Shown here: positions 1-64,000 of the stretch, one piece after another
How positions within the stretch are numbered: the first letter of the stretch is position 1
Layout: each line of letters starts with the position of its first letter
Source of the DNA: Acidimicrobiaceae bacterium
GTDB taxonomy: Bacteria; Actinomycetota; Acidimicrobiia; Acidimicrobiales; Bog-793
Length of the DNA stretch: 64,000 bases
Assembly: GCA_003136185.1 (NCBI GenBank)
Contig: PLDN01000108.1
Coordinates: forward strand, 7,312 to 71,311
Direction of reading: 5' to 3'
The notes under the pieces: generated by a model
The model's input: the letters and a program-made list of their open reading frames with translations, nothing else
Told to the model about the DNA's origin: nothing
The model's database searches: none
Made by a program: the position numbers and the translations under genes

Positions 1-220
1 ACTGCACAACGAAGGGGTCGAGGTAGACCGCAAGATTCTGGCGGACCTCGCGGTTCGCGACCCCAACGCGTTCTCGGCACTGGTCCGCGTGGCGCTCGGG
101 AGCGCGACCGCTGGCGCCACCGCAACCGACGCTCCGATTCCCGTAGAAGAGACGTCCGTCCCTCCGGACGTCGAAGCCGCCGAGGCTGGAGAGTCCGCAG
201 AGACCGGGGCTGCTTCCTGA
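1..220 (+). CDS. rplT: 50S ribosomal protein L20, C-terminal part (5' end outside the window) with a ~40-aa Ala/Thr/Glu-rich tail
   Basis: Reading from nt 2 gives LHNEGVEVDRKILADLAVRDPNAFSALVRVALG..., the conserved L20 C-terminus. Stop TGA at 218-220. It is followed by a trmH-like gene and pheST, as in other Actinobacteria. Confidence 0.8.
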   Translation, partial: LHNEGVEVDRKILADLAVRDPNAFSALVRVALGSATAGATATDAPIPVEETSVPPDVEAAEAGESAETGAAS

Positions 221-252
221 GTAGGCAGGCGCTTGGGGCACGTCATCAGCGG

Positions 253-1053
253 GTGCAGCGCCTCCGACGGCTCTTGAGACGCTCGAGCGCTCGTGCGACC
301 GAGCGGGCGTTCGTTGCCGAAGGAATAAAGGTTGTCGTTGCCGCGCTCGACGCGGGCATCACCATCGAGAGCCTTTACGTCGCCGCCGAAGGGCGGGATG
401 CCCCGGCGGTCGTCGCCGTCGTCGACCGTGCGCTCGGCGCTGGGGCAAGGGTGTTCGACCTCGGGCCTGGAATCATGGAGCGCGTCGCCGACACGGTGAC
501 GCCTCAACCGCTCTGCGCTGTGATCGGGGAGCTCGACATCCCGATCGACGAGCTTGTAGCGCAACCGGCCGGCACGACAGACGCGAGCCCGAGCGGCAGA
601 TTGCTGCTCGTCTGCGTGGATGTCCGCGACCCGGGGAACCTCGGAGCCGTCATCCGTTCCGCCGCCGGAGCGGGAGCCGACGGAGTGATCTGCTGCGCGG
701 GGACCGCAGACCCTTTCAACCCGAAGACCGTGCGCGCGACGGCAGGGGCGATCTTCGGGCTGCCGATCGCGCTATCCACCTCTCCGCGTGAGGCGTTCGC
801 CCGGATCGCCGAAGCCGGCTTCCGCCTCGTCGCCACGACCGCCCACGAGGGCACTGACTACGCCGTGGCGGATCTCTCGGGCGATCTTGCCCTTGTGCTC
901 GGCAACGAGGCGTCAGGACTTCCCGCGGACGTGCTGGGGAGCCTCGGAGAATGGGTGACGATCCCGATGGCGCCGGGAACCGAGTCTCTCAACGTCGCGA
1001 TGACGGCAACCGTGTTGTGCTACGAGATCTCCCGCCGGCGACGGCTTTCCTGA
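253..1053 (+). CDS. TrmH/SpoU-family RNA 2'-O-methyltransferase
   Basis: 266-aa ORF with GTG start. SPOUT-type motifs DPGNLGAVIRSAAGAG, LVLGNEASGLP and ESLNVAMTATVLCYE. It holds the conserved position between rplT and pheS. Confidence 0.85.
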   Translation: MQRLRRLLRRSSARATERAFVAEGIKVVVAALDAGITIESLYVAAEGRDAPAVVAVVDRALGAGARVFDLGPGIMERVADTVTPQPLCAVIGELDIPIDELVAQPAGTTDASPSGRLLLVCVDVRDPGNLGAVIRSAAGAGADGVICCAGTADPFNPKTVRATAGAIFGLPIALSTSPREAFARIAEAGFRLVATTAHEGTDYAVADLSGDLALVLGNEASGLPADVLGSLGEWVTIPMAPGTESLNVAMTATVLCYEISRRRRLS

Positions 1054-1076
1054 TTGCTGCAGGCAGCCCGTAGCAT

Positions 1077-2177
1077 GTGCCGATGGAGCGAGACGAGCAG
1101 GTGACCGGCGCGACCGTGCCTGGGGGAACCGAGCTGCCGTTCACCGCCTCCGAGCTTGCCGAGATCGAGTCAGAGGCGCTGGCCGCCATCGAGGGAGCTC
1201 TTAGTCTGGCGGCTCTCGAGGAGGGGGAGAGGGGGGCGCTCGGGAAAAGGTCACGTTTCTCGGGGTTGTACCAGCAGCTCGGCAAGCTCGCCCCTGAGAC
1301 TCGTAAGGAGGCTGGGCAGCGGCTCCACGAGGTGAGGCGTTCGATCGAGACGCTTGCGGCAGCTCGTCGGCAGGAGCTCGAGGCCGGAGAGCGGGCAGCC
1401 CGGATGCGGGCAGATCGGCTCGATCTGACTGAGGTGTTCGCCGGGCCGACCGCAGGGCATCTTCACCTCGTCACTCAGGTCCGAGAGCAGCTGGAGGACG
1501 TCTTCGTCGGTATGGGCTACGAGATTGCCGAGGGGCTGGAGGTGGAGACGGACTGGTACAACTTCCAGGCCCTCAACGTGCCGATCGACCATCCGGCGCG
1601 CAGCTCCGTCGACACCTTCTATCTGGAGGCTGGCGCGAGCGACGAGAACTTCCTCCTCCGGACCCACACTTCGCCGGTGCAGATCCACCTGCTCGAGCGC
1701 AACAAACTTCCGATCTATGCCGTCGCGCCGGGCCGGGTGTACCGGCGTGACACACCTGACGCGACGCACCTACCGGTCTTCCACCAGATCGAGGGGCTCG
1801 TCGTCGACCGGGGCGTCACCTTTGGCGATCTGGCGGGAACGATCGATACTTTCGTACACGCCATCTTCGGAGAGAACGTCTCGACGCGGCTGCGCCCGGC
1901 GTACTTCCCGTTCACCGAGCCCTCCGCCGAGTTCGAGATCTCCTGCCAGATCTGCGACGGCGCGGGTTGCCGGACGTGCTCGATGACCGGCTGGATCGAG
2001 CTCGGCGGCTCGGGCATGGTCCATCCAGCCGTTCTCGAGGCGACCGGTATCGACTCCGAGGAGTGGTCGGGGTTCGCGTTCGGTTTTGGGATCGACCGCC
2101 TCGCCATCATGCGGTACGGGATCGCCGATCTGCGCTCGTTCATCGAGAACGACGTCCGCTTCTTGGCGCAGTTCTGA
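1077..2177 (+). CDS. pheS: Phenylalanine--tRNA ligase alpha subunit
   Basis: Class II aaRS motifs: HPARSSVDTFY, LLRTHTSPVQI, FHQIEGLVVD, LRPAYFPFTEPSAEFE, GFAFGFGIDRLAIMRYG. The start is GTG 1077 or ATG 1083. Confidence 0.95.
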   Translation: MPMERDEQVTGATVPGGTELPFTASELAEIESEALAAIEGALSLAALEEGERGALGKRSRFSGLYQQLGKLAPETRKEAGQRLHEVRRSIETLAAARRQELEAGERAARMRADRLDLTEVFAGPTAGHLHLVTQVREQLEDVFVGMGYEIAEGLEVETDWYNFQALNVPIDHPARSSVDTFYLEAGASDENFLLRTHTSPVQIHLLERNKLPIYAVAPGRVYRRDTPDATHLPVFHQIEGLVVDRGVTFGDLAGTIDTFVHAIFGENVSTRLRPAYFPFTEPSAEFEISCQICDGAGCRTCSMTGWIELGGSGMVHPAVLEATGIDSEEWSGFAFGFGIDRLAIMRYGIADLRSFIENDVRFLAQF

Positions 2178-4753
2178 TGCGGGCGCCCCTCTCCTGGCTG
2201 CGTGAGCTGACCCCTCTGTCTGCCGAGGCAGGCGACCGCGCCTCGGTAGTCGAGCTGGCTTCCGAGCTCGACGCGCTCGGGCTCGTCGTTGAGGAGACGG
2301 AGTGGGTCGGCCAGGGCCTCGGCGACGTCGTTGTTGCCCGCGTCCTCGAGATCGCCGCCATCGAGGGCGCCGATCGCATCCGGCGAGTCGTCGTCGACCG
2401 GGGCGCCGGCGAGACGGAGGTCGTCTGCGGCGCATGGAACTTCGAGGTGGGCGACCTCGTCGTGCTGGCCCCCGTCGGAGCGGTGCTCCCGGGTGACTTC
2501 AAGATCGAGCGCCGGAAGATGCGAGGAGTTGTCTCGAACGGGATGCTGTGCTCGGGCCGCGAGCTCCGCCTGTCCGACGACCACGAGGGCATCCTCGTAC
2601 TCGCACGACCCGAGCACCCCGAGGCCGCGTTGCCGGCAGGGGTCGAGCTCGGCGTCCCTCTCGCAGAGCATCTCGGCTTCGGCCCTGACGTCGTCTTCGA
2701 CTTGGCGATCGAACCAAATCGTCCCGACTGCCTCTCGATGATCGGCATCGCCCGCGACCTGGCCGCACGCTTCGGCCTACCCCTTCACCTGCCTGAGCCT
2801 TTGCTCGTGGAGAGCGGACCGGCCGCCGCAGAGCTCGCGACCGTCGAGATCGACTCGCCGGAGCTTTGCCAACGGTTGATTGCCCGCGTGATGACCGGTG
2901 TGACGCATGTCGCGTCGCCTGCTGTCGTGAAGCGGCGGCTCCTGATGGCCGGGATGCGCCCGATCGGCCATTTGGTCGACGCCTCGAACTACGTGATGCT
3001 GGAGCTCGGGCAACCGACGCACCCGTACGACCTCGATCACCTAGGAGGCAAAGGGTTGCGTGTGCGGGCCGCCCGGCCGGGCGAGTCGGTCGTCACGCTC
3101 GACGGCGAGACGCGGGTCCTCGGCGACCGCGCAGCTCGAGGTGGTGACACTTTCACCGCGCTCGACGCCTTGATCTGCAACGCCCACGACGTCCCGGTCG
3201 GGATCGCAGGCGTCATGGGCGGCCAGTCGAGCGAGATCGGTGAGTCGAGTGAACGGGTGTTGTTGGAGGTTGCGCGCTTCTTCCCCGTCTCGGTCGGGCG
3301 GACGGCCCGCTACGCCGGCTTGCGGAGCGAAGCCTCTATCCGTTTCGAGCGTGGCGTCGATCCGCTGGGGCTCGAGCGAGCTGCTGCCCGAGTTTGCGAG
3401 CTCGTGGTCGGCGCGGCGGTAGCCGCTGGCGTCGAGCCGCCGGTCGTGGCAACAGGTCTCGTCGACGCCAACCCGCGGCCGTTCGAACCGAGCCGGGTCC
3501 GGTTGCGCCCGTTCCGGGCGAACGCGCTCCTCGGAGTGTCGCTCGAGGGCTCGGAGATGACGGCGCTGCTGTCACCGATCGGCTACGAGATCGGCGCAGC
3601 TGCTACCGGTAGCCCCGGCGCGTCCGGCACGGATGCCGCCATCGAGCTCGTCGTGCCCTCCTGGCGCCCTGACGTCGTCGGCGAGGTCGACGTCATCGAG
3701 GACATCGCACGCACCTATGGATACCGCCGGATCCCGACGACCGACCGTCGCTCGCCCTACGTCGGCAGGCTCGACGCGGTGCAGGTCCTCCGGCGCCGGG
3801 TCAGGAGAGTGCTAGCCGGGCTCGGGGCGCACGAGGCCTGGACCAGTTCGATCGTCGATCCCCGCGAGCAGGCGCTTGCAGGTGTGGACGCGGCGCTGAT
3901 CCGTCTCGCCAACCCGATGGTGGCCGAGGAGTCCGTCCTGCGGGGCGGGTTGCTGCCCGGCCTGCTCAAGTCCTTGCGCCACAACGCCTCTCACCGCAAC
4001 CCTTGGATCCGGCTCTTCGAGATGGGTGATGTCTTCGGGCTCGCCGGGCTGCCCGGCGGCGAGGACGCATCGCTCCCGCACGAGCACGAGCGGATCGCCG
4101 TCATGTTGGCGTGGGAGGACGACGACGCCGGCGCGGCGGTGAACGCGTGGCGCGTCGTGGCAGATGCGCTCGGCATCATCGGGGTCGAGATCCTCCAGCC
4201 ATCACTTCGCGCAAGCGGAGGCGAGGGCGGCGGGGCGCCGGACCTGAGCCCGAGCGAGCTCGCCATCGGGTTGTCCGGATTGCACCTCGCGAGATCGGGC
4301 CTCCTCGTGTGTGGCGACGGCGGGACGATCGTCGGAGCGGTAGGCGAGGTCGATCCCGACGTGGCCTCCGCCTTCGGCGTCCCGCATTCGCGTGTCGGTT
4401 GGCTCGAGCTGAACGTCGCCAATCTCGTTGGCGCGCCGCGCCGACCTGATGAAGCGCAGCCCGTCAGCCGCTTCCCGTCGAGCGACATCGACCTGGCGTT
4501 TGCCGTCGACGAGAGCGTGCCAGCGGCGCGCGTCGAGGCGGCTCTTCGTGCTGTGGCGGGTGAGCTGTGCGAGTCGGTGGAGCTCTTCGATGTCTACCGC
4601 GGTGCCGGTGTGGAGGAGGGCCGACGGTCGCTTGCGTATCGGTTGCGGCTCTGCTCTCTCGATCGGACTCTCACCGACGCCGAGGTTGCCGAGGTGAGAC
4701 AGCGCTGCATCGATGCCGTTCAGTCGGCGCTGCCGGCCGCGCTGCGCGCTTAG
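2177..4753 (+). CDS. pheT: Phenylalanine--tRNA ligase beta subunit
   Basis: The N-terminus MRAPLSWLRELTPL is typical of PheT. ATG 2177-2179 overlaps the pheS stop TGA 2175-2177. tRNA-binding, B3/4, B5 and C-terminal FDX-ACB-like regions are readable. The tracked ORF start at 1967 lies inside pheS. Confidence 0.93.
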   Translation: MRAPLSWLRELTPLSAEAGDRASVVELASELDALGLVVEETEWVGQGLGDVVVARVLEIAAIEGADRIRRVVVDRGAGETEVVCGAWNFEVGDLVVLAPVGAVLPGDFKIERRKMRGVVSNGMLCSGRELRLSDDHEGILVLARPEHPEAALPAGVELGVPLAEHLGFGPDVVFDLAIEPNRPDCLSMIGIARDLAARFGLPLHLPEPLLVESGPAAAELATVEIDSPELCQRLIARVMTGVTHVASPAVVKRRLLMAGMRPIGHLVDASNYVMLELGQPTHPYDLDHLGGKGLRVRAARPGESVVTLDGETRVLGDRAARGGDTFTALDALICNAHDVPVGIAGVMGGQSSEIGESSERVLLEVARFFPVSVGRTARYAGLRSEASIRFERGVDPLGLERAAARVCELVVGAAVAAGVEPPVVATGLVDANPRPFEPSRVRLRPFRANALLGVSLEGSEMTALLSPIGYEIGAAATGSPGASGTDAAIELVVPSWRPDVVGEVDVIEDIARTYGYRRIPTTDRRSPYVGRLDAVQVLRRRVRRVLAGLGAHEAWTSSIVDPREQALAGVDAALIRLANPMVAEESVLRGGLLPGLLKSLRHNASHRNPWIRLFEMGDVFGLAGLPGGEDASLPHEHERIAVMLAWEDDDAGAAVNAWRVVADALGIIGVEILQPSLRASGGEGGGAPDLSPSELAIGLSGLHLARSGLLVCGDGGTIVGAVGEVDPDVASAFGVPHSRVGWLELNVANLVGAPRRPDEAQPVSRFPSSDIDLAFAVDESVPAARVEAALRAVAGELCESVELFDVYRGAGVEEGRRSLAYRLRLCSLDRTLTDAEVAEVRQRCIDAVQSALPAALRA

Positions 4754-4790
4754 CAACTCGGTGCCGAGTGGCCAGTGTTCGCGTCGTACG

Positions 4791-4964
4791 TCAGTCCTCG
4801 ATCGCCGCGTAGGCAGCTGTGAGAAGGTCGAGGGCGATATGAGGCGGTCGGGGAGAGGTCCAAGCCGCGTTCGTCAGCAGAATCGTGACCATCTCCTCGG
4901 ATGGGTCGTTGCGCCATATGGTTCCGAGCCCACCGTCTTTGGAGAGTCCGGAGGTAGTCATCAC
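4791..4964 (-). pseudogene. Remnant of a beta-lactamase-family serine hydrolase (C-terminal ~57 aa only)
   Basis: The minus-frame translation is VMTTSGLSKDGGLGTIWRNDPSEEMVTILLTNAAWTSPRPPHIALDLLTAAYAAIED*. It resembles the conserved C-terminal strand-helix of class C/esterase-type hydrolases (GG.G..w..DP......vlltN). An in-frame TGA lies immediately upstream, and there is no room for the catalytic SxxK domain before the next gene. Confidence 0.45.
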
Positions 4965-5036
4965 TCAGTTGGACGACGGGTCGAGCCACTAATCATCGGT
5001 CGACGCTATCCCTGCCGGCCGAGCCGGCGAGTCCTG

Positions 5037-5663
5037 TCACCGAATGCCTTCGGTGACAGCGCGGATGATGTCGTCGGTGGCGGCGTCTACGGCCGGAAGT
5101 GCCGCCGTCAGCACGCTCGTTACTGCCGGTAACTCTGCCTCGGAGAACCGCAGGAGGGGCCGGGACTGCAGCCGGCGGTGAAGTGCGCGGGCGACCATTT
5201 GCGGCTCCTCGTAGCCGAGCCACCAGCGCTCGTCCCTCATCGTGGCGAAGAGTTGTTGCCAACGGCTTGCAGCGTCGGAGGAGACGGCTGCGGTGACATC
5301 AGGTGCTCTCGCCAACACCTGGACGAATTCCGCTTGCACTCCGGCGCGGGTGAGAAGGCAGCCGTCGAGCACGAGCTCGTAACCCGCGTGGCCCACGGCT
5401 CGAACCGGGCCAGTCGACAGGCCGGCTGCCAGAAGACCGTCGCGGATCTTGCCTGAGCCCGTGCGGAACGTCTCGAGTGCGTGGAAGGCCTTGTCGGCTC
5501 GGTGGTGGAGGACGACGCCGGCCTCGACGCCAGGGGATAGCTGCGACCTGTCGATCCGCGTGCCGGCCATGGACGCCAGATCGGGAAGGGCGGCTCCAAA
5601 GGCTTGCTCCCAACCGTCCCCGTCGCATCGGAGGGCAACGTGAGAATGGGCGACGAAGTTCAC
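5037..5663 (-). CDS. Acyl carrier protein phosphodiesterase (AcpH/DUF479)-like protein
   Basis: From GTG 5663: VNFVAHSHVAL... (compare E. coli AcpH MNFLAHLHLA), then VEAGVVLHHRADKAFHA (AcpH: VVAGIHMHRRIDVLTD) and WWLGYEEPQMVARALHRRLQSRP (AcpH: [23 protein letters not shown]). The upstream 40 codons of the tracked ORF are Arg/Pro-rich and not family-like. Confidence 0.55.
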   Translation of the reverse strand: MNFVAHSHVALRCDGDGWEQAFGAALPDLASMAGTRIDRSQLSPGVEAGVVLHHRADKAFHALETFRTGSGKIRDGLLAAGLSTGPVRAVGHAGYELVLDGCLLTRAGVQAEFVQVLARAPDVTAAVSSDAASRWQQLFATMRDERWWLGYEEPQMVARALHRRLQSRPLLRFSEAELPAVTSVLTAALPAVDAATDDIIRAVTEGIR

Positions 5664-5755
5664 CTCCGTACCTTTGTCGATGCGCAGGCGAGGCGCCTGC
5701 CTTGGCTGTCTCGGTCGGCTCGGTTCGGCTGCCACGACACAACCCCAGACGCGCC

Positions 5756-5784
5756 GATGCGGCCTGCCAGGGGCAGACCGCATC
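5756..5784 (-). terminator. Stem-loop downstream of the DoxX-like gene
   Basis: GATGCGG-CCTGCC-AGG-GGCAGA-CCGCATC: 7 bp plus 5 of 6 bp nested stem, 27 nt after the stop at 5811. No U-tract, which is common in high-GC actinobacteria. Confidence 0.35.
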
Positions 5785-5810
5785 GGGTTATGTGACTGAG
5801 GAGCGGACCG

Positions 5811-6401
5811 TTAGGCGGCCTTGGCCTGCTCTTGGGTCCCAGCCACGACCAACGCTGGGCTCGAGGACAAGCCGGCCCGGCGACGCTGGCGGTAGCCGGC
5901 GATCAGGCCGTCGACCCCGATCCAGCTGGAGGTCTTCCATGTGGCGAGGAGCACGATTGCGAACAGTGCGTAGAACGCACATACGCTGGCGGTTCCCGTC
6001 ATGACGTAGGTGAACAGCAGTGCCAGGCTGCCGAGTGCCGCAACCGGGGTGAAGAGGCCAAGAACCAGGCCGCACCCGATGGCGAACTCTGCCAGGGCAA
6101 TAAGGATGCCGATCCAGCCTGCGTTAGGGACAACGAAGCCGTGTAGGAAGCTTCCCCACCAGCTGTAGGCGGGGATCCCGTGGCCGGCGAAGCCGGCGAC
6201 TCCTGCGCCACCGTTGTGCATGAACGCTGGGTTCTCCGCGCCCCAGAGCTTGGCGACGCCAGCCTGGAGCCACATGATCCCGAGCCACACTCTCATGGCG
6301 GTCCAACCAATTGCCATGACCTTCGACTCGGCTAGCCAGTGAAGGGGCCGAGAGGCTTTGACTTCGGACGGATTGCTGAGTAATGCAATGGGATTCTTCA
6401 T
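5811..6401 (-). CDS. DoxX-family integral membrane protein
   Basis: Start MKNPIALLS at ATG 6401-6399, preceded by GAAGGAAG. Four hydrophobic helices are present (WLGIMWLQAGVAKLW, GWIGILIALAEFAIGCGLVLGLFTPVAALGSLALLF, FYALFAIVLLA), the typical DoxX/DoxD pattern. Confidence 0.7.
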   Translation of the reverse strand: MKNPIALLSNPSEVKASRPLHWLAESKVMAIGWTAMRVWLGIMWLQAGVAKLWGAENPAFMHNGGAGVAGFAGHGIPAYSWWGSFLHGFVVPNAGWIGILIALAEFAIGCGLVLGLFTPVAALGSLALLFTYVMTGTASVCAFYALFAIVLLATWKTSSWIGVDGLIAGYRQRRRAGLSSSPALVVAGTQEQAKAA

Positions 6402-6739
6402 CGAAATTCTCTTCCTTCTGGTCCGGCTCCCCCGGACCTCAACGCCATCCTGAGCGCATGCGCGCGTGTCTGTGAGAGGCAAAGGTCCCGCTAGCCCGGC
6501 CAAAGGTCCCATCTCCGCCTGTAAAGGGCCGGGACGGGCGCGTCGGTATCGGCAGCGGCGGCGCCATTAGAGTGCGACGGCGGTCGCGGACGTCCAACGA
6601 ATGGCTGCGACGCTCGCAAGCCGCAGGTATCCGAGCCTCGAGATCGAGTGCCAGGTCCAAGCCGGAGAGTTCCACGCGAGCACCCCCGCTGTCAGCTTCT
6701 CCCGCTGCCTCCGCTATCTGTACGATGCGCCGCGCTGAG

Positions 6740-7150
6740 CTAGCGCTTGGCCGGCTCGGACTCGAGCGCTGTAAGGAGCGTCTCGGTCTCAGGGCCGAAA
6801 TACGGGCGGGCTCGCTCGAGCGTCCGCGCTGACAGAGCGAGCAGTACCTGGTCGTACAGGGTGGTCATGGAGTCGATCTGTACGTGGTTGCAGATCGCCT
6901 CGAAGGCATCGCAGCACCGCTCGATCAGGGGCTCAGGGCCTCCAGACGCGATCAGATCGCTGAAGAAGTCGGCGAGCTCGTTGAGCACGATGTCATCGGT
7001 CAGGTCCTCCTCGTAGAGGTCCTCGAGATCGAGGTAGTACTGGTCAAACTCCGGCGCGAGGGCACCCCGGACGATAGGCGCGCACTGGAGCGTGATCTCG
7101 TCGGGATCGAAGGGTGCGGGTGCGGCTTGGCTGGCCGGCGTGATGGGCAT
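6740..7150 (-). CDS. Hypothetical acidic cytoplasmic protein (136 aa)
   Basis: The ORF has a GAGGGAGA Shine-Dalgarno 6 nt upstream of ATG 7150. Composition is protein-like and helical (DQYYLDLEDLYEEDLTDDIVLNELADFFSDLI). I recognise no family. Confidence 0.55.
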   Translation of the reverse strand: MPITPASQAAPAPFDPDEITLQCAPIVRGALAPEFDQYYLDLEDLYEEDLTDDIVLNELADFFSDLIASGGPEPLIERCCDAFEAICNHVQIDSMTTLYDQVLLALSARTLERARPYFGPETETLLTALESEPAKR

Positions 7151-7446
7151 GATCGGTCTCCCTCAAGTAGCTGGGTAGCTGTGGGTAGCTGTGTGGAGGG
7201 TCGCCCGGAACTCCGAGCCGCCGATCAGATCGCAACGGTTCGAGAATATCTTCCCGGCAGCGCCTCCCGCTTCACCGCCACTGACCGCCTTGCGTTCGCC
7301 CATCGAAAGCTCCATTGATCAGGCGTAGCTGAGACATCACGCTGGCGGAGGTTTTACGTGCGGCAACGAATGTGGGCGGGCGGACCTTTTAGATGAGTCA
7401 ACGCGGCCGCCTCGCCCGGACCAACCCGCGCCAGTAGGCTGCGCCG

Positions 7447-7914
7447 GTGCCTGGGAACTCCTCTAACGGATCGCGCCGTCTCGCGCTTGCGTCACTCGCC
7501 CTTCCCATCGTCGCCATGATGGGACTGTTCGGCTGGGCCGGCACGGAGGCCGTCGCCAGCCCGCTCAACATCGTGCGCTCCTTCTTTGTCGCCTTCAACG
7601 CGCAGGATTGCGCCACGATGTCAAATGAGCTGTACACCGCTCCAGGTCAGAAGCCTCCGACTTGCAAGGACCTGACAGGCGGCGGCGGGACCAAGCTGGT
7701 CGATTGCAAGCTGACCGTGACGACGGCGCCCGTATCGCTCGGGCAAGCGGCCGAGACGGCGCCGAGCGGCTACGGCGATTCGAGCTGGATCAAGGCATCG
7801 TGCGTCGAGACGACGAAAGGCAAGCGATCGACTCTCGTATTAGATGTCTTCGTCGCGACCGATACGACAACGGGTCAACAAGTGATCCTCGCGCTGCAGA
7901 ACGCCGGCTCCTGA
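7447..7914 (+). CDS. Secreted small protein, possibly NTF2/SnoaL-like fold
   Basis: N-terminal signal-like segment RRLALASLALPIVAMMGLFGWAGTEAVA|SP. The mature part starts NIVRSFFVAFNAQD (SnoaL-like helix) and carries four Cys. Confidence 0.6.
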   Translation: MPGNSSNGSRRLALASLALPIVAMMGLFGWAGTEAVASPLNIVRSFFVAFNAQDCATMSNELYTAPGQKPPTCKDLTGGGGTKLVDCKLTVTTAPVSLGQAAETAPSGYGDSSWIKASCVETTKGKRSTLVLDVFVATDTTTGQQVILALQNAGS

Positions 7915-7940
7915 GCCCGAGCGAAGGCGCTCGGGCTTTG
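7914..7940. terminator. Bidirectional stem-loop between convergent genes
   Basis: AGCCCGAGCG-AAGG-CGCTCGGGCT: perfect 10-bp stem and 4-nt loop, followed by TTT. It starts at the stop codon of the 7447-7914 gene and ends 11 nt before the stop of the 7951 gene. Confidence 0.55.
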
Positions 7941-7950
7941 CCGCTGAGGT

Positions 7951-8745
7951 TCAGCCGCACCCAGCTATCGCGACCACCGGCTGGAATCCAAGCCGGTCCG
8001 TAGCGTCGCGTGGCGCGACCGCGTCACCGAAGGGATGGAGCGACCCGTCCGCGCCAGCGAGCAGGTAGCCCCTGCCGCTCGAGGTCGGAACGATGCCGAC
8101 GACAGGGCTCTCCGTGACGGTCGCCCCACCGAGATCTAAGGCGCTCCCGAAGGCTCGGACTGTCCCGTCCGCCGTGGCGATCCAGTAGCCGTCTCGTGTC
8201 CCCGCCGTTGCGATCCCGACGACCTTGGCCGTCAGGTGCTCGTCGCGCAGGCAACCGTCGTAGGAAGCGTCCCCGAAGTCGTAGACGGTGCCGTCCTCGG
8301 TCACGAAGAAATACCCCTCGCCGCCTGGCGTCGGGGTGAATCCCACCACTGGATGCTCGAGGGGGTAGCTGCGTGCGGAACCGTAGTCCTCGGCACTTCC
8401 GAAGCTGTAGAGGCCACCGTCGGCGCCGGCCAGCCAGTATCCCTGCTCGTCAGGGGCGCCGGCCATGGCGACGATCGGGCGTTCGAGCGGGGCGGAGTTC
8501 GCCGCTCCGAAGTAACGAGCTGACCCGAAGGTCAGCACGGCGCCGTCTCCGGCGCACAGCCAGTAGCCGCCTGAGCCGACCGAGGCGCTTACGATTGGCT
8601 GTCCGAGAAGGCTGTCGGCGGCATCGCCTTGGAACTCGATGTCTACGAAGGGGAACACCATCCCGTCGCCGCAGACGAGAAGGTAGCCCTCGGCTCGGGC
8701 GAGAGCGACTTTGGGTGCGCCAGAGTCAGTAGTGGTCTTCGCCAT
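7951..8745 (-). CDS. Six-repeat (beta-propeller-like) protein of unknown function
   Basis: From ATG 8745 (MAKTTTDSG...) there are six tandem ~40-42-aa units of the form GYW(L/I)xxxDGxVxxFGxAxxxGxxxxxxxxxPVVGI. Examples: GYWLCAGDGAVLTFGSARYFGAANSAPLERPIVAMA, GYWLAGADGGLYSFGSAEDYGSARSYPLEHPVVGFT, GYWIATADGTVRAFGSALDLGG. No signal peptide. The tracked ORF start (8994) would overlap the ubiB end. Confidence 0.7.
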   Translation of the reverse strand: MAKTTTDSGAPKVALARAEGYLLVCGDGMVFPFVDIEFQGDAADSLLGQPIVSASVGSGGYWLCAGDGAVLTFGSARYFGAANSAPLERPIVAMAGAPDEQGYWLAGADGGLYSFGSAEDYGSARSYPLEHPVVGFTPTPGGEGYFFVTEDGTVYDFGDASYDGCLRDEHLTAKVVGIATAGTRDGYWIATADGTVRAFGSALDLGGATVTESPVVGIVPTSSGRGYLLAGADGSLHPFGDAVAPRDATDRLGFQPVVAIAGCG

Positions 8746-8875
8746 AATGCGGTTCGACTGGTCCCCCCGGCCCTTGATCGCCCTCGTAAGTAGCTCACCA
8801 GAGCTTACTTCGGTGGCTGCGACAAACGCATGATCCACGATCCGGCCCTTCAGGCCGAGCGGCCTGTGCAAGGGC

Positions 8876-10477
8876 CTACTCCTTCGAGCTGGCTTGCTCG
8901 AACTTCTCCCGCAGGGTCTCTCGGCGCTGCTGCAGCTCGCGGTAGGTGATCTCGCGGGTGTCGGCGGCCAGTCCCATCGAGGCCCGAACCCCATCGAGGT
9001 CGATAGGAGTCGATCGCACGTCCACGCCTACCTCTTCTGCGATCTGAGCGGCGTGGTGCTGCGCGAAGTAGGTCGCGATGACAGCGACCTCCCCGAGGAG
9101 GTCGATCTCGGGCGCCATGGTGGCGACGGCTCCGTCCAAGAAGAGCATGTCCTTCACGAACAGCATCAGCTCTTTCGGCATCTTCACGCCGTATGAGAGC
9201 AGCTGTTTGGTGAGATCGCGGATCTCGGCAGTCAGCTCTTCGGCCGACAGCAATGTGATGTCCTGGCTGGGCCGGTCCAAGTTGAGATCGCGGATCAAGT
9301 CCGCCGTCTCCGCGTCGGCGGGCAAAGCGCCGAGCTCTCGGAGCGCCTCGATCTGGCTCGGGATGTCGTTGGTAGTCCCGCCGACGAGGAGACGTAGGAA
9401 GGCCCGGCGCTGTGGCTCGTCGAGGCGCCCTGTGATGCCATGGTCGAGCAGTGCGACGCGTCCCGTCGGCTGCACGAACAGGTTCCCGCCGTGCAGGTCT
9501 CCGTGAAACACGCCGTAGAGCAGCGCTCCCTCCAAGAATGCGATCACGAGGCCTCGCAGGACCTCTTGGGTGGCAATGCCCGCGTCGCGCATGCCTGTCA
9601 CGTCGTCCCAGGCGTAACCCGAGAGGCTCTCCATCACGAGCATGCGCCTCGTGACGAGCGTCGGGTGCGGGCGAGGGACGATGATCGACCGTTGATTGGT
9701 GAGAGCAAGGACACGCCCGACGTCGAGCATGCTGTCGGCTTCGAGGCGGAAGTCCAGCTCTTCGACGATCGTCTCAGCAAAGAGCTCGATGAGAGCCGGA
9801 GGATTGGCGAGCGCCGATACCGGGATGCGGCCCACGAGGAACGGCGCTATGAAGCTCATGACCGCCAGGTCATGGCGTACCAGCGAAGCGACGTTCGTCC
9901 GCTGCACCTTCACGACCACTTCTTCGCCGGTCCGGAGCACGGCGCGGTGCACCTGGGCTATCGAGGCCGCTGCGATCGGTACCGGATCGAAGCTGGCGAA
10001 GGTCTGCTCAAGAGGTCCGGCGAGCTCCGCCTCGAGCGTCGCCCGCACGACCTCGAACGGCTCGGCCGGTACCCGGTCACGCAACAGCTTGAACTGCGAG
10101 ACCACTTCCTCGGGGAAGATACCGTCACCGGACGAGAGGATCTGCCCGAGCTTTATGTAGGTCGGGCCGAGATGCTGGAAGCTCACCCGGAGGCGGCTCG
10201 AGAGGCCGAGGCGGGACTTCTCGGACCCCTTTCGGCGGTCGAACAGGTACCAGAGCCCGAAGGTCCCACCGAGCACACGGGTGACCCGCGCAATGCGGCG
10301 AGTCGGAGGAAACCGGCGCCGGCGTACGAGGCGGGGTAGCTCGGCTCTTGTGCGCGCCCGGAGGGCCTCGACGTTCCGCCGCCAGGGCAGGTACTCAGGG
10401 TCGATGACGAAGGGTGCCGACTCGCTGAAGGAGTAGTCCGCTACGTCCGATGGTGGATCAGGCACGAACCCAGTCAA
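8876..10477 (-). CDS. ABC1/UbiB-family atypical protein kinase
   Basis: Motifs LGPTYIKLGQILSSGDGIFPEE, AAASIAQVHRAVL, VVKVQR, HGDLHGGNLFV. The first 139 codons of the tracked ORF overlap fabF, so the start is set at TTG 10477 (alternatively GTG 10465), just after the fabF stop at 10501. Confidence 0.85.
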   Translation of the reverse strand: MTGFVPDPPSDVADYSFSESAPFVIDPEYLPWRRNVEALRARTRAELPRLVRRRRFPPTRRIARVTRVLGGTFGLWYLFDRRKGSEKSRLGLSSRLRVSFQHLGPTYIKLGQILSSGDGIFPEEVVSQFKLLRDRVPAEPFEVVRATLEAELAGPLEQTFASFDPVPIAAASIAQVHRAVLRTGEEVVVKVQRTNVASLVRHDLAVMSFIAPFLVGRIPVSALANPPALIELFAETIVEELDFRLEADSMLDVGRVLALTNQRSIIVPRPHPTLVTRRMLVMESLSGYAWDDVTGMRDAGIATQEVLRGLVIAFLEGALLYGVFHGDLHGGNLFVQPTGRVALLDHGITGRLDEPQRRAFLRLLVGGTTNDIPSQIEALRELGALPADAETADLIRDLNLDRPSQDITLLSAEELTAEIRDLTKQLLSYGVKMPKELMLFVKDMLFLDGAVATMAPEIDLLGEVAVIATYFAQHHAAQIAEEVGVDVRSTPIDLDGVRASMGLAADTREITYRELQQRRETLREKFEQASSKE

Positions 10478-10500
10478 GCGTGCAAAGTGTCGGTGCCAGG

Positions 10501-11688
10501 TCAGTCGCGGAACGTCGCGAGGACGATCGTCCCGTTGTGACCGCCAAAACCGAAGCTGTTCGAGAGCACAGCGCCGTCCTCGAAAGGACGTGGGCCGCCT
10601 GTCACGACGTCGATGTGAATCTCGGGGTCGAGCTCCTCGAGGCCTACTGTCGGCGGGATCTGGCGCCGGTGGATCGTCAACGCGGTAGCCACGCCTTCGA
10701 TGGCGCCGGCTGCGCCGAGGGAGTGTCCGGTGACTCCCTTCAAGCTCGTCACCGGCGGCGTCGGGCTGCCGAAGAGCTTCGCGAGCGCCTCGGCCTCGGC
10801 GAGATCGTTGAGCGGTGTCGAGGTCCCGTGGGCGTTGACGTGCGTTACATCGCTCGGCGAGATCCCGGCATCCTCGAGGGCAAGCTCCATGCACGCGAGA
10901 GCGCCGGCGCCGCCGGGCAGCGGCGCAGTGATGTGATGGGCATCGGCGCTCGACGCCGCTCCCAGCACTTCTGCGTAGATGCGGGCTCCGCGAGCCTGCG
11001 CGTGACCGAGGTCTTCGAGCACTAGGGCGCCACCGCCCTCACCCATGACAAAGCCATCCCGTCTCCTGTCGAACGGCCTCGACTCACCCGAGGTCGACAG
11101 TGCTGTCATGTTCGAGAAGGCGGCCATCGCGACCGGCGTCATCGCCGCCTCCGCGCTGCCGGTCATGACCACGTCGCAGCGGCCCCAGGCGATGAGCCGG
11201 TAGGCCGCCCCGATCGAATGGGTCCCGGCTGCACAGGCCGTCACGACCGTCTCGCAAGGGCCGCGCCAACCTAAGCGCATTGAAATGGCGGCCGCCCCCG
11301 CGTTGGCCATAAGCATCGGCACGAGGAAGGGGGAGACCCGTCGAGGTCCCTTCTCGATGTGGATCTGAATCTGCTTCTCGAGCGTCTCGAGGCCACCGAC
11401 GCCCGTGCCGAAGATCACGCCGGCGCGCGCCGGATCAGGATCGAGCTCCCCTGCGTCATCGAGGGCCATCTGGGCAGCAGCGACGGAGAACTGCTGGAAG
11501 CGGTCGCCGCGCCGCGCCTGCTTCACGTCGAGCCACGGGGTCGGGTCGAAGTCGCGGACCCGCCGGTCACCTTCGGGTGCCGGTCCGTTCAGGCCCTCGA
11601 AGAACTTGTCGAGACTCATCCCGGCACAGGACACGATCCCGAGGCCGGTGACGACGACGCGCCGACGGCCACGGCGCTTGAGCTCCAT
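10501..11688 (-). CDS. fabF: 3-oxoacyl-ACP synthase II (KAS II)
   Basis: RRVVVTGLGIVS, active-site Cys context VVTACAAGTHSIG, His motifs NAHGTSTPLND and GHSLGAAGAIE. The ATG shares one nt with the acpP stop (TGATG). Confidence 0.93.
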   Translation of the reverse strand: MELKRRGRRRVVVTGLGIVSCAGMSLDKFFEGLNGPAPEGDRRVRDFDPTPWLDVKQARRGDRFQQFSVAAAQMALDDAGELDPDPARAGVIFGTGVGGLETLEKQIQIHIEKGPRRVSPFLVPMLMANAGAAAISMRLGWRGPCETVVTACAAGTHSIGAAYRLIAWGRCDVVMTGSAEAAMTPVAMAAFSNMTALSTSGESRPFDRRRDGFVMGEGGGALVLEDLGHAQARGARIYAEVLGAASSADAHHITAPLPGGAGALACMELALEDAGISPSDVTHVNAHGTSTPLNDLAEAEALAKLFGSPTPPVTSLKGVTGHSLGAAGAIEGVATALTIHRRQIPPTVGLEELDPEIHIDVVTGGPRPFEDGAVLSNSFGFGGHNGTIVLATFRD

Positions 11689-11963
11689 CAGATCTTGGAG
11701 GTCACGAGCTCGAAGGCTTGGCCGATTGTCTCGACACCCTCGAGCTCTGTCTCCTCGACCGTGATGTCGAATGCCTCTTCGAGCGCCATCACGAGCTCGA
11801 CCACTTCGAGGCTGTCCGCTTCGAGGTCATCGGAGAAACGGGCGTCAAGCGTGATCTTCTCGGCCGGCACCTGGAGTACCTCGACTGCACAGCTCTTGAA
11901 CTTCTCGAACGCGGCTTCGTTCTCCACGCTTCGGTCACCTTTCATGTCGCGGCCGGCGCTCAT
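11688..11963 (-). CDS. acpP: Acyl carrier protein
   Basis: Phosphopantetheine attachment motif LEADSLEVVELVMALEEAFD. Start ATG 11963 (MSAGRD...) or ATG 11945. It lies between fabG and fabF. Confidence 0.9.
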   Translation of the reverse strand: MSAGRDMKGDRSVENEAAFEKFKSCAVEVLQVPAEKITLDARFSDDLEADSLEVVELVMALEEAFDITVEETELEGVETIGQAFELVTSKI

Positions 11964-11991
11964 CGCGCCGGACCGTGGGTCGGTTAGCTCT

Positions 11992-12735
11992 CTAGTGTCC
12001 CATCCCGAGGCCACCGTCTACGGGGATGACGGCTCCGGTCACGTACGCGGATGCGTCGGCGGCAAGCCACGCTACGACGTTCGCGACCTCTTCGGGTTCA
12101 GCCGCTCGCCCGAGGGGCACCATCTGAGTCAAAGCAGCGATGCGGTCGTCGGGGAGACCGGCGATCATATCGGTCGCTACCACTCCCGGAGCCACGACGT
12201 TGACCGTGATGTTGCGACCTGCGAGCTCGCGGGCAAGCGACCTCCCAAAGCCGACGAGGGCTGCCTTCGAGGCGGCGTAGTTCGTCTGGCCTGCCGAGCC
12301 GAGGTAGGCGACGACGGACGACAAAAGCACGATCCGCCCGTAGCGCGCCCTCACCATCCGAGCCGATGCCCGCTTGGTCGCCCGGAACACGGCCGTCAGG
12401 TTGGTGTCGATCACTCGCGCCCACTTCTCCTCCGACATCCGCAACAGCAATGTGTCGTCAGTGATGCCGGCCGAGCAGACGAGCACCTCGACATTTCCGA
12501 GGGCGGCTTCGACCTCGTCAAAGGCTCGGTCGATTTCCGCCGTCGAATTCACGTCGCAGCGAACGGGCAAGAGCGGGATCGAGCCCTCCGGCCCGTCGAG
12601 GGCATTAGGAGCCTCGCTTTTCCATGTGATCGCTACCTGATAACCATCGGCCTGCAGTCGCCGGGCACACGCGAGCCCGATCCCCCTCGAGCCTCCCGTG
12701 ACGAGGACGACCCTGCCATCGCTCACTGGCCCCAC
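11992..12735 (-). CDS. fabG: 3-oxoacyl-ACP reductase (SDR)
   Basis: VLVTGGSRGIG cofactor motif, NYAASKAA catalytic YxxxK, 247 aa, inside the FAS-II operon. Confidence 0.9.
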   Translation of the reverse strand: MGPVSDGRVVLVTGGSRGIGLACARRLQADGYQVAITWKSEAPNALDGPEGSIPLLPVRCDVNSTAEIDRAFDEVEAALGNVEVLVCSAGITDDTLLLRMSEEKWARVIDTNLTAVFRATKRASARMVRARYGRIVLLSSVVAYLGSAGQTNYAASKAALVGFGRSLARELAGRNITVNVVAPGVVATDMIAGLPDDRIAALTQMVPLGRAAEPEEVANVVAWLAADASAYVTGAVIPVDGGLGMGH

Positions 12736-13688
12736 CTGACGACCGCGCTCGCCCAGGTCATGCCCGCGCCGAAGCCCGAGAAGAGGATGAGATCACCGTC
12801 AGAGAGCCGGCCTGCGTCGGCTGCCGCGGCAAGGGCGATCGGGATCGAGGCCGACGAGGTGTTGCCCGTCTTGTCGAGGACGATCGCGGTGCGATCCTGC
12901 GGGATCCCGAGTCGTTGGGTCATTGCGTCAATGATTCGCTGGTTCGCCTGGTGGGGCACGAACAGCGCGATCTCGTCGGCGGTTACACCTGCCTGATCAA
13001 GAACCTTCAACGCCGACTCGACGGTCGCCCGGACCGCTCGCCGAAAGACCTCCCGGCCCTCCATCTTCATGAATCCGCCGTGGTCGCAGTAAAGGATCGA
13101 CAAGAGCGAGCCGTCGAGGCCGAGGTCGCTTGCGAGGATCAGCGGCTGGGCGTCGTCACGATGCTCGAAGACGACTGCGCCGGCTCCGTCGGCGAACAAC
13201 ACCGCCGTCGCGCGGTCCTCCATGTCGGTGATGACCGAGAGGGTTTCCGAGCCGATCACGAGCGCACGCTTGAATCCGATACCGGCCCCGAGCATCGCGT
13301 CAGCCACGACCGTGGCGTAAACGTAACCAGCGCACGCCGTGTTCAGGTCGAAGGCAGCGCCCGAGCAGCCAAGCTGGGCATGGACGGTCGAGGAGGTTGC
13401 AGGGATTGCCTTGTCGGGCGTCGTCGTCGCGAGGATCAGGAGGTCTATCTCGCTTGGTGCGAGGCCCGCCATGGTGATAGCGGCCGCGCCCGCCTCGACG
13501 GCAAGGCCGGAGGTCGTCCCACCAAAACGACGCTCGTGGATTCCGGTCCGTTCGACGATCCAGGTATCGGTCGTCTCGAGGCGAGCCTCGAACTCGGCGT
13601 TGGTGACAACCTTCTCGGGCAGGGCTGTGCCCCATCCCGTGATGACCGATCCGCTCACTTTGACCCCTCTTCTGTCGCGCGAAGCCAT
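12723..13688 (-). CDS. fabH: 3-oxoacyl-ACP synthase III (KAS III)
   Basis: Catalytic Cys context NTACAGYVYA, VPHQANQRII, GNTSSASIPIAL, GFGAGMTW. The start may be GTG 13664 (VKVSGSVITGWG). Confidence 0.9.
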   Translation of the reverse strand: MASRDRRGVKVSGSVITGWGTALPEKVVTNAEFEARLETTDTWIVERTGIHERRFGGTTSGLAVEAGAAAITMAGLAPSEIDLLILATTTPDKAIPATSSTVHAQLGCSGAAFDLNTACAGYVYATVVADAMLGAGIGFKRALVIGSETLSVITDMEDRATAVLFADGAGAVVFEHRDDAQPLILASDLGLDGSLLSILYCDHGGFMKMEGREVFRRAVRATVESALKVLDQAGVTADEIALFVPHQANQRIIDAMTQRLGIPQDRTAIVLDKTGNTSSASIPIALAAAADAGRLSDGDLILFSGFGAGMTWASAVVRWGQ

Positions 13689-14890
13689 GCAACGGGCTGT
13701 CCCGAGGTCACGCGCTCGCCCGGGAGGACGAGGACGCCTTCGACCGACCCTGCGAAGGCAGAGCGGATCTCCGTCATACCCACGTGGCCCACGAGATCTC
13801 CGACGGCGATGATCACCGAGTCTCTCGCGCCGCCGCGGCCGGGCGTCAGGGACTGAAGGCCGTCGGCGACCGCGAAGAGGCCGGCGGCAGGTGACAGGAC
13901 CAACCGCTCGTCCATGTTGAACCGCTCACCTGATCGTTGGTCGGCGCCAGAGTCGAGGATTGAGTTGTGCCCGGCCAGCACTTCTACGAGGCGCTGGAGA
14001 TCATCCGGGGTGGATACCGAGACGGCGATCGTCTCGGCAGTCGGGATAAGCCGCCTCGCGAGGCTAGTGAGCACGCCGCCGGGGCCGAGCTCGACGAACG
14101 TCTGTGCGCCCTCGTTGAGGAGCGCTTCGATCGTCTGTCTCCACCTGACCGGGCTGCAGAGCTGAGCCGAGAGGAGGCCGGGCCAGTCCGCCGCCGCGGG
14201 ATGAGGCCTCGCGTCGACATTCGCGATCACCACCGGCTCGGGATCGCGGAACGTCACGTCGGCAAGAGCCTTGCGGAGGCGATCGCGGGCCGGGCTCATC
14301 ATCGGAGTGTGGAAGGCGCCCCCGACCGGGATCGGCAGGACCTTCTTCGCGCCGAGCTCCTTCGCCAGCCGGCCGGCCTCGGCCACCGCCTCCGCCGATC
14401 CCGCGATCACGACCTGACCGGTCCCGTTGTAGTTGGCCACCCATGCGTCGCCCTCGGCCCGCAGGCAAGCCGATTCGACGCCGTCGTCGTCGAGCCCGAG
14501 CACTGCTGCCATCGTGCCGGGGGACTCTTCGGCGGCCTCTTGCATGGCTGCGCCTCGTTCGGCGACGAGATGGAGGGCCGACTCCAGGTCGACAGCTCCC
14601 GATGCTACGAGCGCTGAGTACTCACCGAGGCTGTGACCAGCACATACGCCCGGCTCGAGGCCGAGCCGCTCGGCGGCGTCGAGGACTACGAGGCTCATCA
14701 CGAACGTAGCGACCTGAGCGTTGTCCGTCCGGGTCAAGGTGGCCTGGTCGGCCTCGAGGATGAGCTCGGCGACGTCGCGGCCTGTTATCTCGGACGCGGC
14801 ATCGACAAGCTCGAAAGACGGATGATCCTGCCAGGGCGCGCCCATACCCGGGCGCTGAGAGCCCTGTCCGGGAAACGTAAACGCGAGCAC
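13655..14890 (-). CDS. fabD: Malonyl-CoA:ACP transacylase fused to a C-terminal biotinyl/lipoyl-like hybrid-barrel domain lacking the modifiable Lys
   Basis: FabD motifs FTFPGQGSQRPGMG, GHSLGEYSALV, GAFHTPMM in residues 1-~310. An extra 84-aa C-terminus (nt 13658-13909) reads VLSPAAGLF...VGDLVGHVGMTEIRSAFAGSVEGVLVLPGERVTSGQPVAWL. It follows the BCCP/lipoyl pattern, with MTEI where AMKM would sit. GGGAGGAG Shine-Dalgarno before GTG 14890. Confidence 0.9.
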   Translation of the reverse strand: MLAFTFPGQGSQRPGMGAPWQDHPSFELVDAASEITGRDVAELILEADQATLTRTDNAQVATFVMSLVVLDAAERLGLEPGVCAGHSLGEYSALVASGAVDLESALHLVAERGAAMQEAAEESPGTMAAVLGLDDDGVESACLRAEGDAWVANYNGTGQVVIAGSAEAVAEAGRLAKELGAKKVLPIPVGGAFHTPMMSPARDRLRKALADVTFRDPEPVVIANVDARPHPAAADWPGLLSAQLCSPVRWRQTIEALLNEGAQTFVELGPGGVLTSLARRLIPTAETIAVSVSTPDDLQRLVEVLAGHNSILDSGADQRSGERFNMDERLVLSPAAGLFAVADGLQSLTPGRGGARDSVIIAVGDLVGHVGMTEIRSAFAGSVEGVLVLPGERVTSGQPVAWLRATEEGSK

Positions 14891-15002
14891 CCTGCTCCTC
14901 CCTGTTCCGCCCCCGGCCCCGTCGGTCCGGATGCGGGCGTCCTTTCGAAGTCTGACCCGCGCGAGGGCCGATTGGTTACTTCCTCCCGCTGAGCTGCCAT
15001 TA

Positions 15003-15809
15003 CTAGCTCACTTCGTATGAGATCTCCGCCCGAAGCGGAAGATGGTCCGAGTTGCCCAACCGGGCGACGCTGCCGGAGAGCACCTTCACCGGCGGCGTGA
15101 CGAAGAGGTGGTCGAGCTGGTGGCGAGGCCGCTGCGACGGCCAGGTCTTGCCCAGCGCCGCCCGATGCCATCCCGGGAGCGCGAGGGAGATCGGTGGGCC
15201 CCAGAAATTCATGTCGCCCCCGAGTACTGCCGGCATGTCCCGCGGCGGCAATGCCGCGTAGAGCCGGCGAAGATGCAATGGGGAGCCATGTGTGGAGTGC
15301 GCCATGTGCGTGCCCACGACCTGCAGCCCGCTTGCAAGGGTGACCGAAAGAGCGGCGCGGGCTGTGAAGTCCCTCCGGAGATGCCCGAGCTCGATCGTCC
15401 GCGAGGAGACCGGGGACCCGCGAGTGAGCACGGCGAGCCCCCAGGTTCCCTCCTCGTACCCGGCATTCTCTGAATCGCCTGCACGGATATAGCGCCCGAC
15501 GCGAAGCGCTCGCCCTGCGCGGGGATAGGGCTTGTGTGGTTCCCAGAGATCAGTGTCGCCGACGCCGGCGGGCAGCTCGTCGCGCGTCCGCCAGGAGCGT
15601 GAGAGAGGAAGCTCGAGAGCCTCGTATCCAAGAGCAGAGGCGATCTCAGCCGCCTGACTCGTCGCGCCCACAGGGGCGAACACCTCTTGCAGGATCAGGA
15701 CGTCGGCCCCGAGGGAGCGACACGCCTCGATCAGGTCGTAACGCCGGCCAAACCCGTCCATGCCGGCGTGAACGTTGAAGGTCGCCACGATAAGTCGCGT
15801 CTCGCCCAT
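15003..15809 (-). CDS. Endonuclease/exonuclease/phosphatase (EEP) family protein
   Basis: From ATG 15809: MGETRLIVATFNVHAGMDG..., LILQEV, GGDMNFWG, SDHLPLRAEI. The upstream 323 codons of the 592-aa tracked ORF run antisense through a tRNA and the ECF gene, so I discard them. Confidence 0.8.
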   Translation of the reverse strand: MGETRLIVATFNVHAGMDGFGRRYDLIEACRSLGADVLILQEVFAPVGATSQAAEIASALGYEALELPLSRSWRTRDELPAGVGDTDLWEPHKPYPRAGRALRVGRYIRAGDSENAGYEEGTWGLAVLTRGSPVSSRTIELGHLRRDFTARAALSVTLASGLQVVGTHMAHSTHGSPLHLRRLYAALPPRDMPAVLGGDMNFWGPPISLALPGWHRAALGKTWPSQRPRHQLDHLFVTPPVKVLSGSVARLGNSDHLPLRAEISYEVS

Positions 15810-15859
15810 GGAGCGCGCAACGGTAATCGCTCGATATCGGACTCTGCAGTGTTGCTCTG

Positions 15860-15942
<83 letters not shown>

Positions 15943-15999
15943 TTGGCGAAGAGCGTACCTGCAGCACGGCACCGGTGACGATCTGCAAGCCTGATCGGA

Positions 16000-18102
16000 A
16001 TGCAATGGCGCCGGAACGAGTCGGTAATACATGGGCCTCTCCGCCCTGGCGAGCTAGCCGAGGTCGCAGTCCTCGGCGACCTCGCGCTCGTGCTCGAGGT
16101 GATCGGCTGGTTCGCACCGCTCGGTGGCGCCTTCCAGGCTCTTGCGATCGTGCCGTTCGCCGTTCTCTCTTCGCGGCATCGTCTGCGGGCGGGAGTGATC
16201 GCGGTGGTGAGTGCCGCGTCGGTGGCGTTTCTCATCGGAGGCATCGGCATCGTGCTCCAGACGGCACTCGCCGGGTCGGTTGGCCTCTCGATCGGGACGA
16301 CCTTCCGTCGCAGGTGGACTTCAGGCGTGTCGGTCGCGATAACGCTCCTCGTCGCCGGCGTGCCGATCGCAATCGTGAGCGACTTCGTGGACTGGATCTC
16401 GCCAGGATTCCGCCGCCTCAGCTTCGCCCAGGTCAGGCTGTTGTGGCGGGACGTTGTGCGAGTGCTCGACGGTTTAGGGATGTCGCAGGCGGCAGCCAAC
16501 GGCACGCACACCTTGAACGTTGCGACCACCAACTGGTGGATCACGATCCCGGTCGTGGAGTTAGCCGCCGTCTTGTTGGTGGCGGCGCTTTGTCTGAGGA
16601 TCCGGCCGTTTCTTCTTGCGCTCACGAAGACCTCGCTGGCTCCATACACCGGTGGCCTCGCCGAGCGCGCCGCAGGGGTGGAGGGCCCGATCGCGCCGGT
16701 GCCGGCTCGGGTTGAAGGAGTCTGGTTCCGGTATCCGGAGGCTAGAACCGACGCTTTGTCCGGGGTGGACCTCGAAGTCAAAGGAGGTGCGCTCGTCGCG
16801 TTGGTCGGACCGAATGGATCGGGGAAGTCGACGCTCGTCCGGGTGATCGCCGGACGACTCGACCCGGTGATCGGCCGTGTCGATCGACCCGGTCGGCCTG
16901 GTTACGGAGAACGCGGTGGGACGGCCATGGTCTTCCAGCGTCCCGAGAGCCAGGTTCTTGGTGTCAGGGTTAGAGACGACTTGTGGTGGGGACTCGAGAC
17001 AGGCGCACGGCCCCCGATCGGCCCCCTGCTCGGGTTGGTGGGGCTCGAGGGCTTCGAGGAGCGGGAGACGGCCACGCTCTCCGGCGGCGAGCTGCAACGC
17101 CTTGCGATCGCTGCGGCTCTCGCGCGCGAGCCCAAGCTCGTCATCTCGGACGAGGCGACGGCGATGCTCGACGCGGAGGGGCGAGCCGACATCATGGCGC
17201 TGCTGGAGCGACTGCGCGATCAGGGACTCGCGGTCGTCCACGTGACGCACCGGATGGCCGAGACGCGGGTGGCTGATGTCGTGGCGGAGATGCGGCAAGG
17301 ACGGGTCGTGTCTATCGGGAGTCCGGCGGATTCCGGCGCCGCTCCGACGACCGGAGAAACGGTCGTCGGACTCGCCCCCAGATCCGCGGGCGGACCCGGA
17401 GGCCGCCCCGGGCCACAGCAAGGGGAGAGGCTGGGGGAGCGGGAGCGGCCGTTTCCTCTTGTGAGTTTGCGGGGGGTGGGTTACGAGTACGCGGCGGGGT
17501 CGCCTTGGGCCAAGCGGGCTCTGCAGGGAGTCGATCTCGACCTCGGGACCGGGGAAGGCGTCGTCGTCACGGGAGCGAACGGCTCGGGCAAGACGACCCT
17601 GGCGTGGATCCTCGGTGGGTTGATGGCTCCGTCGGAAGGCCGGGCCTATATCGGCGGCAGCCCGATCGATGCTGCACCTGGTCGCGTAGGAGTCGCCTTC
17701 CAACACGCCAGGCTCCAGCTGCTCAAGCCGTGGGTACTGGCTGACGTTGCCGCTGGCGCGAGTGACGACGCCGCCCGCGACGCCTTGAGGGCCGTCGCCC
17801 TCGATCCCTACGAGATCGGTCCGCGGAGGGTCGACGATCTCTCGGGCGGTGAGCAGAGGAGGGTAGCTCTTGCAGGGCTCCTGGTACGCCGCCCCGACTT
17901 GCTGGTTCTCGACGAGCCCTATGCCGGCCTCGACGACGAGGCGCGCTTGGCCCTCGCCTCGGTGCTGCGAGACCTTCGGCTGAACCACGGCATCGCGACC
18001 GTGGTCGTGTCGCACGATCTCGACAACGCCGAGATGCTCGGGGAGCGCCTCGTCAGACTGGAAGCGGGCTCCGTCGTAGGCGAGGAGCTCATCGCATGGT
18101 GA
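16000..18102 (+). CDS. ECF-type transporter fusion: N-terminal multi-pass membrane domain plus two ABC ATPase domains (EcfA-EcfA')
   Basis: Residues 1-~230 form 5-6 hydrophobic helices. ATPase 1 has [37 protein letters not shown]. ATPase 2 has GANGSGKTTLA, LSGGEQRRVALAGLL, LVLDEPYAGLD. The size and architecture recall mycobacterial Rv2326c-type proteins (from memory). Confidence 0.85.
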   Translation: MQWRRNESVIHGPLRPGELAEVAVLGDLALVLEVIGWFAPLGGAFQALAIVPFAVLSSRHRLRAGVIAVVSAASVAFLIGGIGIVLQTALAGSVGLSIGTTFRRRWTSGVSVAITLLVAGVPIAIVSDFVDWISPGFRRLSFAQVRLLWRDVVRVLDGLGMSQAAANGTHTLNVATTNWWITIPVVELAAVLLVAALCLRIRPFLLALTKTSLAPYTGGLAERAAGVEGPIAPVPARVEGVWFRYPEARTDALSGVDLEVKGGALVALVGPNGSGKSTLVRVIAGRLDPVIGRVDRPGRPGYGERGGTAMVFQRPESQVLGVRVRDDLWWGLETGARPPIGPLLGLVGLEGFEERETATLSGGELQRLAIAAALAREPKLVISDEATAMLDAEGRADIMALLERLRDQGLAVVHVTHRMAETRVADVVAEMRQGRVVSIGSPADSGAAPTTGETVVGLAPRSAGGPGGRPGPQQGERLGERERPFPLVSLRGVGYEYAAGSPWAKRALQGVDLDLGTGEGVVVTGANGSGKTTLAWILGGLMAPSEGRAYIGGSPIDAAPGRVGVAFQHARLQLLKPWVLADVAAGASDDAARDALRAVALDPYEIGPRRVDDLSGGEQRRVALAGLLVRRPDLLVLDEPYAGLDDEARLALASVLRDLRLNHGIATVVVSHDLDNAEMLGERLVRLEAGSVVGEELIAW

Positions 18103-18920
18103 TGGTCGATCGGCAAAGCGCCAAGAACAGGGCTCGGCGCCGGCAGCTCGCCGACCTGCATGTGCTCAGGTACGTACCTGGTTCGAGCGCTATCCACCGG
18201 TGCTGGGCCGGGACGAAGATCCTCACTATCGCCGCTTTGAGCATCGGGCTCGTGCTCTGGCCGACTTGGAGCGCCACAGGCCTCGTGGCGGCGCTGGTCA
18301 TGAGCGGATTCCTCGTCGCTCAGCTGCCCGCTGGGGTGGCGCCGCGCGTGCCGAGGTGGGTGTGGATCGTCGTGCTTGTCGGGGCCGGCCTGGCGCTCGC
18401 ATCCGGCGGCCTGCCCGATGCGCACCTGGGCTCGGTATCGGTGGGAGTCGGCGGCCTGGCGGTGTGGGCACGGTTCTCTTTGATCGGCATCGAGGTGCTG
18501 TCTCTGGCCGCCCTTGTCAGCTGGACCACTGCCCTAGCTGACCTGGCGCCGGCACTCGCGAGGTTGGCCGGCCCGCTGAGGCGCCTGCGGGTCCCAGTCG
18601 ACGAGGTCGTCGGAGCAATCGCCCTCGGAATTCGCTGCCTGCCGCTCTTGCTCGAAGAGGCGCGTGTGCTGAGCGCGGCTCGTCGCACTCGTCGACCTGA
18701 GCGGCTTCACGGCATGCAGGAACGGGCCGACGCGCTCGAGGAGATCCTGTTCACGGCGCTTTCCAGTGCGCTGCGGAGAGCGCGGGAGCTAGCCGAGGCG
18801 ATCGAGGCGCGAGGAGGCAGCCCGAGCTCACCGTCGGAGACACATCCTCTGCAAGGGGTCGACTTCGTCGTGCTCGGGCTTGCGGCTACCGCCTTCGTGG
18901 GAATGGTGCTCCTTCGCTAG
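18096..18920 (+). CDS. ECF transporter transmembrane (T) component, CbiQ/EcfT family
   Basis: It overlaps the upstream ATPase gene by 7 nt. It is a multi-pass membrane protein with a cytoplasmic Arg-rich coupling region (ARVLSAARRTRRPE) in the position typical of EcfT. Confidence 0.8.
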   Translation: MVMVDRQSAKNRARRRQLADLHVLRYVPGSSAIHRCWAGTKILTIAALSIGLVLWPTWSATGLVAALVMSGFLVAQLPAGVAPRVPRWVWIVVLVGAGLALASGGLPDAHLGSVSVGVGGLAVWARFSLIGIEVLSLAALVSWTTALADLAPALARLAGPLRRLRVPVDEVVGAIALGIRCLPLLLEEARVLSAARRTRRPERLHGMQERADALEEILFTALSSALRRARELAEAIEARGGSPSSPSETHPLQGVDFVVLGLAATAFVGMVLLR

Positions 18921-18951
18921 GCGGCCTCGCGGTGCTGCGTACACTGCCCAG

Positions 18952-19236
18952 GTGGAGCGGCAAACCGTAGAGCGGCGACTCACCGAGGTTCACGGTCGTC
19001 TCGTGAAGGCTCGTGAGGAGCTCGCTATCGTCGAGGAGCAACTCCTCATGTTCACCGACACGGCCGAGGACGCGAGGCTGCGAGCCCTTGTCTCGGAGAC
19101 ACCTCTCGCCAACCATGAGTGGCAGGAGGCACGTCGCCACGAAGAGGCAATGATTCGAGGCCGGGACTCTGCAAGGGCTCGGGTGGGCGAGCTCGAGCGG
19201 GCGCAAGACGAGCTGCTCGCAAAACTCGTAGTCTGA
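18952..19236 (+). CDS. Small coiled-coil protein (94 aa), unknown function
   Basis: From GTG 18952: VERQTVERRLTEVHGRLVKAREELAIVEEQLLMF...ARARVGELERAQDELLAKLVV, with heptad-like charged/hydrophobic spacing. It sits directly upstream of the ANTAR regulator. No family recognised. Confidence 0.4.
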   Translation: MERQTVERRLTEVHGRLVKAREELAIVEEQLLMFTDTAEDARLRALVSETPLANHEWQEARRHEEAMIRGRDSARARVGELERAQDELLAKLVV

Positions 19237-19305
19237 GTCCTGTCCACACGGGCTGGTAAGGCGGATGCGGTGTTGGTGCCGCACCGGAGCAAAGGAGCGC
19301 GGAGA

Positions 19306-19911
19306 TTGAGCAGGACCGTCGTCATCGCCGAGGATGAAGCGATCGTGCGTCTCGATCTGCGAGAGATCCTCGAGGAGAACGGATTCGAGGTCGTGGGAGA
19401 GACGGGGCGAGGTGACGATGCCGTCGCGCTTGCCAAGCAGCACGAACCGGACCTCGTGATCCTCGACATCAAGATGCCCGGTCTCGACGGCCTCTCGGCC
19501 GCCAAGGAGATCAACACCGGGCGGCGTTCGGCGGTGTTGATACTGACCGCGTTCAGCCAACGCAACCTGATCGAAGAGGCCCGCGACGCGGGCGCTCTCG
19601 CATACCTCGTCAAGCCGTTCCAGCAGGAGGAGTTGCTGCCTGCTATCGAGGTCGCGCTCGGGCGCTTTGCCGAGATGCAGGCCCTCGAGGCGGAGAACGC
19701 TGCTCTCGCCGACGACAAACGGAGCCTCGAGGAGCAGCTCGAGACGCGCCGGTGGGTGGACCGGGCGAAGGGAAAGCTCATGGACGATCATCAGCTCTCG
19801 GAGTCACAAGCTTTCTCGTTCATTCAGCAGACATCGATGAACCGGCGGACGACGATGCGCGAGGTTGCCAAGTTGGTGGTTGACGGGTCGATCATCCCCG
19901 AAGCGAGCTGA
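19306..19911 (+). CDS. pdtaR: Response regulator with ANTAR RNA-binding output domain (PdtaR-like)
   Basis: REC motifs VVIAEDE, DLVILDIKMPGLDG, LTAF. The ANTAR helix region reads RRWVDRAKGKLMDDHQLSESQAFSFIQQTSMNRRTTMREVA. TTG 19306 is preceded by AAAGGAG. The tracked start at 19270 is also possible. Confidence 0.85.
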   Translation: MSRTVVIAEDEAIVRLDLREILEENGFEVVGETGRGDDAVALAKQHEPDLVILDIKMPGLDGLSAAKEINTGRRSAVLILTAFSQRNLIEEARDAGALAYLVKPFQQEELLPAIEVALGRFAEMQALEAENAALADDKRSLEEQLETRRWVDRAKGKLMDDHQLSESQAFSFIQQTSMNRRTTMREVAKLVVDGSIIPEAS

Positions 19912-20048
19912 CCGAGGGCGCCCACTTTCTGAGCAGGCCCGAAACCATCTCACAGGAGCTTCACAGTCTGAGGCTCTTGACTGTGGCATAGGCGTGCGCC
20001 ACCTGTATGCGCCTGCATTCGATCGTCGACGCCGACTCAAGGGGACGC

Positions 20049-21524
20049 ATGTTCTTCACATATCTCAGGCGAGAGCTGAGACGCCGCGCCAAGCAAGCGA
20101 TCGTCGTGGCGATCGGTCTTGCGATCGGCATCGGCCTCGTCATGACCGTGTCGGCCGCTTCAGCAGGCGTAAAGACAGCGCAGGGGGCGGTCCTCCACTC
20201 CCTCTACGGCGTCGGCACCGACATGACTGTCACGAAGACAGCAACGTTCGGCGCCGGCGGCACCCAGCACTTCGGCGGCTTCGGTAGCGGGACGAGCGGT
20301 ACTCGTCCAGCGGCCGGTACCAAGATCTCCCGCAACACGTTGCGACCTACGGCGGGCCAGGCGACGTTCTCCTCGACGGCCGTGTCAAAGGTCGCATCGC
20401 TCCACGGCGTGGCTGCCGCAACCGGCGGGCTGAACCTGAGCGACACGAGCTTCTCGGGGACGATCCCGAACTCCGGCTCCGGTGGAGGAGGGTTCTCCGG
20501 CGGCTCGCCCAACTTCAACGTCAGCTCGTTCACCGTCGACGGTGTGGCTATCTCGAATTCGGCCGTCGGCCCGCTCGGATCGTCGCAGATCTCGAAGGGT
20601 GGTTACTTCAGCTCGACCGACAACAACGCCGAAGTCGCGATCGTGAGCTCCTCGTACGCCAACTCGCAAAAACTCAGTGTCGGTTCGAAGCTCGACGTGG
20701 CGGGCACGTCCCTCTCGGTCATCGGCATTGCCTCCACCTCGAGTTCGACGGCGGACGTCTTTATCCCGCTCGGTACAGCGCAGACGCTCGCCAAGCTGAA
20801 GAACGACGTGTCTATCGTCTACGTGAGCGCCACGAGCGCATCGGCAGTCTCTGGCGTCTCCTCGGAGGTCAAGACCGCGCTGCCGAGCAACACCGTCACC
20901 ACGTCGGCCAGCCTCGCGAGCGAGGTGAGCGGCTCCCTCTCGAGCGCAGCCAACCTCGCGACGAATCTCGGCAAGTGGCTGTCGATCGCCGCACTCATCG
21001 TGGCCTTCCTGATAGCTGGCCTGCTGATGATGGCGGCCGTCTCCCGTCGCGTACAAGAGTTCGGGACGTTGAAGGCGATCGGCTGGCGCACCCGGCGGAT
21101 AGTGGGACAGGTAATGGGTGAGGGAGTAACGCTCGGGCTTGTAGGGGGTGCGATGGGCCTCGCCTTAGGCGTTCTCGGTTCGGTGGTCGTGACGGCCGTC
21201 TCGCCCACGCTCACTGCCACGGTCGGGTCCACGTTCGCGACCGCCGGTGCGGCCTCCGGCGCATTCGGTGGCGGTGGCGGCTTTCCAGGTGCCGGAAGCT
21301 TTCCAGGCGCTGGGTCAGGGTCTCGCCCTTCGTTCTTCGGACGGCCAGGCGGGGCAAGCAGCGCAGCCCACACCGTCCTCGTCCACCTGACGGCACCTTT
21401 GCAGGGCGGCACGATCGTGCTCGCGGTTGGGTTGGCAATTGCCGGCGGGCTAGTGGCCGGTGGGTTCGGCTCCTGGCGCGCAGCGAGGCTCCGTCCCGCA
21501 GCAGCCCTGCGGAGGGTCGAGTGA
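20049..21524 (+). CDS. ABC transporter permease, FtsX/MacB type
   Basis: MFFTYLRRELRRRAKQAIVVAIGLAIGIGLVM (TM1), a large extracytoplasmic domain, a C-terminal FtsX 3-TM bundle (FGTLKAIGWRTRRIVGQVMGEGVTLGLVGG...) and a Gly-rich insert. It is followed by its ATPase. Confidence 0.8.
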   Translation: MFFTYLRRELRRRAKQAIVVAIGLAIGIGLVMTVSAASAGVKTAQGAVLHSLYGVGTDMTVTKTATFGAGGTQHFGGFGSGTSGTRPAAGTKISRNTLRPTAGQATFSSTAVSKVASLHGVAAATGGLNLSDTSFSGTIPNSGSGGGGFSGGSPNFNVSSFTVDGVAISNSAVGPLGSSQISKGGYFSSTDNNAEVAIVSSSYANSQKLSVGSKLDVAGTSLSVIGIASTSSSTADVFIPLGTAQTLAKLKNDVSIVYVSATSASAVSGVSSEVKTALPSNTVTTSASLASEVSGSLSSAANLATNLGKWLSIAALIVAFLIAGLLMMAAVSRRVQEFGTLKAIGWRTRRIVGQVMGEGVTLGLVGGAMGLALGVLGSVVVTAVSPTLTATVGSTFATAGAASGAFGGGGGFPGAGSFPGAGSGSRPSFFGRPGGASSAAHTVLVHLTAPLQGGTIVLAVGLAIAGGLVAGGFGSWRAARLRPAAALRRVE

Positions 21525-21584
21525 CCCGGCAGCCAGAGCAATCGACAGTGCAAATGACCCGATCGACGAGGGAAGACCCAGGCC

Positions 21585-22289
21585 ATGTATCAGCTGACTG
21601 ACGTCCGCAAGTACTTCGACAAGGGCGGCCAGATCGTCCGGGCGCTCGATGGCGTGAATCTTGTTATCGAGGACGGGGAGTTTCTTGCGATTCAGGGTCC
21701 GACCGGGCAGGGCAAGTCGACGCTCTTGCAGCTTCTCGGTGGGCTCGACCGGCCAAGCACCGGGCAGGTCCTCTTCGACGGCCGTGACCTCGCGAAGCTC
21801 GCCGAGAACGAGCTGGCGGATCTGCGGGCATCCGCCTTCGGATTCGTCTTCCAGACCTTCAACCTGATCCCGACGCTGACGGCGCAAGAGAACGTCGAGA
21901 CCGCTCTCGTCCCGCTTCACAAGAGCACCGCCGATCGCCAGCAGATGGCGCTAGCCGCGCTGGCCGAGCTCGGTCTAGCGGACCGCTCGACTCACCTCCC
22001 CTCGGAGCTGTCCGGCGGTCAGCAGCAGCGCGTGGCGATCGCTCGGGCGCTTGTGAAGAACCCGAAGGTGCTGCTGGCGGACGAGCCGACGGGAAACCTC
22101 GACGAGGAGACGCGTGACGAGATCGTGGCGCTCCTCGAAGGGCTCTGGCGTGACCGCGGCCTCACGCTGATCATCGTGACCCACGACAGCACGGTTGCCC
22201 GGCGCGCAGCCCGGACGGCGATCATGCGGGTCGGCAAAGTCTCGATCAAGAAGCAGCCCGAGAACAAACGGCCCGCGCCTGTCGCCTGA
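21585..22289 (+). CDS. ABC transporter ATP-binding protein (MacB/LolD type)
   Basis: GPTGQGKSTLLQLLGG, FVFQTFNLIP, LSGGQQQRVAIARAL, LLADEPTGNLD, IVTHD. Confidence 0.9.
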   Translation: MYQLTDVRKYFDKGGQIVRALDGVNLVIEDGEFLAIQGPTGQGKSTLLQLLGGLDRPSTGQVLFDGRDLAKLAENELADLRASAFGFVFQTFNLIPTLTAQENVETALVPLHKSTADRQQMALAALAELGLADRSTHLPSELSGGQQQRVAIARALVKNPKVLLADEPTGNLDEETRDEIVALLEGLWRDRGLTLIIVTHDSTVARRAARTAIMRVGKVSIKKQPENKRPAPVA

Positions 22290-22305
22290 GATCAGGCCGC
22301 AACGC

Positions 22306-22998
22306 CTAGGCGGCCCCCGCCGGCACCACGAATAGCTGGCGGCTCATAGCTGGACCGAGCGGTACCGACACGCCGCCGATGTCGATCGTGAGGGTGCCGT
22401 CCGGTGCCTTCGACAGCACCGTTGCGACCACTCCCGGGATGAAGCCGCTCTCGCTCAGGTACTCGAGTGCGCCCGCGTCCACTTCCACCTGCTCGGTGAT
22501 CCGAGCCAATCGGATCGCTTCGCCCGGCCGGGCGTCAGCGAGCGCGTGCTGGGCAGTTCTCGCCTGTGGTGCCCCGGGGATCGGGTTCCCGTGCGGGCAG
22601 GTTGAAGGGTTGCCGAGAATCTCGACGAAACGAGCCTCCACCTCATCTGAGATCACGTGCTCCCACCGGCCGGCTTCGAGGTGGGCCTTCGCCCACGGCA
22701 GCCCAACGATGTCGACGAGGAAGCGCTCGGCGAGGCGGTGCTTGCGCACGACGCTCTCGGCTCGTGCCCGTCCCTGAGTGGTCAGCGTGACGCCCCGGCC
22801 GCGTCGTGCGACGTATCCCTCACCTTCGAGTCGGTGCACCATCTCGGAGACCGATTGCGGGCTGTGCCCCAGCCGCTCGACGAGGCGCGCCTGGATAACT
22901 GGGACGCCCTCTTCCTCGAGAGCGTGGATCGTCTCGAGGTACTCCTCGAGCGGGGGATGGAATCCGTCGGGCGCCACTACCGCGATCGTACCTACCAT
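22306..22998 (-). CDS. DtxR/MntR-family metal-dependent transcriptional repressor with C-terminal SH3-like (FeoA) domain
   Basis: From ATG 22998 (alternatively GTG 22977): LEEYLETIHALEEEGVPV, ...HRLAERFLVDIVGLPWAKAHLEAGRWEHVISDEVEARF..., aligning residue for residue with DtxR/IdeR. 230 aa. The upstream 236 codons of the tracked ORF are antisense to polA. Confidence 0.85.
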   Translation of the reverse strand: MVGTIAVVAPDGFHPPLEEYLETIHALEEEGVPVIQARLVERLGHSPQSVSEMVHRLEGEGYVARRGRGVTLTTQGRARAESVVRKHRLAERFLVDIVGLPWAKAHLEAGRWEHVISDEVEARFVEILGNPSTCPHGNPIPGAPQARTAQHALADARPGEAIRLARITEQVEVDAGALEYLSESGFIPGVVATVLSKAPDGTLTIDIGGVSVPLGPAMSRQLFVVPAGAA

Positions 22999-23001
22999 GG
23001 C

Positions 23002-25812
23002 GTGGTGGCCCCCTACCTGCTTCTCGACGGGCACTCGCTCGCCTTCCGTGCCTGGTTCGCCCTGAAGGATGCCAACCTCGTCACTTCTTCCGGCCAGGAG
23101 ACCCAGGCGGTCTACGGATTTGCGGGGATGCTCGGCCGGCTGCTCGAAGATCACTCGCCCGTCGGCATGGCGGTCGCCTTCGACCTGAGCGGGCCGACAT
23201 TTCGGGACGGCATAGCCGCGGATTACAAGGCGGGGCGGGCGCCTACCCCGGAGACATTGCACGAGCAAGTGAATCTCATCCGGCGCGTGGTCGAGCTGAT
23301 GGGGATCCCGGTCGTGGAGATTCCCGGCTACGAGGCGGACGACGTGCTCGCCACTCTCGCCACCCGGCTCGACGAAGCGGGCGAGGACGTCATCATCGTG
23401 ACCGGCGACCGGGACTGCTACCAGCTCGTCCACGATCCCCACGTCCGCGTCCTCTACAACCGGCGTGGTGTCACGGACTACGTCTTGTACGACGAGAGCG
23501 GCATCGTGGACCGGACGGGGGTCACGCCCGATAAATATCCCTTCCTCGCAGCTTTGAGAGGCGATCCTTCCGACAACCTGCCGGGCGTGCCGGGAGTGGG
23601 GGAGAAGACCGCTGCCAAGCTCGTCAACGCCTACGGTGACATCGACTCGCTCTACGCCCATCTCGACGACCTGACGCCGAAGTTGCGCGCATCGCTCGTA
23701 GATCACGAACAGCGAGTCCGCCAGAACTTCTTGATGACGCCGCTCGTGCGGGACGTACCGCTCGGCTACGAGCTCGCCGACCTCCGCCTTGGAGGATCGG
23801 ATCGAGAGGAGCTCAACAACCTCTTCACGCTCCTCGAGATCCGCGCACCGCGAGACCGGATCCTGAAGGCCCTCGACCGGCTGGAAGACGGCGGCACGGG
23901 CGCGAGCGCCGGGGCGCCGCAGGGACCGGCTAGCACGACAAGCCTCCGGCCGTTGAAGGTTGAGGTCATCGACGAGGTGGCAAGAGCACGATCGGTCCTC
24001 GGCGAGCTCGTCGCGACCGGCGGGGCGATCGCCGTCGACCCGGAATGGACCGGCCTGCCGGGCCGATCGGAGCTCGTCGGGCTGGCGCTCTCGGCGGTGG
24101 AGGACGCGCCTGGCGCTGACGAGGGACCGCGCTCACCGGATCGGAGCGCATACTTCCTTCCCGCTTCGCTGCTCGCTGACGTCCGTGAAGAGCTCAGCGC
24201 CGTGCTCGGCACCGGCGCCGAGACGGAGCCCCGGTTAGTGGCGTTCAGGGCGAAAGAGCTCATGAGAGTCCTCATGCCGCTCGGCTATGAGATGACCGGC
24301 CTCGACCTCGACTTGGCGGTAGCCAACTACCTGGTCGACCCGAGTGGAGCCCAAGCCACTCTCCAGGCAATGGCGGGTAACCCCGAGGCACAGGCCTCGA
24401 GTGCGACCGGGACCCAGCTCGGCTTTGATGTCGCCGGAGACGCAGCCCAACCTTCGGTCGCCGAGGCGGCCGGCGCGCGAGCCGCCCTGCTCGCCGAGCT
24501 CGCACCTCAGATGCGCTCGACGCTGGCGGAGAACGGCGCCGAGACGCTCTACGAGACGATCGAGCGGCCGCTCATCCGGGTCCTTGCGAAGATGGAGATT
24601 GCCGGGGTTGCCGTCGACCGCGCACGTCTCGAGCAGATCAACGCCGAGCTCACCTCTGAGTCCGAGCGACTCGAGGCAGAGGTTCAGCAATTGGCGGGCG
24701 AGTCGTTCAGGGTCAACTCGACCCAACAGCTCCGCCACATCCTGTTCGAGGTGCTAGGCCTCACGCCTCAGAAGAAGACGAAGACGGGCTACTCGACCGA
24801 TGCCCAGAGCCTCGAGAGACTGCGCGACGCGCACCCGATCATCGAGACTCTGCTCGCATATCGAGAAGTAGAGAAACTCCGCTCCACCTACGGCACCGGC
24901 CTTCTTTCTGAAGTGGCCCCTGACGGCCGGATCCATGCCTCGTTCAACCAGACGGTCGCGAGGACCGGTCGCCTGTCATCCGACCAGCCCAACCTCCACA
25001 ACATCCCTGTGCGCTCGACGCTCGGGCGGCAGTTCCGCGAGGCTTTCGTACCGGGCGAAGGCTGCGAGCTGCTCGTTGCTGACTACGACCAGATCGAGTT
25101 GCGCGTGATCGCCCACCTCGCCGAGGACCCGGGCCTCATCGAGGCGTTCCGGACGGGCGTCGACATTCACAGCGTGACGGCACAGCGCATCTTCGGCGTC
25201 GACGCTGCCGGGGTGACTCCGATGATGCGGTCGCGGTCGAAGATGGTCTCTTACGGCCTCGCGTACGGCATGGAGGCCTACGGCCTCTCACAGCGCCTTG
25301 CCATCCCGGTCGAGGAGGCGGCCGCGATCTTGAACCAGTACTTCGTCGCTTTCCCGAACGTGAAGGCCTACATGAACCAGACCATCGGAGACGCGCGGGC
25401 AAAGGGGTACACCGAGACGTTGTTCGGCCGTCGGCGGTACCTCCCCGAGCTCGGCTCCTCGAACTATCAGGTGCGCCAAGCGGCCGAGCGACAGGCGATG
25501 AATGCGGGCATCCAGGGCCTGGCGGCCGACATCTTCAAAGTGGCGCTCGTCGGTTTGGACAGCGCTCTTTGCGAGGGCGGCTTTGCCAGCCGGATCATCT
25601 TGCAGGTCCACGACGAGATCCTCACCGAGGTCGTCCTGGCCGAGTCGGACGAGGTGGCGGCGTTGACCGAGGACGTGATGCGGTCGGCTGCCGATCTGTC
25701 GGTACCGCTCGCCGTGCACGTCGCCCGCGGCCCGACCTGGGCATCGGCGAAAGACGGCGGCGGAGTCGTCCTAGAGGACCTTGACGACGAGGACCTGGCA
25801 GCCGACTTCTGA
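23002..25812 (+). CDS. polA: DNA polymerase I
   Basis: The 5'-3' exonuclease N-terminus starts at GTG 23002/23005 (VVAPYLLLDGHSLAFRAWFAL, GYEADDVLATLA, TGDRDCYQL). Polymerase motifs are DYDQIELRVIAHL, RSKMVSYGLAYG, QVHDEILTEV. Confidence 0.93.
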   Translation: MVAPYLLLDGHSLAFRAWFALKDANLVTSSGQETQAVYGFAGMLGRLLEDHSPVGMAVAFDLSGPTFRDGIAADYKAGRAPTPETLHEQVNLIRRVVELMGIPVVEIPGYEADDVLATLATRLDEAGEDVIIVTGDRDCYQLVHDPHVRVLYNRRGVTDYVLYDESGIVDRTGVTPDKYPFLAALRGDPSDNLPGVPGVGEKTAAKLVNAYGDIDSLYAHLDDLTPKLRASLVDHEQRVRQNFLMTPLVRDVPLGYELADLRLGGSDREELNNLFTLLEIRAPRDRILKALDRLEDGGTGASAGAPQGPASTTSLRPLKVEVIDEVARARSVLGELVATGGAIAVDPEWTGLPGRSELVGLALSAVEDAPGADEGPRSPDRSAYFLPASLLADVREELSAVLGTGAETEPRLVAFRAKELMRVLMPLGYEMTGLDLDLAVANYLVDPSGAQATLQAMAGNPEAQASSATGTQLGFDVAGDAAQPSVAEAAGARAALLAELAPQMRSTLAENGAETLYETIERPLIRVLAKMEIAGVAVDRARLEQINAELTSESERLEAEVQQLAGESFRVNSTQQLRHILFEVLGLTPQKKTKTGYSTDAQSLERLRDAHPIIETLLAYREVEKLRSTYGTGLLSEVAPDGRIHASFNQTVARTGRLSSDQPNLHNIPVRSTLGRQFREAFVPGEGCELLVADYDQIELRVIAHLAEDPGLIEAFRTGVDIHSVTAQRIFGVDAAGVTPMMRSRSKMVSYGLAYGMEAYGLSQRLAIPVEEAAAILNQYFVAFPNVKAYMNQTIGDARAKGYTETLFGRRRYLPELGSSNYQVRQAAERQAMNAGIQGLAADIFKVALVGLDSALCEGGFASRIILQVHDEILTEVVLAESDEVAALTEDVMRSAADLSVPLAVHVARGPTWASAKDGGGVVLEDLDDEDLAADF

Positions 25813-25970
25813 GTGGCGGAACAAGCCTCCCGCCAGGTGGTATAGCCTTTCGATGCGAGCGTGAGCGCTGGGCAGAGCTGCAGCGGCGCCGACCTCGGAT
25901 CAGAACGCCAACCATCCATCTCCCGCCATGCCCAGGCGGCCTAGTTCCCGTTAGAGAGCGACTCGACCTG

Positions 25971-27524
25971 ATGTCCGTCACAACCCTTGCAACGCCCACC
26001 CCCGACGATTCGGAGCGCTTCGGCACCTTCGACGCGATGGGCACGTACATCCCGATGCAGATCACCGAGGATGACCTGGGAGATCTTTCCCTCGAAGAGG
26101 CAATCGACAGCACGATCCACCCGTTCGACGATGGCGACATCGTGAAGGGCACGGTCGTCAAGATCGACAAGGACGAGGTACTGCTCGATATCGGCTTCAA
26201 GTCCGAGGGCGTGATTCCCTCCCGCGAGCTATCGATTCGCCACGATCTCGACCCGCATGAGGTGGTCTCGCTCGGTGAGGAGATCGAGGCGCTCGTCCTC
26301 CAGAAGGAGGACAAGGAAGGCCGTCTCATCATGTCGAAGAAGCGCGCGCAGTACGAGCGCGCTTGGGGCGACATCGAGCGCATCAAGGAATCGAGCGGCA
26401 TCGTGAAGGGCCCGGTCATCGAGGTCGTGAAGGGCGGGTTGATCCTCGACATCGGCCTGCGGGGTTTCTTGCCGGCTTCCCTCGTCGAGTTGCGCCGGGT
26501 GCGCGATCTGCAGCCTTACATCGGTCGCGTGCTCGAGGCGAAGATCATCGAGCTCGACAAGAACCGCAACAACGTCGTGCTCTCCCGGCGGGCGTGGCTC
26601 GAGGAGACTCAGCGCGAGCAGCGCGGCGAGTTCCTCGTGAACCTGAAGCCCGGCGAGGTCCGCAAGGGCGTGGTCTCCTCGGTCGTCAACTTCGGTGCGT
26701 TCGTCGACCTCGGTGGCATGGACGGTCTCGTCCACGTCTCGGAGCTCTCGTGGAAGCACGTCGACCACCCGTCATCGGTGGTCGCAGTCGGCGATGAAGT
26801 CACAGTCCAGGTGCTCGACGTCGACCTCGACAAGGAGCGGATCTCGCTCTCGCTGAAGGCGACCCAGGTCGACCCGTGGCAGGAGTTCGCGACGAACCAC
26901 CGCATGGGCGAGCTCGTCTACGGTCGCATCACCAAGCTCGTGCCGTTCGGCGCCTTCGTCCAGGTCGGCGATGGGATCGAAGGACTCGTTCACATCTCCG
27001 AGATGGCCGCTCACCACGTCGACCTGCCCGAGCAGGTTGTCACACCGGGCGAAGAGCTCTGGGTGAAGATCATCGACATCGACCTCCAGCGCCGCCGGAT
27101 CAGCTTGTCGATCAAGCAGGCCGCAGAGGGCGGCATCGTGGCCGAGGAGTACCAGGAAGCGTTCGGCGAGCACGCCTACGACGAGCAGGGCAACTACATC
27201 GGATACGACTATTCGACCGAGTTCACTCCTGAGACCGAGGCACAGGCGGCTTGGGCTGACTTCCAGGCCGTAGCAGGTGACGCCGCAGCCGAACCCGCAG
27301 CGTCTTCGGCGTCTGGAGAAGAGGGAGGCCCCGCCGATCCCGCACCGGCGGCCGCAGCTGAGGCCGAAGTTGTTGCCGAGATCGAGGCTGAGGCTGTCGT
27401 CGAAGAGATAGCGGAGGCAGAGGCCGTCGTCGAAGAGATAGTTGAGGCTGAAGCGGTCGTCGAAGAGGTTGCCGAGACCGAGGCCGCCGAGGCGGCCGAC
27501 GAGGCTCCTGCAGCGACGGAGTAG
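25971..27524 (+). CDS. rpsA: 30S ribosomal protein S1 with an acidic repeat tail
   Basis: Repeated S1/OB domains (GDIVKGTVVKIDKDEVLLDIG, GIVKGPVIEVVKGGLILDIG, GEVRKGVVSSVVNFGAFVDLG, GELVYGRITKLVPFGAFVQVG). The C-terminal ~90 aa are Ala/Glu-rich. Confidence 0.95.
   Translation: MSVTTLATPTPDDSERFGTFDAMGTYIPMQITEDDLGDLSLEEAIDSTIHPFDDGDIVKGTVVKIDKDEVLLDIGFKSEGVIPSRELSIRHDLDPHEVVSLGEEIEALVLQKEDKEGRLIMSKKRAQYERAWGDIERIKESSGIVKGPVIEVVKGGLILDIGLRGFLPASLVELRRVRDLQPYIGRVLEAKIIELDKNRNNVVLSRRAWLEETQREQRGEFLVNLKPGEVRKGVVSSVVNFGAFVDLGGMDGLVHVSELSWKHVDHPSSVVAVGDEVTVQVLDVDLDKERISLSLKATQVDPWQEFATNHRMGELVYGRITKLVPFGAFVQVGDGIEGLVHISEMAAHHVDLPEQVVTPGEELWVKIIDIDLQRRRISLSIKQAAEGGIVAEEYQEAFGEHAYDEQGNYIGYDYSTEFTPETEAQAAWADFQAVAGDAAAEPAASSASGEEGGPADPAPAAAAEAEVVAEIEAEAVVEEIAEAEAVVEEIVEAEAVVEEVAETEAAEAADEAPAATE
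27384..27473 (+). repeat. 3 x 30-nt in-frame tandem repeat in the rpsA tail
   Basis: Units 27384-27413, 27414-27443 and 27444-27473 (gaggctgaggctgtcgtcgaagagatagcg and variants) encode EAEAVVEEIA / EAEAVVEEIV / EAEAVVEEVA. Confidence 0.85.
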
Positions 27525-27561
27525 CCCGACTTCGATTCGCCCGACCGGTCCCATGATGCGG

Positions 27562-27583
27562 CTCCTTTGTGTACACAAAGGAG
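27562..27583. promoter_or_regulatory. Perfect 22-nt palindrome overlapping the Shine-Dalgarno of the Phd-like ORF
   Basis: CTCCTTTGTGTACACAAAGGAG equals its own reverse complement. It lies 38 nt after the rpsA stop. Its right arm contains AAGGAG, 7 nt before ATG 27590. Confidence 0.5.
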
Positions 27584-27589
27584 TCACAG

Positions 27590-27967
27590 ATGACTGATCT
27601 GAAGAGCGTCGGCGTGAGGGAGTTCTGGAACAATGCGAGCACGTACTTGTCCGGCTCCGAGCCTGTCGCTGTTAATCGTCATGGCAAGGTGATCGGCTTC
27701 TACATCCCGGCGGAGCGCGACGAAGACGCGAGCGAGCGTGCCCATAGCGGCATCGTCTCGGCGAGTTCATGGGTGAGCGGCGCGAGCAGGCGGACGTGCC
27801 CGTCTGAGGTCTCAATGAACTCAGCCTTGCGGAAGGTCGGCGTTCCACCATGTCGAGCACGAAGCCTTCGACTTCAGGCCGGACCGGCTCGATCAGGTCG
27901 AGCGCCATGCTTCGAGGATCGTGATTGGTCGCCAGCTCGCCACCTGGCGCTCGAAGGCTGCCGGTGA
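27590..27967 (+). CDS. Phd/YefM-type antitoxin-like ORF; only the N-terminal ~45 aa look genuine
   Basis: MTDLKSVGVREFWNNASTYLSGSEPVAVNRHGKVIGFYIPAERDED matches the antitoxin N-domain pattern (..vsvre.r.n.s..l.......v.itrhGkpva.lvp.e). After about nt 27725 the frame becomes Ser/Arg/Cys/Trp-rich and runs antisense to a better minus-strand reading. There is no partner toxin ORF downstream on this strand. Confidence 0.5.
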   Translation: MTDLKSVGVREFWNNASTYLSGSEPVAVNRHGKVIGFYIPAERDEDASERAHSGIVSASSWVSGASRRTCPSEVSMNSALRKVGVPPCRARSLRLQAGPARSGRAPCFEDRDWSPARHLALEGCR

Positions 27968-28460
27968 GATCCGTCCTTCGCCCAGCAGAACGACAAGCCC
28001 CAAGTAGCGAGCCACGCTGCGGGCTCCCCGGCGGCTGACCGTGACGTCTTCGAGGACGGAGGCTCCAGCACCGAGCTGGGCGAAGAACGTGACGACCGGG
28101 AGAACGTCGCCCGGCGCGTCGTGGCCGAGCGCTTGGCGGGCGCTGAGATCCCCGTGATGTACCAGGCGGCGCTCATACTCGGCCCGGTGGACCGCAGCCC
28201 GCTCGGCTGGAGTTTCAGCGGTGCACCGTTTCGGCTCGCCACGATGGGCGCGCGCTAAGAGCTGGGAGTCGACCTCCCGCCGGGCTGCCATCAATGCTCC
28301 TGTTTCAGGCGTGGGCCGATGTCATCGAGCCGCTTGCCGTCCAGGGACCTAGCCGCGGCGGCGATGATGCGGACGCGTACCGGCTCGCACGAGCCGCCAT
28401 CTACCGCGACCGATTTCGGAGGATCGTTCACGAGACCGGAGAGATCCTGCGCGGGCACCT
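27700..28460 (-). pseudogene. Cas1-like (CRISPR integrase/casposase family) gene, broken into at least four frame segments
   Basis: Minus-strand segments in order: EVPAQDLSGLV...ARSLDGKRLDDIGPRLKQEH* (28458-28291); MAARREVDSQLLARAH...ALGHDAPGDVLPVVTFFAQLG...VSRRGARSVARYLGLVVLL (28291 to ~27945); GGELATNHDPRSMALDLIEPVRPEVEGFVLDMVERR (27944-27837); FRKAEFIETSDGHVRLLAPLTHELAETM...* (27834-27700). By eye these match the successive conserved Cas1 blocks with roughly correct spacing. The call is from memory of Cas1 alignments, not a search. Confidence 0.4.
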
Positions 28461-29181
28461 CGGTCCAATCGACAGCTCGGAGGACGTGCTTCCGAGGATG
28501 GCCGCCGGTCCGGGCGCGGCGGTAGCTGTGCTCCTCCAGCGAACTCTCATTGAAGCTTTCACTGTGGAGCCAGCGCCCGGGCGTGATGTGCCTGCTTGAG
28601 ACTGACGTGTGCCGCTGCCACGCTCACTGGGGGACCGCCCAGCTGCGAGGCAGCTCGATGACACGGGGCGCTTCGGTGAGCTGAAGGCTGAACAAGCCGA
28701 GGCTCCACGGGTCGACGCGATCGCGGCGAGCCCGACGGTTTGCTGGACGACCGCGATCTTGAGCCATTTCACGTTGCTTTGGGTGCCATCATGTTCGCCG
28801 ACCAGGTCAGCGACGTCACGCGGCGCAAGGCCGTCGAGTTGTTGGATCGATTCCCGCTCATCGAGACCTACCGGAGTCAACTCGACCTTCTGGAGCCAGG
28901 TCACGCCTGGATCGCGGATGCTCCTGCGCGTGAGTTAGCTGCAGTGGCGCAAGCTGCGATCACGTTCGCCGAAGCAGCTTTCGCAGGCGCACTCGACGGG
29001 GACATGGTTCCTTGGCCGCTCGTGTGGGTGATGGTCGTCTGCTTTGGCCCAAGCTTCGGCTATCTCAGGACAGTTGCTCAGCTGTTCGCTGAAGCGGGGA
29101 CCCCCGCCGGCAACGATCGTCCCATGGCTCGACTCCGAGCGCCTGGCAGCATCCGACTCGTCGGCACTTGCTTAACCGCCC

Positions 29182-29212
29182 CGGCCGGTCCGGTGCGAGG
29201 GCGGACCGGCCG
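29182..29212. terminator. GC-rich stem-loop 3' of the 29226-30077 gene
   Basis: CGGCCGGTCCG-GTGCGAGGG-CGGACCGGCCG: perfect 11-bp stem and 9-nt loop, 14 nt below the stop at 29226-29228. No U-tract. Confidence 0.45.
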
Positions 29213-29225
29213 TCCGGAGCGTTGC

Positions 29226-30077
29226 TCAGCAGGTCGCGGAGTCCGGCGAGCTGCCTGGCCCGATCTCGGGATCGTCGACGATGCCCTGCGAGGTGGACCG
29301 GAGTATGGCGCCCAGGTGCACGACGTACCACTCACCTCGCCACGAGATGAGAGAGGCGATACCGAAAGAGCGGACCTGGCCGTCCTGTCGGTAGACGATG
29401 CGCGAGTTGGCGACCTCGTAGTACCCGACGCTGTTGTCGCAGACCCCGGGGGGGATCCAGTGGCCGTACTGCTCGGGAACGTTGACGACGATCAAGCTGG
29501 CCCTTCCCGCGAGCTGGCCGAGGAGGGCGTGGGCGGCCTGCAGATCGGCGGCGAAGTCGGCGAGAAGTCGATAGGTGTAGTCGGCCGCCGGGTCGGAGAG
29601 GGTCTTGAGCTGGAGGTAGGCGTTCTCGGGGAAGAAGGCCGGCCGTGCCTCGACGGGCGAGCCGGAGACCACCCCCCGCCACAAGGCGGCCATCTCCGCT
29701 TGGAACTCCGAGGATGTCGACGTCGGGAACGCGCTGGTCTGGGGCAGGCTCCCGGCATCGGTCGTCGAGGTGGCAGGCACCGTCGTCGTCGGAGGATCAG
29801 TCGTCGTGGTCACGCCAGTGGCGGACGTGGTGGTGGCAACGGTGCCGGTAGTGGACGTGGTGCTGGCAACGGTGCCGGTGGTGGTCCCACCAGCAGCCGA
29901 GAGTGGTCCCGGCGAGCCCGAGGTCAGCACGACCGCTGTTGCAGCCCCCCCGGCGACGACGAACGCAGCCACCGCGGCCGCGACAAAGCGGTTTCGGCGA
30001 ACCCGCCGACGGCGGTGCCGGCCACCTGGGCGGATGGGGGGGCCGAGCGGGGACACGGGCGGCTTTGGGGCGGTCAT
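29226..30077 (-). CDS. Membrane-anchored extracytoplasmic protein with Thr-rich linker and an unassigned ~170-aa C-terminal domain
   Basis: From ATG 30077: MTAPKPPVSPLGPPIRPGGRHRRRRVRRNRF-VAAAVAAFVVAGGAATAVVL (single TM helix), a Thr/Ser-rich linker (TTTGTVASTTSTTGTVATTTSATGVTTTTDPPTTT), then a globular domain (...ENAYLQLKTL...VNVPEQYGHWIPPGVCDNSVGYYEV...WRGEWYVVHLGAIL). ATG 30122 is an alternative start. The upstream part of the 440-aa tracked ORF is Arg/Gly junk. Confidence 0.7.
   Translation of the reverse strand: MTAPKPPVSPLGPPIRPGGRHRRRRVRRNRFVAAAVAAFVVAGGAATAVVLTSGSPGPLSAAGGTTTGTVASTTSTTGTVATTTSATGVTTTTDPPTTTVPATSTTDAGSLPQTSAFPTSTSSEFQAEMAALWRGVVSGSPVEARPAFFPENAYLQLKTLSDPAADYTYRLLADFAADLQAAHALLGQLAGRASLIVVNVPEQYGHWIPPGVCDNSVGYYEVANSRIVYRQDGQVRSFGIASLISWRGEWYVVHLGAILRSTSQGIVDDPEIGPGSSPDSATC
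29821..29880 (-). repeat. 2 x 30-nt tandem repeat encoding the Thr-rich linker
   Basis: 29821-29850 versus 29851-29880 are 27/30 identical (gcggacgtggtggtggcaacggtgccggta / gtggacgtggtgctggcaacggtgccggtg). On the minus strand they encode TGTVASTTST/TGTVATTTSA. Confidence 0.8.
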
Positions 30078-30173
30078 CGGACAGCCACCATGGTAGGGGC
30101 ATTCGGTCTGTGAGCCCGACATCGACGATGGCCGCGGGGCCGCCGGGCTGAGGGTGGTGCGTAGTCTGACGGC

Positions 30174-31292
30174 GTGCCCAGCCCTCGCTCCCAGCCTCGT
30201 CGCCGACCGTGGGCGGCGTCGGCGGTCCTGGCGAGCGCCATGGTGCTCCTCGCCTCCTGCAGCGGGGTGGGCTCGAGCGCTCACGGGCAGAGACGGTCGA
30301 ACCGGTCGACCTCGTCGTCGACGGGCGCCGGCCACGTCGCCACCACCACCTCCCGAGGCCCGACCAGCACTACCAGCACGACCACCACGACCGTCGCGAT
30401 CCCCTCCCACCTGCCGGCGCCGCGGCCGTTGACTCCCTTTGGCGCGCTCTCGGCGAGCGGCCAGGGCGTGTGGACGCCGGCAGGTCGCCGGGTCCAGGGC
30501 CTGAATGCCGTCTACGAGACGACGCTCGTCCCTGCCGGTGGCGCCCAACGCGCCGGGATCGCTTGGATGGACACGCGACTGCTTTCGGCGCGGCTCTACT
30601 CGGGCTCGATCAGCCCTGGCGGTGGCCCGTACCGCTTCACCGCCCCAGTCCTGCCCCGCCAGTCGGCATCCCTCGTCGCCGCCTTCAACGGCGGTTCCCA
30701 GATGGGCGTGGCCGGGGGCGGTTACTACACCGAGGGCCGGCTCATCGACCCGCTCGTCGCCGGAGCGGCCTCCCTCGTGATCTACTCAGACGGCTCCGTG
30801 GCCGTCGGGGCTTGGGGCAGTGACGTCGCAATGACCCCGAACGTGGTGGCGGTCCGCCAGAACCTGGTTCCCCTCGTGGCCGACGGTCGACCGACCGCGC
30901 AAGCGGCCAGCGCCGACTGGCAGTCATGGGGAGCGACGTGTGGGGCGACGTCGTGCCTCCCGACCGTGCCCGGCATCGAGCACCAGTGGCGGTCGGGCGT
31001 CGGAGTGACCGCGGACGGCGCGCTCGTCTACGTCACCGGGTCGGCGCTCGATCCCCTCCAGCTCGCTCAGCTGCTGGTCCAGGCCGGTGTGGTCCGGGGG
31101 ATGCAGCTCGACATCAATCCCTTCTGGACCGTCCTGGTGACCTACGATCCGCCCACGCCGGGTGGCAAGGCCGCACCGTCCAACGGCAGCAAGCTGCTAG
31201 GCGCGACCGAGCAGGGCCCGGCCACTTTCTTCGATCCCTTGTGGGCGCGGGACTTCGTCACCATGTCGGCGCGGTCGGCATCAACGGGCTGA
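30174..31292 (+). CDS. Lipoprotein, phosphodiester glycosidase (NAGPA/DUF2233-like) family
   Basis: Signal peptide plus lipobox AMVLLASC|SG and a Thr/Ser-rich linker. The C-terminal domain has RSGVGVTADGALVYVTGSALDPLQLAQLLVQAGVVRGMQLDINPFW, matching the family pattern R.a.G...dG.l..v...g......la.ll...G...a..LD.g. Confidence 0.75.
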   Translation: MPSPRSQPRRRPWAASAVLASAMVLLASCSGVGSSAHGQRRSNRSTSSSTGAGHVATTTSRGPTSTTSTTTTTVAIPSHLPAPRPLTPFGALSASGQGVWTPAGRRVQGLNAVYETTLVPAGGAQRAGIAWMDTRLLSARLYSGSISPGGGPYRFTAPVLPRQSASLVAAFNGGSQMGVAGGGYYTEGRLIDPLVAGAASLVIYSDGSVAVGAWGSDVAMTPNVVAVRQNLVPLVADGRPTAQAASADWQSWGATCGATSCLPTVPGIEHQWRSGVGVTADGALVYVTGSALDPLQLAQLLVQAGVVRGMQLDINPFWTVLVTYDPPTPGGKAAPSNGSKLLGATEQGPATFFDPLWARDFVTMSARSASTG

Positions 31293-31516
31293 CCGATAAA
31301 TGGCTGCGAGACGGCGGCCAGTTCATGACCACGGCAGATGCAGAGCCGGCTTCGAGTAGGTGAGGGTGACGAGGGACGGGACGACACGGTCTTGTTGTGC
31401 GGCGGCTTGGCGCCGTCGTGAGCCACGGTCGTCAGCTTGACTGTGAGGCGGTGGGTGCGCGCTACGAAGCTCCTATAGACGTCAAGTCCCGTCCGAGTGA
31501 CCCGACGGCGGTGTCC

Positions 31517-31930
31517 TCAGGCGGCCACGAGGTCGCCGACGCCAACGAGAGTTCGACCGGTGAGGACGTTGAAGACCTCACGCGCCACGTAGCGCTTCAG
31601 GCCACCTACAACAATCCGAACATCGAGCGCCTTTTCAACCTGGTGGTAGGCGGTCTGCTCGTCGAATTCGGTCAATCCTTGTTCCCGAGCTTGCCGGCAG
31701 GTTGGGGTGAGGCGGCGCTCATCGAACAGTGCAATCTCTCTGATCGGCCTCGAACACGGACGCCCGGCTGACGGCCCGCAGCCATCTGACCGGCCGGCGA
31801 AGACGCGACGCGGAACCCTGAGAAGAACGCGAAGGCAGCGACGTAGCACTCGACCGAGGAACGCTCGTCCAGGAGTCGCTCTTGCACTCGCGCTCGAAGC
31901 GGTGATCCTGACCGGAGACGGCGTCATTCC
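31517..31930 (-). mobile_element. Possible degenerate IS110-family transposase 3' remnant
   Basis: A minus frame ends ...LTEFDEQTAYHQVEKALDVRIVVGGLKRYVAREVFNVLTG...*, reminiscent of the IS110 C-terminal tail (..k.h.eAl.cLKRrla.vvy..L). A neighbouring frame reads AVSGQDHRFERECK (compare aSSG...RHRL.rgG). The reading is split across frames and there is no intact ORF. My hand-counted GC3 of ~68% is below that of the core genes. Confidence 0.3.
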
Positions 31931-32061
31931 TCGGATGTGGCTGTCCTACTTGGACGGTGCAAACGCTGCGCGACGAGCTGGCTTGCCGATGACCCGGTGT
32001 TGTGAGTCGATGTGGAACGGTGCGCTGTTCTAGAGGCTTTCTATGCCCCCTACACCTCGCC

Positions 32062-33123
32062 TCAGGTGTTCGAGTGGCCGGCGGCCGTAGCTTCTGTCGA
32101 GGCAGGAGCGCCGAGCGGGAAGTGACAGGCCACGAAGTGGTCGGTCTTGATCTCCCGCATGATGGGCTCTTGCACCCCGCAGATCTCCTGGGCTCTCGGG
32201 CAGCGCGTCCTGTAACGGCAGCCCGAAGGAGGCGTGACCGACGAAGGCATCTCCGTCTGGGTCTCCTCCTCTTCGGCAAACGTCGTGGGCTGTGCTCCGG
32301 CACGCGATAGTGCGCGCGAAGAGATGACGCTCGCCATGAGGAGAGCGCGGGTGTAGGGGTGAGCTGGAGCCGAGTAGAGGCTCTCAGCGTCTGCCACCTC
32401 GCAGACCTTGCCGAGGAACATGACGAGAACCCGGTCGCTGACGTTCTTCACGACGGCCAGGTCGTGGGAGATGAAGATCATCGTCAGCCCGTAGCGACGC
32501 TTCATATCCTCGAGGAGGTTGAGGATCTGTGCTTGCACCGATACGTCGAGGGCGGACACGGGCTCGTCGCAGATGAGCACCCTCGGGTTGAGCATGAGGG
32601 CGCGAGCGATGGAGATCCGCTGGCACTGCCCGATGGAGAACTCATAAGGACGGCGCCATGAGACTGAGTCGTAGTCCATGTTGACTTCCGACAGCATCAA
32701 GCGCGCCCGCTGGACTCGGTCTTCGGAAGAGCCGACATCCCAGATGGCGAGCGGCTCGAGAACGAGCTCAGCCACGGTCCGCCGTGGATAGAGAGAAGAG
32801 ATGGGGTCCTGGAAGATGACCTGCATCTTCGTACGGACCTGACGCATCGCCTCAGACGTGAGCCCGGTGAGGTCGACGCCCTCGAACACGACCTTGCCGC
32901 TGGTCGGCTTCGGGAGCTGGAGGAGGGCGCGGCCAGTCGTCGACTTGCCACAGCCCGACTCACCGACGATCCCGAGAGTCTCGCCGGGCAGCACGTCGAA
33001 GCTGATGTCCGACACGGCGTGAACCTTCTGACCTCGCGGGGCGGGGAACTCTACGACGAGGTGCTCGACCCGGATGATCGATTGCTCAGCGTCCCTCAGG
33101 TGCGCAGTGCCAATACCGGCCAA
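32062..33123 (-). CDS. Peptide/nickel-type ABC transporter ATP-binding protein (OppF/DppF-like)
   Basis: [55 protein letters not shown], and a C-terminal oligopeptide-ABC domain with Cys motif [16 protein letters not shown]...ACHF. TTG 33123 lies 1 nt after the upstream stop. Confidence 0.88.
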
Positions 33124-33124
33124 C

Positions 33125-34207
33125 TCAAACCACCCCCATGGCCGCGGGCACGCCGGCAGCCTGATTCTCTTCCAGTGCTCGGACGCCTTCGGGCGTCCCG
33201 ACCGGATACCAACAGGCATACCAATGACGCGGAGCCTCGGCTTGGCGCAGCGGTGGCTCCTCCTCGCGGCACTTCGGTTGTACATAAGGACAGCGCGGAG
33301 CAAAGCGGCAGCCCTTCGGCAGGTTCGCCGGGTTGGGCGGGTTGCCCGGAATCGTGTGCAAGCGGGTGTGGCTCGGATTGGACAGCCGAGGTGCCGACTT
33401 GAGCAGCGCTTCGGTGTAGGGCATGCGGGCGTCGCGGAACAGGGTCGTAGTCGGCGCGCGCTCGACGACCTGTCCGGCGTACATCACGATCACGTCGTCG
33501 GAGCGGCCTGTGACCACGCCGAGGTCGTGGGTGACGATGATGACGGACATGTAGCGCTCCTGCTGGAGGCGGTTGAGCAGGTCCAAGATCTGCGCGGAGA
33601 CCGTCACGTCGAGACCGGTCGTGGGCTCGTCGGCAAGGAGGAGCTTTGGACCACACGCGATCGCAGCAGCGATGACGATCCGCTGGCACATGCCGCCTGA
33701 GAACTGGTGCGGGTACCACTGCATGCGGTTCTCAGGTTCGGGGATGCCGACGGAGCGGAACAGCGAGATCGCAGTCTCCTTCGCGTCTTGACGGCTCATC
33801 GCGAGGTGGTACCGGAGGGACTCGGTGATCTGGCGGCCCGCACGAACCACCGGGTTCAGCGATGTCACCGGGTCCTGGAAGACCATCGAGATCTGCGCGC
33901 CCCACAAGCCCCGCAGTTCCTGCGGTGAGGCGTTCGTGAGGTCGACGTCACCGAAGCGCACGCGGCCCTCTCGGATCACGTTCTGCGGAGGCAGCAGTCC
34001 CATGACAGAGCGGGAGAGCACGGTCTTGCCGGATCCGGACTCTCCGACGATGGCGAGCGTGCGGCCCCTCTCGAGGTCGAAACTCACCCCGTCGACGGAC
34101 TTCACGATGCCGTGCCCGGTCTGGAAGTAGGTCTTCAAGTTTTCGACCTCGAGAAGGGGTCGATCCTCGAGGTCGTCGATATCTCTTACGTGACGTTTAC
34201 GGCTCAC
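33125..34207 (-). CDS. Peptide/nickel-type ABC transporter ATP-binding protein (OppD/DppD-like)
   Basis: GESGSGKTVLSRSVMGLLP, VFQDPVTSLNP, FSGGMCQRIVIAAAI, LLADEPTTGLD, and C-terminal GCRFAPRCPYVQPKC...ACWYP. Confidence 0.9.
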   Translation of the reverse strand: MSRKRHVRDIDDLEDRPLLEVENLKTYFQTGHGIVKSVDGVSFDLERGRTLAIVGESGSGKTVLSRSVMGLLPPQNVIREGRVRFGDVDLTNASPQELRGLWGAQISMVFQDPVTSLNPVVRAGRQITESLRYHLAMSRQDAKETAISLFRSVGIPEPENRMQWYPHQFSGGMCQRIVIAAAIACGPKLLLADEPTTGLDVTVSAQILDLLNRLQQERYMSVIIVTHDLGVVTGRSDDVIVMYAGQVVERAPTTTLFRDARMPYTEALLKSAPRLSNPSHTRLHTIPGNPPNPANLPKGCRFAPRCPYVQPKCREEEPPLRQAEAPRHWYACWYPVGTPEGVRALEENQAAGVPAAMGVV

Positions 34208-35190
34208 AGCACGCCTTCCCGAACGTCGAGGGTGGACCGCAGGCGGTCACCGATGAAGTTGATCGCGAGGATGAACGAGAACATCGCGACGGCGGGCGCC
34301 AGCAACAGGTTCAGGTACTGGGGCATCTGAGTCATGCCGGCAGCAATCATGTTGCCCCACGTCGGGATCGGAGGGCCGACCGACTGTCCGAGGAACGACA
34401 GGGCGCCCTCTCCGACGATCGCGAGCGCTACTCCGACGAGGCTGTAGGTGATCGCGGCGGGAACGATGTCGGGCAGGATGATCTTCAACAGGATCCGGCT
34501 TCGTTTGGATCCGAGCGCTTGTGCAGCGAGGACGTACTCGCGTTGGCTGTACTCGATGGTGGCTGCGCGCACGACCCTGAAGAGCAATGGCCACGCCACG
34601 ATGGCGATGATGAGGACGATGTCGAATTCGGAGTTCCCAAGGAAGGACACGATCACGAGGCCGAGAACGAGCGACGGGAAGGACAAGAACACCGTCGAGA
34701 CGATGCTCCACACCTCGTCGAACCATCCCCCGAAGTAACCGGCGAGCGCTCCGAGCGGGCCGCCGACCACGAAGGAGAGTGCAATCGACGCGAACCCGAC
34801 GATGAGCGAGACTCGAGAGCCGTAGATCACGCGGGACAATATGTCGCGGCCGATCGTGTCGCAGCCGAGAAGATGACTGGCGCTCGGGCCCGCGCCGGAG
34901 CCGAGGCAGTTGAAGTTGATCGTGTCTGGGTTCTGGATCGGCAACACGCCGGCGAAGATCGCGAGAAGCACCCAGATCACTGCCACGGCGACGGCAACCC
35001 AGAAGCCCCATCCAAGGCCTTGGTACCAGGCACGACCCACGGCAACGCTGTCGTCGCGGAGCGTTGGATCGGAAGCGAATATTGCAGCGCCGAGTGTCGC
35101 GGGCATCTCGAAGGGCGCCTCCGAGGTGAGATCCGTTAGGCCAAGGAGGTCCTTCGACGCGTGTGAGTCGGGATCATGTAGTTCTGGCAC
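34204..35190 (-). CDS. ABC transporter permease (OppC/DppC-like)
   Basis: HLLGCDTIGRDILSRVIYGSRVSL and the EAA-type loop AAQALGSKRSRILLKIILPD. The stop overlaps the oppD-like start by 4 nt. Confidence 0.88.
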   Translation of the reverse strand: MPELHDPDSHASKDLLGLTDLTSEAPFEMPATLGAAIFASDPTLRDDSVAVGRAWYQGLGWGFWVAVAVAVIWVLLAIFAGVLPIQNPDTINFNCLGSGAGPSASHLLGCDTIGRDILSRVIYGSRVSLIVGFASIALSFVVGGPLGALAGYFGGWFDEVWSIVSTVFLSFPSLVLGLVIVSFLGNSEFDIVLIIAIVAWPLLFRVVRAATIEYSQREYVLAAQALGSKRSRILLKIILPDIVPAAITYSLVGVALAIVGEGALSFLGQSVGPPIPTWGNMIAAGMTQMPQYLNLLLAPAVAMFSFILAINFIGDRLRSTLDVREGVL

Positions 35191-36133
35191 GGCGCACCCT
35201 TGGATCGATGACTGTGTACAGGAAATCGATGATCAAGTTCATCAAGATGTAAGCGACGGCCACGATGACCGTGATGATCTGGACCGTCGGCAGGTCGGCC
35301 TTCGTGACGGCGAGGACCAGCTGGTAGCCCAGACCGGTCAGTCCGAAGACCTGCTCCCCGATGATGGCTCCCACGATGAGCGACCCAATCTGGACGCCCC
35401 CGACGGTCATGACCGTGAAGGTCGAAGGCCGGAGGGCGTGGCGGAACAGGATCCTCCACGTCGTGAGCCCCTTCGCACGGGCCATGACGATGAAGTCCTC
35501 TTCGAGAGTGGCGATCATATCGGCGCGCAGTAGGCGCTGATAGACAGCGATCGACCCGACAGCGATCGTGAGCGACGGTAGGAACATCACGTAGAGGTTC
35601 TGAGCCGGGTTGACGCCAATCGACGGCATCGTGGATCCGGCTCCCGGGAACCAGGGCAGCTTGACCGTGAAGAAGTAGCGGAGCAGTGGTCCGACGATGA
35701 AAGCCGGCAGCGACAAAGTCGCGAAGGTTGCGGCCGTCGACATGCGGTCGAAAACTTTGTTAGGTCGCACTGCGCTGTACATAGCGAGCGGAACCGCCAC
35801 CACGATAGCGATGAGTTGGCTGAAGATTACGAGCTCGAGCGTGATCGGATACGACTGCTTGAGAAGCGTCGCAATCGGTTCCGTGGGTGCGGCGGAGAGC
35901 CCGAAGGTGCCGGAGAAGAGATTTCCGAGCCAGTGCAAGTAGCGCGGGAAGAAGGGGTGGTTCAAATAGAGAAGCGCACCTTCCTTCGCCAGACATGCTG
36001 GCCCGGCAGGCCCACAGATCACGGCGGCTTCGTTGCCGGGCAGTTTCGAAGTGAAGAAGAACGTAACGAGCGTCACGAGGACCAGCGTGACGATGATTTC
36101 GAGGACGCGCCGAACAACGACGAGCTTGGACAA
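35174..36133 (-). CDS. ABC transporter permease (OppB/DppB-like)
   Basis: N-terminal VVRRVLEIIVTLVLVTLVTFF and the EAA loop DFIVMARAKGLTTWRILFRHALRPS. 319 aa. Confidence 0.88.
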   Translation of the reverse strand: MSKLVVVRRVLEIIVTLVLVTLVTFFFTSKLPGNEAAVICGPAGPACLAKEGALLYLNHPFFPRYLHWLGNLFSGTFGLSAAPTEPIATLLKQSYPITLELVIFSQLIAIVVAVPLAMYSAVRPNKVFDRMSTAATFATLSLPAFIVGPLLRYFFTVKLPWFPGAGSTMPSIGVNPAQNLYVMFLPSLTIAVGSIAVYQRLLRADMIATLEEDFIVMARAKGLTTWRILFRHALRPSTFTVMTVGGVQIGSLIVGAIIGEQVFGLTGLGYQLVLAVTKADLPTVQIITVIVAVAYILMNLIIDFLYTVIDPRVRRARTT

Positions 36134-36277
36134 CAGAACCCCCTTTCAGCTTGCCGATGCTACTTCTTGAGCGCCGGTTCGTGCATTTCGTTGCCTTCCT
36201 CCCGAGATGGCGCTGGAATCATCTCGATTTGCCCGCGTTCTAGCGCCGTTGCTCGGCCTTTCAGGTACTACTGCTTA

Positions 36278-37975
36278 CTAGCTCTTCACCCAGACCTCGG
36301 TGGGCCAGACCGTCCCTGCCAACATCGACAAACCGCGCTTGCCCGATGGCGATGTCGGGTTGTTCCAGTTCTGGACGGCGTTGTTGGCAGCTACGTACCA
36401 GACGTCTCGCGCGTAGTAGATGTACGGCAGGTCGACGGCCAATCGCTGGTCGATCTCCTCGTAAGAGCTGAGCTGCACGTTCGGGTCCGTGGACTGCCGA
36501 GCGGCGTCTAGAGCCTTTTGGATCTTCGGGTCGATGTTGCGGGCGAAGTTGATCGGTCCAGATGTCGTTGCCCAGAAGACGTAGTTGAGGTCGGGCTGGA
36601 CGTTGGAGAACTGGCGCCAGGAGAAGACCTGGTACGTGCCAACGAGAGCGTCGGTGATCAGTGCCGCCTGCTGCACCGTCGTCACCTTGACCTTGAAGCC
36701 GGCCGCCTGCCACATCGCCTGGACGACTGAGGCATCGTAGAGCGATGTCTCAGTCGGGGTGGTCGTGTAGGTGATCGACGGCGCGTCGCCTCGGTGGTCC
36801 TTCATCCACGACGCGACGAGCGACTTCGCCTTCGAAAGGTTGTAGCTGGGATAGCCCGTCGTCGACGCGTAGGGGCTTGGCTTCGGGAAGAGCCCGTCGG
36901 TGGAGGTGATGATCTTCTGGCCGATTACGTCGATGTACTCCTTCTGGCTCGTCGCGTATGCGAGCGCCTGGCGAAGCCGTAAGTCCTTCATCGTCGGGTC
37001 GCTGCAGTTGATCATCGCGAACCCGATGTCGGGCTCGCCGACCAACAGCTCGTTGTCGCCGATCGACGTCATGTTCTTATTCGCGTCGATGAGGAGGATC
37101 GTCGGGTCGTCATCGGTGTGCATCATCTGGATATTGTTGGATTGCAGCTCGCTGTAGCGTGTCGACACGGTCGGCTGAGGCTTGAAGGTCCAGCTGTCGA
37201 GGTAAGGAAGCCCCTTGCGCCAGTAATTCTGGTTCTTCGTAAGGGTGAAGTGGCTGCCGAGTACCCAATCCTGGTATACGAAGGGCCCAGTGCCAACCGG
37301 GTGGATGTTGAACTCGGACTCGCTCTTTTTGAAGGCGGTCGGCGAGAACATGTAGGCGATCTGTCCCCCGATGTAGCCGGCCAGCCAGTAGTTGAAGGGC
37401 ACCCAGGGCGCTTCCATGTTCATCTGGATCGTGAGATCGTCGACGAGGGTGACGGCTGCCGGCGGGTTCTTTACGTCCATGTAGTTGGTGAACGCGAAGT
37501 TCGTGAGCGAGGATTTCAGGAATGCCCGCATGCAGAAGAGCATCGCTTTGCCGTCACACGGAGTGCCGTCGTGGAAGAGGACTCCGGGGCGCACCTTGAT
37601 CCGCCACTTCGTGTACGTCGAGTTGGGTGTGATCGACTCCGCAAGATATGGCTCGAGGCTGCCGTCCTCGAGGATCATCGCGAGCGGGTCGAAGACAGCG
37701 CGGGCGTAACAGACCCCGGTCTGGTCGAAGTGCGCCTGGGTCGGGTCCATCCCTGTCTCTTCGGCTTCGGTGCCGAATGCGACCGAGCCCCCAAGCGTCG
37801 GCTTGGCGTTGTTGACGCCCACGACAAGCGCCTTTTTCTTCGTAAGGGTCGTCAGCGTCGTCGCCTTGCTGCTCCCGCAGGCGTCGAGCAAAGTCCCACC
37901 AATTCCGGCGGCGCCTAAAGCTGCGCCAGCCTTAAGGCCACCTGCAAGAAACCTACGACGGTCGATGTTTGACAC
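36278..37975 (-). CDS. ABC transporter substrate-binding lipoprotein, family 5 (peptide/nickel), Tat-type signal
   Basis: GTG 37975 is preceded by AAGGGAGGGGAAG. The protein starts VSNIDRRRFLAGGLKAGAALGAAGIGGTLLDAC|GSS (twin-Arg plus lipobox). The SBP_bac_5-like body includes WRIKVRPGVLFHDGTPCDG. Confidence 0.88.
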   Translation of the reverse strand: MSNIDRRRFLAGGLKAGAALGAAGIGGTLLDACGSSKATTLTTLTKKKALVVGVNNAKPTLGGSVAFGTEAEETGMDPTQAHFDQTGVCYARAVFDPLAMILEDGSLEPYLAESITPNSTYTKWRIKVRPGVLFHDGTPCDGKAMLFCMRAFLKSSLTNFAFTNYMDVKNPPAAVTLVDDLTIQMNMEAPWVPFNYWLAGYIGGQIAYMFSPTAFKKSESEFNIHPVGTGPFVYQDWVLGSHFTLTKNQNYWRKGLPYLDSWTFKPQPTVSTRYSELQSNNIQMMHTDDDPTILLIDANKNMTSIGDNELLVGEPDIGFAMINCSDPTMKDLRLRQALAYATSQKEYIDVIGQKIITSTDGLFPKPSPYASTTGYPSYNLSKAKSLVASWMKDHRGDAPSITYTTTPTETSLYDASVVQAMWQAAGFKVKVTTVQQAALITDALVGTYQVFSWRQFSNVQPDLNYVFWATTSGPINFARNIDPKIQKALDAARQSTDPNVQLSSYEEIDQRLAVDLPYIYYARDVWYVAANNAVQNWNNPTSPSGKRGLSMLAGTVWPTEVWVKS

Positions 37976-38007
37976 GTCTTCCCCTCCCTTGGAATGTGAC
38001 AGTGATA

Positions 38008-38021
38008 TTACGCGCGCGTAA
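38008..38021. promoter_or_regulatory. 14-nt perfect palindrome in the divergent opp / GT-C promoter region
   Basis: TTACGCGCGCGTAA (alternating CG core), in the locally AT-richer 143-nt gap between start codons 37975 (-) and 38119 (+). Confidence 0.35.
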
Positions 38022-38118
38022 CTGATAGCGGGGGACCAATCGACGATTTCGTGACCTAAGTAACACACGGCGTGCGTGACCTGGCCATTCGCTGGGGGCG
38101 GAGCGGTACGATCCCCGG

Positions 38119-39720
38119 GTGCATCCGGACGAACCGCTCGCGAGCCCGGCCCGCGCCTCTTCCAAACTCCTGAAGGCCGCGGTTTGCGCGGTTCTCGTAG
38201 GGGCGGTTGCGCTGCGGTTCTTGACGAAGTCGCCCCTTTGGCTGGACGAGGCGCTCACGGTGAACATCTCCAAGGCGCCTCTCTCCCAGATCCCAGGTCT
38301 GCTCAAAGATGACGGGGCGCCCCCGCTCTACTACTTCCTTTTGCACTTTTGGATGAAGGCGTTCGGAACTGGTGACGTCGCGACGCGCTCACTCGCCGGA
38401 GTGATCGGCGTCATCAATCTTCCGATCGCTTGGCTGACCGGCTACCGCGTCGGCTCGCGATGGTGGTTGCTCGAGGAGGCTCCTCCCGAGGAACGGAAAG
38501 CTCGTGAGGCACGCGGACGTGTGACGGCCTGGTCGGTGACGCTGCTGCTCGCGAGCTCGCCTTTCGCCGTCTACTACGACACCGAAGCCCGCATGTACGG
38601 CCTGGTCCTGCTCCTCGGCACTCTCGGCGTGCTCGTGATCACGTCTCTCCTGCGTCACCCGACCTGGAGAGGTTCGCTAGCCCTTGGGGTTGTTGCGGCT
38701 GGCCTTTTGTACAGCCACTACTGGGCTCTCTACGTCTGTCTCGTGACCGGGGCGGGAGCGGTTTGGTGCGCGTGGCGAGGGCCTCACGTCAAGTCGGCCC
38801 GCTACGCCTTGGCGGGATTCGTGCTCGCGGCTGTGGCGTGGCTTCCGTGGGTACCCACATTCTTGTACCAGGTGCGGCATACCGGGACTCCTTGGGCGGC
38901 GCCCGCCGGGGCGTCGGTCATCATCTTCACTGTCACCCAGTTCGCTGGTGGCGCTTCGGCCGCCGGCAGGGCTCTCGCGCTCGTGTTCTTCTTCCTCGCC
39001 CTGCTCGCCATCTTCGGGAAGGCATACGACCGGTACCACGTGCTCTTGGATCTGCGTTCCCGACCGGGCGTGAGGGCGCTCGCTGTAACGATGATCGCGA
39101 CGCTCGTCGTTGCCATCATCGCCGGCAAGCTCTCGGGCAGCACGTTCGCAGACCGCTACACCTCGGTAATCGCCTTTCCGGCGCTGCTTGTCTTCGCATA
39201 CGGGGTGACGACACTCGAGGACCGGCGCGTCCGGACCGGCGTGCTTGCGGTCGCGGTGGCGTTGGGACTCGCCGCCTCTATCCCGAACGCGACGATTCTC
39301 CGAACCGAGGCGGGTCAGGTCGCCGCCGCGATCACGGCCGACGCCCACCCGGGAGATGTGGTGGCGTACTGCCCGGACCAGCTCGGACCGTCGGTGAGTC
39401 GCCTGCTCGGAAATGGCTACAAACAGATCACATTTCCGCGCGCTACCTCGCCGCAGATCGTCGACTGGGTCGACTACATCTCGACCGTCCAGCACGCCAG
39501 CACCTTCCGGTTCGCTCACCTTGTCGACCGGCTGTCCGGCAATCACACGATTTGGTACGTCACCGCGCCGGCTTACCAGGGTTTTGGCAACGACTGCCAA
39601 GACATCCTGATCGACCTCGCCGCGAACCACGCCGAACACAACGTCGTGGCGAGTGCCCCGGCCGACACGCCCTTCGAGATCTACGAAGGCATCTCGCTTG
39701 ACCGGTTCACGCCGCGGTGA
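38119..39720 (+). CDS. GT-C fold glycosyltransferase, ArnT/PMT (family 39/83)-like
   Basis: About 12 predicted TM helices. The first-loop motif reads SPLWLDEALTVNIS ... DDGAPPLYYFLLHFWMKAFG (PMT_2-like), followed by a C-terminal soluble domain of ~150 aa. Confidence 0.75.
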   Translation: MHPDEPLASPARASSKLLKAAVCAVLVGAVALRFLTKSPLWLDEALTVNISKAPLSQIPGLLKDDGAPPLYYFLLHFWMKAFGTGDVATRSLAGVIGVINLPIAWLTGYRVGSRWWLLEEAPPEERKAREARGRVTAWSVTLLLASSPFAVYYDTEARMYGLVLLLGTLGVLVITSLLRHPTWRGSLALGVVAAGLLYSHYWALYVCLVTGAGAVWCAWRGPHVKSARYALAGFVLAAVAWLPWVPTFLYQVRHTGTPWAAPAGASVIIFTVTQFAGGASAAGRALALVFFFLALLAIFGKAYDRYHVLLDLRSRPGVRALAVTMIATLVVAIIAGKLSGSTFADRYTSVIAFPALLVFAYGVTTLEDRRVRTGVLAVAVALGLAASIPNATILRTEAGQVAAAITADAHPGDVVAYCPDQLGPSVSRLLGNGYKQITFPRATSPQIVDWVDYISTVQHASTFRFAHLVDRLSGNHTIWYVTAPAYQGFGNDCQDILIDLAANHAEHNVVASAPADTPFEIYEGISLDRFTPR

Positions 39721-40880
39721 GCTCGTACGCCGGCACACGCAGGGGGGTCGCCGTCATCGAATCGGTGCGCGCTTCCGTCCTGCCTTTCTGTGTGTCGCGG
39801 GCGATCGTCCTCGCCGCCCTTGGGATAGCACGGTTCCTCGTCGACCAACTTGGGCCCTCGCTCAGGAGTGCAACAGGCGCGAAGGCGATCGGGACCAGCC
39901 ACTCCGGCCTGCTCTCGTGGGACGCCGCGTGGTACCTGCGCATCGCGGAAGTGGGGTACGGAGGAGCGGGGAAACAGGCGCTGCGTTTCTTTCCGTTGTT
40001 CCCGTTGCTCGGACGGCTGGTCGGGTCACTGCCCGGGATCTCCTATGGCACCGCACTGGTCGTGCTTGCAAACGTGTTCGGGTTCGGGGCGCTCGTCCTC
40101 CTGCACGCACTCGTATCTCGCGAGTCGCTCGGGCACGAGACGGCGGAACGGTCGATCTGGATCCTCTCGCTCTGGCCGGCTGCGTTCGTCCTCGTGATGG
40201 GCTACGCCGAGTCCCTGTTGCTTTGCCTCACGATCGCTGCTTTCTTGTGCTGGCGGACGGGCCGCTGGTGGTGGTCGATCGTGCCGGCGTACTTCGCCGG
40301 CCTCTGCAGACCAGTCGGCGTCCTGCTGGCGCTCCCGGCTCTCGTAGAGGCGGTCAGCTGGTGGCGCTCGAGTGGCCATCGCTCGCTCGGTTCGGCGTCG
40401 AGCCGTTTGCTGGCGATCGCGGCGGCACCAGCCGGCATGGTGACCTACCTTGCCTGGTCGGCGGCGACGCACGGCAGCTTCTTCGAACCACTGAGCGAGC
40501 AGACCTCCCGTCTCCATCGTGGCGGGATCAGCGACCCGATAGCGACCTTGCTGCACGACACGAGCGACCTCGTGCACGGCCACCATCTCGGAACCGCCCT
40601 TCACGCCCCGTTTGCAGCTCTGTTCGTCATCCTCACCATCTACCTCTTCTTCAGGCTGCCGGCGGCGTACGGCCTATATGCCGCAGCCACGATGGCCGTA
40701 GCGCTCACCGCTCCCAACCTCGACTCGCTCGAGCGCTACGGCCTTGCCTGCTTCCCACTTGCCATCGCGGCGGGGTGCCTGACGGAGCGCCCAATGGTGC
40801 AGCGAGTGGTGCTGAGCGGCATGGGTGCCCTCCTCACCGCGTACGCGCTCCTTGCCTTCCTCGGGTTGTACGTCCCTTGA
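39717..40880 (+). CDS. Polytopic mannosyltransferase-like membrane protein (PIG-V / Mannosyl_trans2-like)
   Basis: GTG overlaps the upstream stop (GTGA). Signature SGLLSWDAAWYLRIAEVGYGG...ALRFFPLFPLLGR, followed by ~8 TM helices. Confidence 0.65.
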   Translation: MSSYAGTRRGVAVIESVRASVLPFCVSRAIVLAALGIARFLVDQLGPSLRSATGAKAIGTSHSGLLSWDAAWYLRIAEVGYGGAGKQALRFFPLFPLLGRLVGSLPGISYGTALVVLANVFGFGALVLLHALVSRESLGHETAERSIWILSLWPAAFVLVMGYAESLLLCLTIAAFLCWRTGRWWWSIVPAYFAGLCRPVGVLLALPALVEAVSWWRSSGHRSLGSASSRLLAIAAAPAGMVTYLAWSAATHGSFFEPLSEQTSRLHRGGISDPIATLLHDTSDLVHGHHLGTALHAPFAALFVILTIYLFFRLPAAYGLYAAATMAVALTAPNLDSLERYGLACFPLAIAAGCLTERPMVQRVVLSGMGALLTAYALLAFLGLYVP

Positions 40881-40925
40881 CCCGCAACGTCGATGAACCG
40901 CGGAGCGAGCGTGAAGTGAAAGAAT

Positions 40926-42431
40926 GTGGTCATGGCAGCGGCTTCTGACGACTCGCGCGCGCCCGAGAACGTCGTTGTAATCGGCGCCGGCCCGGCGGGC
41001 CTTACCGCTGCGTACGCTCTCGGTCGCCGGGGCGGCCACTGCATCGTCGTTGAGGCGGACACGGTCGTTGGTGGAATCTCGCGTACAGCCGAGCGGGAGG
41101 GATGGCGGTTCGACATCGGCGGGCACCGTTTCTTCACCAAGGTCCGCGAGGTCGAGGAGCTGTGGCACGAGATCCTCGGACCGGAGGATTTCCTCCTCCG
41201 TCCGCGCCTCAGCCGGATATACCACGACGGGAAGTTCTTCGACTACCCGATCCAGCTCGGGAACGCGGTGAAGGGACTCGGTCTGGTCGAGTCGTTCAAG
41301 TGCGGGGTCTCGTACGTCTGGGTCCGCATCAAGCGTCCGAAGAACACCGACACCTTCGAGGGATGGGTCGCGTCCAGGTTCGGTTGGCGGCTCTACAACA
41401 AGTTCTTCAAGACCTACACCGAGAAGGTCTGGGGAGTCCCTGCGACGGAGATCCAGGCTGACTGGGCGGCGCAGCGGATCAAGAACCTCTCCCTCTGGAA
41501 GGCCGTGTTGAACGCGGTAACCCCGCACAAGAAGACGAACGTCACGTCGCTCATCGAGGAGTTCGAGTACCCGAAGCTCGGTCCAGGGATGATGTGGGAG
41601 CGCGCTACCGAGCTCGTGCTCGACCAGGGCTCGGAGGTCCGGATGTCAACGTGGGTGACGCGTATCCGGCGGGAGCCCGGCCGGGCGGTCGCGGTCGACC
41701 TCGAGTCACCTGGCGGTGTCTGCTCGGAGCTTCCGGTCGATCACGTTGTCTCGTCCATGCCCCTCGCCGAGCTCGCCCTCATCCTCGACCCGCCGGCGCC
41801 GGAGGACGTCCAGCAAGCCGCCAAGGGCCTCCACTTCCGGGACTTCCTGACGGTCGCGCTCGTAGTGCCGAAGGACCGGGGCTTTCCCGACAACTGGATC
41901 TACGTGCACGACAAAGTGAAGCTCGGTCGCATTCAGAACTTCGGTTCGTGGTCACCGGAGATGGTGAAGGACGGACGGACCTGCCTCGGTCTCGAGTACT
42001 TCGTCTTCGAAGGCGACGAACTGTGGACGATGGAGGACCAAGATCTGGTCGCTCTCGGCAAACGCGAGCTCTCCGCTATCGGGCTCGTGCGCGAAGAAGA
42101 CGTCGAGATGGGCTTCGTCGTGCGGATGCCGAAGGCGTACCCGGTCTACGACGAGGGCTACGCCACACGCGTCGAGACGATCCGCGGCTTCCTCGCGGAC
42201 GAGGTGCCGAACGTACACCCGGTGGGGCGTAACGGGATGCACCGTTACAACAACCAGGACCACTCGATGCTCACAGCGCTGCTCACCGTCGAGAACCTGT
42301 TCGGTGAGGACTACGACACCTGGTCGGTCAACGTCGAAGCGGATTATCACGAAGAGCAGGTAGGGCGAAAGGGAGAAGCGCAGAGGGTGGGCACTGGGCG
42401 CTCGGCCCCGGTGGCGCCAACCAAGGCGTGA
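40926..42431 (+). CDS. FAD-dependent oxidoreductase (amine-oxidase / UDP-galactopyranose-mutase-like fold)
   Basis: Dinucleotide motif VVVIGAGPAGLTAAYAL...VVEADTVVGG, IGGHRFFTK, and C-terminal HPVGRNGMHRYNNQDHSMLTAL. Confidence 0.75.
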   Translation: MVMAAASDDSRAPENVVVIGAGPAGLTAAYALGRRGGHCIVVEADTVVGGISRTAEREGWRFDIGGHRFFTKVREVEELWHEILGPEDFLLRPRLSRIYHDGKFFDYPIQLGNAVKGLGLVESFKCGVSYVWVRIKRPKNTDTFEGWVASRFGWRLYNKFFKTYTEKVWGVPATEIQADWAAQRIKNLSLWKAVLNAVTPHKKTNVTSLIEEFEYPKLGPGMMWERATELVLDQGSEVRMSTWVTRIRREPGRAVAVDLESPGGVCSELPVDHVVSSMPLAELALILDPPAPEDVQQAAKGLHFRDFLTVALVVPKDRGFPDNWIYVHDKVKLGRIQNFGSWSPEMVKDGRTCLGLEYFVFEGDELWTMEDQDLVALGKRELSAIGLVREEDVEMGFVVRMPKAYPVYDEGYATRVETIRGFLADEVPNVHPVGRNGMHRYNNQDHSMLTALLTVENLFGEDYDTWSVNVEADYHEEQVGRKGEAQRVGTGRSAPVAPTKA

Positions 42432-43621
42432 GCACTCCGGACCTACAAACAGCCGCGGCCCTTGCCGAGGAGGCCGGGCTCCGCCGTGTGGCGATGATCG
42501 CCTGGCGGGATCTCGGTGACGCAGAGGCCGGCGGATCGGAGCTCCACGCTCACGAGATTGCTCGCCGGTGGGCACAGGCAGGCATCGAGGTGGTCATGCG
42601 AACCTCGTCGGTCGCAGGCGAGCCAGAGCGGCTAGAGCGCGACGGCTATACGGCCGTGCGAAGATCCGGTCGGTATCAGGTCTTCGGGACGGGTCCCTAC
42701 GACATCGTGCGCGGTCGGCTCGGCGCGCTCGACGGGCTGGTCGAGATCTGGAACGGGATGCCGTTCTTCAGCCCGGTCTGGGGGCGCTTCGGCGTACCGC
42801 TCCCGCGAGTCACGTGGCTGCACCACGTCCACGCCGAGATGTGGCAGATGGTGCTCGGCCCGCGGCTCGCCGCCATCGGCGACACGATCGAGTCGAAGAT
42901 CGCGCCTCGCATCTACAGGCGCACCCGCATCGTGACGCTGTCGGAGTCCTCTCGCTGCGAGATCGTCGCGATGCTCGGCATGAGGCCGAGCCGGGTGAGT
43001 GTCGTACAGCCTGGGATCGACCCGAGCTACTCGCCCGGCTCAGAGAAGAGCCCGACACCTCTTATCGTCGCAGTGGGGCGCCTCGTGCCGGTCAAGCGCT
43101 TCGATCGGCTGATCAGGGGAGTGGCCGACATGCACGAGCGCCGCAGCGACGTCGAATGCCTGATCGTCGGGGAGGGAGCCGAGCGAGATGGCCTCGAGAG
43201 GCTCCGCCACGAGCTCGGCGCCGACTCCTACATCCATCTCCCCGGCCGCTTGGCCTCGGCCGACCTGGTCGACTCCTACAGGCGGGCCTGGGTGGTTGCG
43301 TCCACGTCGGTGCGAGAGGGCTGGGGGATGACGGTCAGCGAAGCCGCCGCGTGTGGCACGCCCGCTGTCGCGAGCCGAATCGCGGGGCACCGCGATGTCG
43401 TGATCGAGGGCCAGACTGGGTTCCTTGCGAGCACCCGGGCCGAGATGGTGAGGCATCTCGAGGCGATCGTCTCGGACGAGGGCCTCCGTGAGAGGCTGGC
43501 GAAGGCAGCCCTCGATCGTGCCGCCGACCTGAGCTGGGAAGCGACGGCCGCTGGCACGCTCACTACGCTCGTCGACGAAGCGACACGGGTCGGGTCAGGT
43601 TGGCAACGAACACGGAGATGA
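42428..43621 (+). CDS. Glycosyltransferase family 4 (GT-B)
   Basis: GTGA overlap with the upstream stop. VGRLVPVKRFDRLI, GEGAERDGLERL, and the E-x7-E region REGWGMTVSEAAACGTPAVAS. Confidence 0.85.
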   Translation: MSTPDLQTAAALAEEAGLRRVAMIAWRDLGDAEAGGSELHAHEIARRWAQAGIEVVMRTSSVAGEPERLERDGYTAVRRSGRYQVFGTGPYDIVRGRLGALDGLVEIWNGMPFFSPVWGRFGVPLPRVTWLHHVHAEMWQMVLGPRLAAIGDTIESKIAPRIYRRTRIVTLSESSRCEIVAMLGMRPSRVSVVQPGIDPSYSPGSEKSPTPLIVAVGRLVPVKRFDRLIRGVADMHERRSDVECLIVGEGAERDGLERLRHELGADSYIHLPGRLASADLVDSYRRAWVVASTSVREGWGMTVSEAAACGTPAVASRIAGHRDVVIEGQTGFLASTRAEMVRHLEAIVSDEGLRERLAKAALDRAADLSWEATAAGTLTTLVDEATRVGSGWQRTRR

Positions 43622-45639
43622 GTGTCAGAGGGCGGCACCTTCCCGGCCTCGACGGGGTCCGCGCTCTCGCGATCGGTGGAGTCTTCGCGTACCACCTCGG
43701 CTTCGGCTGGGCCTCGGGCGGCTATCTAGGCGTCGACCTCTTCTTCGTGCTGTCCGGGTTCCTCATCTCGAGCCTGCTCGTGGAGGAGTGGCTGGAGAAG
43801 TCGACGATTGGTCTGGCGGCGTTCTGGGGACGCCGTGCGCGCCGCCTGCTTCCTGGACTGCTGTTGATGCTGGCCGTCCTCGGGGTGTTCCTCCTCGCGT
43901 TCGGCCCCGGGCCGCTCGTCGATCTTCGCGAGGTGCGCGACGACGCGCTCGCCACAGTGCTGTATGTGGCGAACTGGCATCAGCTCTTTGCGCACCAGTC
44001 CTACTTCGACCAATACGCGGCGCCTTCGCCTCTCCAGCACACGTGGTCGCTCGGGATCGAGGAGCAGTTCTACGTCGTCTGGCCGCTCGTGATGCTCGGC
44101 CTGCTCTCGCTTGGTCGTGGGAGGTGGCGCGCCGTCGGCTTGGCCGTCGCCGGCGCAGGAGCCGCTGCGTCGGCCGGGTGGATGGCCTTCTTGGCGGCAC
44201 ACGGCGCGTCGGTCAACCGCCTGTACTACGGCTCCGACACGCGCGCGTTCGACCTGTTGATCGGCGCCTTGCTCGCATTCGCGGTTGCGGGCCGTGCGCA
44301 GCCGGGCGAGCGTTCCCGGCGCCTCCTCTCGGTCGCCGCACCGGCCGCCCTCGTCGGCCTCGGCCTGTTCTGGTGGCGTGCGGGGAGCCTCGCGGGTGCA
44401 AACGGGCGACACATGTTCGAGTGGGGCTTCCTGCTTTGCGCGTGCGCGGCGGCGGTCATCCTCGCAGACGTCCGCCAGGAGACACTCTCGCCGCTCGGGA
44501 AGATACTGGCGATCCGGCCGCTCCAGTTCATCGGGCAGATCTCTTATGAGCTGTACCTATGGCACTGGCCAGTCATTTGTGAGTTGACATCTGCGAGGCT
44601 CGGCATCAGCGGCCTCCTCCTCGATCTCGTGCAGGTGGCAGTGGCTCTGACACTGGCGGTGGTGAGCTTCTTCCTCGTCGACCGGCCGCTCCGCAGGTGG
44701 TCCTTCCAGGGCTGGCCGAGACCGGTCCGGGTGCTGACCGCACCGGTTGGGATGGTTGCCGCTGCGGTGGTCATGGTGATCGCGACGGTTCCCGGCCCGA
44801 TCGTGAAGGCCCCGGTCGTGAAGGACGTGAAGACGAGGGGCCCGGGAATACCGGGCGCCGGCAACATGGTCGGAGGACCTATCCACCTGGCTGAGACCCC
44901 CACGCGGGCGCACCCGTTGCGCATCATCTTGTTCGGGGACTCGGTCATGCGCGGCGACGCCCCCGCCATCACGGCCGCGCTGCAATCGACCGGGGTGGTC
45001 CAGGTGGTCGACGCGGGCTTCGACGCCTGGGGTTTCACGACGGACAAGAGCTGGCGACAGAACGTGCCCAGCCAGATCCGAGCTCACCACGCCCAGCTCG
45101 TGATCGCGATGTGGAGCTGGGACGACGACTTCCTTGTGGGCCACTCCGCCGAATACCGGAGTTGGATGAAGCAGTTCGTGCGCATAGTGACGGACCAGGT
45201 CGGCGTCGACGGCCTCATCTTTCAAGAGTTCCCGCAAATTGGACCACCGAGCAGCGACATCCCCATCAACGCGTGGAACGAGCTCGTCGCCTCGATCGTC
45301 TCGGTCGCCCCTGGAAAGGTCATGTACCTTCCGCTCGGGGCTTCGGTCGAGCGAGAGGGCCATTTCGAGTCCTGGCTCCCGACCGGCGATGACTGGAAGC
45401 TCCCGACAGACGACTGGGTGCGCGTCCGGTCGGTCGACTCTGTGCACTTCTGCCCGCCCGGCGCTGCTCGCTATGCCGCCGCGCTGGTATCTGACCTGAC
45501 GGCGATGTACCACTTGCCGAAGACGGCGCCGGGTTGGTCGTCGGCCTCGTGGACGCAGGGACCCGACTATGAGCAACCGCCGGGGAACTGCCCGGACGAT
45601 CACCCGCCCGACGCGGCGGCGGTTAGCGTACGCGGCTGA
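43618..45639 (+). CDS. Acyltransferase-3 (OafA-type) membrane domain fused to a C-terminal SGNH hydrolase-like domain
   Basis: ATGA overlap with the upstream stop. LPGLDGVRALAIGGVFAYHLG...GYLGVDLFFVLSGFLIS and about 10 TM helices. The extracytoplasmic part carries the block-I-like RIILFGDSVMRGD. Confidence 0.85.
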   Translation: MSVRGRHLPGLDGVRALAIGGVFAYHLGFGWASGGYLGVDLFFVLSGFLISSLLVEEWLEKSTIGLAAFWGRRARRLLPGLLLMLAVLGVFLLAFGPGPLVDLREVRDDALATVLYVANWHQLFAHQSYFDQYAAPSPLQHTWSLGIEEQFYVVWPLVMLGLLSLGRGRWRAVGLAVAGAGAAASAGWMAFLAAHGASVNRLYYGSDTRAFDLLIGALLAFAVAGRAQPGERSRRLLSVAAPAALVGLGLFWWRAGSLAGANGRHMFEWGFLLCACAAAVILADVRQETLSPLGKILAIRPLQFIGQISYELYLWHWPVICELTSARLGISGLLLDLVQVAVALTLAVVSFFLVDRPLRRWSFQGWPRPVRVLTAPVGMVAAAVVMVIATVPGPIVKAPVVKDVKTRGPGIPGAGNMVGGPIHLAETPTRAHPLRIILFGDSVMRGDAPAITAALQSTGVVQVVDAGFDAWGFTTDKSWRQNVPSQIRAHHAQLVIAMWSWDDDFLVGHSAEYRSWMKQFVRIVTDQVGVDGLIFQEFPQIGPPSSDIPINAWNELVASIVSVAPGKVMYLPLGASVEREGHFESWLPTGDDWKLPTDDWVRVRSVDSVHFCPPGAARYAAALVSDLTAMYHLPKTAPGWSSASWTQGPDYEQPPGNCPDDHPPDAAAVSVRG

Positions 45640-45640
45640 C

Positions 45641-46261
45641 GTGATTGCGATTGGGCTCACCGGCGGAATCGGCTCCGGCAAATCGACAGTGGCCTCGATG
45701 CTCGTCGAGCGCGGAGCCGTGCTGATCGACGCAGACGTGTTGGCGCGCGAGGTGGTCGAGCCCGGGCGGGAGGCGTTCGGCAAGGTGCGGTCGCGTTTCG
45801 GCGACGACGTACTCGCAGCCGACGGATCCCTCGACCGCGCAGCGTTGGCGGCGATCGTCTTCGCCGACGCGGCGGCGCGGGCTGACCTGAACGCGATCGT
45901 CCATCCCGAGGTCGGGCGGGAGATGCTGGAGCGCCTCGCACAAGAGGCGGACACCGATCACATCGTGATCCTCGACATTCCCCTTCTGGCAGAGGGCGGG
46001 CGTGACCGCTACCGGGTTGCAGGGGTGCTCGTCGTCGACTGCCCTCTCGAGCTCGCGATCGAGAGATTGGTTACCCAGCGGGAGATGAGCCGGAACGATG
46101 CTGAGCGGCGAGCCGCCGCGCAGATCTCTCGTGAGGAGCGACTTCGTGTTGCCGACTTCATCATCATGAACATGGGGAGCATCGAAGAGCTGGCGGAGAT
46201 GGTGCGCCGGGCGTGGGAGTGGATCGAGTCTTTGAGGGCGGAGGCGGCTGCGACGTCTTGA
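45641..46261 (+). CDS. coaE: Dephospho-CoA kinase
   Basis: GTG lies 2 nt after the upstream stop. VIAIGLTGGIGSGKSTVASML, IDADVLAREVVEPG, VLVVDCP. 206 aa. Confidence 0.9.
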   Translation: MIAIGLTGGIGSGKSTVASMLVERGAVLIDADVLAREVVEPGREAFGKVRSRFGDDVLAADGSLDRAALAAIVFADAAARADLNAIVHPEVGREMLERLAQEADTDHIVILDIPLLAEGGRDRYRVAGVLVVDCPLELAIERLVTQREMSRNDAERRAAAQISREERLRVADFIIMNMGSIEELAEMVRRAWEWIESLRAEAAATS

Positions 46262-46322
46262 GAGCACGTTCGGTAGCGGTCTTGACCGCGCGCGTTGCCT
46301 CTGCGGGTCGCTAAGACCAATA

Positions 46323-47000
46323 ATGCAGGCGATGGGATCGGGCCAGTCATCGAAGGACGGTCGCGCGGGCAGCTCGTCGGCGCAGAGCGCCGCTTGGTCC
46401 GCCTGGCTTGCGAACTCCGTGTGGTACGCCACGTCGACCCGTCCGGGAGCAAAGGGTGAAGGGGTACCTGGTCCCGGCACAGATTTCGGTCCCGGATCGA
46501 CGGTCCGGGCGTCTGACGCAGAGCGATCCCAAGTGATCGACTCTCTGTCGCAGCACTTCGGGGAGGGGCGCCTTGACCAAGAGGAGCTAGACGACCGGCT
46601 GCAGCGCGCCATGTCGGCCAAGACGCGGGGCGACCTGGTGCCGCTGCTGATCGACCTGCCGACGCCACACGCCGACGCCTCGCTGAGGACGCCATCGGTG
46701 CGCCAGCGGGTGCGGAGACAGCTCGCCGGCCTGTCAGCAGCCGTCTCGGTGTTAGTCGTCCTCGCGGTCGTATGGCTGGTATTAGCCCCCGCCCATGGGG
46801 CAAAGGGGTGGGCGATCCTTTTCTTCCTCGCGGCGGCGTACCTCCTCCGCCGCTACAGCAAGATCCGGCGCCGCCGTCTCCGTCACGAGCACCTCCATGA
46901 GCATGGCACGACGCACTGGCACGGCCCGAACGGACGGGTGCGAGCGGAGTTCGACGTTCGTCGCCTCGGCTCGAGGTCCGGTCCGCACGACCACCGATGA
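46323..47000 (+). CDS. DUF1707 (SHOCT-like) domain membrane protein
   Basis: RASDAERSQVIDSLSQHFGEGRLDQEELDDRLQRAMSAKTRGDLVPLLIDLP, followed by two hydrophobic helices and a His/Arg-rich tail. The start is uncertain. Confidence 0.65.
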   Translation: MQAMGSGQSSKDGRAGSSSAQSAAWSAWLANSVWYATSTRPGAKGEGVPGPGTDFGPGSTVRASDAERSQVIDSLSQHFGEGRLDQEELDDRLQRAMSAKTRGDLVPLLIDLPTPHADASLRTPSVRQRVRRQLAGLSAAVSVLVVLAVVWLVLAPAHGAKGWAILFFLAAAYLLRRYSKIRRRRLRHEHLHEHGTTHWHGPNGRVRAEFDVRRLGSRSGPHDHR

Positions 47001-47057
47001 CCAGGTCATCTCTGGGCAGAGACGTCAACGCGCACCCTGTCGGTACCATCGAAACGA

Positions 47058-49148
47058 ATGCCTCCGTTTCGAGTAGTCAGTGACTTCACACCCGCCGGTG
47101 ACCAACCGGCCGCAATTGCCGCGCTCTCTGCCGGGATCCAGCGAGGAGATCGCTTCCAGACGCTGCTCGGGATAACCGGCAGCGGTAAGAGCGCGACGGT
47201 CGCGTGGACCATCGAGCAGGTCCAGCGCCCCACTCTCGTTCTCGCGCCGAACAAGTCCCTGGCGGCGCAGCTGGCGGGAGAGCTGCGGGGCTTCTTCCCC
47301 GAGAACCGGGTCGAGTACTTCGTGTCCTACTACGACTACTACCAGCCGGAGGCCTATCTCCCCTCGTCGGACACCTATATCGAGAAGGACTCCTCGATCA
47401 ACGACGAGATCGATCGGCTGCGCCACTCGACGACAGCGAGCCTTTTGACAAGGCGCGACGTCATCGTCGTTGCCTCCGTCTCGTGCATCTACGGGCTCGG
47501 ATCACCGGAGGAGTACCGCGACCGGATCATCGTGATGCACCCCGGCGAGCTGCACGATCAGCGGTCGATCCTGACCCGGCTCGTCGATCTTCGTTACGAG
47601 CGCAACGACCAGAACCTCGTCCGGGGCAAGTTCCGAGTCCGCGGGGACACGATCGAGGTCCATCCGGCTTACGAGGAGTACGCAGTACGGATCGAGCTCT
47701 ACGGGGACGATGTCGAGCGAGTCACCCGTTTCGACGTGATGACAGGCGAGATACTTGGCGAGCTCGACGAGCTCGTGATCTTCCCAGCGACTCACTACGT
47801 CGCAGGCGACGAGCGGACCCGGAAGGCGATCGAGTCCATCGAGGCGGAGCTCCGCGTGCGCCTTCCCGAGCTCGAGGCAGGCGGCAAGATGCTCGAGGCC
47901 CAGCGCCTCAGGATGCGGACCGAGTACGACCTCGAGATGTTGGCGGAGGTCGGTAGCTGCAGCGGCATCGAGAACTACAGCCGACATCTCGACGGCCGGA
48001 GTGCCGGAGAGCCGCCTTACACACTGCTCGATTATTTTCCCGAGGACTGGCTGCTCGTGATCGACGAGAGCCACGTGACGGTGCCGCAGTTGCACGGGCA
48101 GTTCGAGGGCGACCGGTCACGCAAGGAGGTCCTCGTCGAGCACGGGTTCCGCCTGCCGTCCGCGATGGACAACCGGCCGTTGCGCTTCAAGGAGCTCGAG
48201 ACCCGGCTCAACCAGGTGATCTTCATGTCGGCAACTCCCGCCCAATATGAGCTGACGATCTCCGACCAGGTAGTCGAGCAGATCGTCCGCCCGACGGGCC
48301 TTGTCGACCCTGAGGTGGTGGTGAAGCCCACGAAGGGCCAGATCGACGACCTGATAGCAGAGATCCAGAAGACGACCGCACGGGGCGAGCGCGTCCTCGT
48401 CACGACGCTCACGAAGAAGATGGCAGAGGACCTGAGTGACTACCTGCTCGAATCCGGGCTGCGGGTCCGTTACTTGCACTCGAACATCGACACGATCGAG
48501 CGCATCGAGATCGTGCGTGACCTTCGCCTCGGTGAGTTCGACGTGCTGGTCGGGATCAACCTCTTGCGGGAGGGTCTCGACCTTCCCGAGGTCTCGCTCG
48601 TGGCGATCCTCGACGCCGACAAGGAGGGATTCTTGCGGTCGACGACGTCGCTCATCCAGACGATGGGCCGGGCCGCGAGGAACGTCTCGGGCAACGTTGT
48701 GCTGTACGCGGATGTCATCACCGATTCGATGCGGCGGGCGATGGCCGAGACGGAACGTCGCCGTACCGTTCAGCGCGCCTACAACGCCGAGCACGGGATC
48801 GACCCTCAGACGATCCAGAAGGCTGTGACGGACCTCGTGGCGCAGTTCCGGAGTGCCTCGGGGGCGTCTCATAGCGAGGACGGCTCACCGCTCCCGTCGA
48901 GGGTCGGCTCCGACCGTTCGCGCAGAGCCGGGCGCCGGGCGGCGGAGCGGATCGCGGCCACGATGGGAGCGTCGAGTGGGCGGGGCGGCGACGGCTCGGG
49001 AGAGTTGCCTGCGGACGAGCTCGAGCGGCTCATCGACACGCTCGAAGCCGAGATGCAGACGGCCGCCACCGAATTGCGCTTCGAGTACGCTGCCCGGCTT
49101 CGCGACGAGATCCGCTCGCTGCGAAGAGAGCTTCGAGAGGTCGGCTGA
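47058..49148 (+). CDS. uvrB: Excinuclease ABC subunit B
   Basis: [76 protein letters not shown], and the C-terminal UVR motif. Confidence 0.95.
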
Positions 49149-49150
49149 GC

Positions 49151-51994
49151 GTGGCAAATTCCCTCGTTATCCGGGGAGCTCGCGAGCACAACCTCAAGAA
49201 CGTGTCTCTCGAGCTGCCGAGGGACAAGCTGATTGTCTTCACTGGCCTGTCGGGCTCGGGGAAGTCGTCTCTCGCGTTCGACACGATCTACGCCGAGGGA
49301 CAGAGGCGCTATGTCGAGTCGCTGTCCTCCTACGCCCGGCAGTTCCTCGGGCAGATGGACAAGCCGGACGTCGACTTCATAGAGGGCCTCTCACCGGCGA
49401 TCTCGATCGACCAGAAGTCGGCCTCGCGCAATCCGCGCTCGACCGTCGGGACAGTCACGGAGGTCTATGACTACCTGCGCCTGCTGTTCGCCCGCATCGG
49501 ACTGCCGCATTGCCCGAGCTGTGGGAGAACGGTGAGCCGCCAAAGCCCTCAGCAGATCGTCGACCGTGTCCTGCAGCTCGGTGACGGCACCCGCTTCCAG
49601 GTCCTCGCCCCGGTCGTGCGGGGTCGCAAGGGCGAGTACTCGTCCCTCTTGGACGACTTGGCGAAGCAGGGATTTGCGCGGGTCCGCGTCGACGGCAAGG
49701 TCATTGACCTCGCCGAGCGGTCCACGGTGGAGCTTGCACGCTACGAGCAGCACACGATAGAGGTGGTGGTGGACCGACTCGTGCGGAAGGACGGAATCGA
49801 ACGGCGGCTGACCGACTCCATCGAGACGGCACTTCGCCTCGGCGAGGGGATGGCCGAGATCCTCGTCGCGAGAGGTGAGAACGCCGAAGACGAGGAGGCA
49901 ATGACCTTCTCGCAGCATCTCGCCTGCACCTACTGCGGGATCTCGTTCGACGAACTCGCACCGCGCAACTTCTCGTTCAACTCACCCTACGGCGCCTGCC
50001 CCGCCTGCAACGGGCTTGGCACCCGGTTCGAGGTCGACCCTGAGCTCATCGTTCCGGACCCTGACCGCTCGATCGCCTCGGGTGCGATCTCGCCTTGGAC
50101 GGGCGCTCGCACCGAATATTTCTCCCGCGTGCTGTTCGCCGTGGCGGAGGCCCACCGGATCGACCCGAAGAAGCCATGGAGCAAGCTGACGAAGGCTCAG
50201 AAGAAGGTGTTCCTCTACGGCGCGGGCACGAAGAAGGTGCACATCCAGTACCGCAATCGCTACGGCACGCTCCGCAGCTATGACACGACGTTCGAGGGAG
50301 TCGTCACTTGGCTTCAACGGCGCCACTCCGAAGCGGAATCCGACTGGCAGCGCGAGCAGATCGAGGGCTACATGCGGGAGGTGCCCTGCCCGACATGCGG
50401 CGGCACCCGCTTGAAGCCGGAGACGTTGGCGGTGACAATCAGCGGCCGCAACATCGCCGAGCTCTGCAATCTGTCCATCCGAGGCGCTCACGATCTGCTC
50501 GGAAGCCTCGAGCTGAGCGCGCGTGAGGAGATGATCGCCGCCCGCGTCTTGAAGGAGATCCGGGCCCGCCTGCAGTTCCTCGTCGACGTCGGGCTCGACT
50601 ACTTGAGCCTCGACCGATCGGCGGCAACGCTCGCAGGCGGGGAAGCTCAGCGGATCCGGCTCGCGAGCCAGATAGGTTCGGGCCTCGTCGGCGTTCTGTA
50701 CGTGCTCGACGAGCCGTCAATCGGGCTGCATCAGCGCGACAACAAGAGGTTGATCGAGACCCTTATCCGGCTGCGCGACCTCGGGAACACCGTCCTTGTG
50801 GTCGAACACGACGAGGAGACGATCCGCGTCGGGGACCACATTGTCGACATCGGTCCGGGTGCCGGTGAGCACGGGGGAGAGGTGGTCTACTCCGGGCCTT
50901 TGAAGGGGCTCCTCGCAACAAAGGGCTCGGTGACGGGTCAGTACCTCTCGGGAAAGCGGGAGATCTCGGTGCCGCCGATGCGCCGCGAGCCGCGAGGTGA
51001 GTGGGTCACGATCCGGGGGGCGCGCGAGCACAACCTGAAGAACATCGACGTCGAGATCCCGCTCGGATGTTTCGTGGCGGTGACCGGCGTATCCGGCTCG
51101 GGCAAGTCGACGCTTGTGAACGACATCTTGCACCGCGCCCTCATGCAACGGATCTACAAGTCCCGCGGCGTTCCCGGCCGCCACAAGTCGATCGAGGGTG
51201 CCGAAGCGCTCGACAAGGTGATCGACATCGACCAGTCGCCGATCGGGAGGACGCCGAGATCCAACCCGGCAACGTACTCCGGGGTCTTCGACCACATCCG
51301 CAAGCTGTTCAGCCAGACATCCGAGGCGAGGTTGCGCGGCTATCAGCCTGGGCGCTTTTCCTTCAACGTCTCGGGCGGCCGCTGTGACGGCTGTGCCGGC
51401 GACGGCACCATCAAGATCGAGATGCACTTCCTGCCGGACGTCTACGTCCCGTGCGAGGTCTGCAAAGGGGCACGCTATAACCGGGACACTCTCGAGGTGA
51501 CGTGGCGAGGCCGCAATATCGCAGAGGTTCTCGACCTCTCCTGCGAGGAGGCGCTCGAGTACTTCTCAGCCCAGCCCGTGATCGCCCGGCACCTCCAGAC
51601 ATTGGTCGACGTCGGCCTGTCCTACGTGCGACTCGGCCAGCCGGCCCCAACGCTTTCAGGCGGGGAGGCACAGCGGGTGAAGCTCGCCTCGGAACTGTCG
51701 AAGCGGTCGACCGGGCGCACCTTGTACATCCTCGACGAACCGACCACGGGTCTTCACTTCGAGGATGTTCGCAAGCTCCTCGGCGTGTTGCAACGCCTCG
51801 TCGACAACGGCAACACCGTCTGTGTGATCGAGCACAACCTCGACGTCATCAAGTCGGCCGACTGGATCATCGACCTCGGGCCGGAGGGTGGCGACGGTGG
51901 GGGCTTGATCATCGCCGAGGGCACTCCCGAGAAGGTTGCGAAGACGGCGGAGAGCTTCACCGGGCAATACCTCGAGGCTTTGCTGGCCCGCTGA
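49151..51994 (+). CDS. uvrA: Excinuclease ABC subunit A
   Basis: [46 protein letters not shown], zinc-finger Cys pairs (CPSCGR, CTYCG...CPAC, CPTCGG, CDGCAG...CEVC), and a second ABC module [11 protein letters not shown]. Confidence 0.95.
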
Positions 51995-52053
51995 GCCACG
52001 CCGCGCCGGGGTGCCGGGGCGTCTCGAGCTAGGCGATCTGGCAAGATGCGCCG

Positions 52054-52275
52054 ATGGGAGCAAAGGGGGTCAAGCGCCGCAAGCCCCATCACCCCCTGAC
52101 CTCGCCCGAGGGGGAGCTCGCTCCGCTCCGGACTGCCGGTGACTACGGCGCCTACACGCCGTTTGGTGTGGTCCGCTCGATCGGGTACTTCGCGGCGGGT
52201 TTCGCGCGTCGTTCGAAGGAGTCCCGCGAACGCAGGCGTTGGTGGGCACCCCCTCGGCGGCGTCCTCACATCTGA
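52054..52275 (+). CDS. Hypothetical small basic protein (73 aa)
   Basis: The ORF has about 77% GC3 by my hand count and ends 8 nt before the VOC gene start. No family recognised. The support is weak. Confidence 0.25.
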   Translation: MGAKGVKRRKPHHPLTSPEGELAPLRTAGDYGAYTPFGVVRSIGYFAAGFARRSKESRERRRWWAPPRRRPHI

Positions 52276-52282
52276 GGCCCCG

Positions 52283-52660
52283 ATGGTTCACCGGATCGTA
52301 CGTCTCGACCACGTACAGCTCGCTATGCCGAAAGACGAGGAGGGGGCTGCCGAAGCCTTTTACGTCGGACTGCTCGGCTTCGAGGTACTGCCCAAGCCTG
52401 CCGCGCTCGCCCTCCGAGGCGGAAGGTGGTTTGGCACCGACGGCGGGAGGGTGCAAGTCCATCTCGGGGTGGAGGAGGATTTCCGTCCTGCCAAGAAGGC
52501 CCATCCAGCACTCATAGTCGACTCGCTCGACGATCTCGTCGAGGTCTTCGCGCAGGCCGGGATCCCGGTTCGGTGGGACGAGGAGAATCCCGCAGTGCGG
52601 CGCTGCTATGTGGACGACCCGTTCGGCAACCGGATCGAGCTCATAGACTCCGCAGGTTGA
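52283..52660 (+). CDS. VOC (glyoxalase/bleomycin resistance/dioxygenase) family protein
   Basis: ATG 52283 is preceded by GAGG. LDHVQLAMPKDEEGAAEAFYVGLLGFE ... YVDDPFGNRIELI. Confidence 0.8.
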   Translation: MVHRIVRLDHVQLAMPKDEEGAAEAFYVGLLGFEVLPKPAALALRGGRWFGTDGGRVQVHLGVEEDFRPAKKAHPALIVDSLDDLVEVFAQAGIPVRWDEENPAVRRCYVDDPFGNRIELIDSAG

Positions 52661-52670
52661 TCGGCTCCGC

Positions 52671-53315
52671 TCAGAAAGGCGCCAGGTCGACTTGGCCGGG
52701 CGAGTCCGTACGGCCGGCGACCCACGCCAAGAACGTCGCCCTTTGCGACGGGTCCTCCATCCGGCCGGGGAGCGCCGCGAGCGCGTCCGCCAACGCGAGA
52801 GAGACGAACTCGGCCGGCCAGTCGGCAGGCTCGTATCCGAGCCCGAGGTCGACGTGGTGGAGCTCCACCTCCCGCATACGACGGGCCGGCAGGTTCTCGC
52901 AGCTCACCGCCTCACCGCTCATGGTCGCCCAGGTCGCCGACCACGCGGGAGGGCCTGCGTCGCTGAACGCCGAGTCGAGACGACGAGAGGCTGACCGGAC
53001 ATCGTTGACGATCGCCGCAGCCGACCGCGTCGCTCCTGTGTCTATCTCTCCCGTGCGTTGCGCGGCACCGCCCGGGTATTGCGCGACCTGTTGGTTCTCG
53101 CCAGCCGCTTCGAGGATCCGCACGAAGGAGTCCGCGTTGCGGGCGAGATGGGTGAGGACGTGGCCGATAGTCCAACCCGGCAACCGGCTGGGACGTTTGA
53201 CCACGACGTCGTCGATCGCTTCGAGGCGGGAGTAGAGGCGTTCGTGTGAGGCTCGGCAGGACGCGAGCTGGCCTGTTGGAGGTCCGGCTGTAGCCGCCAG
53301 CGCTTCGTCGGTCAT
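52671..53315 (-). CDS. DinB-fold, mycothiol-dependent maleylpyruvate isomerase-family protein
   Basis: From ATG 53315: ...LPGWTIGHVLTHLARNADSF..., ...RMREVELHHVDLGLGYEPADWPAEF..., the typical N-terminal metal-binding and C-terminal patterns of this actinobacterial family. Confidence 0.75.
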   Translation of the reverse strand: MTDEALAATAGPPTGQLASCRASHERLYSRLEAIDDVVVKRPSRLPGWTIGHVLTHLARNADSFVRILEAAGENQQVAQYPGGAAQRTGEIDTGATRSAAAIVNDVRSASRRLDSAFSDAGPPAWSATWATMSGEAVSCENLPARRMREVELHHVDLGLGYEPADWPAEFVSLALADALAALPGRMEDPSQRATFLAWVAGRTDSPGQVDLAPF

Positions 53316-53374
53316 CGCATAGAGCTTCGCACGCGGCCAGCGGACGGCGGACTGATCATGTCCGGGCCGCCTGC

Positions 53375-54499
53375 TCAGGCGATCTCGAGCATCGCCTCGA
53401 GAGCCACCCTCGCATGCGATGCGATCTCGTGATCGACCGTGATGCGGTTGCGCACCACCCCGTCGACCAGGCCCTCGAGGACCCAGGCAAGGTGGGGCAG
53501 GTCGATGCGGGACATAGTGGAGCACGGGCAGACGAGCGGGTCGAGCGACAAGACCGTCCTATCGGCGTGTGCCCGAGCCAAGCGGTCCACCAGGTGGATC
53601 TCGGTCGCGACGGCGATGACCGACCCAGGGCCGGCCTCGGCGACCGCCTTTATTATGAAGTCCGTCGACCCGACCTCGTCTGCGAGCTCCACCACTTCGT
53701 GGGAACACTCCGGATGGGCGATCACGATCCCGTTCGAGTGCTCACTCCGAAAGGTCTCTACGTGAGCCGTGGAGAAACGCTGATGCACCGAACAGTGCCC
53801 CTTCCACAAAAGGAACGTCGACTCCTTGATCACCCTCTCCTCGAGACCCCCGAGCGCAAAGCGAGGATTGACGACCGCCATGTCGGCAGCACCGAAGCCG
53901 AGCTGGAAGCCCGTATTACGACCGAGGTGCTGGTCGGGGAAGAAGAGCACCTTGTCGCCGCGACCGCCCGGGACTTCGCTCGCGCCGTCGAGCCCAAGTG
54001 CCCAGCGCAGGATCGCCCGCGCGTTGGACGACGTGCACACAGCTCCTCCGTGCCGCCCGACGAAGGCCTTCAGGCCAGCGGAGGAGTTCATGTAGGTGAT
54101 CGGCACGACACGGTCGGTGTCCGTCACCGCCGAGAGCTCGGACCAGACCTGTTCCACCTGCTCCTCGTCGGCCATGTCCGCCATCGAGCAGCCGGCGTTC
54201 AAGTCAGGAAGTACCACCTGCTGGTGGTCGGCCGTCAGTATGTCGGCCGACTCAGCCATGAAATGGACTCCGCAGAAGACCACAAACTCGGCCTCGTCTT
54301 GGTCGGCGGCGTAGCGGGAGAGCCCGAAGGAGTCTCCGCGGGCATCTGCGAGCTGGATGACCTCTTCCCGCTGGTAATGGTGGCCGAGAATGACGACGCG
54401 GCTCGATAGGCGCTGTTTCGCGGCAGTCACTCGAGCGGCCAGCTCGTCTGACGGCGCCCGTGAGTATTCGTCAGGCAGCCGTGTCTGGAGGCGGATCAT
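53375..54499 (-). CDS. nadA: Quinolinate synthase
   Basis: VILGHHYQREEVIQLAD, FCGVHFMAESADIL, MNSSAGLKAF, WKGHCSVH, IAHPEC, LVCPCSTM (Fe-S Cys ligands). Confidence 0.92.
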   Translation of the reverse strand: MIRLQTRLPDEYSRAPSDELAARVTAAKQRLSSRVVILGHHYQREEVIQLADARGDSFGLSRYAADQDEAEFVVFCGVHFMAESADILTADHQQVVLPDLNAGCSMADMADEEQVEQVWSELSAVTDTDRVVPITYMNSSAGLKAFVGRHGGAVCTSSNARAILRWALGLDGASEVPGGRGDKVLFFPDQHLGRNTGFQLGFGAADMAVVNPRFALGGLEERVIKESTFLLWKGHCSVHQRFSTAHVETFRSEHSNGIVIAHPECSHEVVELADEVGSTDFIIKAVAEAGPGSVIAVATEIHLVDRLARAHADRTVLSLDPLVCPCSTMSRIDLPHLAWVLEGLVDGVVRNRITVDHEIASHARVALEAMLEIA

Positions 54500-54530
54500 G
54501 GGGGAACCCCTTATGTACGCCTCGCTAACG

Positions 54531-54609
54531 GCCGGCGGGGACAGCCTGGTCGCCCATCCGCGGGTTTGTCGGCCACGAAGCGGGATGTCCGCCGGGGTAC
54601 CAGGCCGGC
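54531..54609 (-). promoter_or_regulatory. Long-range inverted repeat with nested hairpin in the nadA 5' leader
   Basis: On the nadA-sense RNA, GCCGG-CCUGGU (from 54609) can pair with ACCAGG-[CUGUCCCCG bulge]-CCGGC (to 54531). This encloses CAUCC(C)GC-loop-GCGGAUG. C-rich unpaired tracts are ACCCCGG and UGUCCCCG. The AAGGGG Shine-Dalgarno lies about 25 nt further 3'. Confidence 0.35.
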
Positions 54610-54624
54610 GTAGCCTCCACTGTA

Positions 54625-56583
54625 GTGCTCGAACGCCCTAAAGCCATACCCGACGCGCCTGGGTCGTACCAGTTCAAGGACGCCGACGGCCGCGTCATCT
54701 ACGTGGGCAAGGCGAGGTCGCTCCGCAGCCGCTTATCCAACTACTTCGCCGACCCGCGGACGTTGCATCCCCGGACGGCGCAGATGATGGAGCGGGCGGC
54801 GTCGGTGGAGTGGATCGTGGTCCAGAACGACGTCGAAGCGCTGATGCTCGAGTTCAGCCTCATCAAGACCCACCGCCCCCGCTTCAACGTTCGCCTCGTC
54901 GACGACAAGAGCTTCCCCTACCTCGCAGTCACGGTCGGGGAGGAGTGGCCAAGGGCACTGGTTATGCGCGGTGCCAAGCGCAAGGACACGCGCTATTTCG
55001 GGCCGTACGCCCACGCCTACGCCATCCGGGAGACGCTCGATCTCCTGTTGCGGTCGTTCCCGATCCGGACCTGCTCGGACGCCAAGATGCGGCGGCACGA
55101 GCTGCTCGGGAAACCCTGCTTGATGTACCACATCGAGCGATGCGCAGCTCCGTGCGTCGGCGCCGTCGAACGTGAGCGGTACATGGAGTTGGTGGGGGAG
55201 TTGATGGCGTTTCTCGAGGGGGACACCAAGCCCATCGTGAGTCGCCTCGAGGAGGCAATGCGAGCGGCGGCCTCGGAGCTCGAATTCGAGCGGGCCGCTC
55301 GGCTGCGGGACCGACTGGCCTCGGTCCGGCTCGCAATAGAGCGGCAGCAAATGGTGACCGATACCCCCGAGAACCTGGACGTCATCGGGATCGCGGAGGA
55401 CGAGCTCGTCGCAGCCGTCCAGGTCCTGCACATAAGGCGCGGCCGGGTCGTCGGGCGACACGGATTCGTCCTCGAAAAGGTCGAACCCCTGACCGAGCAG
55501 CAGCTGATTGCCCGCGTCCTCGAGCAGCACTACGCCGAGACGCCGATCGGGATCCCGAAGACGCTCCTCGTCCCGGTGATACCCGAAGAGGCCGAGGTTT
55601 ACGAGGAGTGGCTGATGCGTACGCGCAGCGGACCCGTCGAGATCCGCGTGCCCCAGCGTGGTCGCAAGAGGGAGCTTCTCGAGATGGCGCGCCAGAACGC
55701 CGCCGAGCAGCTGAATCGCCACCGGCTCAAGCGTTCGTCCGACCTGACGAGCCGCGCCGTAGCTATCGAGCAGCTCCAACATGTGCTCGGGTTGAAGGAG
55801 GCGCCTTTGCGGATCGAGTGCTACGACATGAGCCATCTGCAGGGCTCCGATTACGTCGGGTCCATGGTGGTCCTCGAGGACGGGCTGCCCAAGCGCTCCG
55901 ACTACAGGCGATTCAAGGTGTCCGCCGTGCAGGGAAACGATGATTACGGCGCCATGTACGAGGTGCTCTCACGCAGGCTCCGTCACCTGATCGTGGTCGA
56001 CGGGGATGCCGAAGAGCCGGGGGACGCGGCCCAGCAGGACGCCGCAGCCCAGCCGGACGACCTCGACGCGATTGGGCGACGCCGTAGACGTGCGTCGCGT
56101 TTTGCATACCCTCCCCAGCTGCTCCTGATCGACGGCGGCAAGGGCCAGCTCCATGTCGCCGTCAACGTGCTGGAAGAGTTGGGATTGACCGAGACCGTCG
56201 CGGTCGCATCGCTCGCGAAACGTCTCGAGGAGGTCTTCGTACCGGGGCGCCCCGAGCCGATCGTCATCCCGCGGGACTCCGAGGCGATCTACCTGCTGCA
56301 ACAAGCCCGCGACGAGGCACACCGATTCGCGATCAGCTTTCACCGCGAGCTTCGCGGGAAGAGGATGACACGCTCAGTTCTCGAAGGTGTGCCCGGCCTC
56401 GGGCCGGCGAGGCGCAAGCGTCTCGTGCGCGAGATGGGCAGTGTGAAAGCCGTGCAAGCCGCCACGCCCGAGCAGCTGCGAGCGCTCCCGTGGCTGCCTG
56501 GCAAGGTCGCGGACGCGGTCTACGACCATCTGCACTCGAGCCGCCGTCGCCGCGCGCCGGCTTCGGAGAGCGCAGCGTCGTGA
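54625..56583 (+). CDS. uvrC: Excinuclease ABC subunit C
   Basis: GIY-YIG domain PGSYQFKDADGRVIYVGKARSLRSRLSNYF, UVR domain ELEFERAARLRDRL, RNase H-like endonuclease domain IECYDMSHLQG, and a C-terminal (HhH)2. Confidence 0.93.
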   Translation: MLERPKAIPDAPGSYQFKDADGRVIYVGKARSLRSRLSNYFADPRTLHPRTAQMMERAASVEWIVVQNDVEALMLEFSLIKTHRPRFNVRLVDDKSFPYLAVTVGEEWPRALVMRGAKRKDTRYFGPYAHAYAIRETLDLLLRSFPIRTCSDAKMRRHELLGKPCLMYHIERCAAPCVGAVERERYMELVGELMAFLEGDTKPIVSRLEEAMRAAASELEFERAARLRDRLASVRLAIERQQMVTDTPENLDVIGIAEDELVAAVQVLHIRRGRVVGRHGFVLEKVEPLTEQQLIARVLEQHYAETPIGIPKTLLVPVIPEEAEVYEEWLMRTRSGPVEIRVPQRGRKRELLEMARQNAAEQLNRHRLKRSSDLTSRAVAIEQLQHVLGLKEAPLRIECYDMSHLQGSDYVGSMVVLEDGLPKRSDYRRFKVSAVQGNDDYGAMYEVLSRRLRHLIVVDGDAEEPGDAAQQDAAAQPDDLDAIGRRRRRASRFAYPPQLLLIDGGKGQLHVAVNVLEELGLTETVAVASLAKRLEEVFVPGRPEPIVIPRDSEAIYLLQQARDEAHRFAISFHRELRGKRMTRSVLEGVPGLGPARRKRLVREMGSVKAVQAATPEQLRALPWLPGKVADAVYDHLHSSRRRRAPASESAAS

Positions 56584-57365
56584 CCGGCGTGGAGAGCTCG
56601 AAGAGCGACTCGGAGCCGCCGGCGACCGACTGGGACGAGCTGGCGCCGTGGTGGCGTGCGACGTTCTCCAACGGCGCAGATCTCGAGTACGAGATGCAGA
56701 TCCTGCCGCTTGCTGCGGCCCACCTCCTTGGGTGCGACCGGATCCTCGATCTCGGAACAGGTGAGGGTCAACTCGCGAGGCGCCTTGTCGCCAACGTTCC
56801 CGAGCCCGGGCTCGTCACCGGAATCGACCCCTACTCCGGACAGCTCGCGAATGCCCTCGAGCAGGGCGGCGGCCCGGTGTACGTCCAGGCACGGGGGGAG
56901 CGTCTCCCCTTCAAGAGCGGATCCTTCGACGGAGTCGTGTGCTGTCTCGTGATCGAGCACGCCGACGAGCCCGATCAGGTGCTGGCCGAGATGGCGCGGG
57001 TGCTCGCTCAGGGCGGCCGCCTCCTCTTGCTCATCAATCACCCGGTCGTACAGGGTCCTGGAAGCGGCTTCGTCGACGACCGCGTGCTCGACGAGAGGTA
57101 TTGGCGGATCGGGCCTTACCTTACCGAGCAGGTCGTCATCGAGGAAGTGGACCCGGGCGTGCCAGTCCGCTTCGCGCACCGGCCCCTGTCGGGCTACATC
57201 AATCCGCTCTGTGAGGCCGGACTCGTGCTCACACGCCTGGAGGAGCCGGAGCCACCTCTCGAGTTCCTGAGCGACTCGTTCGACCTCTCGCTCGAGCGCG
57301 CCATGCCGCGCCTTTGCCTCATGTGCTTCGAACACCGCGCCGGGCCTTTGCCGGTGGGAGAATGA
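56580..57365 (+). CDS. Class I SAM-dependent methyltransferase
   Basis: GTG overlaps the uvrC stop (GTGA). Motif I ILDLGTGEGQLARRL and post-I/II GSFDGVVCCLVIEHADEPDQVLAEMARVLAQGGRLLL. Confidence 0.8.
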   Translation: MTGVESSKSDSEPPATDWDELAPWWRATFSNGADLEYEMQILPLAAAHLLGCDRILDLGTGEGQLARRLVANVPEPGLVTGIDPYSGQLANALEQGGGPVYVQARGERLPFKSGSFDGVVCCLVIEHADEPDQVLAEMARVLAQGGRLLLLINHPVVQGPGSGFVDDRVLDERYWRIGPYLTEQVVIEEVDPGVPVRFAHRPLSGYINPLCEAGLVLTRLEEPEPPLEFLSDSFDLSLERAMPRLCLMCFEHRAGPLPVGE

Positions 57366-57372
57366 TCTGACC

Positions 57373-58230
57373 ATGGCGGAATACCTCTTCCTGATCGGGA
57401 TGTCCGGCGCAGGGCGCTCGACCGCTGCCGCGACGCTCGAGGATCGCGACTGGTTCGTGATCGACAATCTTCCTCCCTCGCTGCTCGGGAAGGTTGCAGA
57501 GCTCGCCAACCAGCCCGGATCGGAGTACGAGCGCCTGTGCCTCGTGGCTGGACGGGGTGGTTACGAGGGCATCGCGGACCTCCCGATCGCGATCGCGTCG
57601 CTGCGTGCGTCGGGCGCGCGGGTCCGGGTGCTCTATCTCGAAGCTCCCGACGAAGTGCTGGTGCGTCGCTACGAAGGCACGCGACGTCGGCATCCGATCG
57701 AGACCGAGAGTGGCACCCTCGACGCAGTACGCCACGAGCGGCAACTTCTCTCAGAGCTTCGCGGCGACGCCGATCTCGTCCTCGACACCGGCGAGCTCAA
57801 TGTGCACGAGCTGCGCGATCACATCATCGAGCTCGTCGAGGATGCGCAACCGGGCTCGGCTATGGAGACGACGGTGGTCTCGTTCGGATTCAAGCATGGG
57901 TTGCCGTTGGACGTGGATCTCGTGTTCGACTGCCGTTTCTTGCCGAATCCGCATTGGATCCCCGAGCTCCGCCCTATGACCGGTCTCGACGACAAGGTCC
58001 GGGAGTACGTCATGGCAGCGCCCGAGGCCCACCAACTGCTCGATCGTCTCGAGAGCTTGTTCGAGCTGCTCCTGCCCGCCTATGCGCGCGAAGGGAAGTC
58101 CTACCTCTCGGTCGCGATCGGCTGCACCGGCGGCCACCACCGTTCGGTCGTTCTGGCCGAGGAGATCGGCGAGATGATGCGCCGCCACGGTTACGCGCCC
58201 TCGGTCCACCATCGGGACATCAACCGATGA
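57373..58230 (+). CDS. rapZ: RNase adapter protein RapZ (P-loop NTPase, YvcJ family)
   Basis: LIGMSGAGRSTAAATLED, DNLPPSLL, FDCRFLPNPHW, AIGCTGGHHRSV. Confidence 0.92.
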   Translation: MAEYLFLIGMSGAGRSTAAATLEDRDWFVIDNLPPSLLGKVAELANQPGSEYERLCLVAGRGGYEGIADLPIAIASLRASGARVRVLYLEAPDEVLVRRYEGTRRRHPIETESGTLDAVRHERQLLSELRGDADLVLDTGELNVHELRDHIIELVEDAQPGSAMETTVVSFGFKHGLPLDVDLVFDCRFLPNPHWIPELRPMTGLDDKVREYVMAAPEAHQLLDRLESLFELLLPAYAREGKSYLSVAIGCTGGHHRSVVLAEEIGEMMRRHGYAPSVHHRDINR

Positions 58231-59141
58231 GTGAGGTGGGCCCTTCCTCGGGGCCGCGAGTCGTCGCGATCGGTGGCGGCCATGGCGCTGCTCAGACGCT
58301 GCGCTCTGCCCGGCGTTACGCGGGAGAGATCACCGCCATCATTTCAGTGGCGGACGATGGCGGATCGAGTGGCCGGCTCCGAGAGACGCTTGGCATCCCG
58401 GCTCCTGGAGACCTGCGGCGCTGCATCGGCGCGCTTTTGCCGGACGGGTCTCCGTTCGGTGAGGTGCTCGAGTACCGCTTCGACTCCGGCGAGCTCGAGG
58501 GTCACGCTTTCGGCAACCTCCTCATCGCATCGCTCGCGTCCGCCATCGGCGACTTCGCAGCTGGCGTAGCGGAGGTGACCCGTTTGCTAGGAGCGCTAGG
58601 CCGGGTCTTTCCGGCAACGACGGTCCCGGTCGTCCTCAAAGGCACTGGCGAGGGTGGGGAGATCTCCGGGCAGGTCCGCATCCAAAAGCGGGGTGGTGTG
58701 TCTCGCATCGAGCTCGTGCCTCCGGACGCCGAGCCGCCTCCGGCCGCCGTCGAGGCACTTCTCCAGGCGGACCAGATCGTCATCGGCCCAGGCTCGCTCT
58801 ACACCAGCTTGCTGGCGGCAGCGACAGTGCCGGCTCTTCGCGAGGCCATTGCCAAGAGCCCTGCGCAGCGCGTCTACGTCGCGAACCTCCGAGAACAGCT
58901 GCCGGAGACGAGCGGCTACGACGTGGCTGATCACGTCCAAGCGCTGCTCGATCACGGGCTCGTGGTCGACGTCGTCCTTGCAGACCGATCCGCCCTCGTG
59001 CTCGGTGATGTGCCAGGTGGGGTCGCTGTCGAGCTCGCCGAGCTCTCGGGGCCGAAGCTCGTCGCGCACGATCCAGAGCTCCTCGGCACCGCCCTCTCGG
59101 GGTTGGTTCTTGCGGGAGTGGGTTGTACTGGGGAAAAGTGA
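58227..59141 (+). CDS. yvcK: YvcK/CuvA-family (CofD-like) gluconeogenesis/cell-shape factor
   Basis: ATGA overlap with the rapZ stop. RVVAIGGGHGAAQTLRSARRY, SVADDGGSSGRLR, GHAFGNLLIA, IGPGSLYTSLL. Confidence 0.9.
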   Translation: MSEVGPSSGPRVVAIGGGHGAAQTLRSARRYAGEITAIISVADDGGSSGRLRETLGIPAPGDLRRCIGALLPDGSPFGEVLEYRFDSGELEGHAFGNLLIASLASAIGDFAAGVAEVTRLLGALGRVFPATTVPVVLKGTGEGGEISGQVRIQKRGGVSRIELVPPDAEPPPAAVEALLQADQIVIGPGSLYTSLLAAATVPALREAIAKSPAQRVYVANLREQLPETSGYDVADHVQALLDHGLVVDVVLADRSALVLGDVPGGVAVELAELSGPKLVAHDPELLGTALSGLVLAGVGCTGEK

Positions 59142-59202
59142 CAGGGCTCGAGTTGCAACAGGGCGCCTACCCTCGCGCATCGGGGCGTGACGCAGAAGAA
59201 GG

Positions 59203-60261
59203 GTGAAGATGGCCGTTCGTATCGGAATCAACGGATTTGGCAGGATCGGACGTAACTTTCTCCGCGCACTTCTCGAACGAGACGCCGAGGAGGCTCGTAG
59301 CGGCGTCGCCGGGCCGTTGCCGATCGAGCTCGTGGCCGTAAACGACATCGCGCCGCGCGATTCGAACGCCCACCTCTTGAAATATGACTCGACCCACGGG
59401 CGCCTGCGCGATCCCGTCGTGTTGACCACATCCGGACTCCGAGTCGGCGAGCGGGAGATCGCCGTGCTGTCGGAGACAGACCCGAAGGCACTCCCGTGGG
59501 GCGATCTCGGCGTCGACGTGGTGATCGAGTCAACAGGCCGATTCACGGGCCGTTCGGCGGCCATGGCACATGTCGAGGCTGGTGCCCGGCGGGTGATCAT
59601 CTCGGCTTACGCGAAGGACGCCGACGCGACATTCGTCGTCGGCGTGAACGACGACGAGTTCGAGCCTGACAGTCACATCATCGTCTCGAACGCCTCGTGT
59701 ACCACGAACTGCCTCGTCCCGATGGTGAAGGTCCTGGAGGATGCGTTCGGCTTGCGGCAGGGGATCATGACGACTGTTCACGCCTACACGAACGACCAGG
59801 AGCTCCTCGACCTCGGCCGGGACAACCTGCGTCGGTCGCGGGCTGCGGCGGTCAACATCGTGCCCTCATCGACTGGTGCGGCACGAGCCACGAGCCTCGT
59901 GCTCGGGCAGATGGCGGGGCGGCTCGACGGTCTGGCGCTGCGGGTGCCAGTCGTCGACGGGTCGATCACGGACCTGACGGCGGTGCTCAGTGACGGCGTG
60001 ACAGTCGCTGACGTCAATGCAGCGTTCCGTCGGGCCTCGGAGTCCGGGCCGCTCTCGAAGGTTCTCGACTACAACGAGGCCCAGATCGTGTCGAGTGACA
60101 TCGTCGGCACCTCCGCCTCTTGCACCTTCGACGCGACGCTCACGGTAGCGATCCCGATCGACGACGACACGACCCTCGTGAAAGTGATGGGCTGGTACGA
60201 CAACGAGTGGGGCTACTCCTACCGGTTGATCGACCTGGCCATGATCATCGGAGGGGCGTGA
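59203..60261 (+). CDS. gap: Glyceraldehyde-3-phosphate dehydrogenase (type I)
   Basis: IGINGFGRIGRNFLR, SNASCTTNCLVPM, WYDNEWGYSYR. The start is ATG 59203 or 59209. Confidence 0.95.
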   Translation: MKMAVRIGINGFGRIGRNFLRALLERDAEEARSGVAGPLPIELVAVNDIAPRDSNAHLLKYDSTHGRLRDPVVLTTSGLRVGEREIAVLSETDPKALPWGDLGVDVVIESTGRFTGRSAAMAHVEAGARRVIISAYAKDADATFVVGVNDDEFEPDSHIIVSNASCTTNCLVPMVKVLEDAFGLRQGIMTTVHAYTNDQELLDLGRDNLRRSRAAAVNIVPSSTGAARATSLVLGQMAGRLDGLALRVPVVDGSITDLTAVLSDGVTVADVNAAFRRASESGPLSKVLDYNEAQIVSSDIVGTSASCTFDATLTVAIPIDDDTTLVKVMGWYDNEWGYSYRLIDLAMIIGGA

Positions 60262-61493
60262 GCGGCGAACAAGCCGCGGTCGGCTCGCTTCCGGTCCTCG
60301 AAGATCTCGGGGACGTCGCGGGCAAACGAGTGCTCGTCAGGCTCGACCTGAACGTTCCGCTCGCGGAAGGATCCGACGGTAAGCGAGTTGTCTCGGACGA
60401 CTTCCGCATCCGGGCAGCCTTGCCTACCCTTCAGTACCTGGCCGCCGGTGGTGCGTCGGTGACCGTCGCTACACACCTCGGGCGCCCGAAGGGGTCCGTC
60501 GACCCTCGGTGGGCGGTGGAGCCGGTGGTTGAGCGGCTGGCGGAGATGGGGGCGCGGGTGCGGGTGTTGGAGAACCTGCGTTTCTCCCCTGGGGAGGAGA
60601 ACAACTCGCCCGAGCTGGTTGCCTCGTTGGTGGAGGGTCAGGACCTGTTCGTCAACGACGCCTTCGGGGTGATGCACCGGTCCCACGCCTCGGTCGTTGG
60701 CCCACCCAACTTCTTGCCCTCGGCCGCCGGCCGGCTCGTCGAGCGAGAAATGGCGGCGATCGCGCCGTTCCTCTCCAACCCGCCGCGGCCTTTCGTCGTC
60801 GTAATCGGCGGGGCGAAGGTGAAAGACAAGCTTGGGCTCCTCGCCAGCTTGATGGAACGGGCGGACCGCGTGCTCGTCGGCGGTGGGATGGCCTTCACGT
60901 TCCTTCATGCGCTCGGCCACCCGACTGGCGACTCCATCCTCGATCGCGAGCATCTCGACGAGTGCCGCCAGCTCGTGTCGAGCTCGCCGGCGCTGCTGCT
61001 GCCGGTCGACATCGTCGGCGCCGCGCCCGGGGTCGAGCTCGCCCCCCGGCCTGCTTCTGGCGCTGACGCCGTCATCGAGGGAAGTAAGGAGGAGGTAAGG
61101 GTTTACGGCCAGGGGCTTCCCGATGGCTGGAAGGGCCTTGACATAGGACCTGCCACATCTGAGCTCTTCCGCGAGGCCATCGCCGGAGCCGGCTCGGTCT
61201 TCTGGAATGGCCCCGTCGGCGTGTTCGAGGACCCCCGTTTTGCCCGCGGTACCTTCGAGGTCGCATCGGCTGTGGCGGCCACGAGTGGGCTGACTTTTGT
61301 CGGCGGCGGTGATAGCGCGGCCGCGCTCGATCGTTTCGGGCTCGAGGGGGCCGTCGACCACATCTCGACCGGCGGCGGCGCCTCGCTCGAGCTGCTCGAG
61401 CACGGGGACCTGCCGGGTCTGGCCGCCCTTCGCGAGAACGCCCTCCGGCACGACCGCGGCGAGCTGGGCTCGCCCAACCGGGAGCGGTCGTGA
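60258..61493 (+). CDS. pgk: Phosphoglycerate kinase
   Basis: GTGA overlap with the gap stop. KRVLVRLDLNVPL, ATHLGRPKG, NLRFSPGEE, VVIGGAKVKDKL, FWNGPVGVFE, VGGGDSAAA. Confidence 0.95.
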   Translation: MSGEQAAVGSLPVLEDLGDVAGKRVLVRLDLNVPLAEGSDGKRVVSDDFRIRAALPTLQYLAAGGASVTVATHLGRPKGSVDPRWAVEPVVERLAEMGARVRVLENLRFSPGEENNSPELVASLVEGQDLFVNDAFGVMHRSHASVVGPPNFLPSAAGRLVEREMAAIAPFLSNPPRPFVVVIGGAKVKDKLGLLASLMERADRVLVGGGMAFTFLHALGHPTGDSILDREHLDECRQLVSSSPALLLPVDIVGAAPGVELAPRPASGADAVIEGSKEEVRVYGQGLPDGWKGLDIGPATSELFREAIAGAGSVFWNGPVGVFEDPRFARGTFEVASAVAATSGLTFVGGGDSAAALDRFGLEGAVDHISTGGGASLELLEHGDLPGLAALRENALRHDRGELGSPNRERS

Positions 61494-61509
61494 GCAACCG
61501 AGTGCAGTC

Positions 61510-62283
61510 GTGAGCGACCGGGAGCTACTCATCAGCGGCAACTGGAAGATGAACCACACTCACTTCGACGCCATCCAGTTCGTCCAGACTCTGGCGGCAC
61601 TCTTGCGTGCGAATCCGCTCCGGGCTGGCAGGGCGCTATCGGTGCACCCGTCCTTCACGGCGTTGCGGTCCGTGCAGACTGCACTCGAGTCGGACGGCGT
61701 GCCGGTCTCACTCGGTGCTCAGAACTGCCACGAGGCGGAAAAGGGAGCCTTCACCGGGGAGGTGAGCGCCGAAATGCTCGCGAAGCTCAACGTCTCGTAC
61801 GTGATCGTCGGCCACTCCGAGCGCCGCCAGCTCTTCGGCGAGACCGACGAGGCGGTCCGGGCGAAGGTGGACGCCGTATGCCGCCACTCGATGACGCCGA
61901 TCCTCTGCGTCGGAGAGACCCTCGAAGAGCGCGAAGCCGGCCAAGCTCACGCGAAGGTCTCGCAGCAGCTCGAAGCTGCGCTCAAGGGGCGCTCGCGCGC
62001 TGCGGTGGCGGATCTCGTCGTCGCCTATGAGCCGATTTGGGCGATCGGGACAGGGCTGACGGCGTCGAGTGACGACGCGGAGAAGATGGCCGCCCACATC
62101 CGCAACGAGATCGAGCAGCTGTCGGGCAGCGAGGCGTCATCTTCGGTGAGGGTGCAATACGGCGGCTCGGTGACCCCGGAGAGTGCCGGCGAGCTGCTTC
62201 GTTGTCAGGACGTCGACGGGCTGCTCGTCGGTGGGGCAAGCCTCAAGGCCGAGAGCCTCTACGAGATCGCGCGGGCGCGCTGA
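61510..62283 (+). CDS. tpiA: Triosephosphate isomerase
   Basis: GTG 61510. LISGNWKMNH, GAFTGEVSAEML, VIVGHSERR, VAYEPIWAIGTG, YGGSVTP. Confidence 0.95.
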   Translation: MSDRELLISGNWKMNHTHFDAIQFVQTLAALLRANPLRAGRALSVHPSFTALRSVQTALESDGVPVSLGAQNCHEAEKGAFTGEVSAEMLAKLNVSYVIVGHSERRQLFGETDEAVRAKVDAVCRHSMTPILCVGETLEEREAGQAHAKVSQQLEAALKGRSRAAVADLVVAYEPIWAIGTGLTASSDDAEKMAAHIRNEIEQLSGSEASSSVRVQYGGSVTPESAGELLRCQDVDGLLVGGASLKAESLYEIARAR

Positions 62284-62371
62284 GGCTAGGGCGCTTTGCG
62301 CCGGTGGTAGCGTCTATGTCCGCCGAGGAGCGATTTCTGCGCTCCACTCATCTCCTAGGAGGTCACTGCCC

Positions 62372-62602
62372 GTGCTTACCGACGCCCTGGTGGTCGTCGA
62401 CGTGGTTGCTGCGCTCGGGCTGATCGTGCTGATCCTCTTGCACAGCGGGCGCGGGGGTGGCCTGTCGGACATGTTCGGTGCCTCGGCCGGGTCCTCGGCG
62501 GCAGGATCGACCGTGGCCGAGCGCAACCTTGACCGGATCACGATCACGTTTGTCCTGGTCTTCGTCTTCGTGACGATCTCGCTCGCTCTTCGGTGGAGTT
62601 GA
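62372..62602 (+). CDS. secG: Preprotein translocase subunit SecG
   Basis: GGAGG lies 9 nt before GTG 62372. LIVLILLHSGRGGGLSDMFGAS and two TM helices. 76 aa. Confidence 0.88.
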   Translation: MLTDALVVVDVVAALGLIVLILLHSGRGGGLSDMFGASAGSSAAGSTVAERNLDRITITFVLVFVFVTISLALRWS

Positions 62603-64000
62603 GGCGGGGCATAACTGCTCGCCTTTCGCCCGCCCCGCTTCTCGTAGCGCTGGCAGCAGCGCTGCTCATTGCGGGATGTAGTGCCCCTGCCGCCTCGCCC
62701 GGCTCGGTGACCCAGTCGACGCTGCCAGGTGGCTATTCGATAGATACCGACGGGACCGTCACCGTCGGCGTCACGTCGCTGCCGACGAACTTCAACCCGT
62801 CCACACCGGCAGGAGACAACCGCATCACCCAACTCGTGATGGAGCAGGTCTGGCCACAGCCCTTCGTGACCGAGCCTGGCTTCGGGGTCGAGAACTCAGG
62901 TCTGCTGGAAAGCGCGGAGGTCCAGGGCGTTTCCCCTCTGACCGTTGTCTACGTCATCAACCCGAAGGCGGTCTGGTCAGATGGCGTTCCTATTACTGTC
63001 GCTGACTTCGAATATTCGTGGCACGAGCACCTCTTGAGCTCGGCCCCGTTGCCAGACTCGGGCCTAGTGGCTGGATACCGCGACATCGCGTCCATCGTCG
63101 GCTCAGATAAAGGTGACACCGTCACAGTCACGTTCAGCCAGCCCTTCTCGCAGTGGCAATCGCTCTTCGCCAACCTGGTTCCGGCACATGTCGCAGAGGC
63201 GTACGGCTGGTCTGCGGCCTTTACGGGGTACACGCCCGATCGCGTGATCTCCGGCGGTCCGTTCGAGGTGACGTCGTATGTCGCGGGGAAATATCTCGTG
63301 CTCAGCCGTAATCCTCGTTACTGGGGCACGAGGGCTCACGTCGCACATATACGTTTCGTCGTCGAGCAATCGCAATCGGCTCTCGTCAGCGGGCTCACGT
63401 CGGGCCAGCTGTCGGTCGCCGAGGTGGCAGCGTCGCAATCCGAACCGAACGTGCTCGCAGCAGGTGCCGTCGGGATTAAGGACTCGAGCCCGGGGAATGG
63501 CGCATCATCGAGGGCGCTCGAGTGGACCGGGACGACGGCAAGCGAGATCTGGCAGCTCTGCTTCAACTTCGACGATCCGCTGATCTCGAACGTCGCTGTG
63601 CGGCGCGGCATCGAGCACTCGCTCGACCCGAGCGAGATAGTCGCGGACTCAGAGGATCTGGTTGACCCTGCCATCTCGGTGGCTGACTCGCGACTCGCGC
63701 TCGCGGGGGAGAACTCGAGTAAGAGCTCATCCGGCGCGGCTCCGGCTGCCCCGCGCACACCGGTGCTGTACGAGCCTGCGGTCGCACTCGCCTTGTTCCG
63801 CCAGGCCGGCTACACGCCGGGCGCGGGCGGCCTGCTCCGCCTGGCGGGCGTCGACGCACCGCTCGTGGTCACGTTGTTGGAGCCGAGAGGCGACTGGCCC
63901 GTAGACCAAGCCGGGCTGGAGATCCAAGGCGAGCTCCGTGCGTTGGGGGTCACCGTCCACCTCCAGAGGCGTGAGCTCTCAGCGATGCTTTCGAAGCTGC
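62599..64000 (+). CDS. ABC transporter substrate-binding lipoprotein, family 5 (3' end outside the window)
   Basis: The frame is open from TTG 62599 (overlapping the secG stop) to the window end, so it is absent from the ORF track. It starts LRRGITARLSPAPLLVALAAALLIAGC|SAP (lipobox). The SBP_bac_5-like body includes VWSDGVPITVADFEYSW, VSGGPFEV, LSRNPRYWG. Confidence 0.8.
   Translation, partial: MRRGITARLSPAPLLVALAAALLIAGCSAPAASPGSVTQSTLPGGYSIDTDGTVTVGVTSLPTNFNPSTPAGDNRITQLVMEQVWPQPFVTEPGFGVENSGLLESAEVQGVSPLTVVYVINPKAVWSDGVPITVADFEYSWHEHLLSSAPLPDSGLVAGYRDIASIVGSDKGDTVTVTFSQPFSQWQSLFANLVPAHVAEAYGWSAAFTGYTPDRVISGGPFEVTSYVAGKYLVLSRNPRYWGTRAHVAHIRFVVEQSQSALVSGLTSGQLSVAEVAASQSEPNVLAAGAVGIKDSSPGNGASSRALEWTGTTASEIWQLCFNFDDPLISNVAVRRGIEHSLDPSEIVADSEDLVDPAISVADSRLALAGENSSKSSSGAAPAAPRTPVLYEPAVALALFRQAGYTPGAGGLLRLAGVDAPLVVTLLEPRGDWPVDQAGLEIQGELRALGVTVHLQRRELSAMLSKL

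Follow-up and report, generated by a model that had tools for sequence, protein, structure and literature searches.

The rpsA-coaE interval of an Acidimicrobiaceae bacterium: a probably ancient expansion with a small variable islet

Gene content between rpsA and coaE

The window analysed is a 64-kb stretch of contig PLDN01000108.1 from an Acidimicrobiaceae bacterium, in which 18,116 bp lie between the stop codon of rpsA (27524) and the GTG start codon of coaE (45641: VIAIGLTGGIGSGKS). The left core anchor, rpsA (25971-27524, plus strand), encodes four S1 domains (Pfam) and has a 30-nt tandem repeat (27384-27486, identified with TRF) within its acidic C-terminal tail, which is hypervariable across species. 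The right core anchor, coaE (45641-46261, plus strand), matched PF01121 with an E value of 1.4e-60. As polA is found 5' of rpsA, and DUF1707, uvrB and uvrA 3' of coaE, the window retains the outer order polA-rpsA...coaE-small gene-uvrB-uvrA of the mycobacterial neighbourhood, which is polA-rpsA-coaE-(Rv1632c)-uvrB on the M. tuberculosis H37Rv map (Rv1629-Rv1633); it differs in that, in this Acidimicrobiales clade, rpsA is separated from coaE by conserved opp and glycan genes (13.6 kb) and a variable slot.

Convergent with rpsA is an opp/dpp-type ABC importer operon (32062-38068, minus strand; Pfam), consisting of oppF (32062-33123) and oppD (33125-34207), which encode ATPases with oligo_HPY domains, the BPD_transp_1 permease genes oppC (34204-35190) and oppB (35174-36133), and the SBP_bac_5 gene oppA (36278-37975/38068), all on the minus strand. 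All five components of an Opp/Dpp (PepT-type) importer are present (a cluster-C SBP, two permeases and two oligo_HPY ATPases), which confirms the opp-type importer named in a sequence-only reading of this DNA. For the SBP, the NCBIfam models that come nearest describe nickel and peptide binders, but every score falls well short of its cut-off and no substrate is callable from them.

The five glycan genes proposed in the same reading (38119-45639, plus strand) were confirmed with Pfam and NCBIfam, and were assigned using these models together with PDB relatives, transmembrane (TM) counts and conserved synteny. The first, gl1 (38119-39720), encodes at least 8 TM segments and a 'PLWLDE' loop and appears to be GT-C-like; it is followed by gl2 (39717-40880; PIG-V-like GT-C), gl3 (40926-42431; a UDP-galactopyranose-mutase-like flavoenzyme whose PDB relatives are UDP-galactopyranose mutases, E 2e-23), gl4 (42428-43621; GT4) and gl5 (43600-45639; Acyl_transf_3 plus DUF459). 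A single nucleotide, rather than the two previously counted, separates the gl5 stop codon from the GTG of coaE (TGA-c-GTG), and from this spacing the cluster is probably co-transcribed with coaE.

With its UGM-like flavoenzyme, two GT-C-like membrane proteins, GT4 and Acyl_transf_3 plus DUF459 protein, the cluster resembles actinobacterial loci for furanose-containing envelope glycans, the named members of which include UDP-galactopyranose mutase, GT-C transferases and O-acyltransferases such as SucT. Its matches are nevertheless far under the equivalog cut-offs (119 against 1275 bits for SucT, and 34.9 against 303.75 bits for the UGM model TIGR00031).

Relics, orphan DNA and an intact envelope module at the left end

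Between rpsA and oppF is a segment of 4,537 bp (27525-32061), which is the only lineage-specific part of the interval. Near its left end is a 32-nt palindrome (27557-27588; inverted repeat I17), possibly a former operator, which overlaps the Shine-Dalgarno sequence of a truncated antitoxin gene (27590-27742, plus strand; GC3 0.68). The latter had been noted previously and was found to be the N-terminal DNA-binding half of a Phd/YefM-type protein, with tblastn matches to plasmid 'prevent-host-death' antitoxins (E 2e-10 to 6e-5). Its N-terminal domain is identical at 24 of 48 residues (50%) to a plasmid antitoxin of 81 amino acids whose gene precedes a PIN toxin gene, a likeness to Phd/YefM-PIN (VapC-type) modules; unlike these, it has neither the toxin-binding C-terminal part nor a cognate toxin gene, and there was no similarity to PIN or other toxins downstream. 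Homology ends at residue 48-51, although the ORF extends to 27967 with a non-homologous tail, and no PF02604 match was reported in the Pfam search. What remains is thus a relic rather than a functional toxin-antitoxin module.

The Cas1-like pseudogene described earlier was also recovered, as a relic of the C-terminal helical domain (27736-27920, minus strand) with one frameshift at 27837. When the abutting frames were joined, the relic scored 25.5 bits (E 9e-6) against PF01867, which exceeds the cut-off of 22.3 only after this analyst-chosen frameshift correction; the uncorrected score was 11.9 bits (E 0.12). The alignment covers profile positions 227-270 of 283, and 15 PADLOC and 6 NCBIfam Cas1 models matched the same relative position of Cas1. 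Recognisable Cas1 sequence is limited to approximately 60 amino acids, with no N-terminal domain, full-length ORF or similarity upstream of 27920 (Pfam, PADLOC, NCBIfam), no adjacent cas2 and no CRISPR array (TRF, repeat finder).

Two orphan stretches account for approximately 2 kb of the segment. The first (27921-29225; GC3 0.68-0.76) has a weak coding signal, and the ORFs placed there by gene callers (27893-28291, minus strand; 28294-28599, plus strand) belong to protein clusters of one or two members from this species only. There were no matches to the stretch in Pfam, NCBIfam or PADLOC, nor with tblastx in 2.4 Mb of related loci, and the DNA has probably decayed or lost any function. The second (31293-32061; GC3 0.65-0.71) contains a putative IS110-like scrap (31517-31927, minus strand), which was not supported: there was no match to DEDD_Tnp_IS110 (PF01548) or Transposase_20 (PF02371) at E values up to 10, nor any in Pfam, NCBIfam, PADLOC or plasmid tblastn searches, and the phmmer matches among 1.84 billion representatives were a self fragment and two repeat proteins, none of them a transposase. 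Apart from this scrap and the size of the gl5-coaE gap, the earlier gene inventory was largely correct.

Between the orphan stretches are two intact, divergent genes, which correspond to the Thr-rich envelope proteins of that inventory. ThrA (29226-30095, minus strand; GC3 0.84) is a membrane-anchored protein with one TM-like segment, a Thr-rich linker, a C-terminal domain of approximately 170 amino acids whose function is not assigned, and host-like codon usage. The second gene (30174-31292, plus strand; start placed at 30240 by gene callers; GC3 0.87) encodes a lipoprotein-like signal, then a Thr-rich linker, and a phosphodiester glycosidase (NAGPA) domain which matched PF09992 at 25.1 bits (E 2.3e-5), against a cut-off of 25. 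NAGPA-protein homologues (65-83% identical) are widespread in Acidimicrobiales, and in one further genome of the order (L179) one of them is divergent to a ThrA homologue (64% identical) in a different context.

The lower GC3 claimed for the left end was true only of the relic and orphan ORFs (0.65-0.76), while ThrA and NAGPA are at or above the host level. The opp and gl genes (GC3 0.80-0.85) equal the host in both codon bias and GC3, and, taken with ThrA and NAGPA, the intact genes of the interval (GC3 0.80-0.87; codon bias 0.18-0.32) are like core genes. The k-mer profile peaked away from the left end, the strongest tetranucleotide deviation being over oppC/B/A (34-39 kb, z 2.8-3.6).

The interval in related genomes

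The window was compared with 80 rpsA loci from other species, nearly all of them from metagenome-assembled genomes (MAGs). Of the 51 fetched loci in which coaE was found, 25 have it no more than 600 bp from rpsA, which bears out the premise that adjacency of the two genes is common; the interval of the window is therefore expanded. The distance was 1-10 kb in 26 fetched loci, and in 17 loci there was no coaE within 10 kb.

In the three nearest other species found (L162, L182 and L183; gl3 80-90% identical), rpsA, antisense oppFDCBA, gl1-gl5 and coaE are colinear with the window. The closest, L162 (gl3 90% identical at the amino acid level), is colinear over 32058-51990 with 79% nucleotide identity across 20 kb and keeps the 1-nt gl5-coaE spacing; its rpsA tail is wholly unlike that of the window; L182 carries an extra AftD-like GT-C adjoining the glycan genes. 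A further relative, L164, has the same order from oppF onward (opp-gl1-4-coaE) without gl5, with a gl4/coaE overlap of 4 nt. Protein identities to L162 covered similar ranges within the interval (72-93% for opp, 71-90% for gl) and in the flanking core genes (82-93%); those to L164 were lower throughout, in step inside and outside the interval (opp 64-87%, gl 65-85%, coaE/uvrB/uvrA 75-88%, DUF1707 47%).

Among family-level relatives, both opp and gl directly follow rpsA in L002, L004, L007, L009 and L011, gl only in L001 and L013, and opp only in L040-47, the opp genes being orthologous and in the same position as those of L162, L164, L182, L183 and the window. The occurrence of opp only, glycan genes only or both agrees with the stepwise build-up suggested previously. 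A bare rpsA-coaE junction was found in L003, a robust sister of L002/L004, and therefore losses or MAG mis-joins occur.

The 4.5-kb segment has no homologue in any of the 80 loci. The rpsA-oppF spacer is 38 bp in L162, 27 bp in L182, 183 bp in L183 and 65-148 bp in L040-44, while in L047, L011, L002, L009, L007 and L004 the same conserved flanking pair encloses 0.7-5.3 kb of unrelated genes, so that accessory content differs among genomes. Within the species, exactly the rpsA of the window was found on 23 contigs, of which 10, from independent samples and assemblers, were fetched; these are 99.5-100% identical overall and the segment is identical in all 10 when aligned. All seven that extend beyond oppF are continuous from rpsA to oppA, an N-run in L170 being the sole gap, and four conspecific assemblies break inside oppF at approximately 32.36-32.45 kb.

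Origin of the expanded interval

The interval is no single imported island but is made up of three units, which probably differ widely in age. Most probably, the 18 kb combine genes that enlarged the rpsA-coaE interval long ago and have since been inherited vertically (approximately 13.6 kb) with a small variable islet. Under this reading the opp operon and glycan cluster would be old residents, passed on vertically within an Acidimicrobiaceae-level clade as a stable part of the chromosome, and the convergent rpsA-oppF spacer would be a permissive, integrase-independent slot in which this species accumulated 4.5 kb, namely the antitoxin and Cas1 relics, the orphan DNA and the ThrA/NAGPA module. 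The DNA would most likely have entered a terminator zone, in which insertions do no damage, by illegitimate or homologous recombination. Several observations count against this reading: the clade uniting all opp/gl-bearing loci had a neighbour-joining bootstrap of 46% (rpsA alone), L003 has the bare junction described above, the tetranucleotide deviation of oppC/B/A is accounted for only by low first-position GC, recombination scars were not found in the repeat search, and the genomes compared are nearly all MAGs.

The sequence-only reading had regarded the whole 18 kb as a horizontal insertion, a mosaic island which, in this genome or a recent ancestor, would have split an rpsA-coaE junction that was intact until then. 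The adjacency of the two genes elsewhere, the relic defence genes at the left end and the oppC/B/A deviation would fit such an origin, but it is very improbable given that 13.6 kb are colinear with L162 and L164 and about as diverged from them as the flanking genes, that the same order is found in L182 and L183, that codon usage is host-like and that the gl5-coaE junction is conserved in L162. What stands of it concerns 27525-32061, which is species-specific and holds decayed defence-type genes at its left end; 32062-45640 is shared with close relatives and host-like, the outcome which that reading had itself named as its refutation. The integrase genes and flanking direct repeats that it had suggested looking for were not found: there was no integrase or site-specific recombinase among the major ORFs of the window (Pfam), and the sole boundary-spanning repeat (D12, 15 nt with one mismatch; repeat finder) is inside rpsA and oppF. 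The interval resembles a classical integrase/tRNA-associated genomic island in its lineage-specific block, its lower GC3 in parts and its toxin-antitoxin relic, but differs from one in having no integrase, direct repeats or edge tRNA (the only tRNA of the window is at 15859-15942) and in cargo genes with host codon usage.

Independent capture of the opp operon and glycan cluster at the same hotspot in several lineages, rather than common descent, would accord with the weak bootstrap, with the other content by which the interval is expanded in many Acidimicrobiia (the 26 and 17 loci above) and with the recurrence of Acyl_transf_3 genes near coaE in varied orientations. It is nonetheless improbable, as the relatives share exactly the same order and orientation of genes and the same junctions, and identities drop in step with those of the flanking genes. 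An assembly or binning artefact, of the segment or of the whole arrangement, can be practically discounted: comparison data are mostly MAG contigs and the four assembly breaks are close by, but these fall 300-400 bp within oppF, not at the edge of the segment, and the conspecific contigs described above agree independently. As for the 4.5 kb, the preferred reading of a gain in this species, rather than loss in relatives, rests on parsimony. Were the segment ancestral and deleted in the L162, L182 and L183 lineages, the heavy decay of the Cas1 and antitoxin relics, which implies long residence, would be explained, and clean losses at the locus have parallels in L003 (without all content) and in L001 and L013 (without opp). 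This is unlikely, though, in view of the 27-183 bp spacers in three separate relatives, the lack of a segment homologue in the loci of other species, the unrelated genes filling the slot in other relatives and the placement of a ThrA/NAGPA module elsewhere in L179.

A broader and rather speculative proposal is that, throughout the class Acidimicrobiia, genes might be captured at the rpsA-coaE boundary without an integrase. Repeated recruitment would then have brought in envelope-glycan genes (GT-C transferases, Acyl_transf_3, AftD-like) and fused them transcriptionally to coaE, and the abutting Cas1 and Phd relics would be the remains of a solo-Cas1 mobile/defence element which once used the convergent rpsA-oppF terminator zone.

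The 18-kb interval amounts to ordinary genome plasticity. Chromosomal hotspots, in which genes turn over between core genes that are themselves conserved, have been described (Oliveira, Touchon, Cury & Rocha 2017, Nat Commun 8:841; PMC5635113), and the interval resembles these in having a slot between two conserved genes (rpsA/oppF, or rpsA/coaE at class level), with unrelated accessory genes that differ between relatives, and defence-gene debris, but no recognisable mobile element. In contrast to those hotspots, it was seen across species of MAGs only and not within a pangenome, its content is fixed within the species of the window, and the slot is small (0.03-5.3 kb).

Extent of the rpsA-coaE interval and its arrangement in relatives

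The window covers part of the core chromosome of a high-GC (~0.66) Acidimicrobiales-type genome and carries pheST, fab genes, an ECF transporter, an ANTAR regulator, polA, rpsA, coaE, uvrB, uvrA, nadA, uvrC, rapZ and gap. As rpsA stops at position 27524 and coaE starts (GTG) at 45641, the interval between them measures 18,116 bp, which agrees with the ~18 kb given by the sequence-only reading; the 2-nt gap it reported to the left of coaE was found to be 1 nt, counted from the stop codon of gl5. That reading had taken the whole interval for a horizontally acquired mosaic insertion. Immediately upstream of polA, on the minus strand (22306-22842), the conspecific gene call places a DtxR/IdeR-like regulator gene with Fe_dep_repr_C and FeoA domains; it is antisense to polA and overlaps that gene's longest ORF.

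A scan for rpsA over 185,579 species-representative genomes returned 80 loci, the best at 86% identity. Of the 51 loci in which coaE was found, 25 had it no more than 600 bp from rpsA and the other 26 had it 1-10 kb away; in 17 further loci it was unseen within 10 kb of rpsA. These distances indicate that rpsA-coaE adjacency is widespread and plausibly the ancestral state, and that the junction is often expanded, making the interval a recurrently remodelled site in the class. In a neighbour-joining tree of a single marker (rpsA), the window clustered with loci (L numbers denote fetched loci) of three arrangements: rpsA, a variable 1-5 kb, oppFDCB(A) and gl1-gl3 (L002, L004, L007, L009 and L011); rpsA followed by gl1-gl4 (L001 and L013); and rpsA, oppFDCB, coaE and uvrB (L040-47). 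Bootstrap support was 100% for the window with L001 and for the opp-only group, and only 46% for the entire clade. The stepwise build-up that had been proposed is borne out by these relatives, which carry opp and glycan genes, glycan genes only, or opp only at rpsA. One further locus, L003, groups with L002 and L004 (100% bootstrap) yet has rpsA-coaE-uvrB without opp or glycan genes (11404-12487), which is either a clean ~15-kb loss or a MAG mis-join.

Closer relatives were located by a gl3 protein search and their contigs fetched; the comparison sequences were almost all MAG contigs. L162 (GCA_052143955.1; gl3 90% identical) aligns colinearly with window positions 32058-51990 at 79% nucleotide identity, in the order rpsA-oppFDCBA-gl1-5-coaE-DUF1707-uvrB-uvrA, with a gl5/coaE spacing that is likewise 1 nt and a spacer of only 38 bp between rpsA and oppF. 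The same order was seen in L182 (gl3 82%) and L183 (gl3 80%), where the rpsA-oppF spacers are 27 and 183 bp, respectively; L164 (gl3 85%) is without gl5, and its gl4 and coaE overlap by 4 nt. Protein identity to L162 was 72-93% for opp, 71-90% for the gl genes and 82-93% for the flanking core genes. Identities to L164 were lower in step (opp 64-87%, gl 65-85%, coaE/uvrB/uvrA 75-88%; DUF1707 only 47%), and those to L001, in which few genes are visible, lower still (gl1-4 51-64%, polA 63%, rpsA 86%).

The opp importer and the glycan cluster

Pfam and NCBIfam searches confirmed an opp-type importer on the opposite strand (oppF, D, C, B, A; 32062-38068) and a five-gene glycan cluster (gl1-gl5; 38119-45639). 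Both are host-like, with GC3 values of 0.80-0.85 and host-like codon bias. Together with the colinearity and the identities that fall in step, this composition shows 32062-45640 to be an arrangement shared with relatives, so the claim that the whole 18 kb is an insertion does not hold. Across the 64 kb, tetranucleotide usage deviates most (z 2.8-3.6) over oppC/B/A (34000-39000), where GC is low both overall (0.60) and at first codon positions (0.53-0.62). These genes have normal GC3 and keep their colinear order in relatives; the peak probably reflects amino-acid composition rather than recent transfer.

The interval is best read as an old, stepwise, mostly vertically inherited expansion, with the opp operon and the glycan cluster as its components. 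The main value of the comparison lies in this correction: near relatives shrink the lineage-specific event from 18 kb to 4.5 kb, while a comparison limited to Mycobacterium makes a clade-level conserved arrangement resemble a fresh 18-kb island. Attention is also drawn to an envelope-glycan cluster that is conserved, uncharacterised and linked to coaE in uncultured soil/peat Acidimicrobiales; neither this nor the remodelling of the site opens a long-standing question.

The gl1 product has at least eight TM-like segments, with 'PLWLDE' in its first loop, features from which it may be GT-C-like; against PDB sequences it gave spurious antibody matches only. The nearest solved relatives of gl3 (40926-42431) are eukaryote-type UDP-galactopyranose mutases, matched over the N-terminal half (E 2e-23); gl3 falls in the NCBIfam PRK07208 'hypothetical protein' equivalog (750 bits), and this flavoenzyme, found very widely among actinobacteria, is uncharacterised. 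A metagenome scan with gl5 found only relatives of 49% identity or less. Acyl_transf_3 genes recur directly beside coaE in other Acidimicrobiia (L084, L136, L141-L143 and L128). Their orientation varies: they may stand between rpsA and coaE, diverge from coaE or lie on its downstream side. In L182 (GCA_054611255.1), a 1,495-aa AftD-like GT-C gene (PF11847; 14726-19213, opposite strand) stands between gl5 and coaE; it is another lineage-specific insertion, at the right-hand junction, and as a neighbour it hints that the cluster may make an arabinan- or galactan-like envelope polymer.

The slot between rpsA and oppF

The left 4.5 kb is species-specific. An exact-sequence rpsA look-up identified 23 conspecific contigs from many samples, and the 10 that were fetched match the window at 99.5-100% identity, all 10 carrying the segment, with only 6 SNPs within 27.5-31.5 kb. 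No homologue of the segment was present at the rpsA-oppF site in other species among the fetched loci, and the event was called a gain by parsimony only. Nothing at the segment edges (integrase, tRNA, terminator-like site or boundary repeat) marks them out; direct repeats at 27.5 and 45.6 kb and integrase genes, put forward as checks on an insertion, were looked for in the window and not found. Within 32340-32450, three assemblies of this species stop and a fourth is interrupted by an N-gap, next to a small cluster of SNPs. The contig breaks (~32.36-32.45 kb) were considered as the edge of a strain-variable island and rejected, as they fall inside oppF and not at a boundary; they probably stem from microdiversity among strains or from collapse with ABC ATPase paralogues.

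Two defence relics open the segment, as had been proposed. The first preserves the N-terminal half of an antitoxin of Phd/YefM type (27590-27742, plus strand), for which tblastn against plasmids gave matches (E 2e-10 to 6e-5) annotated as prevent-host-death antitoxins, including 50% identity over 48 aa to the 81-aa antitoxin upstream of a PIN gene on Chroococcidiopsis pCHRO.01. The remainder of its ORF is unrelated to antitoxin, and no toxin gene lies downstream. Abutting it tail to tail is a Cas1 relic (27736-27920, minus strand), which scored 11.9 bits (E 0.12, Pfam) uncorrected and 25.5 bits (E 9e-6; cut-off 22.3; profile positions 227-270 of 283) once its two frames, which meet exactly at 27837, were joined. 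The joined peptide, of which only ~60 residues are recognisable, also matched Cas1 models of PADLOC (15) and NCBIfam (6), in the corresponding part of each model; the frameshift position was picked by the analyst, so this evidence is good but not blind. No CRISPR array was found in the window by tandem-repeat and repeat-finder scans.

Two intact, divergent genes follow, flanked by orphan DNA, and their description as Thr-rich envelope proteins stands: ThrA (29226-30095, minus strand) is a single-TM protein, and the NAGPA-domain protein (30174/30240-31292, plus strand) is lipoprotein-like. Gene callers' start codons differ from those of the 289-aa ThrA and 372-aa NAGPA versions, and a single-sequence AlphaFold2 model of the ThrA C-terminal domain was unusable (mean pLDDT 37). 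The low GC3 claimed for this end of the interval applies to the orphan DNA (0.65-0.76) but not to the intact genes (ThrA 0.84, NAGPA 0.87). Unfiltered tblastx output was noise, and above a threshold of 45 bits these two genes were the sole matches. Homologues of the NAGPA-like protein are 65-83% identical across Acidimicrobiales; one is divergent to a ThrA homologue (64% identical) in an unrelated neighbourhood (L179), and another, without partner, adjoins a VapBC module (L176). This distribution points to a lineage-typical module that changes its chromosomal place, not to exotic DNA.

The orphan DNA (27921-29225 and 31293-32061) had no protein-family match (Pfam, NCBIfam, PADLOC), no RNA family (Rfam on 27.4-32.2 kb) and no tblastx match within 2.4 Mb of related loci, and a promoter/terminator scan of 27.4-32.2 kb found nothing. 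An IS110-like scrap had been read at 31517-31927 (minus strand); no search, including phmmer against 1.84 billion representatives, gave any transposase similarity. The sole phmmer match of this ORF that was neither self nor low-complexity was an 827-aa protein (P0253) built of tandem ~66-aa repeats (AADAAIIVGAVK..RAAF.TVSAQD..RLDEI).

At the left edge, the space between rpsA and oppF, two convergent genes, is best regarded as a small slot of rapid turnover; in this species it holds the decayed remains of defence genes and a relocated pair of envelope genes. In relatives its contents, named from ORF translations and not from a family scan, are LrgAB-like membrane proteins, a MarR regulator, an ATP-grasp enzyme, secreted repeat proteins and a glyoxalase. 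Turnover hotspots flanked by core genes are a known pattern (PMC5635113), which the slot fits unsurprisingly. The acidic C-terminal tail of rpsA itself is a 30-nt tandem repeat (3.4 copies, 27384-27486) and is wholly unlike that of the nearest other species, which suggests that this low-complexity extension of ribosomal protein S1 evolves fast.

Follow-up and report, generated by a model that had tools for sequence, protein, structure and literature searches.

The segment at about positions 27728-29105 of the analysed window, by which we mean the whole stretch of 64,000 nucleotides from an Acidimicrobiaceae bacterium, is very probably the non-functional relic of a family-3 casposon. Casposons are self-synthesizing transposons that carry a Cas1-homologous integrase (casposase) together with their own family-B DNA polymerase (PolB). 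From four minus-strand peptide segments, all of them present in the sequence as given, the original prediction had assembled a single Cas1 gene of ~300-340 aa over 27700-28460 with three disruptions, and had proposed as its origin either a lost CRISPR-Cas locus or a Cas1-solo/casposon-like element. The latter suggestion was right, the fragment and its relatives matching family-3 casposases; the single gene was not, for 62 codons of this region are Cas1 and the rest belongs to two other genes. The pieces and their junctions, in order of position, are the following.

27590-27727, plus strand: truncated antitoxin-like gene, ~46-47 codons from the start of a gene for a 70-83-aa protein, cut off at J1
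27727/27728: junction J1 between the antitoxin-like gene and the Cas1 fragment, from nucleotide alignment
27728-27911, minus strand: casposase fragment (Cas1 superfamily, family-3 type), from tblastn and nucleotide alignment
27911/27912: junction J2, the apparent internal deletion point, where codon 128 of the C9 gene is joined to casposase codon 238, from nucleotide alignment
27911-28291, minus strand: C9/P0002-family gene fragment, residues 1-128 of 174, from tblastn to P0002
About 28292-28311: junction J3, where the ~34 first codons of the left-arm gene and an intergenic region of ~0.7 kb appear to be deleted
28312-29105, plus strand: pseudogene of the left-arm gene, divergent from C9, residues ~35-302 of a 309-aa protein, from tblastn

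The Cas1-derived part of the window is confined to 27728-27911 and corresponds to residues 238-299 of the 497-aa P0007, an intact relative, which amounts to 62 of ~500 codons. Searches by tblastn with P0007 and the equally intact P0016 aligned two adjoining stretches of the window, 27911-27837 and 27837-27727, with E 1e-23 to 1e-24 and identities of 89-95%, and the Cas1-like reading of the last two predicted blocks (3 and 4) is thereby upheld. The nucleotide alignment, which fixed the edges of the fragment and the position of its deletion, gave 91.9% identity to positions 10832-11016 of the related locus L003. A 1-nt deletion had been proposed at 27835/27836; it exists, and both tblastn and the nucleotide alignment place it between 27838 and 27837. 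On Pfam Cas_Cas1 (PF01867) the fragment alone scored 13.7 bits, under the threshold, and the concatenated translation of the original prediction scored 22.3 bits, equal to the gathering score, over profile positions 224-269 only. Membership of the Cas1 superfamily is supported by the intact relatives, 92-95% identical to the fragment, which score on Cas1 profiles: 113-128 bits on Pfam Cas_Cas1 and 67-110 bits on the generic cas1 model TIGR00287 (cut-off 71.7), which they pass.

The catalytic tetrad of Escherichia coli Cas1 consists of E141, H208, D218 and D221. Its equivalents E142, H230, D242 and E245 (P0007 numbering) are kept in the intact relatives, whose Cas1 C-terminus carries in addition a CxxC...CxxC zinc ribbon and an HTH_31 domain. 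The window copy retains the codons for D242 and E245; its tetrad is incomplete, as the codons for E142 and H230 are missing because the fragment spans residues 238-299 only, and the zinc ribbon and HTH are missing with them. The H in the predicted block 3 lies upstream of J2, in sequence that is not Cas1. With only 62 of ~500 codons present, the gene is therefore not restorable by any indel correction.

What had been interpreted as a shift near 27945 is the point, 27911/27912, at which fragments of two unrelated genes meet. Beyond it, block 2 (27911-28291, minus strand) had been assigned to Cas1 and instead represents residues 1-128 of the separate 174-aa P0002 family (tblastn, 63% identity, E 3e-44). 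The corresponding gene is designated C9, the C-numbers denoting clusters of neighbour genes, and in L003, L004, L007, L021 and L160 it lies on the same strand as cas1, 8.4-9.8 kb upstream. C9/P0002 is a conserved casposon gene without assigned function: Pfam and PHROG searches with the family gave no match, nor did a PDB fold search with the AlphaFold model of the protein (pLDDT 80.9). At 28291-28294, where a TGA and a change of frame had been proposed, the P0002-like ORF simply begins; this ORF is still open over 133 codons (27893-28294), the last five of them out-of-frame sequence of the Cas1 fragment. Because this C9-derived ORF is still open, a residual function may be conceivable for it, and it could have been retained in the window for the benefit of the host.

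Block 1 (28291-28458, minus strand) likewise fell out of the predicted Cas1, having no family match and lying antisense to the plus-strand pseudogene at 28312-29105. With the 309-aa product of L160 1853-2782(-), tblastn aligned 28312-28719 and 28725-29105 on the plus strand (39% and 28% identity, E 1.2e-22), and the 338-aa product of L023 17014-18030(-) matched the same pseudogene at E 2e-15 in an alignment that runs across stops. The plus-strand ORFs, which the prediction had itself mentioned as competing coding frames, are thus the conserved ones for the block 1 part. In both L023 and L160 this left-arm gene lies next to C9 and is transcribed divergently from it. Two in-frame stops were read from its sequence in the window (28597-28599 and 28603-28605), and a frameshift lies between ~28719 and 28743. 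The phase-specific GC profile at 28300-28900 is compatible with either strand, and the plus strand was assigned because homology decides where the profile is ambiguous. The three adjoining fragments have as counterparts three genes of a single type of element, whose native order and orientation they preserve. A single frame-shifted Cas1 gene was rejected since, when the concatenated translation was scored with Pfam, NCBIfam and PADLOC profiles, the match was limited to its last ~45 residues; that much of the predicted similarity stands and the remainder does not.

The set of relatives comprises 58 loci in GTDB species representatives, found in metagenome-assembled genomes (MAGs) of peat and soil Acidimicrobiaceae, and the protein database holds many pseudogenised copies and read-through chimeras of these casposases. 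In the rightward arm of the intact elements, C9 (174 aa) is followed by a DnaB-like helicase, a ~1000-aa PolB, a ParB-like N6/N4 methyltransferase, small zinc proteins and the casposase. The leftward arm is short and encodes the 309-338-aa protein and others. Cas1 is the last gene on the right of the conserved block, and the homology between L003 and L004 ends at the 3' end of cas1.

The ~1000-aa neighbour, cluster C1, is present in 23 cas1 loci and is, by its predicted fold, a family-B DNA polymerase. This identity was settled by structure prediction because sequence searches gave little: Pfam searches of the L042 and L006 proteins and PHROG searches found no match, hmmscan of the C1 protein gave PF03175 at 24-25 bits (E 1e-5), this family being found in about one third of its close homologs, and a PDB profile search returned matches of E~0.8 at motif C only. 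The AlphaFold model (pLDDT 86.5, pTM 0.84) matched family-B DNA polymerases only among its top 50 PDB matches, the best being phi29 polymerase (E 1e-10), and the motifs DxE, YxxxD, DxxSxYP, KxxxNxxYG and DTDS can be discerned by eye. A search of the window with C1 found no match, presumably because the polymerase gene has been deleted. The gene set of the relatives is distinctive in its DnaB-like helicase, its ParB-like methyltransferase, a C9 protein of no known fold and a PolB so divergent that Pfam misses it.

Comparison with these intact relatives suggests how the relic may have arisen. Window position 27912 maps to L003:1931 and position 27911 to L003:10832, and relative to an L003-type element ~8.9 kb is missing at J2, comprising, by the gene order of L003, L004, L155 and L160, the DnaB-like helicase, PolB, the ParB-like methyltransferase, small genes and the 5' 710 nt of cas1. 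A full casposon would once have been present at the site and would have lost this stretch of ~8.9 kb, from C9 codon 128 to casposase codon 238, the ~0.7 kb that separated C9 from the divergent left-arm gene, all sequence 3' of casposase codon 299 and all sequence beyond the left-arm gene, in an order that we infer; the 1-nt deletion, the two stop codons and the frameshift would have come later. What is left is truncated at both ends, abuts the truncated antitoxin gene and is probably now without any function.

Inverted repeats of 65 nt with 88% complementarity bound the 16.4-kb contig L042, a more distant relative, and this repeat has no match in the other loci or the window. In the type-A Acidimicrobiaceae elements L160, L003 and L004, which are closest to the relic, no inverted repeats were found (a short-BLAST search of L160 included), and an alignment of 14 cas1-downstream regions revealed no conserved end. 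The window itself shows no inverted repeats or target-site duplication at the ends of the relic, only weak pairs at chance level. Because no element ends survive in the window, we infer past integration at exactly this rpsA-side site.

For the family assignment, 12 reference Cas1 sequences from Additional file 2 of Krupovic et al. 2014 (PMC4046053) were used. In blastp the intact relatives aligned best with casposases of family 3, those from Saccharopolyspora spinosa and from Streptomyces albulus (E 1e-51 to 1e-89; 35-47% identity across ~300 aa), next with other family-3 members, then with family 2 (about 1e-20) and last with family 1 and CRISPR Cas1 (1e-7 to 1e-17). The 62-aa fragment alone reached E 1e-13 to family 3 (50% identity) versus E >= 0.003 to any CRISPR Cas1. 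On pairwise blastp scores, as distinct from a phylogeny, the Cas1 relatives and the fragment group with family-3 casposases and not with CRISPR Cas1.

It is accordingly very improbable that a CRISPR-associated cas1 decayed here in place after loss of cas2, effectors and array. The fragment does match Cas1 profiles, including those of I-C, I-D and Cas4g/Cas1g (E 0.017-0.14) and the PADLOC Cas1 models (E 2e-5), but it and the intact relatives are far closer to family-3 casposases, the relatives giving E 1e-7 to 1e-11 with CRISPR Cas1; the relatives also have at their C-terminus a zinc ribbon and HTH of casposase type, and what flanks the fragment comes from casposon genes and not from cas genes. 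On CRISPR-subtype Cas1 models the relatives scored 50-106 bits and reached no cut-off (120-560 bits), the best subtype scores of five intact Cas1 proteins being 64-106 bits on models with cut-offs of 385-560 bits. No CRISPR-like array was detected in the 64-kb window, or within 10 kb in the 58 related loci (L001-L060 scanned), and arrays were detected in L061-L065, the positive controls of the scan. The lack of cas2, effector genes and array that had been noticed from the sequence holds for the window, where the Rfam scan yielded one tRNA and nothing else and PADLOC on 48 ORFs gave no Cas model match. The lost CRISPR-Cas locus is hence given up as the origin of the fragment.

We also regard it as unlikely that the relic derives from a mobile element with Cas1 and PolB that is no true casposon, for instance an integrative plasmid or provirus that uses another recombinase and in which Cas1 has another role. 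Plasmid- or phage-like genes (DnaB-like helicase, ParB-like methyltransferase, HTH_17, Phage_zn_bind_3), the lack of detected inverted repeats in the type-A elements, a database chimera (P0104) that fuses a casposase C-terminus with a tyrosine integrase, and the match of P0007 to the PHROG family phrog_35024, of unassigned function (E 1.5e-13), would agree with such an element. Against it stand the retention of all four catalytic residues in the Cas1 of the relatives, its position at the right end of the block, its clustering with published casposases and the long terminal inverted repeats of L042. Moreover, the conserved-neighbour clustering produced no integrase gene, and no relative of the family was found in IMG/VR, where the six viral-contig matches were fragments of ordinary Cas1 (25-47% identity) and five of these had CRISPR-like arrays in their locus. 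A prophage, suggested by the DnaB, DEAD helicase, ParB-methylase and HTH_17 neighbours, was rejected as an identity on the polymerase and casposase results and the IMG/VR search. An assembly or sequencing artefact, or a chance similarity, deserves hardly any credence: the source is a metagenome-type genome and the fragment alone scores under the Pfam threshold, but eight independent assemblies, made from different samples in JGI, ENA and NCBI, share the 1776 bp of 27525-29300 at 99.9-100% identity without a single indel, so the relic is not an artefact of assembly; the shortness of the Cas1 part, beyond repair by indel correction, argues likewise. Chance similarity is excluded by tblastn, in which the fragment is 92-95% identical to intact proteins with E 1.7e-24.

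The family-3 casposon to which we assign the relic has few published counterparts in bacteria, the 2014 description listing four family-3 elements (PMC4046053). To these (StrAlb-C1 of Streptomyces albulus, the element with the casposase of Saccharopolyspora spinosa, AceAut-C1 and NitAL212-C1; PMC4046053) the relatives are joined by the 35-47% identity of their casposase, by methyltransferase, ATPase and HNH-like genes, by an element size of about 10-16 kb and by the inverted repeats in L042. Their Cas1 has a C-terminal zinc-binding domain and HTH as described for AceAut-C1, and their divergent PolB matches several PolB structures as reported for StrAlb-C1 (PMC4046053). They differ in the added DnaB-like helicase and ParB-like methyltransferase, in occurring in multiple copies (single MAGs have at least 4 loci), in being no more than 35-47% identical to the published members, and, for type A, in having no inverted repeats in the searches made, whereas the window copy differs in consisting of three gene fragments without PolB, ends or an intact casposase.

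With the family-2 archaeal casposons of Aciduliprofundum boonei and Methanosarcina mazei, whose casposases have demonstrated integration activity (PMC9939771), the relatives share a C-terminal HTH on Cas1 and likewise on PolB. The M. mazei casposase (PDB 6opm) is the second-best PDB sequence match to P0016 (E 4.8e-14), and the start of the L042 inverted repeat, GGGATAGGATATAGG, resembles the published MetMaz-C1 repeat, GGGATATAGGTAAG, a resemblance only. Similarity to the A. boonei casposase is lower (E about 1e-20, 22-26% identity), the family-2 hosts are archaea, and tRNA 3'-end targets were not seen here. With CRISPR Cas1, such as the actinobacterial I-E and I-C types, the relatives share the superfamily fold and the catalytic motif region, but they possess the extra zinc ribbon and HTH, and the window lacks cas2, array and effectors. 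Pipolins and Polintons use tyrosine or retroviral-type integrases. The relatives recall them in their divergent family-B polymerase, with its PF03175 score and phi29-like best fold, and depart from them in having a Cas1 homolog as their conserved end gene.

The relic itself is ordinary, because it is casposon debris and not a broken CRISPR gene; as dead DNA it is correctly annotated as "casposon remnant" and not as "degraded CRISPR-Cas locus". A lone actinobacterial Cas1-like signal should be tested against casposases before lost CRISPR immunity is inferred from it, and the chaining of motifs by eye across frames can fuse unrelated genes into a false pseudogene. Of more interest, as a by-product, is how abundant casposons are in Acidimicrobiaceae: peat and soil MAGs contain dozens of Cas1 and PolB elements, decayed to every degree and often present more than once in a genome. 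They offer a natural series in which to study how bacterial casposons turn over, what ends they have and which sites they target, and may serve students of the origin of CRISPR adaptation. Our literature search found no paper connecting casposons with Acidimicrobiia. We put forward only tentatively, as a rather doubtful possibility, that the relic is part of a large radiation of family-3-like casposons, apparently undescribed so far, in the Acidimicrobiaceae of peatland; this radiation could constitute a new subfamily with different end recognition.

As regards the surroundings of the relic, rpsA does end at 27524 as had been described, and the coaE-like gene, which had been thought to adjoin on the other side, is 18 kb away at ~45.65 kb. 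Among 80 rpsA relatives (68-88% identity) no downstream gene common with the window and no empty or filled site was found. The nearest tRNA is 11.6 kb from the relic, and a tRNA 3'-end target site was not seen. The truncated antitoxin of the original prediction is supported, as far as homolog names given in the source databases can indicate: its N-terminal 47 residues match 70-83-aa proteins (70-84% identity, E 1e-13 to 5e-17), several of which JGI names antitoxin or PHD/YefM, and Pfam and PDB searches with the stub gave no match. In relatives this antitoxin-like gene and an Abi_C (PF14355) gene form a pair. Directly upstream of it in the window, at 27557-27588, lies a 16+16-nt palindrome.

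The 0.8 kb directly 3′ of rpsA, in a window of about 65% GC, had been originally predicted to carry one frame-broken Cas1 gene, assembled from four minus-strand blocks (27700-28460) across three disruptions. What actually lies there, at about 27728-29105, is a decayed family-3 casposon, and the features of the locus are as follows.

22657-25812, plus strand: polA
25971-27524, plus strand: rpsA
from 27590, cut at 27727/27728, plus strand: truncated antitoxin-like ORF (homologs of 70-83 aa)
27911-27837 and 27837-27727, minus strand: casposase fragment (tblastn with the intact Cas1 relatives P0007 and P0016, 89-95% identity)
28291-27911, minus strand: fragment of the C9 family, to which the 174-aa protein P0002 belongs (tblastn, P0002 residues 1-128, 63% identity, E 3e-44)
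28312-29105, plus strand: pseudogene of the element's left-arm gene (matches to proteins of the related loci L023 and L160)

The original prediction was right in part as an observation and wrong in its leading interpretation. The quoted minus-strand peptides are present in the sequence, and their concatenated translation was scored against three profile libraries (Pfam, PADLOC and NCBIfam), in all of which the Cas1 match was limited to the last ~45 residues. Pfam Cas_Cas1 gave 22.3 bits, exactly its gathering score, over profile positions 224-269; PADLOC Cas1 gave an E of 2e-5, and NCBIfam weak subtype matches only. Database searching with the concatenation returned two separate match sets, namely Acidimicrobiales Cas1-domain proteins of 390-500 aa (~21% of the query, 80-95% identity) and 174-aa hypothetical proteins without a Pfam domain (a different ~38% of the query, ~60% identity).

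A single frame-shifted Cas1 gene was accordingly rejected. Blocks 3 and 4 are Cas1 by tblastn with P0007 and P0016, the match being confined to residues 238-299 of 497 with a frame change at 27837; nucleotide alignment with the related locus L003 places a 1-nt deletion between 27838 and 27837 and ends the Cas1 homology at 27728. Block 2 belongs to the P0002-family gene, and the supposed shift near 27945 is the junction of two gene fragments that abut at 27911. Block 1 had no family match on the minus strand; since the plus-strand ORFs opposite it, the very ones that the original prediction had listed as able to overturn it, match the L023 and L160 proteins, it is antisense to a plus-strand pseudogene. 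The 338-aa L023 protein aligns to 28312-28743 and 28743-29045 (E 2e-15) through two in-frame stops, and the 309-aa L160 protein to 28312-28719 and 28725-29105 (E 1.2e-22). The pseudogene is interrupted by two stop codons (28597-28599 and 28603-28605) and, near 28719-28743, by a frameshift. Of the relic's reading frames only the 133-codon C9 stub (27893-28294) is still intact, and it is devoid of the conserved C-terminal third of a family for which no recognisable fold was found.

An assembly artefact was ruled out as the source of these lesions. The window RpsA protein occurs on 23 contigs, and the 1776 bp at 27525-29300 are 99.9-100% identical with zero indels in all eight loci compared, which derive from different JGI, ENA and NCBI samples and include GCA_003132285.1 and a record whose name (WOOD18-1…) points to a Stordalen Mire assembly; moreover, 62 codons are beyond repair into a gene. 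These are genuine lesions, and this population is fixed for them.

The distinction between casposase and CRISPR Cas1 was addressed by blastp against reference sequences.

Blastp E values against 12 reference sequences copied from the Cas1 alignment that accompanies the casposon paper, for the intact Cas1 relatives and the 62-aa window fragment
Family 3, S. spinosa / S. albulus: intact, 1e-51 to 1e-89 (35-47% identity over ~300 aa); fragment, 1e-13 (50% identity)
Family 3, Nitrosomonas / Henriciella: intact, 1e-24 to 1e-42; fragment, 5e-7 to 8e-8
Family 2, A. boonei: intact, about 1e-20; fragment, no match listed
Family 1: intact, 1e-9 to 1e-14; fragment, 0.009
CRISPR Cas1: intact, 1e-7 to 1e-17 at best; fragment, at least 0.003

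Judged by these pairwise scores, the window fragment is a piece of a family-3-type casposase. The intact relatives retain the catalytic equivalents E142, H230, D242 and E245, pass the generic cas1 model while falling far short of every subtype model, and carry a C-terminal zinc ribbon and HTH, a domain arrangement also reported for AceAut-C1, a family-3 casposon. No CRISPR-like array was found in the window or in the related loci L001-L060 by a scan that detected arrays in five viral-contig controls, and none of the 48 window ORFs scanned matched a Cas model in PADLOC. Rfam returned one tRNA only over the window, a tRNA-Leu(CAA) at 15859-15942 on the minus strand, 11.6 kb upstream of the relic. 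In L001, a stand-alone 94-aa ORF (5368-5652, minus) homologous to the casposase C-terminal HTH domain (43-75% identity) sits on the other strand, on the left of the casposon-like element.

What defines a casposon, alongside Cas1, is a family-B DNA polymerase. In 23 cas1 loci a neighbour of ~1000 aa (cluster C1) is present, in which Exo I, Exo III and polymerase A/B/C-like motifs were read by eye. Pfam did not recognise it (hmmscan: PF03175, 24-25 bits, E 1e-5, slightly below cut-off), and a PDB profile search gave only matches at E~0.8, to PolB motif C. A C1 profile search collected 2244 homologs, about one third of the best carrying PF03175 (DNA_pol_B_2). The AlphaFold model of the C1 protein from L042 (pLDDT 86.5, pTM 0.84) matched family-B polymerases in all of its top 50 PDB hits, best phi29 polymerase (E 1e-10, probability 1.0). 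The protein has a C-terminal HTH, a feature reported of family-2 casposon PolBs (PMC4046053). L042 is a complete 16,391-bp Chloroflexota MAG contig between 65-nt inverted repeats (1-65 and 16220-16284, 88% complementary), the repeat beginning GGGATAGGATATAGG and resembling the published MetMaz-C1 repeat. Encoding PolB, HNH-like, ParB/HTH, Cas1 with zinc ribbon, N6-methyltransferase and Res-like helicase proteins, L042 resembles an intact casposon that carries restriction-modification genes as cargo. Inverted repeats were seen in L042 only, none being found in the Acidimicrobiaceae elements nearest the relic (L003, L004, L160). At the casposon-like locus L007, a 718-aa protein (5590-7746) that shares 25% identity with the polymerase domain of PolA (family A) from the window adjoins fragmented PolB-like ORFs.

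With aligned full-length Cas1 relatives as the query, a scan of GTDB that took a single genome from each species yielded 58 loci, nearly all in peat or soil Acidimicrobiaceae/Acidimicrobiales MAGs, some of which carry several (MFD05580.bin.2.14 has at least four). From tblastn, neighbour clustering and loci around P0002-family genes, the casposase, C9 and the 309/338-aa gene are neighbours in conserved order within one element type, as laid out in L160.

Left arm (short), leftward: 173, 189, 46 and 309 aa
Rightward arm, first part: 46 aa, 105 aa, C9 (174 aa), 107 aa, DnaB_C protein
Rightward arm, after DnaB_C: ~990-aa protein, 141 aa, 132 aa, N6/N4 methyltransferase
Right end: one leftward gene, then Cas1 (525 aa) last

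Nucleotide homology between L003 and L004 ends at the cas1 3′ end, and cas1 therefore occupies the right end of the conserved block. In the relatives C9 lies 8.4-9.8 kb 5′ of cas1 on the same strand, with the 309/338-aa gene as its divergent neighbour; the window preserves this order and orientation exactly, with large gaps. Window 27912 stands opposite L003:1931 and 27911 opposite L003:10832, an internal deletion of 8.9 kb, and a second deletion of ~0.7 kb took out the stretch between C9 and the left-arm gene together with the first ~34 codons of the latter.

Casposons insert via a Cas1-type integrase, producing target-site duplications, and their replication is ascribed to the PolB that they encode (PMC4046053, PMC9939771). 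An Acidimicrobiaceae-type casposon would once have stood downstream of rpsA, and would have been cut down, through two or more internal deletions, loss of both ends and point lesions, to three fragments of ~1.4 kb in total. Nothing in the relic is able to integrate or replicate. The kind of relic is already known and this copy is new; the wealth of casposons in Acidimicrobiaceae MAGs deserves note as a lead, and our literature search found no report of casposons in this family.

Extra cas1 3′-end copies lie downstream of a complete cas1 at L023:12248-12520 and in L004 near 13075, and L028 has two cas1 genes (7188, 9830) 2.6 kb apart, suggesting tandem insertions or nested relics, a situation described in Methanosarcina casposons. 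Among P0104, P0105, P0047, P0081 and many further database "proteins", dozens have their start at MEPVRPEV..., within the region that the window fragment covers, and others join a casposase C-terminus to either a tyrosine integrase or a sigma-70 factor. Such entries probably stem from gene prediction on casposase relics that are truncated or frameshifted, so decay would be common in this casposase family.

The predicted placement between rpsA and coaE is only loosely true: a coaE-type P-loop (GLTGGIGSGKS) lies at 45653 on the plus strand, 18 kb 3′ of rpsA. No downstream gene was common to the window and any of 80 rpsA relatives (68-88% identity). Directly past the relic, two divergent genes (29226-31292) may be accessory DNA too, because both are missing from all 80; the minus-strand one encodes a ~300-aa Thr-rich membrane or secreted protein, and the plus-strand one ~350 aa with a weak NAGPA (phosphodiester glycosidase) match and, by eye, a lipoprotein-like N-terminus.

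The first ~46 residues of the ORF at 27590 match 70-83-aa proteins (E down to 5e-17), several named antitoxin or PHD/YefM by JGI, and its cut at 27727/27728 is the start of the casposase fragment. In relatives an Abi_C gene comes after the antitoxin-like one, and the islands concerned contain ThsB_TIR genes as well. Loci L162-L166 carry full-length homologs (L162: 6001-6237) that overlap a 260-aa Abi_C (PF14355) gene by 4 nt, and in three of the five (L162-L164) the pair lies beside ThsB_TIR genes, SNF2/Eco57I-type genes or both, which suggests a defence or toxin-antitoxin module made up of two genes. A palindrome at 27557-27588 (16+16 nt, 14/16 positions complementary; TGCGGCTCCTTTGTGT / ACACAAAGGAGTCACA) stops two bases 5′ of the start codon of the truncated ORF and may be the operator of a former toxin-antitoxin promoter or the rpsA terminator. 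A weak inverted pair, 27495-27514 / 29146-29165 (20 nt, 75% complementary), flanks the entire relic with one arm within the last codons of rpsA; it is probably due to chance, though its position is suggestive.

Follow-up and report, generated by a model that had tools for sequence, protein, structure and literature searches.

A candidate envelope-glycan operon with a UDP-galactopyranose-mutase-type flavoenzyme and GT-C glycosyltransferases in an Acidimicrobiaceae bacterium

Five closely packed genes in the genome of an Acidimicrobiaceae bacterium raise the question of which envelope glycan they build, and whether they belong to a pathway that is already characterised. They lie within a 64-kb stretch of DNA (64,000 nucleotides, the window), and a preliminary description had taken them as sufficient to assemble a sugar on a lipid carrier, flip it, transfer it outside the membrane and O-acylate the product. 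Its five enzyme-family assignments are upheld by Pfam, profile and structure comparisons. The features of the locus are as follows.

37976..38118, no strand: divergent intergenic region of about 143 nt that separates the first GT-C gene from an opp-type solute-binding lipoprotein gene on the minus strand
38119..39720, plus strand: GT-C1, an ArnT/PMT_2-like polytopic glycosyltransferase of 533 aa whose C terminus forms an extracytoplasmic alpha/beta domain
39717..40880, plus strand: PIG-V/Mannosyl_trans2-like GT-C, membrane-only, 387 aa
40926..42431, plus strand: flavoenzyme of the UDP-galactopyranose mutase (UGM) type, 501 aa (499 aa from ATG 40932), candidate NDP-sugar pyranose/furanose mutase
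42428..43621, plus strand: cytoplasmic GT4 glycosyltransferase (GT-B, retaining family) of 397 aa, coupled translationally to the flavoenzyme
43618..45639, plus strand: AT3 membrane acyltransferase with an SGNH-type (DUF459) domain, 673 aa
45641..46261, plus strand: coaE, dephospho-CoA kinase, 206 aa (PF01121, 1.4e-60)

The five open reading frames were confirmed exactly (38119-39720, 39717-40880, 40926-42431, 42428-43621 and 43618-45639), their GC3 of 0.80-0.85 is of coding type, and the junctions read from the sequence bear out the translational coupling described earlier. GT-C1 and the PIG-V-like gene share a GTGA overlap (39717-39720), a 45-nt gap precedes the flavoenzyme GTG at 40926, a second GTGA joins the flavoenzyme to the GT4 gene (42428-42431), and an ATGA with GGAG 4 nt upstream joins GT4 to the acyltransferase (43618-43621). 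The alternative flavoenzyme start, ATG 40932, widens the gap to 51 nt and matches relatives of 499 aa. Relatives with a GT-C1 98% and 81% identical have the same gene order and overlaps, so the layout is beyond chance. No terminator-like site above shuffled expectation occurs inside the five-gene cluster. By inference from position, the divergent region 37976..38118 is the probable operon promoter region; a sigma-70 scan of it returned no site. The start of the solute-binding protein was reassigned to GTG 37975, which gives it a Tat signal and lipobox (VSNIDRRRFLAGG...LLDAC) and agrees with 565-aa relatives and their 141-nt gap.

The flavoenzyme, previously described as UGM-like, groups with UDP-galactopyranose mutases and not with amine or phytoene oxidases, both in PDB and profile searches and in its residues. 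It contains no transmembrane segment and is predicted to be cytoplasmic. Its closest PDB relative is the UGM of A. fumigatus (AfUGM; E 2e-23 with a single sequence, 2e-31 with a profile), and the match to T. cruzi UGM (1.2e-23) spans positions 21-471. Of 23 AfUGM landmark residues, 19 are identical. G61, G62, H63, R182, R327 and Y419 are conserved, as are R447, Y453, N457, W167, W315 and Y317, and all are invariant in 23 family members; catalytic and phosphate-binding roles have been described for the T. cruzi equivalents of conserved residues (PMC4192007). The sugar-contacting N207 is replaced by an invariant Ser throughout the family, N163 by Thr and Tyr334 (Y334) by Trp. Given these changes in the sugar pocket (N207S, N163T, Y334W), the substrate may differ from UDP-Gal, and a chemistry other than that of a mutase is possible.

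It is highly improbable that the protein is an ordinary redox enzyme, such as an amine oxidase, a protoporphyrinogen oxidase, a CrtI-type desaturase or a DprE1-like sugar oxidase, whose glycosyltransferase context is coincidental or marks an oxidation/epimerisation step. Such a role would fit its Pfam match (Amino_oxidase), the JGI naming of relatives as protoporphyrinogen oxidase, and a natural fusion with a GFO/IDH/MocA oxidoreductase. It would also fit the scores against curated UGM models, since TIGR00031 gives 34.9 bits where its cutoff is 303.75, and PF03275 does not match. However, UGM homology is near full-length, whereas oxidases and desaturases match mainly the dinucleotide-binding N-terminus of about 70-90 residues, with an additional weak C-terminal match from B. 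subtilis PPO. The UGM-specific GGH loop, two Arg, two Tyr and NQDH are invariant, and adjacency to GT-C genes persists through many gene orders. A member 53% identical to the flavoenzyme is fused to a UDP-glucuronate decarboxylase (UDP-xylose synthase; PDB 4gll, E 2e-103), which indicates a nucleotide-sugar substrate. Identity as an amine or phytoene oxidase in particular is ruled out by the near-full-length UGM match together with the UGM-specific residues.

Judged by sequence, the family is a full-length homologue of eukaryotic-type UGM and is itself uncharacterised. It shares with AfUgmA and T. cruzi UGM (PDB 3ute, 3uka, 4dsg) a length of about 500 aa, the flavin loop GGH, the two catalytic Arg, the pair of Tyr that bind phosphate and the R-x5-Y...NQDH motif. 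Unlike them, its members are bacterial or archaeal, and the flavoenzyme carries a 2-residue deletion before N457. It is also linked genetically to GT-C enzymes, whereas eukaryotic-type UGM is associated with Golgi- or GT2-type Galf transferases. NCBIfam model NF005548 matches it at 750 bits under no name other than 'hypothetical protein', and neither the literature nor NCBIfam naming yielded a characterised orthologous pathway, in agreement with the earlier view that no characterised actinobacterial pathway corresponds to the cluster.

The two membrane transferases have no detectable sequence relationship to each other. GT-C1 contains at least nine hydrophobic segments and has no Pfam or NCBIfam match of its own; 13 of 29 homologues match PF13231 (PMT_2), and W41-L-D43-E44 is invariant across 29 sequences. 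The best Foldseek match of its AlphaFold (AF2) model (pLDDT 84.6) is ArnT (5f15; E 7e-6, TM 0.52), followed by STT3, ALG9, Pmt4 and PglB. The PIG-V-like protein matches PF04188 (E 8.4e-8, 32.4 bits against a cutoff of 22.4), retains W68-D69 across 31 sequences, and in its AF2 model (pLDDT 91.5) resembles STT3, AftA, ArnT, ALG9 and GPI mannosyltransferase I.

Could GT-C1 act as a bacterial Pmt on secreted proteins, with the second GT-C and the acyltransferase elaborating the glycan? Its homologues are labelled GT39 or mannosyltransferase and match PF13231, it has an invariant Asp-Glu pair as in PMT loop 1, and Pmt4 is among its structural matches. Protein O-glycosylation of this kind is nevertheless improbable: the top structural match is ArnT and not a PMT, GT-C1 lacks a PMT (PF02366) or MIR-type domain match, and the AftD-, AftA- and TagF-like partners that accompany the flavoenzyme in relatives point to a polysaccharide or a lipoglycan as the target.

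These partners emerged from a survey of 82 flavoenzyme loci, 80 of which come from a genome scan and are best matches to the query, and so phylogenetically non-independent. Co-conservation of the five genes holds in part: the complete set is seen in close relatives only, while a core of flavoenzyme and GT-C recurs. This conserved unit comprises the flavoenzyme and a GT-C; a PIG-V-like GT-C, a GT4 or an AftD-like GT-C may accompany it. At least 59 of the 82 loci have a PMT_2-, PIG-V- or AftD-like GT-C no more than 7 kb from the flavoenzyme, and in 46 of 71 such a gene directly adjoins it, in many gene orders and orientations; in a Pfam census of immediate neighbours, PMT_2 ranks first on both sides. 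In many bacteria the family is associated with membrane transferases whose donors are lipid-linked sugars. In most of the Acidimicrobiales loci examined, an AftD-like GT-C (PF11847; 1400-1600 aa, carrying F5/8-type C domain and CBM_AftD modules) fills the place taken in the window by the AT3-SGNH gene; no AftD is present in the 64-kb window. The gene after the flavoenzyme in Actinomadura hibisca encodes an AftA_N GT-C, and TagF-like enzymes occur among the partners in relatives. The NAGPA-like (phosphodiester-glycosidase) lipoprotein, once suggested as a turnover partner, is missing at the corresponding site in both the 98% and the 81% relative, and likewise at all other loci.

Small GT2 genes adjoin the flavoenzyme in 13-19 loci. 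They are most closely related to PpgS, Dol-P-hexose transferases, AglJ, ArnC and DPMS, all under equivalog cutoffs; at locus L036, a PpgS-like GT2 follows directly downstream after a 31-nt gap. Natural fusions repeat these associations. A Phycisphaera sp. protein of 1438 aa combines flavoenzyme, GT2 and PMT_2 GT-C, and there are flavoenzyme-GT2 fusions, GT4-flavoenzyme fusions (P0489, P0515), fusions with LPG_synthase_TM, and fusions to polytopic regions of 8-12 transmembrane segments. In comparison with PDB entries, the fusion GT2 domain ranks as a generic GT2.

From the observed gene anatomy, family assignments, catalytic-residue conservation, genomic co-occurrence and domain fusions, we infer a mutase activity, its sugar (hexose or pentose), a lipid-linked intermediate and an acceptor. 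It is moderately likely that the cluster is an envelope-glycan operon in which a pyranose/furanose mutase acting on an NDP-sugar supplies a GT-C pathway that runs on lipid-linked sugars and ends with O-acylation. The reduced flavoenzyme, as its conserved catalytic residues suggest, would convert a cytoplasmic nucleotide sugar back and forth between pyranose and furanose. The coupled GT4 would then use the furanose at the inner face, building or priming a lipid-anchored acceptor; alternatively or in addition, a PpgS/DPMS-like GT2 would place the furanose on polyprenyl phosphate, and the product would be flipped. The ArnT/PMT_2-like and PIG-V-like GT-Cs would transfer lipid-linked sugars extracytoplasmically to a lipoglycan, wall polysaccharide or glycoprotein, and the AT3-SGNH enzyme would O-acylate the product. 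The earlier proposal that the set suffices for all four steps fails, because neither the cluster nor the 64-kb window contains a polyprenyl-phosphate sugar synthase (GT2) or a flippase. Polyprenyl-phosphate sugar donors are not known as products of GT4 enzymes. As the window lacks the GT2, the flippase and AftD, the lipid-linked branch takes its evidence entirely from relatives. The GT2 and flippase of this branch are placed beside the flavoenzyme or fused to it in those relatives.

The GT4 itself (PF00534, 2.6e-33; PF13439, 1.7e-10) has MshA (2e-21) and PimB' (2e-10) as its nearest solved relatives, with PimA also among them, and scores far under every NCBIfam equivalog cutoff. Its coupling bears on another scheme, in which the GT4 alone would use the NDP-furanose, building with it a lipid-anchored primer that the GT-Cs extend outside the membrane with a different, ordinary donor, e.g. 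polyprenyl-phosphate mannose, and no lipid-linked furanose forms. The overlap of flavoenzyme stop and GT4 start, the GT4 fusions and the lack of a dedicated polyprenyl-P GT2 in the window all suit it, as does the order of GT4 followed by GT-C, the usual arrangement where actinobacteria make lipoglycans of the PIM/LM/LAM type. This scheme is rather unlikely: only 14 of the 82 loci have a GT4, whereas at least 59 have a GT-C, most loci pair flavoenzyme and GT-C without GT4, the triple fusion and the PpgS-like GT2 of L036 favour a lipid-carrier route, and AftD/AftA-type partners belong to furanosyltransferase families. The PIM/LM/LAM pathway (PimA/PimB' GT4, PimE/MptA/MptB GT-C) likewise combines a cytoplasmic GT4 with several extracytoplasmic GT-Cs; it differs in that MshA is a closer relative of the window GT4 than the Pim enzymes are, with scores under all cutoffs, and no GT87 protein is found in the window.

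The lipid-linked pathway proposed here has counterparts in pairs of GT2 and GT-C enzymes. PpgS (GT2) and Rv3779 (GT-C) add GalN to arabinogalactan, and ArnC and ArnT add L-Ara4N to lipid A; in both, a nucleotide sugar becomes a lipid-phosphate sugar, is flipped and is used by a GT-C. The GT2 enzymes that relatives carry next to the flavoenzyme or fused with it are closest to PpgS, ArnC and DPMS, and the window GT-C1 is structurally nearest to ArnT. Unlike these pairs, the present system has an upstream mutase-like flavoenzyme and, at each locus, at least two different GT-Cs, and the window lacks the GT2. Another parallel is found in Corynebacteriales, as AftD-like and AftA_N proteins neighbour the flavoenzyme in relatives. 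Mycobacterial AftD and AftA are decaprenyl-phosphate-arabinofuranose-dependent transferases of a lipid-linked furanose.

It is hardly credible that the cluster simply represents, in Acidimicrobiales, an orthologue of the arabinogalactan/LAM machinery of mycobacteria (Glf-GlfT, Emb/Aft, DPA pathway). AftD-like GT-Cs, present in the majority of the Acidimicrobiales loci examined, and SucT as the best NCBIfam match of the AT3 gene point that way, as do AftD homologues noted earlier outside Corynebacteriales, including one Acidimicrobiales species, which were reported only as sequence homologues (bioRxiv 10.1101/2019.12.22.885152). Against it, homologues of Emb, GlfT2, DprE1/E2 and UbiA were not seen in the window or annotated neighbourhoods, the window has neither AftD nor AftA, the flavoenzyme is not a canonical Glf, and the SucT and MshA scores are far under cutoffs.

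The last gene encodes a candidate extracytoplasmic glycan O-acyltransferase (PF01757, 4e-23; PF04311, 3.9e-10); 10 of the 82 loci have an AT3 homologue in the vicinity of the flavoenzyme. Its SucT score, 118 bits against a cutoff of 1275, is so far below that it is not a SucT orthologue. It shares the AT3 R...H and VDxFFxxSG motifs with OafA/OafB-type AT3-SGNH O-acetyltransferases and mycobacterial SucT and, as in these, a linking transmembrane segment precedes a GDS/DxxH SGNH-type domain (FGDSV and DSVH blocks); it differs from them in that this C-terminal domain is PF04311 (DUF459). Its stop, TGA 45637-45639, is followed by one base and the coaE GTG at 45641 (VIAIGLTGGIGSGKS), a gap of 1 nt and not the 2 nt first given. 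Of the six-gene transcript proposed earlier, readthrough into coaE is probable, but the gene is functionally outside the operon and the coupling is lineage-specific and incidental: in AftD-bearing relatives, coaE (206 aa in relatives too) lies about 200 nt beyond an oppositely oriented AftD gene.

The five genes upstream of coaE probably encode an uncharacterised envelope-glycan pathway, built from familiar folds and centred on what is probably a new subfamily of mutases. Re-location of the ORFs in the window returned exactly the positions of the preliminary description, and their third-position GC of 0.80-0.85 lies in the real-gene range for sequence of 65-68% GC. Domains, folds and motifs also bear out the family assignments made there (ArnT/PMT-like, PIG-V-like, UGM-like, GT4 and AT3-SGNH):

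38119-39720, plus strand: GT-C1, an ArnT/PMT_2-like (GT83/GT39-like) polytopic transferase
39717-40880, plus strand: PIG-V-like GT-C, PF04188 (PIG-V/Mannosyl_trans2, GT76-like)
40926-42431, plus strand: flavoenzyme, an FAD protein of the UDP-galactopyranose mutase (UGM) type
42428-43621, plus strand: GT4 (GT-B, retaining), PF13439 (Glyco_transf_4, 1.7e-10) and PF00534 (Glycos_transf_1, 2.6e-33)
43618-45639, plus strand: AT3-SGNH acyltransferase, PF01757 (4e-23) and PF04311 (DUF459, 3.9e-10)

Read directly from the sequence, a GTGA overlap joins GT-C1 to the PIG-V-like gene (39717-39720) and the flavoenzyme to the GT4 (42428-42431), and an ATGA overlap preceded by GGAG joins the GT4 to the AT3-SGNH gene (43618-43621), all as first described. 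The 45-nt gap before the flavoenzyme likewise stands with the start GTG 40926; the alternative ATG 40932, used by 499-aa relatives, would widen it to 51 nt. coaE, previously placed 2 nt after the last stop, begins at GTG 45641, a single base past the TGA at 45637-45639. Terminator-like sites within the cluster are no more frequent than in shuffled sequence, and a promoter and terminator scan of the cluster region was uninformative. The same strand, the overlapping or near-abutting junctions and the lack of an internal terminator are the layout of an operon, and the five genes and coaE probably form a single one with a predicted common transcript. The cluster junctions are kept in loci L083-L085, which surround other members of the flavoenzyme family.

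The flavoenzyme is labelled Amino_oxidase by Pfam, and its relatives are labelled protoporphyrinogen oxidase by JGI. It belongs to NCBIfam NF005548 (750 bits), which is among the five PRK07208-derived models NF005545-NF005549, every one of them named 'hypothetical protein'. Its top PDB match is Aspergillus fumigatus UGM (AfUGM; E 2e-23 with a single sequence, 2e-31 with a 23-sequence profile), followed by Trypanosoma cruzi UGM (TcUGM; 1.2e-23, profile positions 21-471) and the bacterial UGMs at about 1e-12. These matches group it with UGMs rather than with amine or phytoene oxidases, in line with its original description as Glf-like. Assignments as PPO, HpnE, CrtI or amine oxidase were rejected, as mainly the N-terminal dinucleotide-binding Rossmann part of about 70-90 residues is matched. 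The GxGxxG motif of that fold is present (PF13450, 6.5e-13) with G20, G22 and G25 invariant.

Landmark residues of AfUGM were mapped onto an alignment of 23 family sequences, and the AfUGM numbering is valid because every landmark lands on the expected residue type. Identity extends to 19 of the 23 landmarks, almost all invariant: G65, G66, H67, F70, Y107, Q110, F160, Y164, W169, R184, W324, Y326, R335, Y405, R435, Y441, N443, Q444 and H446 in flavoenzyme numbering. The flavin histidine loop G65-G66-H67 (AfUGM G61-G62-H63; TcUGM H62) is invariant in all 23 sequences, as are the catalytic arginines R184 and R335 (AfUGM R182 and R327), the near-flavin R435 (R447) and the tyrosine pair for the UDP beta-phosphate, Y405 and Y441 (AfUGM Y419 and Y453; TcUGM Y395 and Y429). 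For some AfUGM residues outside the T. cruzi study cited here, the roles are those we take from the structural literature. The T. cruzi equivalents of AfUGM H63, R182, R327, Y419, R447, Y453 and N457 are catalytic or phosphate-holding residues (PMC4192007). The four non-identical landmarks cluster round the sugar and ribose pocket. The sugar-contacting asparagine (AfUGM N207, TcUGM N201) is absent and an invariant S208 stands in its place; the other changes are N163 to T165, Y334 to W342 (invariant) and F106 to I109. Among curated UGM models, TIGR00031 scores 34.9 bits (cutoff 303.75) and PF03275 (GLF) gives no match. The conserved landmarks lead us to propose a UGM-type mode of action, making the flavoenzyme a candidate mutase with a putative redox-neutral pyranose/furanose interconversion on reduced FAD. 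By its sequence it is not filed as Glf, since it fails both the curated thresholds and the sugar-contacting asparagine, and its sugar may well be other than galactose.

For the two membrane transferases, sequence and profile searches of the PDB returned nothing at E <= 1 except chance antibody matches, and folds were therefore compared. GT-C1 itself has no Pfam or NCBIfam match, while 13 of its 29 homologues match PF13231 (PMT_2; best E 1.1e-12). Its AF2 model (pLDDT 84.6) has a GT-C fold, with ArnT 5f15 as the top Foldseek match (E 7e-6, TM 0.52), then STT3, ALG9, Pmt4 and PglB. W41-L-D43-E44 is invariant among the homologues, and D43-E44 lies directly past TM1 (model helix 10-34), where it would supply the acidic catalytic residue or residues in what is presumably the first extracytoplasmic loop. 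The PIG-V-like protein passes the PF04188 cutoff (32.4 bits against 22.4) over profile positions 50-202 of 443 only. Its model (pLDDT 91.5) matches GT-C structures, GPI mannosyltransferase I among them, which by fold points to a membrane-only GT-C; W68-D69 is invariant. Alignment with hhalign shows the two proteins to be unrelated in sequence; the cluster holds two different GT-C enzymes, as initially proposed.

The GT4 matches MshA (2e-21), PimB' (2e-10) and PimA (1e-6) in the PDB. It misses the equivalog cutoffs, and was rejected both as MshA (TIGR03449, 110 bits against 462.5) and as an orthologue of PimA or PimB'. The last protein of the cluster carries FGDSV (GDS) and DSVH (DxxH) SGNH blocks in its DUF459 domain and qualifies as an OafA-type AT3-SGNH enzyme with putative O-acylation activity. 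Its best NCBIfam match is SucT, the mycobacterial arabinan succinyltransferase, far under cutoff (NF058601, 118 bits against 1275) and with only the AT3 half aligned; SucT was rejected as its identity. Only coaE passes the equivalog threshold of a characterised enzyme, and a characterised orthologous pathway was not found, in agreement with the earlier view. A literature search, with subscription journals mostly outside its reach, found no paper on the flavoenzyme family, and an earlier characterisation is possible.

The closest relatives, named by the identity of their GT-C1 to the window protein (98% and 81%), hold all five genes and coaE with identical overlaps. In more distant Acidimicrobiales the slot is unchanged (polA-rpsA-opp(-)-cluster-coaE-uvrB), and an AftD-like GT-C of 1400-1600 aa occupies the AT3-SGNH position on the opposite strand; the PIG-V-like gene is sometimes absent, or extra membrane proteins are present. 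The complete five-gene set was seen in close relatives only. The oppositely oriented AftD-like gene and an intergenic gap cut coaE off from the cluster there, and coaE was rejected as a functional member.

Scanning a single genome for each GTDB species gave at least 595 flavoenzyme relatives. The best 80 loci come from Acidimicrobiales, Micromonospora, Actinomadura, Geodermatophilus, Protofrankia, Kitasatospora, Mycobacteriales, Bifidobacteriaceae MAGs and one Gemmatimonadota MAG; being the best query matches they are related to one another, so locus counts are not independent events, which gene-order variety and cross-phylum fusions mitigate. Genes were called with our own GC3-filtered ORF caller, which missed some in a few loci (e.g. 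L042, L061).

Families within 7 kb of the flavoenzyme gene, counted with iterated HMMs
PMT_2-like GT-C: 43 of 82 loci
PIG-V-like GT-C: 28 of 82 loci
AftD-like GT-C: 18 of 82 loci
GT4: 14 of 82 loci
PpgS/DPMS-like GT2: 13 of 82 loci (19 loci by tblastn)
AT3: 10 of 82 loci

When the three GT-C families are counted together, 59 or more of the 82 loci contain at least one, and the immediate neighbour of the flavoenzyme belongs to one of these families in 46 of 71, in varied orders and orientations. PMT_2 also ranks first on both sides when the directly adjacent genes are tallied independently by Pfam family. The small GT2 is nearest to PpgS, Dol-P-hexose transferases, AglJ, ArnC and DPMS; one example is locus L036, in which PIG-V-like, AftD-like and flavoenzyme genes are followed after 31 nt by the GT2. 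In the window, AftD, PpgS/DPMS-like GT2 and the recurrent membrane protein 'c9' are absent from all 64 kb. A weak GT2-HMM match at 56088-57362 proved to be a methyltransferase.

Several of these loci have features of their own. Single loci of an Acidimicrobiales MAG (L036:4456-21215) and an Iamiaceae MAG (L052:1298-11479) each contain two AftD-like paralogues, proteins of about 1400-1550 aa that flank the flavoenzyme; the L036 pair is accompanied by a PIG-V-like gene, another PMT_2 GT-C and a PpgS-like GT2. Other orders of actinobacteria, one Acidimicrobiales species among them, are on record as having AftD homologues, and these as sequence homologues only (bioRxiv 10.1101/2019.12.22.885152). 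In Actinomadura hibisca NBRC 15177 (L016:6201-17129), an AftA_N GT-C (PF12250, E 7.6e-17) directly follows the flavoenzyme, and the pair is bracketed by two proteins of about 1200 aa that combine GT2 with CDP-glycerol glycerophosphotransferase (TagF-like). Here the flavoenzyme family is tied, in a strain that can be cultured, to a locus for a teichoic-acid-type polymer. The protein 'c9' (about 530 aa, 11-13 hydrophobic segments) lies between flavoenzyme and GT4 in eight Acidimicrobiales loci (L053:11505-13100, L020:13062-14660, L027:13084-15288, L078:11503-12924 and four others). It has no Pfam or NCBIfam match, is unrelated to GT-C1, and may be a flippase, a polymerase or another GT-C.

Fusion proteins offer a second line of evidence. 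An exhaustive phmmer search matched 2130 representatives of 50%-identity clusters at E <= 1e-30, and about a sixth of the top 150 homologues exceed 600 aa. Domains were assigned by Pfam, cluster look-up and local HMMs.

Fusions of the flavoenzyme family (P numbers are cluster representatives)
Flavoenzyme, GT2 and PMT_2 GT-C: Phycisphaera sp. RNC81890.1 (1438 aa) and an independent 1409-aa copy
Flavoenzyme and GT2: P0368
GT4 and flavoenzyme: two members, one on a 568-kb contig
UDP-glucuronate decarboxylase and flavoenzyme: Sphingomonadales; N-terminal domain 2e-103 against human UXS1, 2e-38 against GalE
GFO/IDH/MocA and flavoenzyme: six members
Flavoenzyme and LPG_synthase_TM (MprF-flippase-like): Promethearchaeota MAG, P0500, GAB4305232.1; weak PF03275 (GLF) match
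Flavoenzyme and polytopic regions of 8-12 TM segments: P0367, P0437, P0438; extra region without Pfam match
Flavoenzyme and C-terminal tail of about 120 aa with 2-4 hydrophobic helices: P0372, P0389, P0404, P0444 (612-679 aa)

The GT2 of the triple fusion matches the PpgS-like HMM (2.7e-23), and its GT-C has an RLDEA motif resembling the WLDEA of GT-C1. The Asgard archaeon member P0500 extends the family to archaea. Motifs of the 120-aa tail (VGG.AT..D...L and N[YF]..sR.fVF) are ones we take to be GtrA-like, and the fused membrane-embedded domains are possibly flippase-like. A different two-helix tail occurs on P0362 and P0373. Together, the fusions independently tie the flavoenzyme family to a nucleotide-sugar substrate, to GT2 and GT4 partners, to GT-C consumers and to these membrane-embedded domains. 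In the Sphingomonadales fusion, the flavoenzyme part has 53% identity with the window protein and the same S/T/W pocket signature. This fusion of a close homologue to UDP-xylose synthase, with the altered pocket, makes a pentose (xylose or arabinose) a serious candidate for the sugar; only at L025 (1 of 87 sequences searched) does a UXS-like gene occur close to the flavoenzyme, and so it is on the fusion that the pentose idea rests.

The best-supported model begins with a cytoplasmic UGM-type mutase that would yield an NDP-furanose. The GT4 would take this donor directly, and/or a PpgS-like GT2 would load it onto polyprenyl phosphate for flipping; the GT-C enzymes would then move lipid-linked sugars to an acceptor outside the membrane (lipoglycan, wall polysaccharide or protein), and the AT3-SGNH enzyme would O-acylate the product. 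In the organism of the window, the lipid-carrier branch would require GT2 and flippase genes elsewhere in the genome. Its main rival, in which the furanose serves the GT4 alone and the GT-C enzymes use an ordinary donor, therefore keeps substantial weight. In the mutase model, the proposed flavoenzyme chemistry has its closest analogue in UGM, the GT2-to-GT-C relay of single sugars in PpgS/Rv3779 and ArnC/ArnT, the transfer of lipid-linked furanose in the DPA-dependent enzymes AftD and AftA, the combination of a GT4 with GT-Cs in the PIM/LM/LAM pathway, and the O-acylation in OafA and SucT.

A broader reading, which we hold only tentatively and consider rather unlikely, is that NF005548 comprises nucleotide-sugar mutases of a new class, perhaps with a UDP-pentose as substrate, and that a PpgS-like GT2 loads their product onto polyprenyl phosphate to be flipped and fed to GT-C enzymes. 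Such a substrate is suggested by the fusion to UDP-xylose synthase and by the changes in the sugar pocket, and the conversion could be of UDP-xylopyranose to UDP-xylofuranose or involve UDP-L-arabinose. The route to lipid-linked furanose would be independent of DprE1 and UbiA, and would feed ArnT-, PIG-V-, AftD- and AftA-like GT-Cs across Actinomycetota and other phyla. If true, it would supply a donor for AftD homologues outside the mycolata. Xylose and arabinose are diagnostic wall sugars of Micromonosporaceae, and the same reading might explain them.

The enzyme families of this uncharacterised pathway are all familiar, and the central one is large yet named 'hypothetical protein' at NCBI. 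Its co-occurrence or fusion with GT-C, PpgS-like GT2, GT4, UDP-xylose synthase and flippase-resembling domains yields a testable hypothesis on three points: that the family has a mutase activity new for sugar nucleotides, that lipid-linked furanose donors can arise by a second route, and what AftD/AftA homologues do in actinobacteria without arabinogalactan. Members in the culturable genera Micromonospora, Actinomadura, Geodermatophilus, Kitasatospora and Protofrankia make tests practical; a homologue from Micromonospora or Actinomadura shares 62-66% identity with the window protein.

Outside the cluster the window carries housekeeping genes (pheT, fab genes, polA, rpsA, coaE, uvrB, uvrA, uvrC, rapZ, gap-pgk-tpi), and homologues place the organism in the Acidimicrobiales. 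Between rpsA and the opp-type operon, some 4.5 kb of sequence (27525-32060) looks like a variable island: the 81% relative lacks it, with rpsA directly adjoining the opp operon, and an RHS/YD-repeat gene takes its place in the 98% relative. It holds ORF 28740-30113 (457 aa, TTG start, no Pfam match) and the NAGPA-like gene 30174-31292. The latter had been suggested as a trimming or turnover partner of the pathway, a role now rejected, since the gene is not co-conserved: the insertion is absent from both close relatives and a counterpart occurs in no locus. The Opp/Dpp-type ABC operon (32062-37975, minus strand) encodes two ATPases, two permeases and an SBP_bac_5 lipoprotein. The start of this solute-binding-protein gene is most likely GTG 37975, which gives a predicted Tat signal and lipobox and leaves a divergent intergenic region of about 143 nt before GT-C1. 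The adjacency recurs in many Acidimicrobiales loci, through functional coupling or plain synteny. A DUF1707 (SHOCT-like) gene at 46323-47000, between coaE and uvrB, is kept in close relatives; within 37800-47200, the sole match to a sigma-70-like promoter (46295-46324) stands immediately before this gene. In the polA ORF (22657-25812, 1051 aa), the 5'-3' exonuclease domain begins only at residue 120, reflecting either an N-terminal extension or a true start further downstream.
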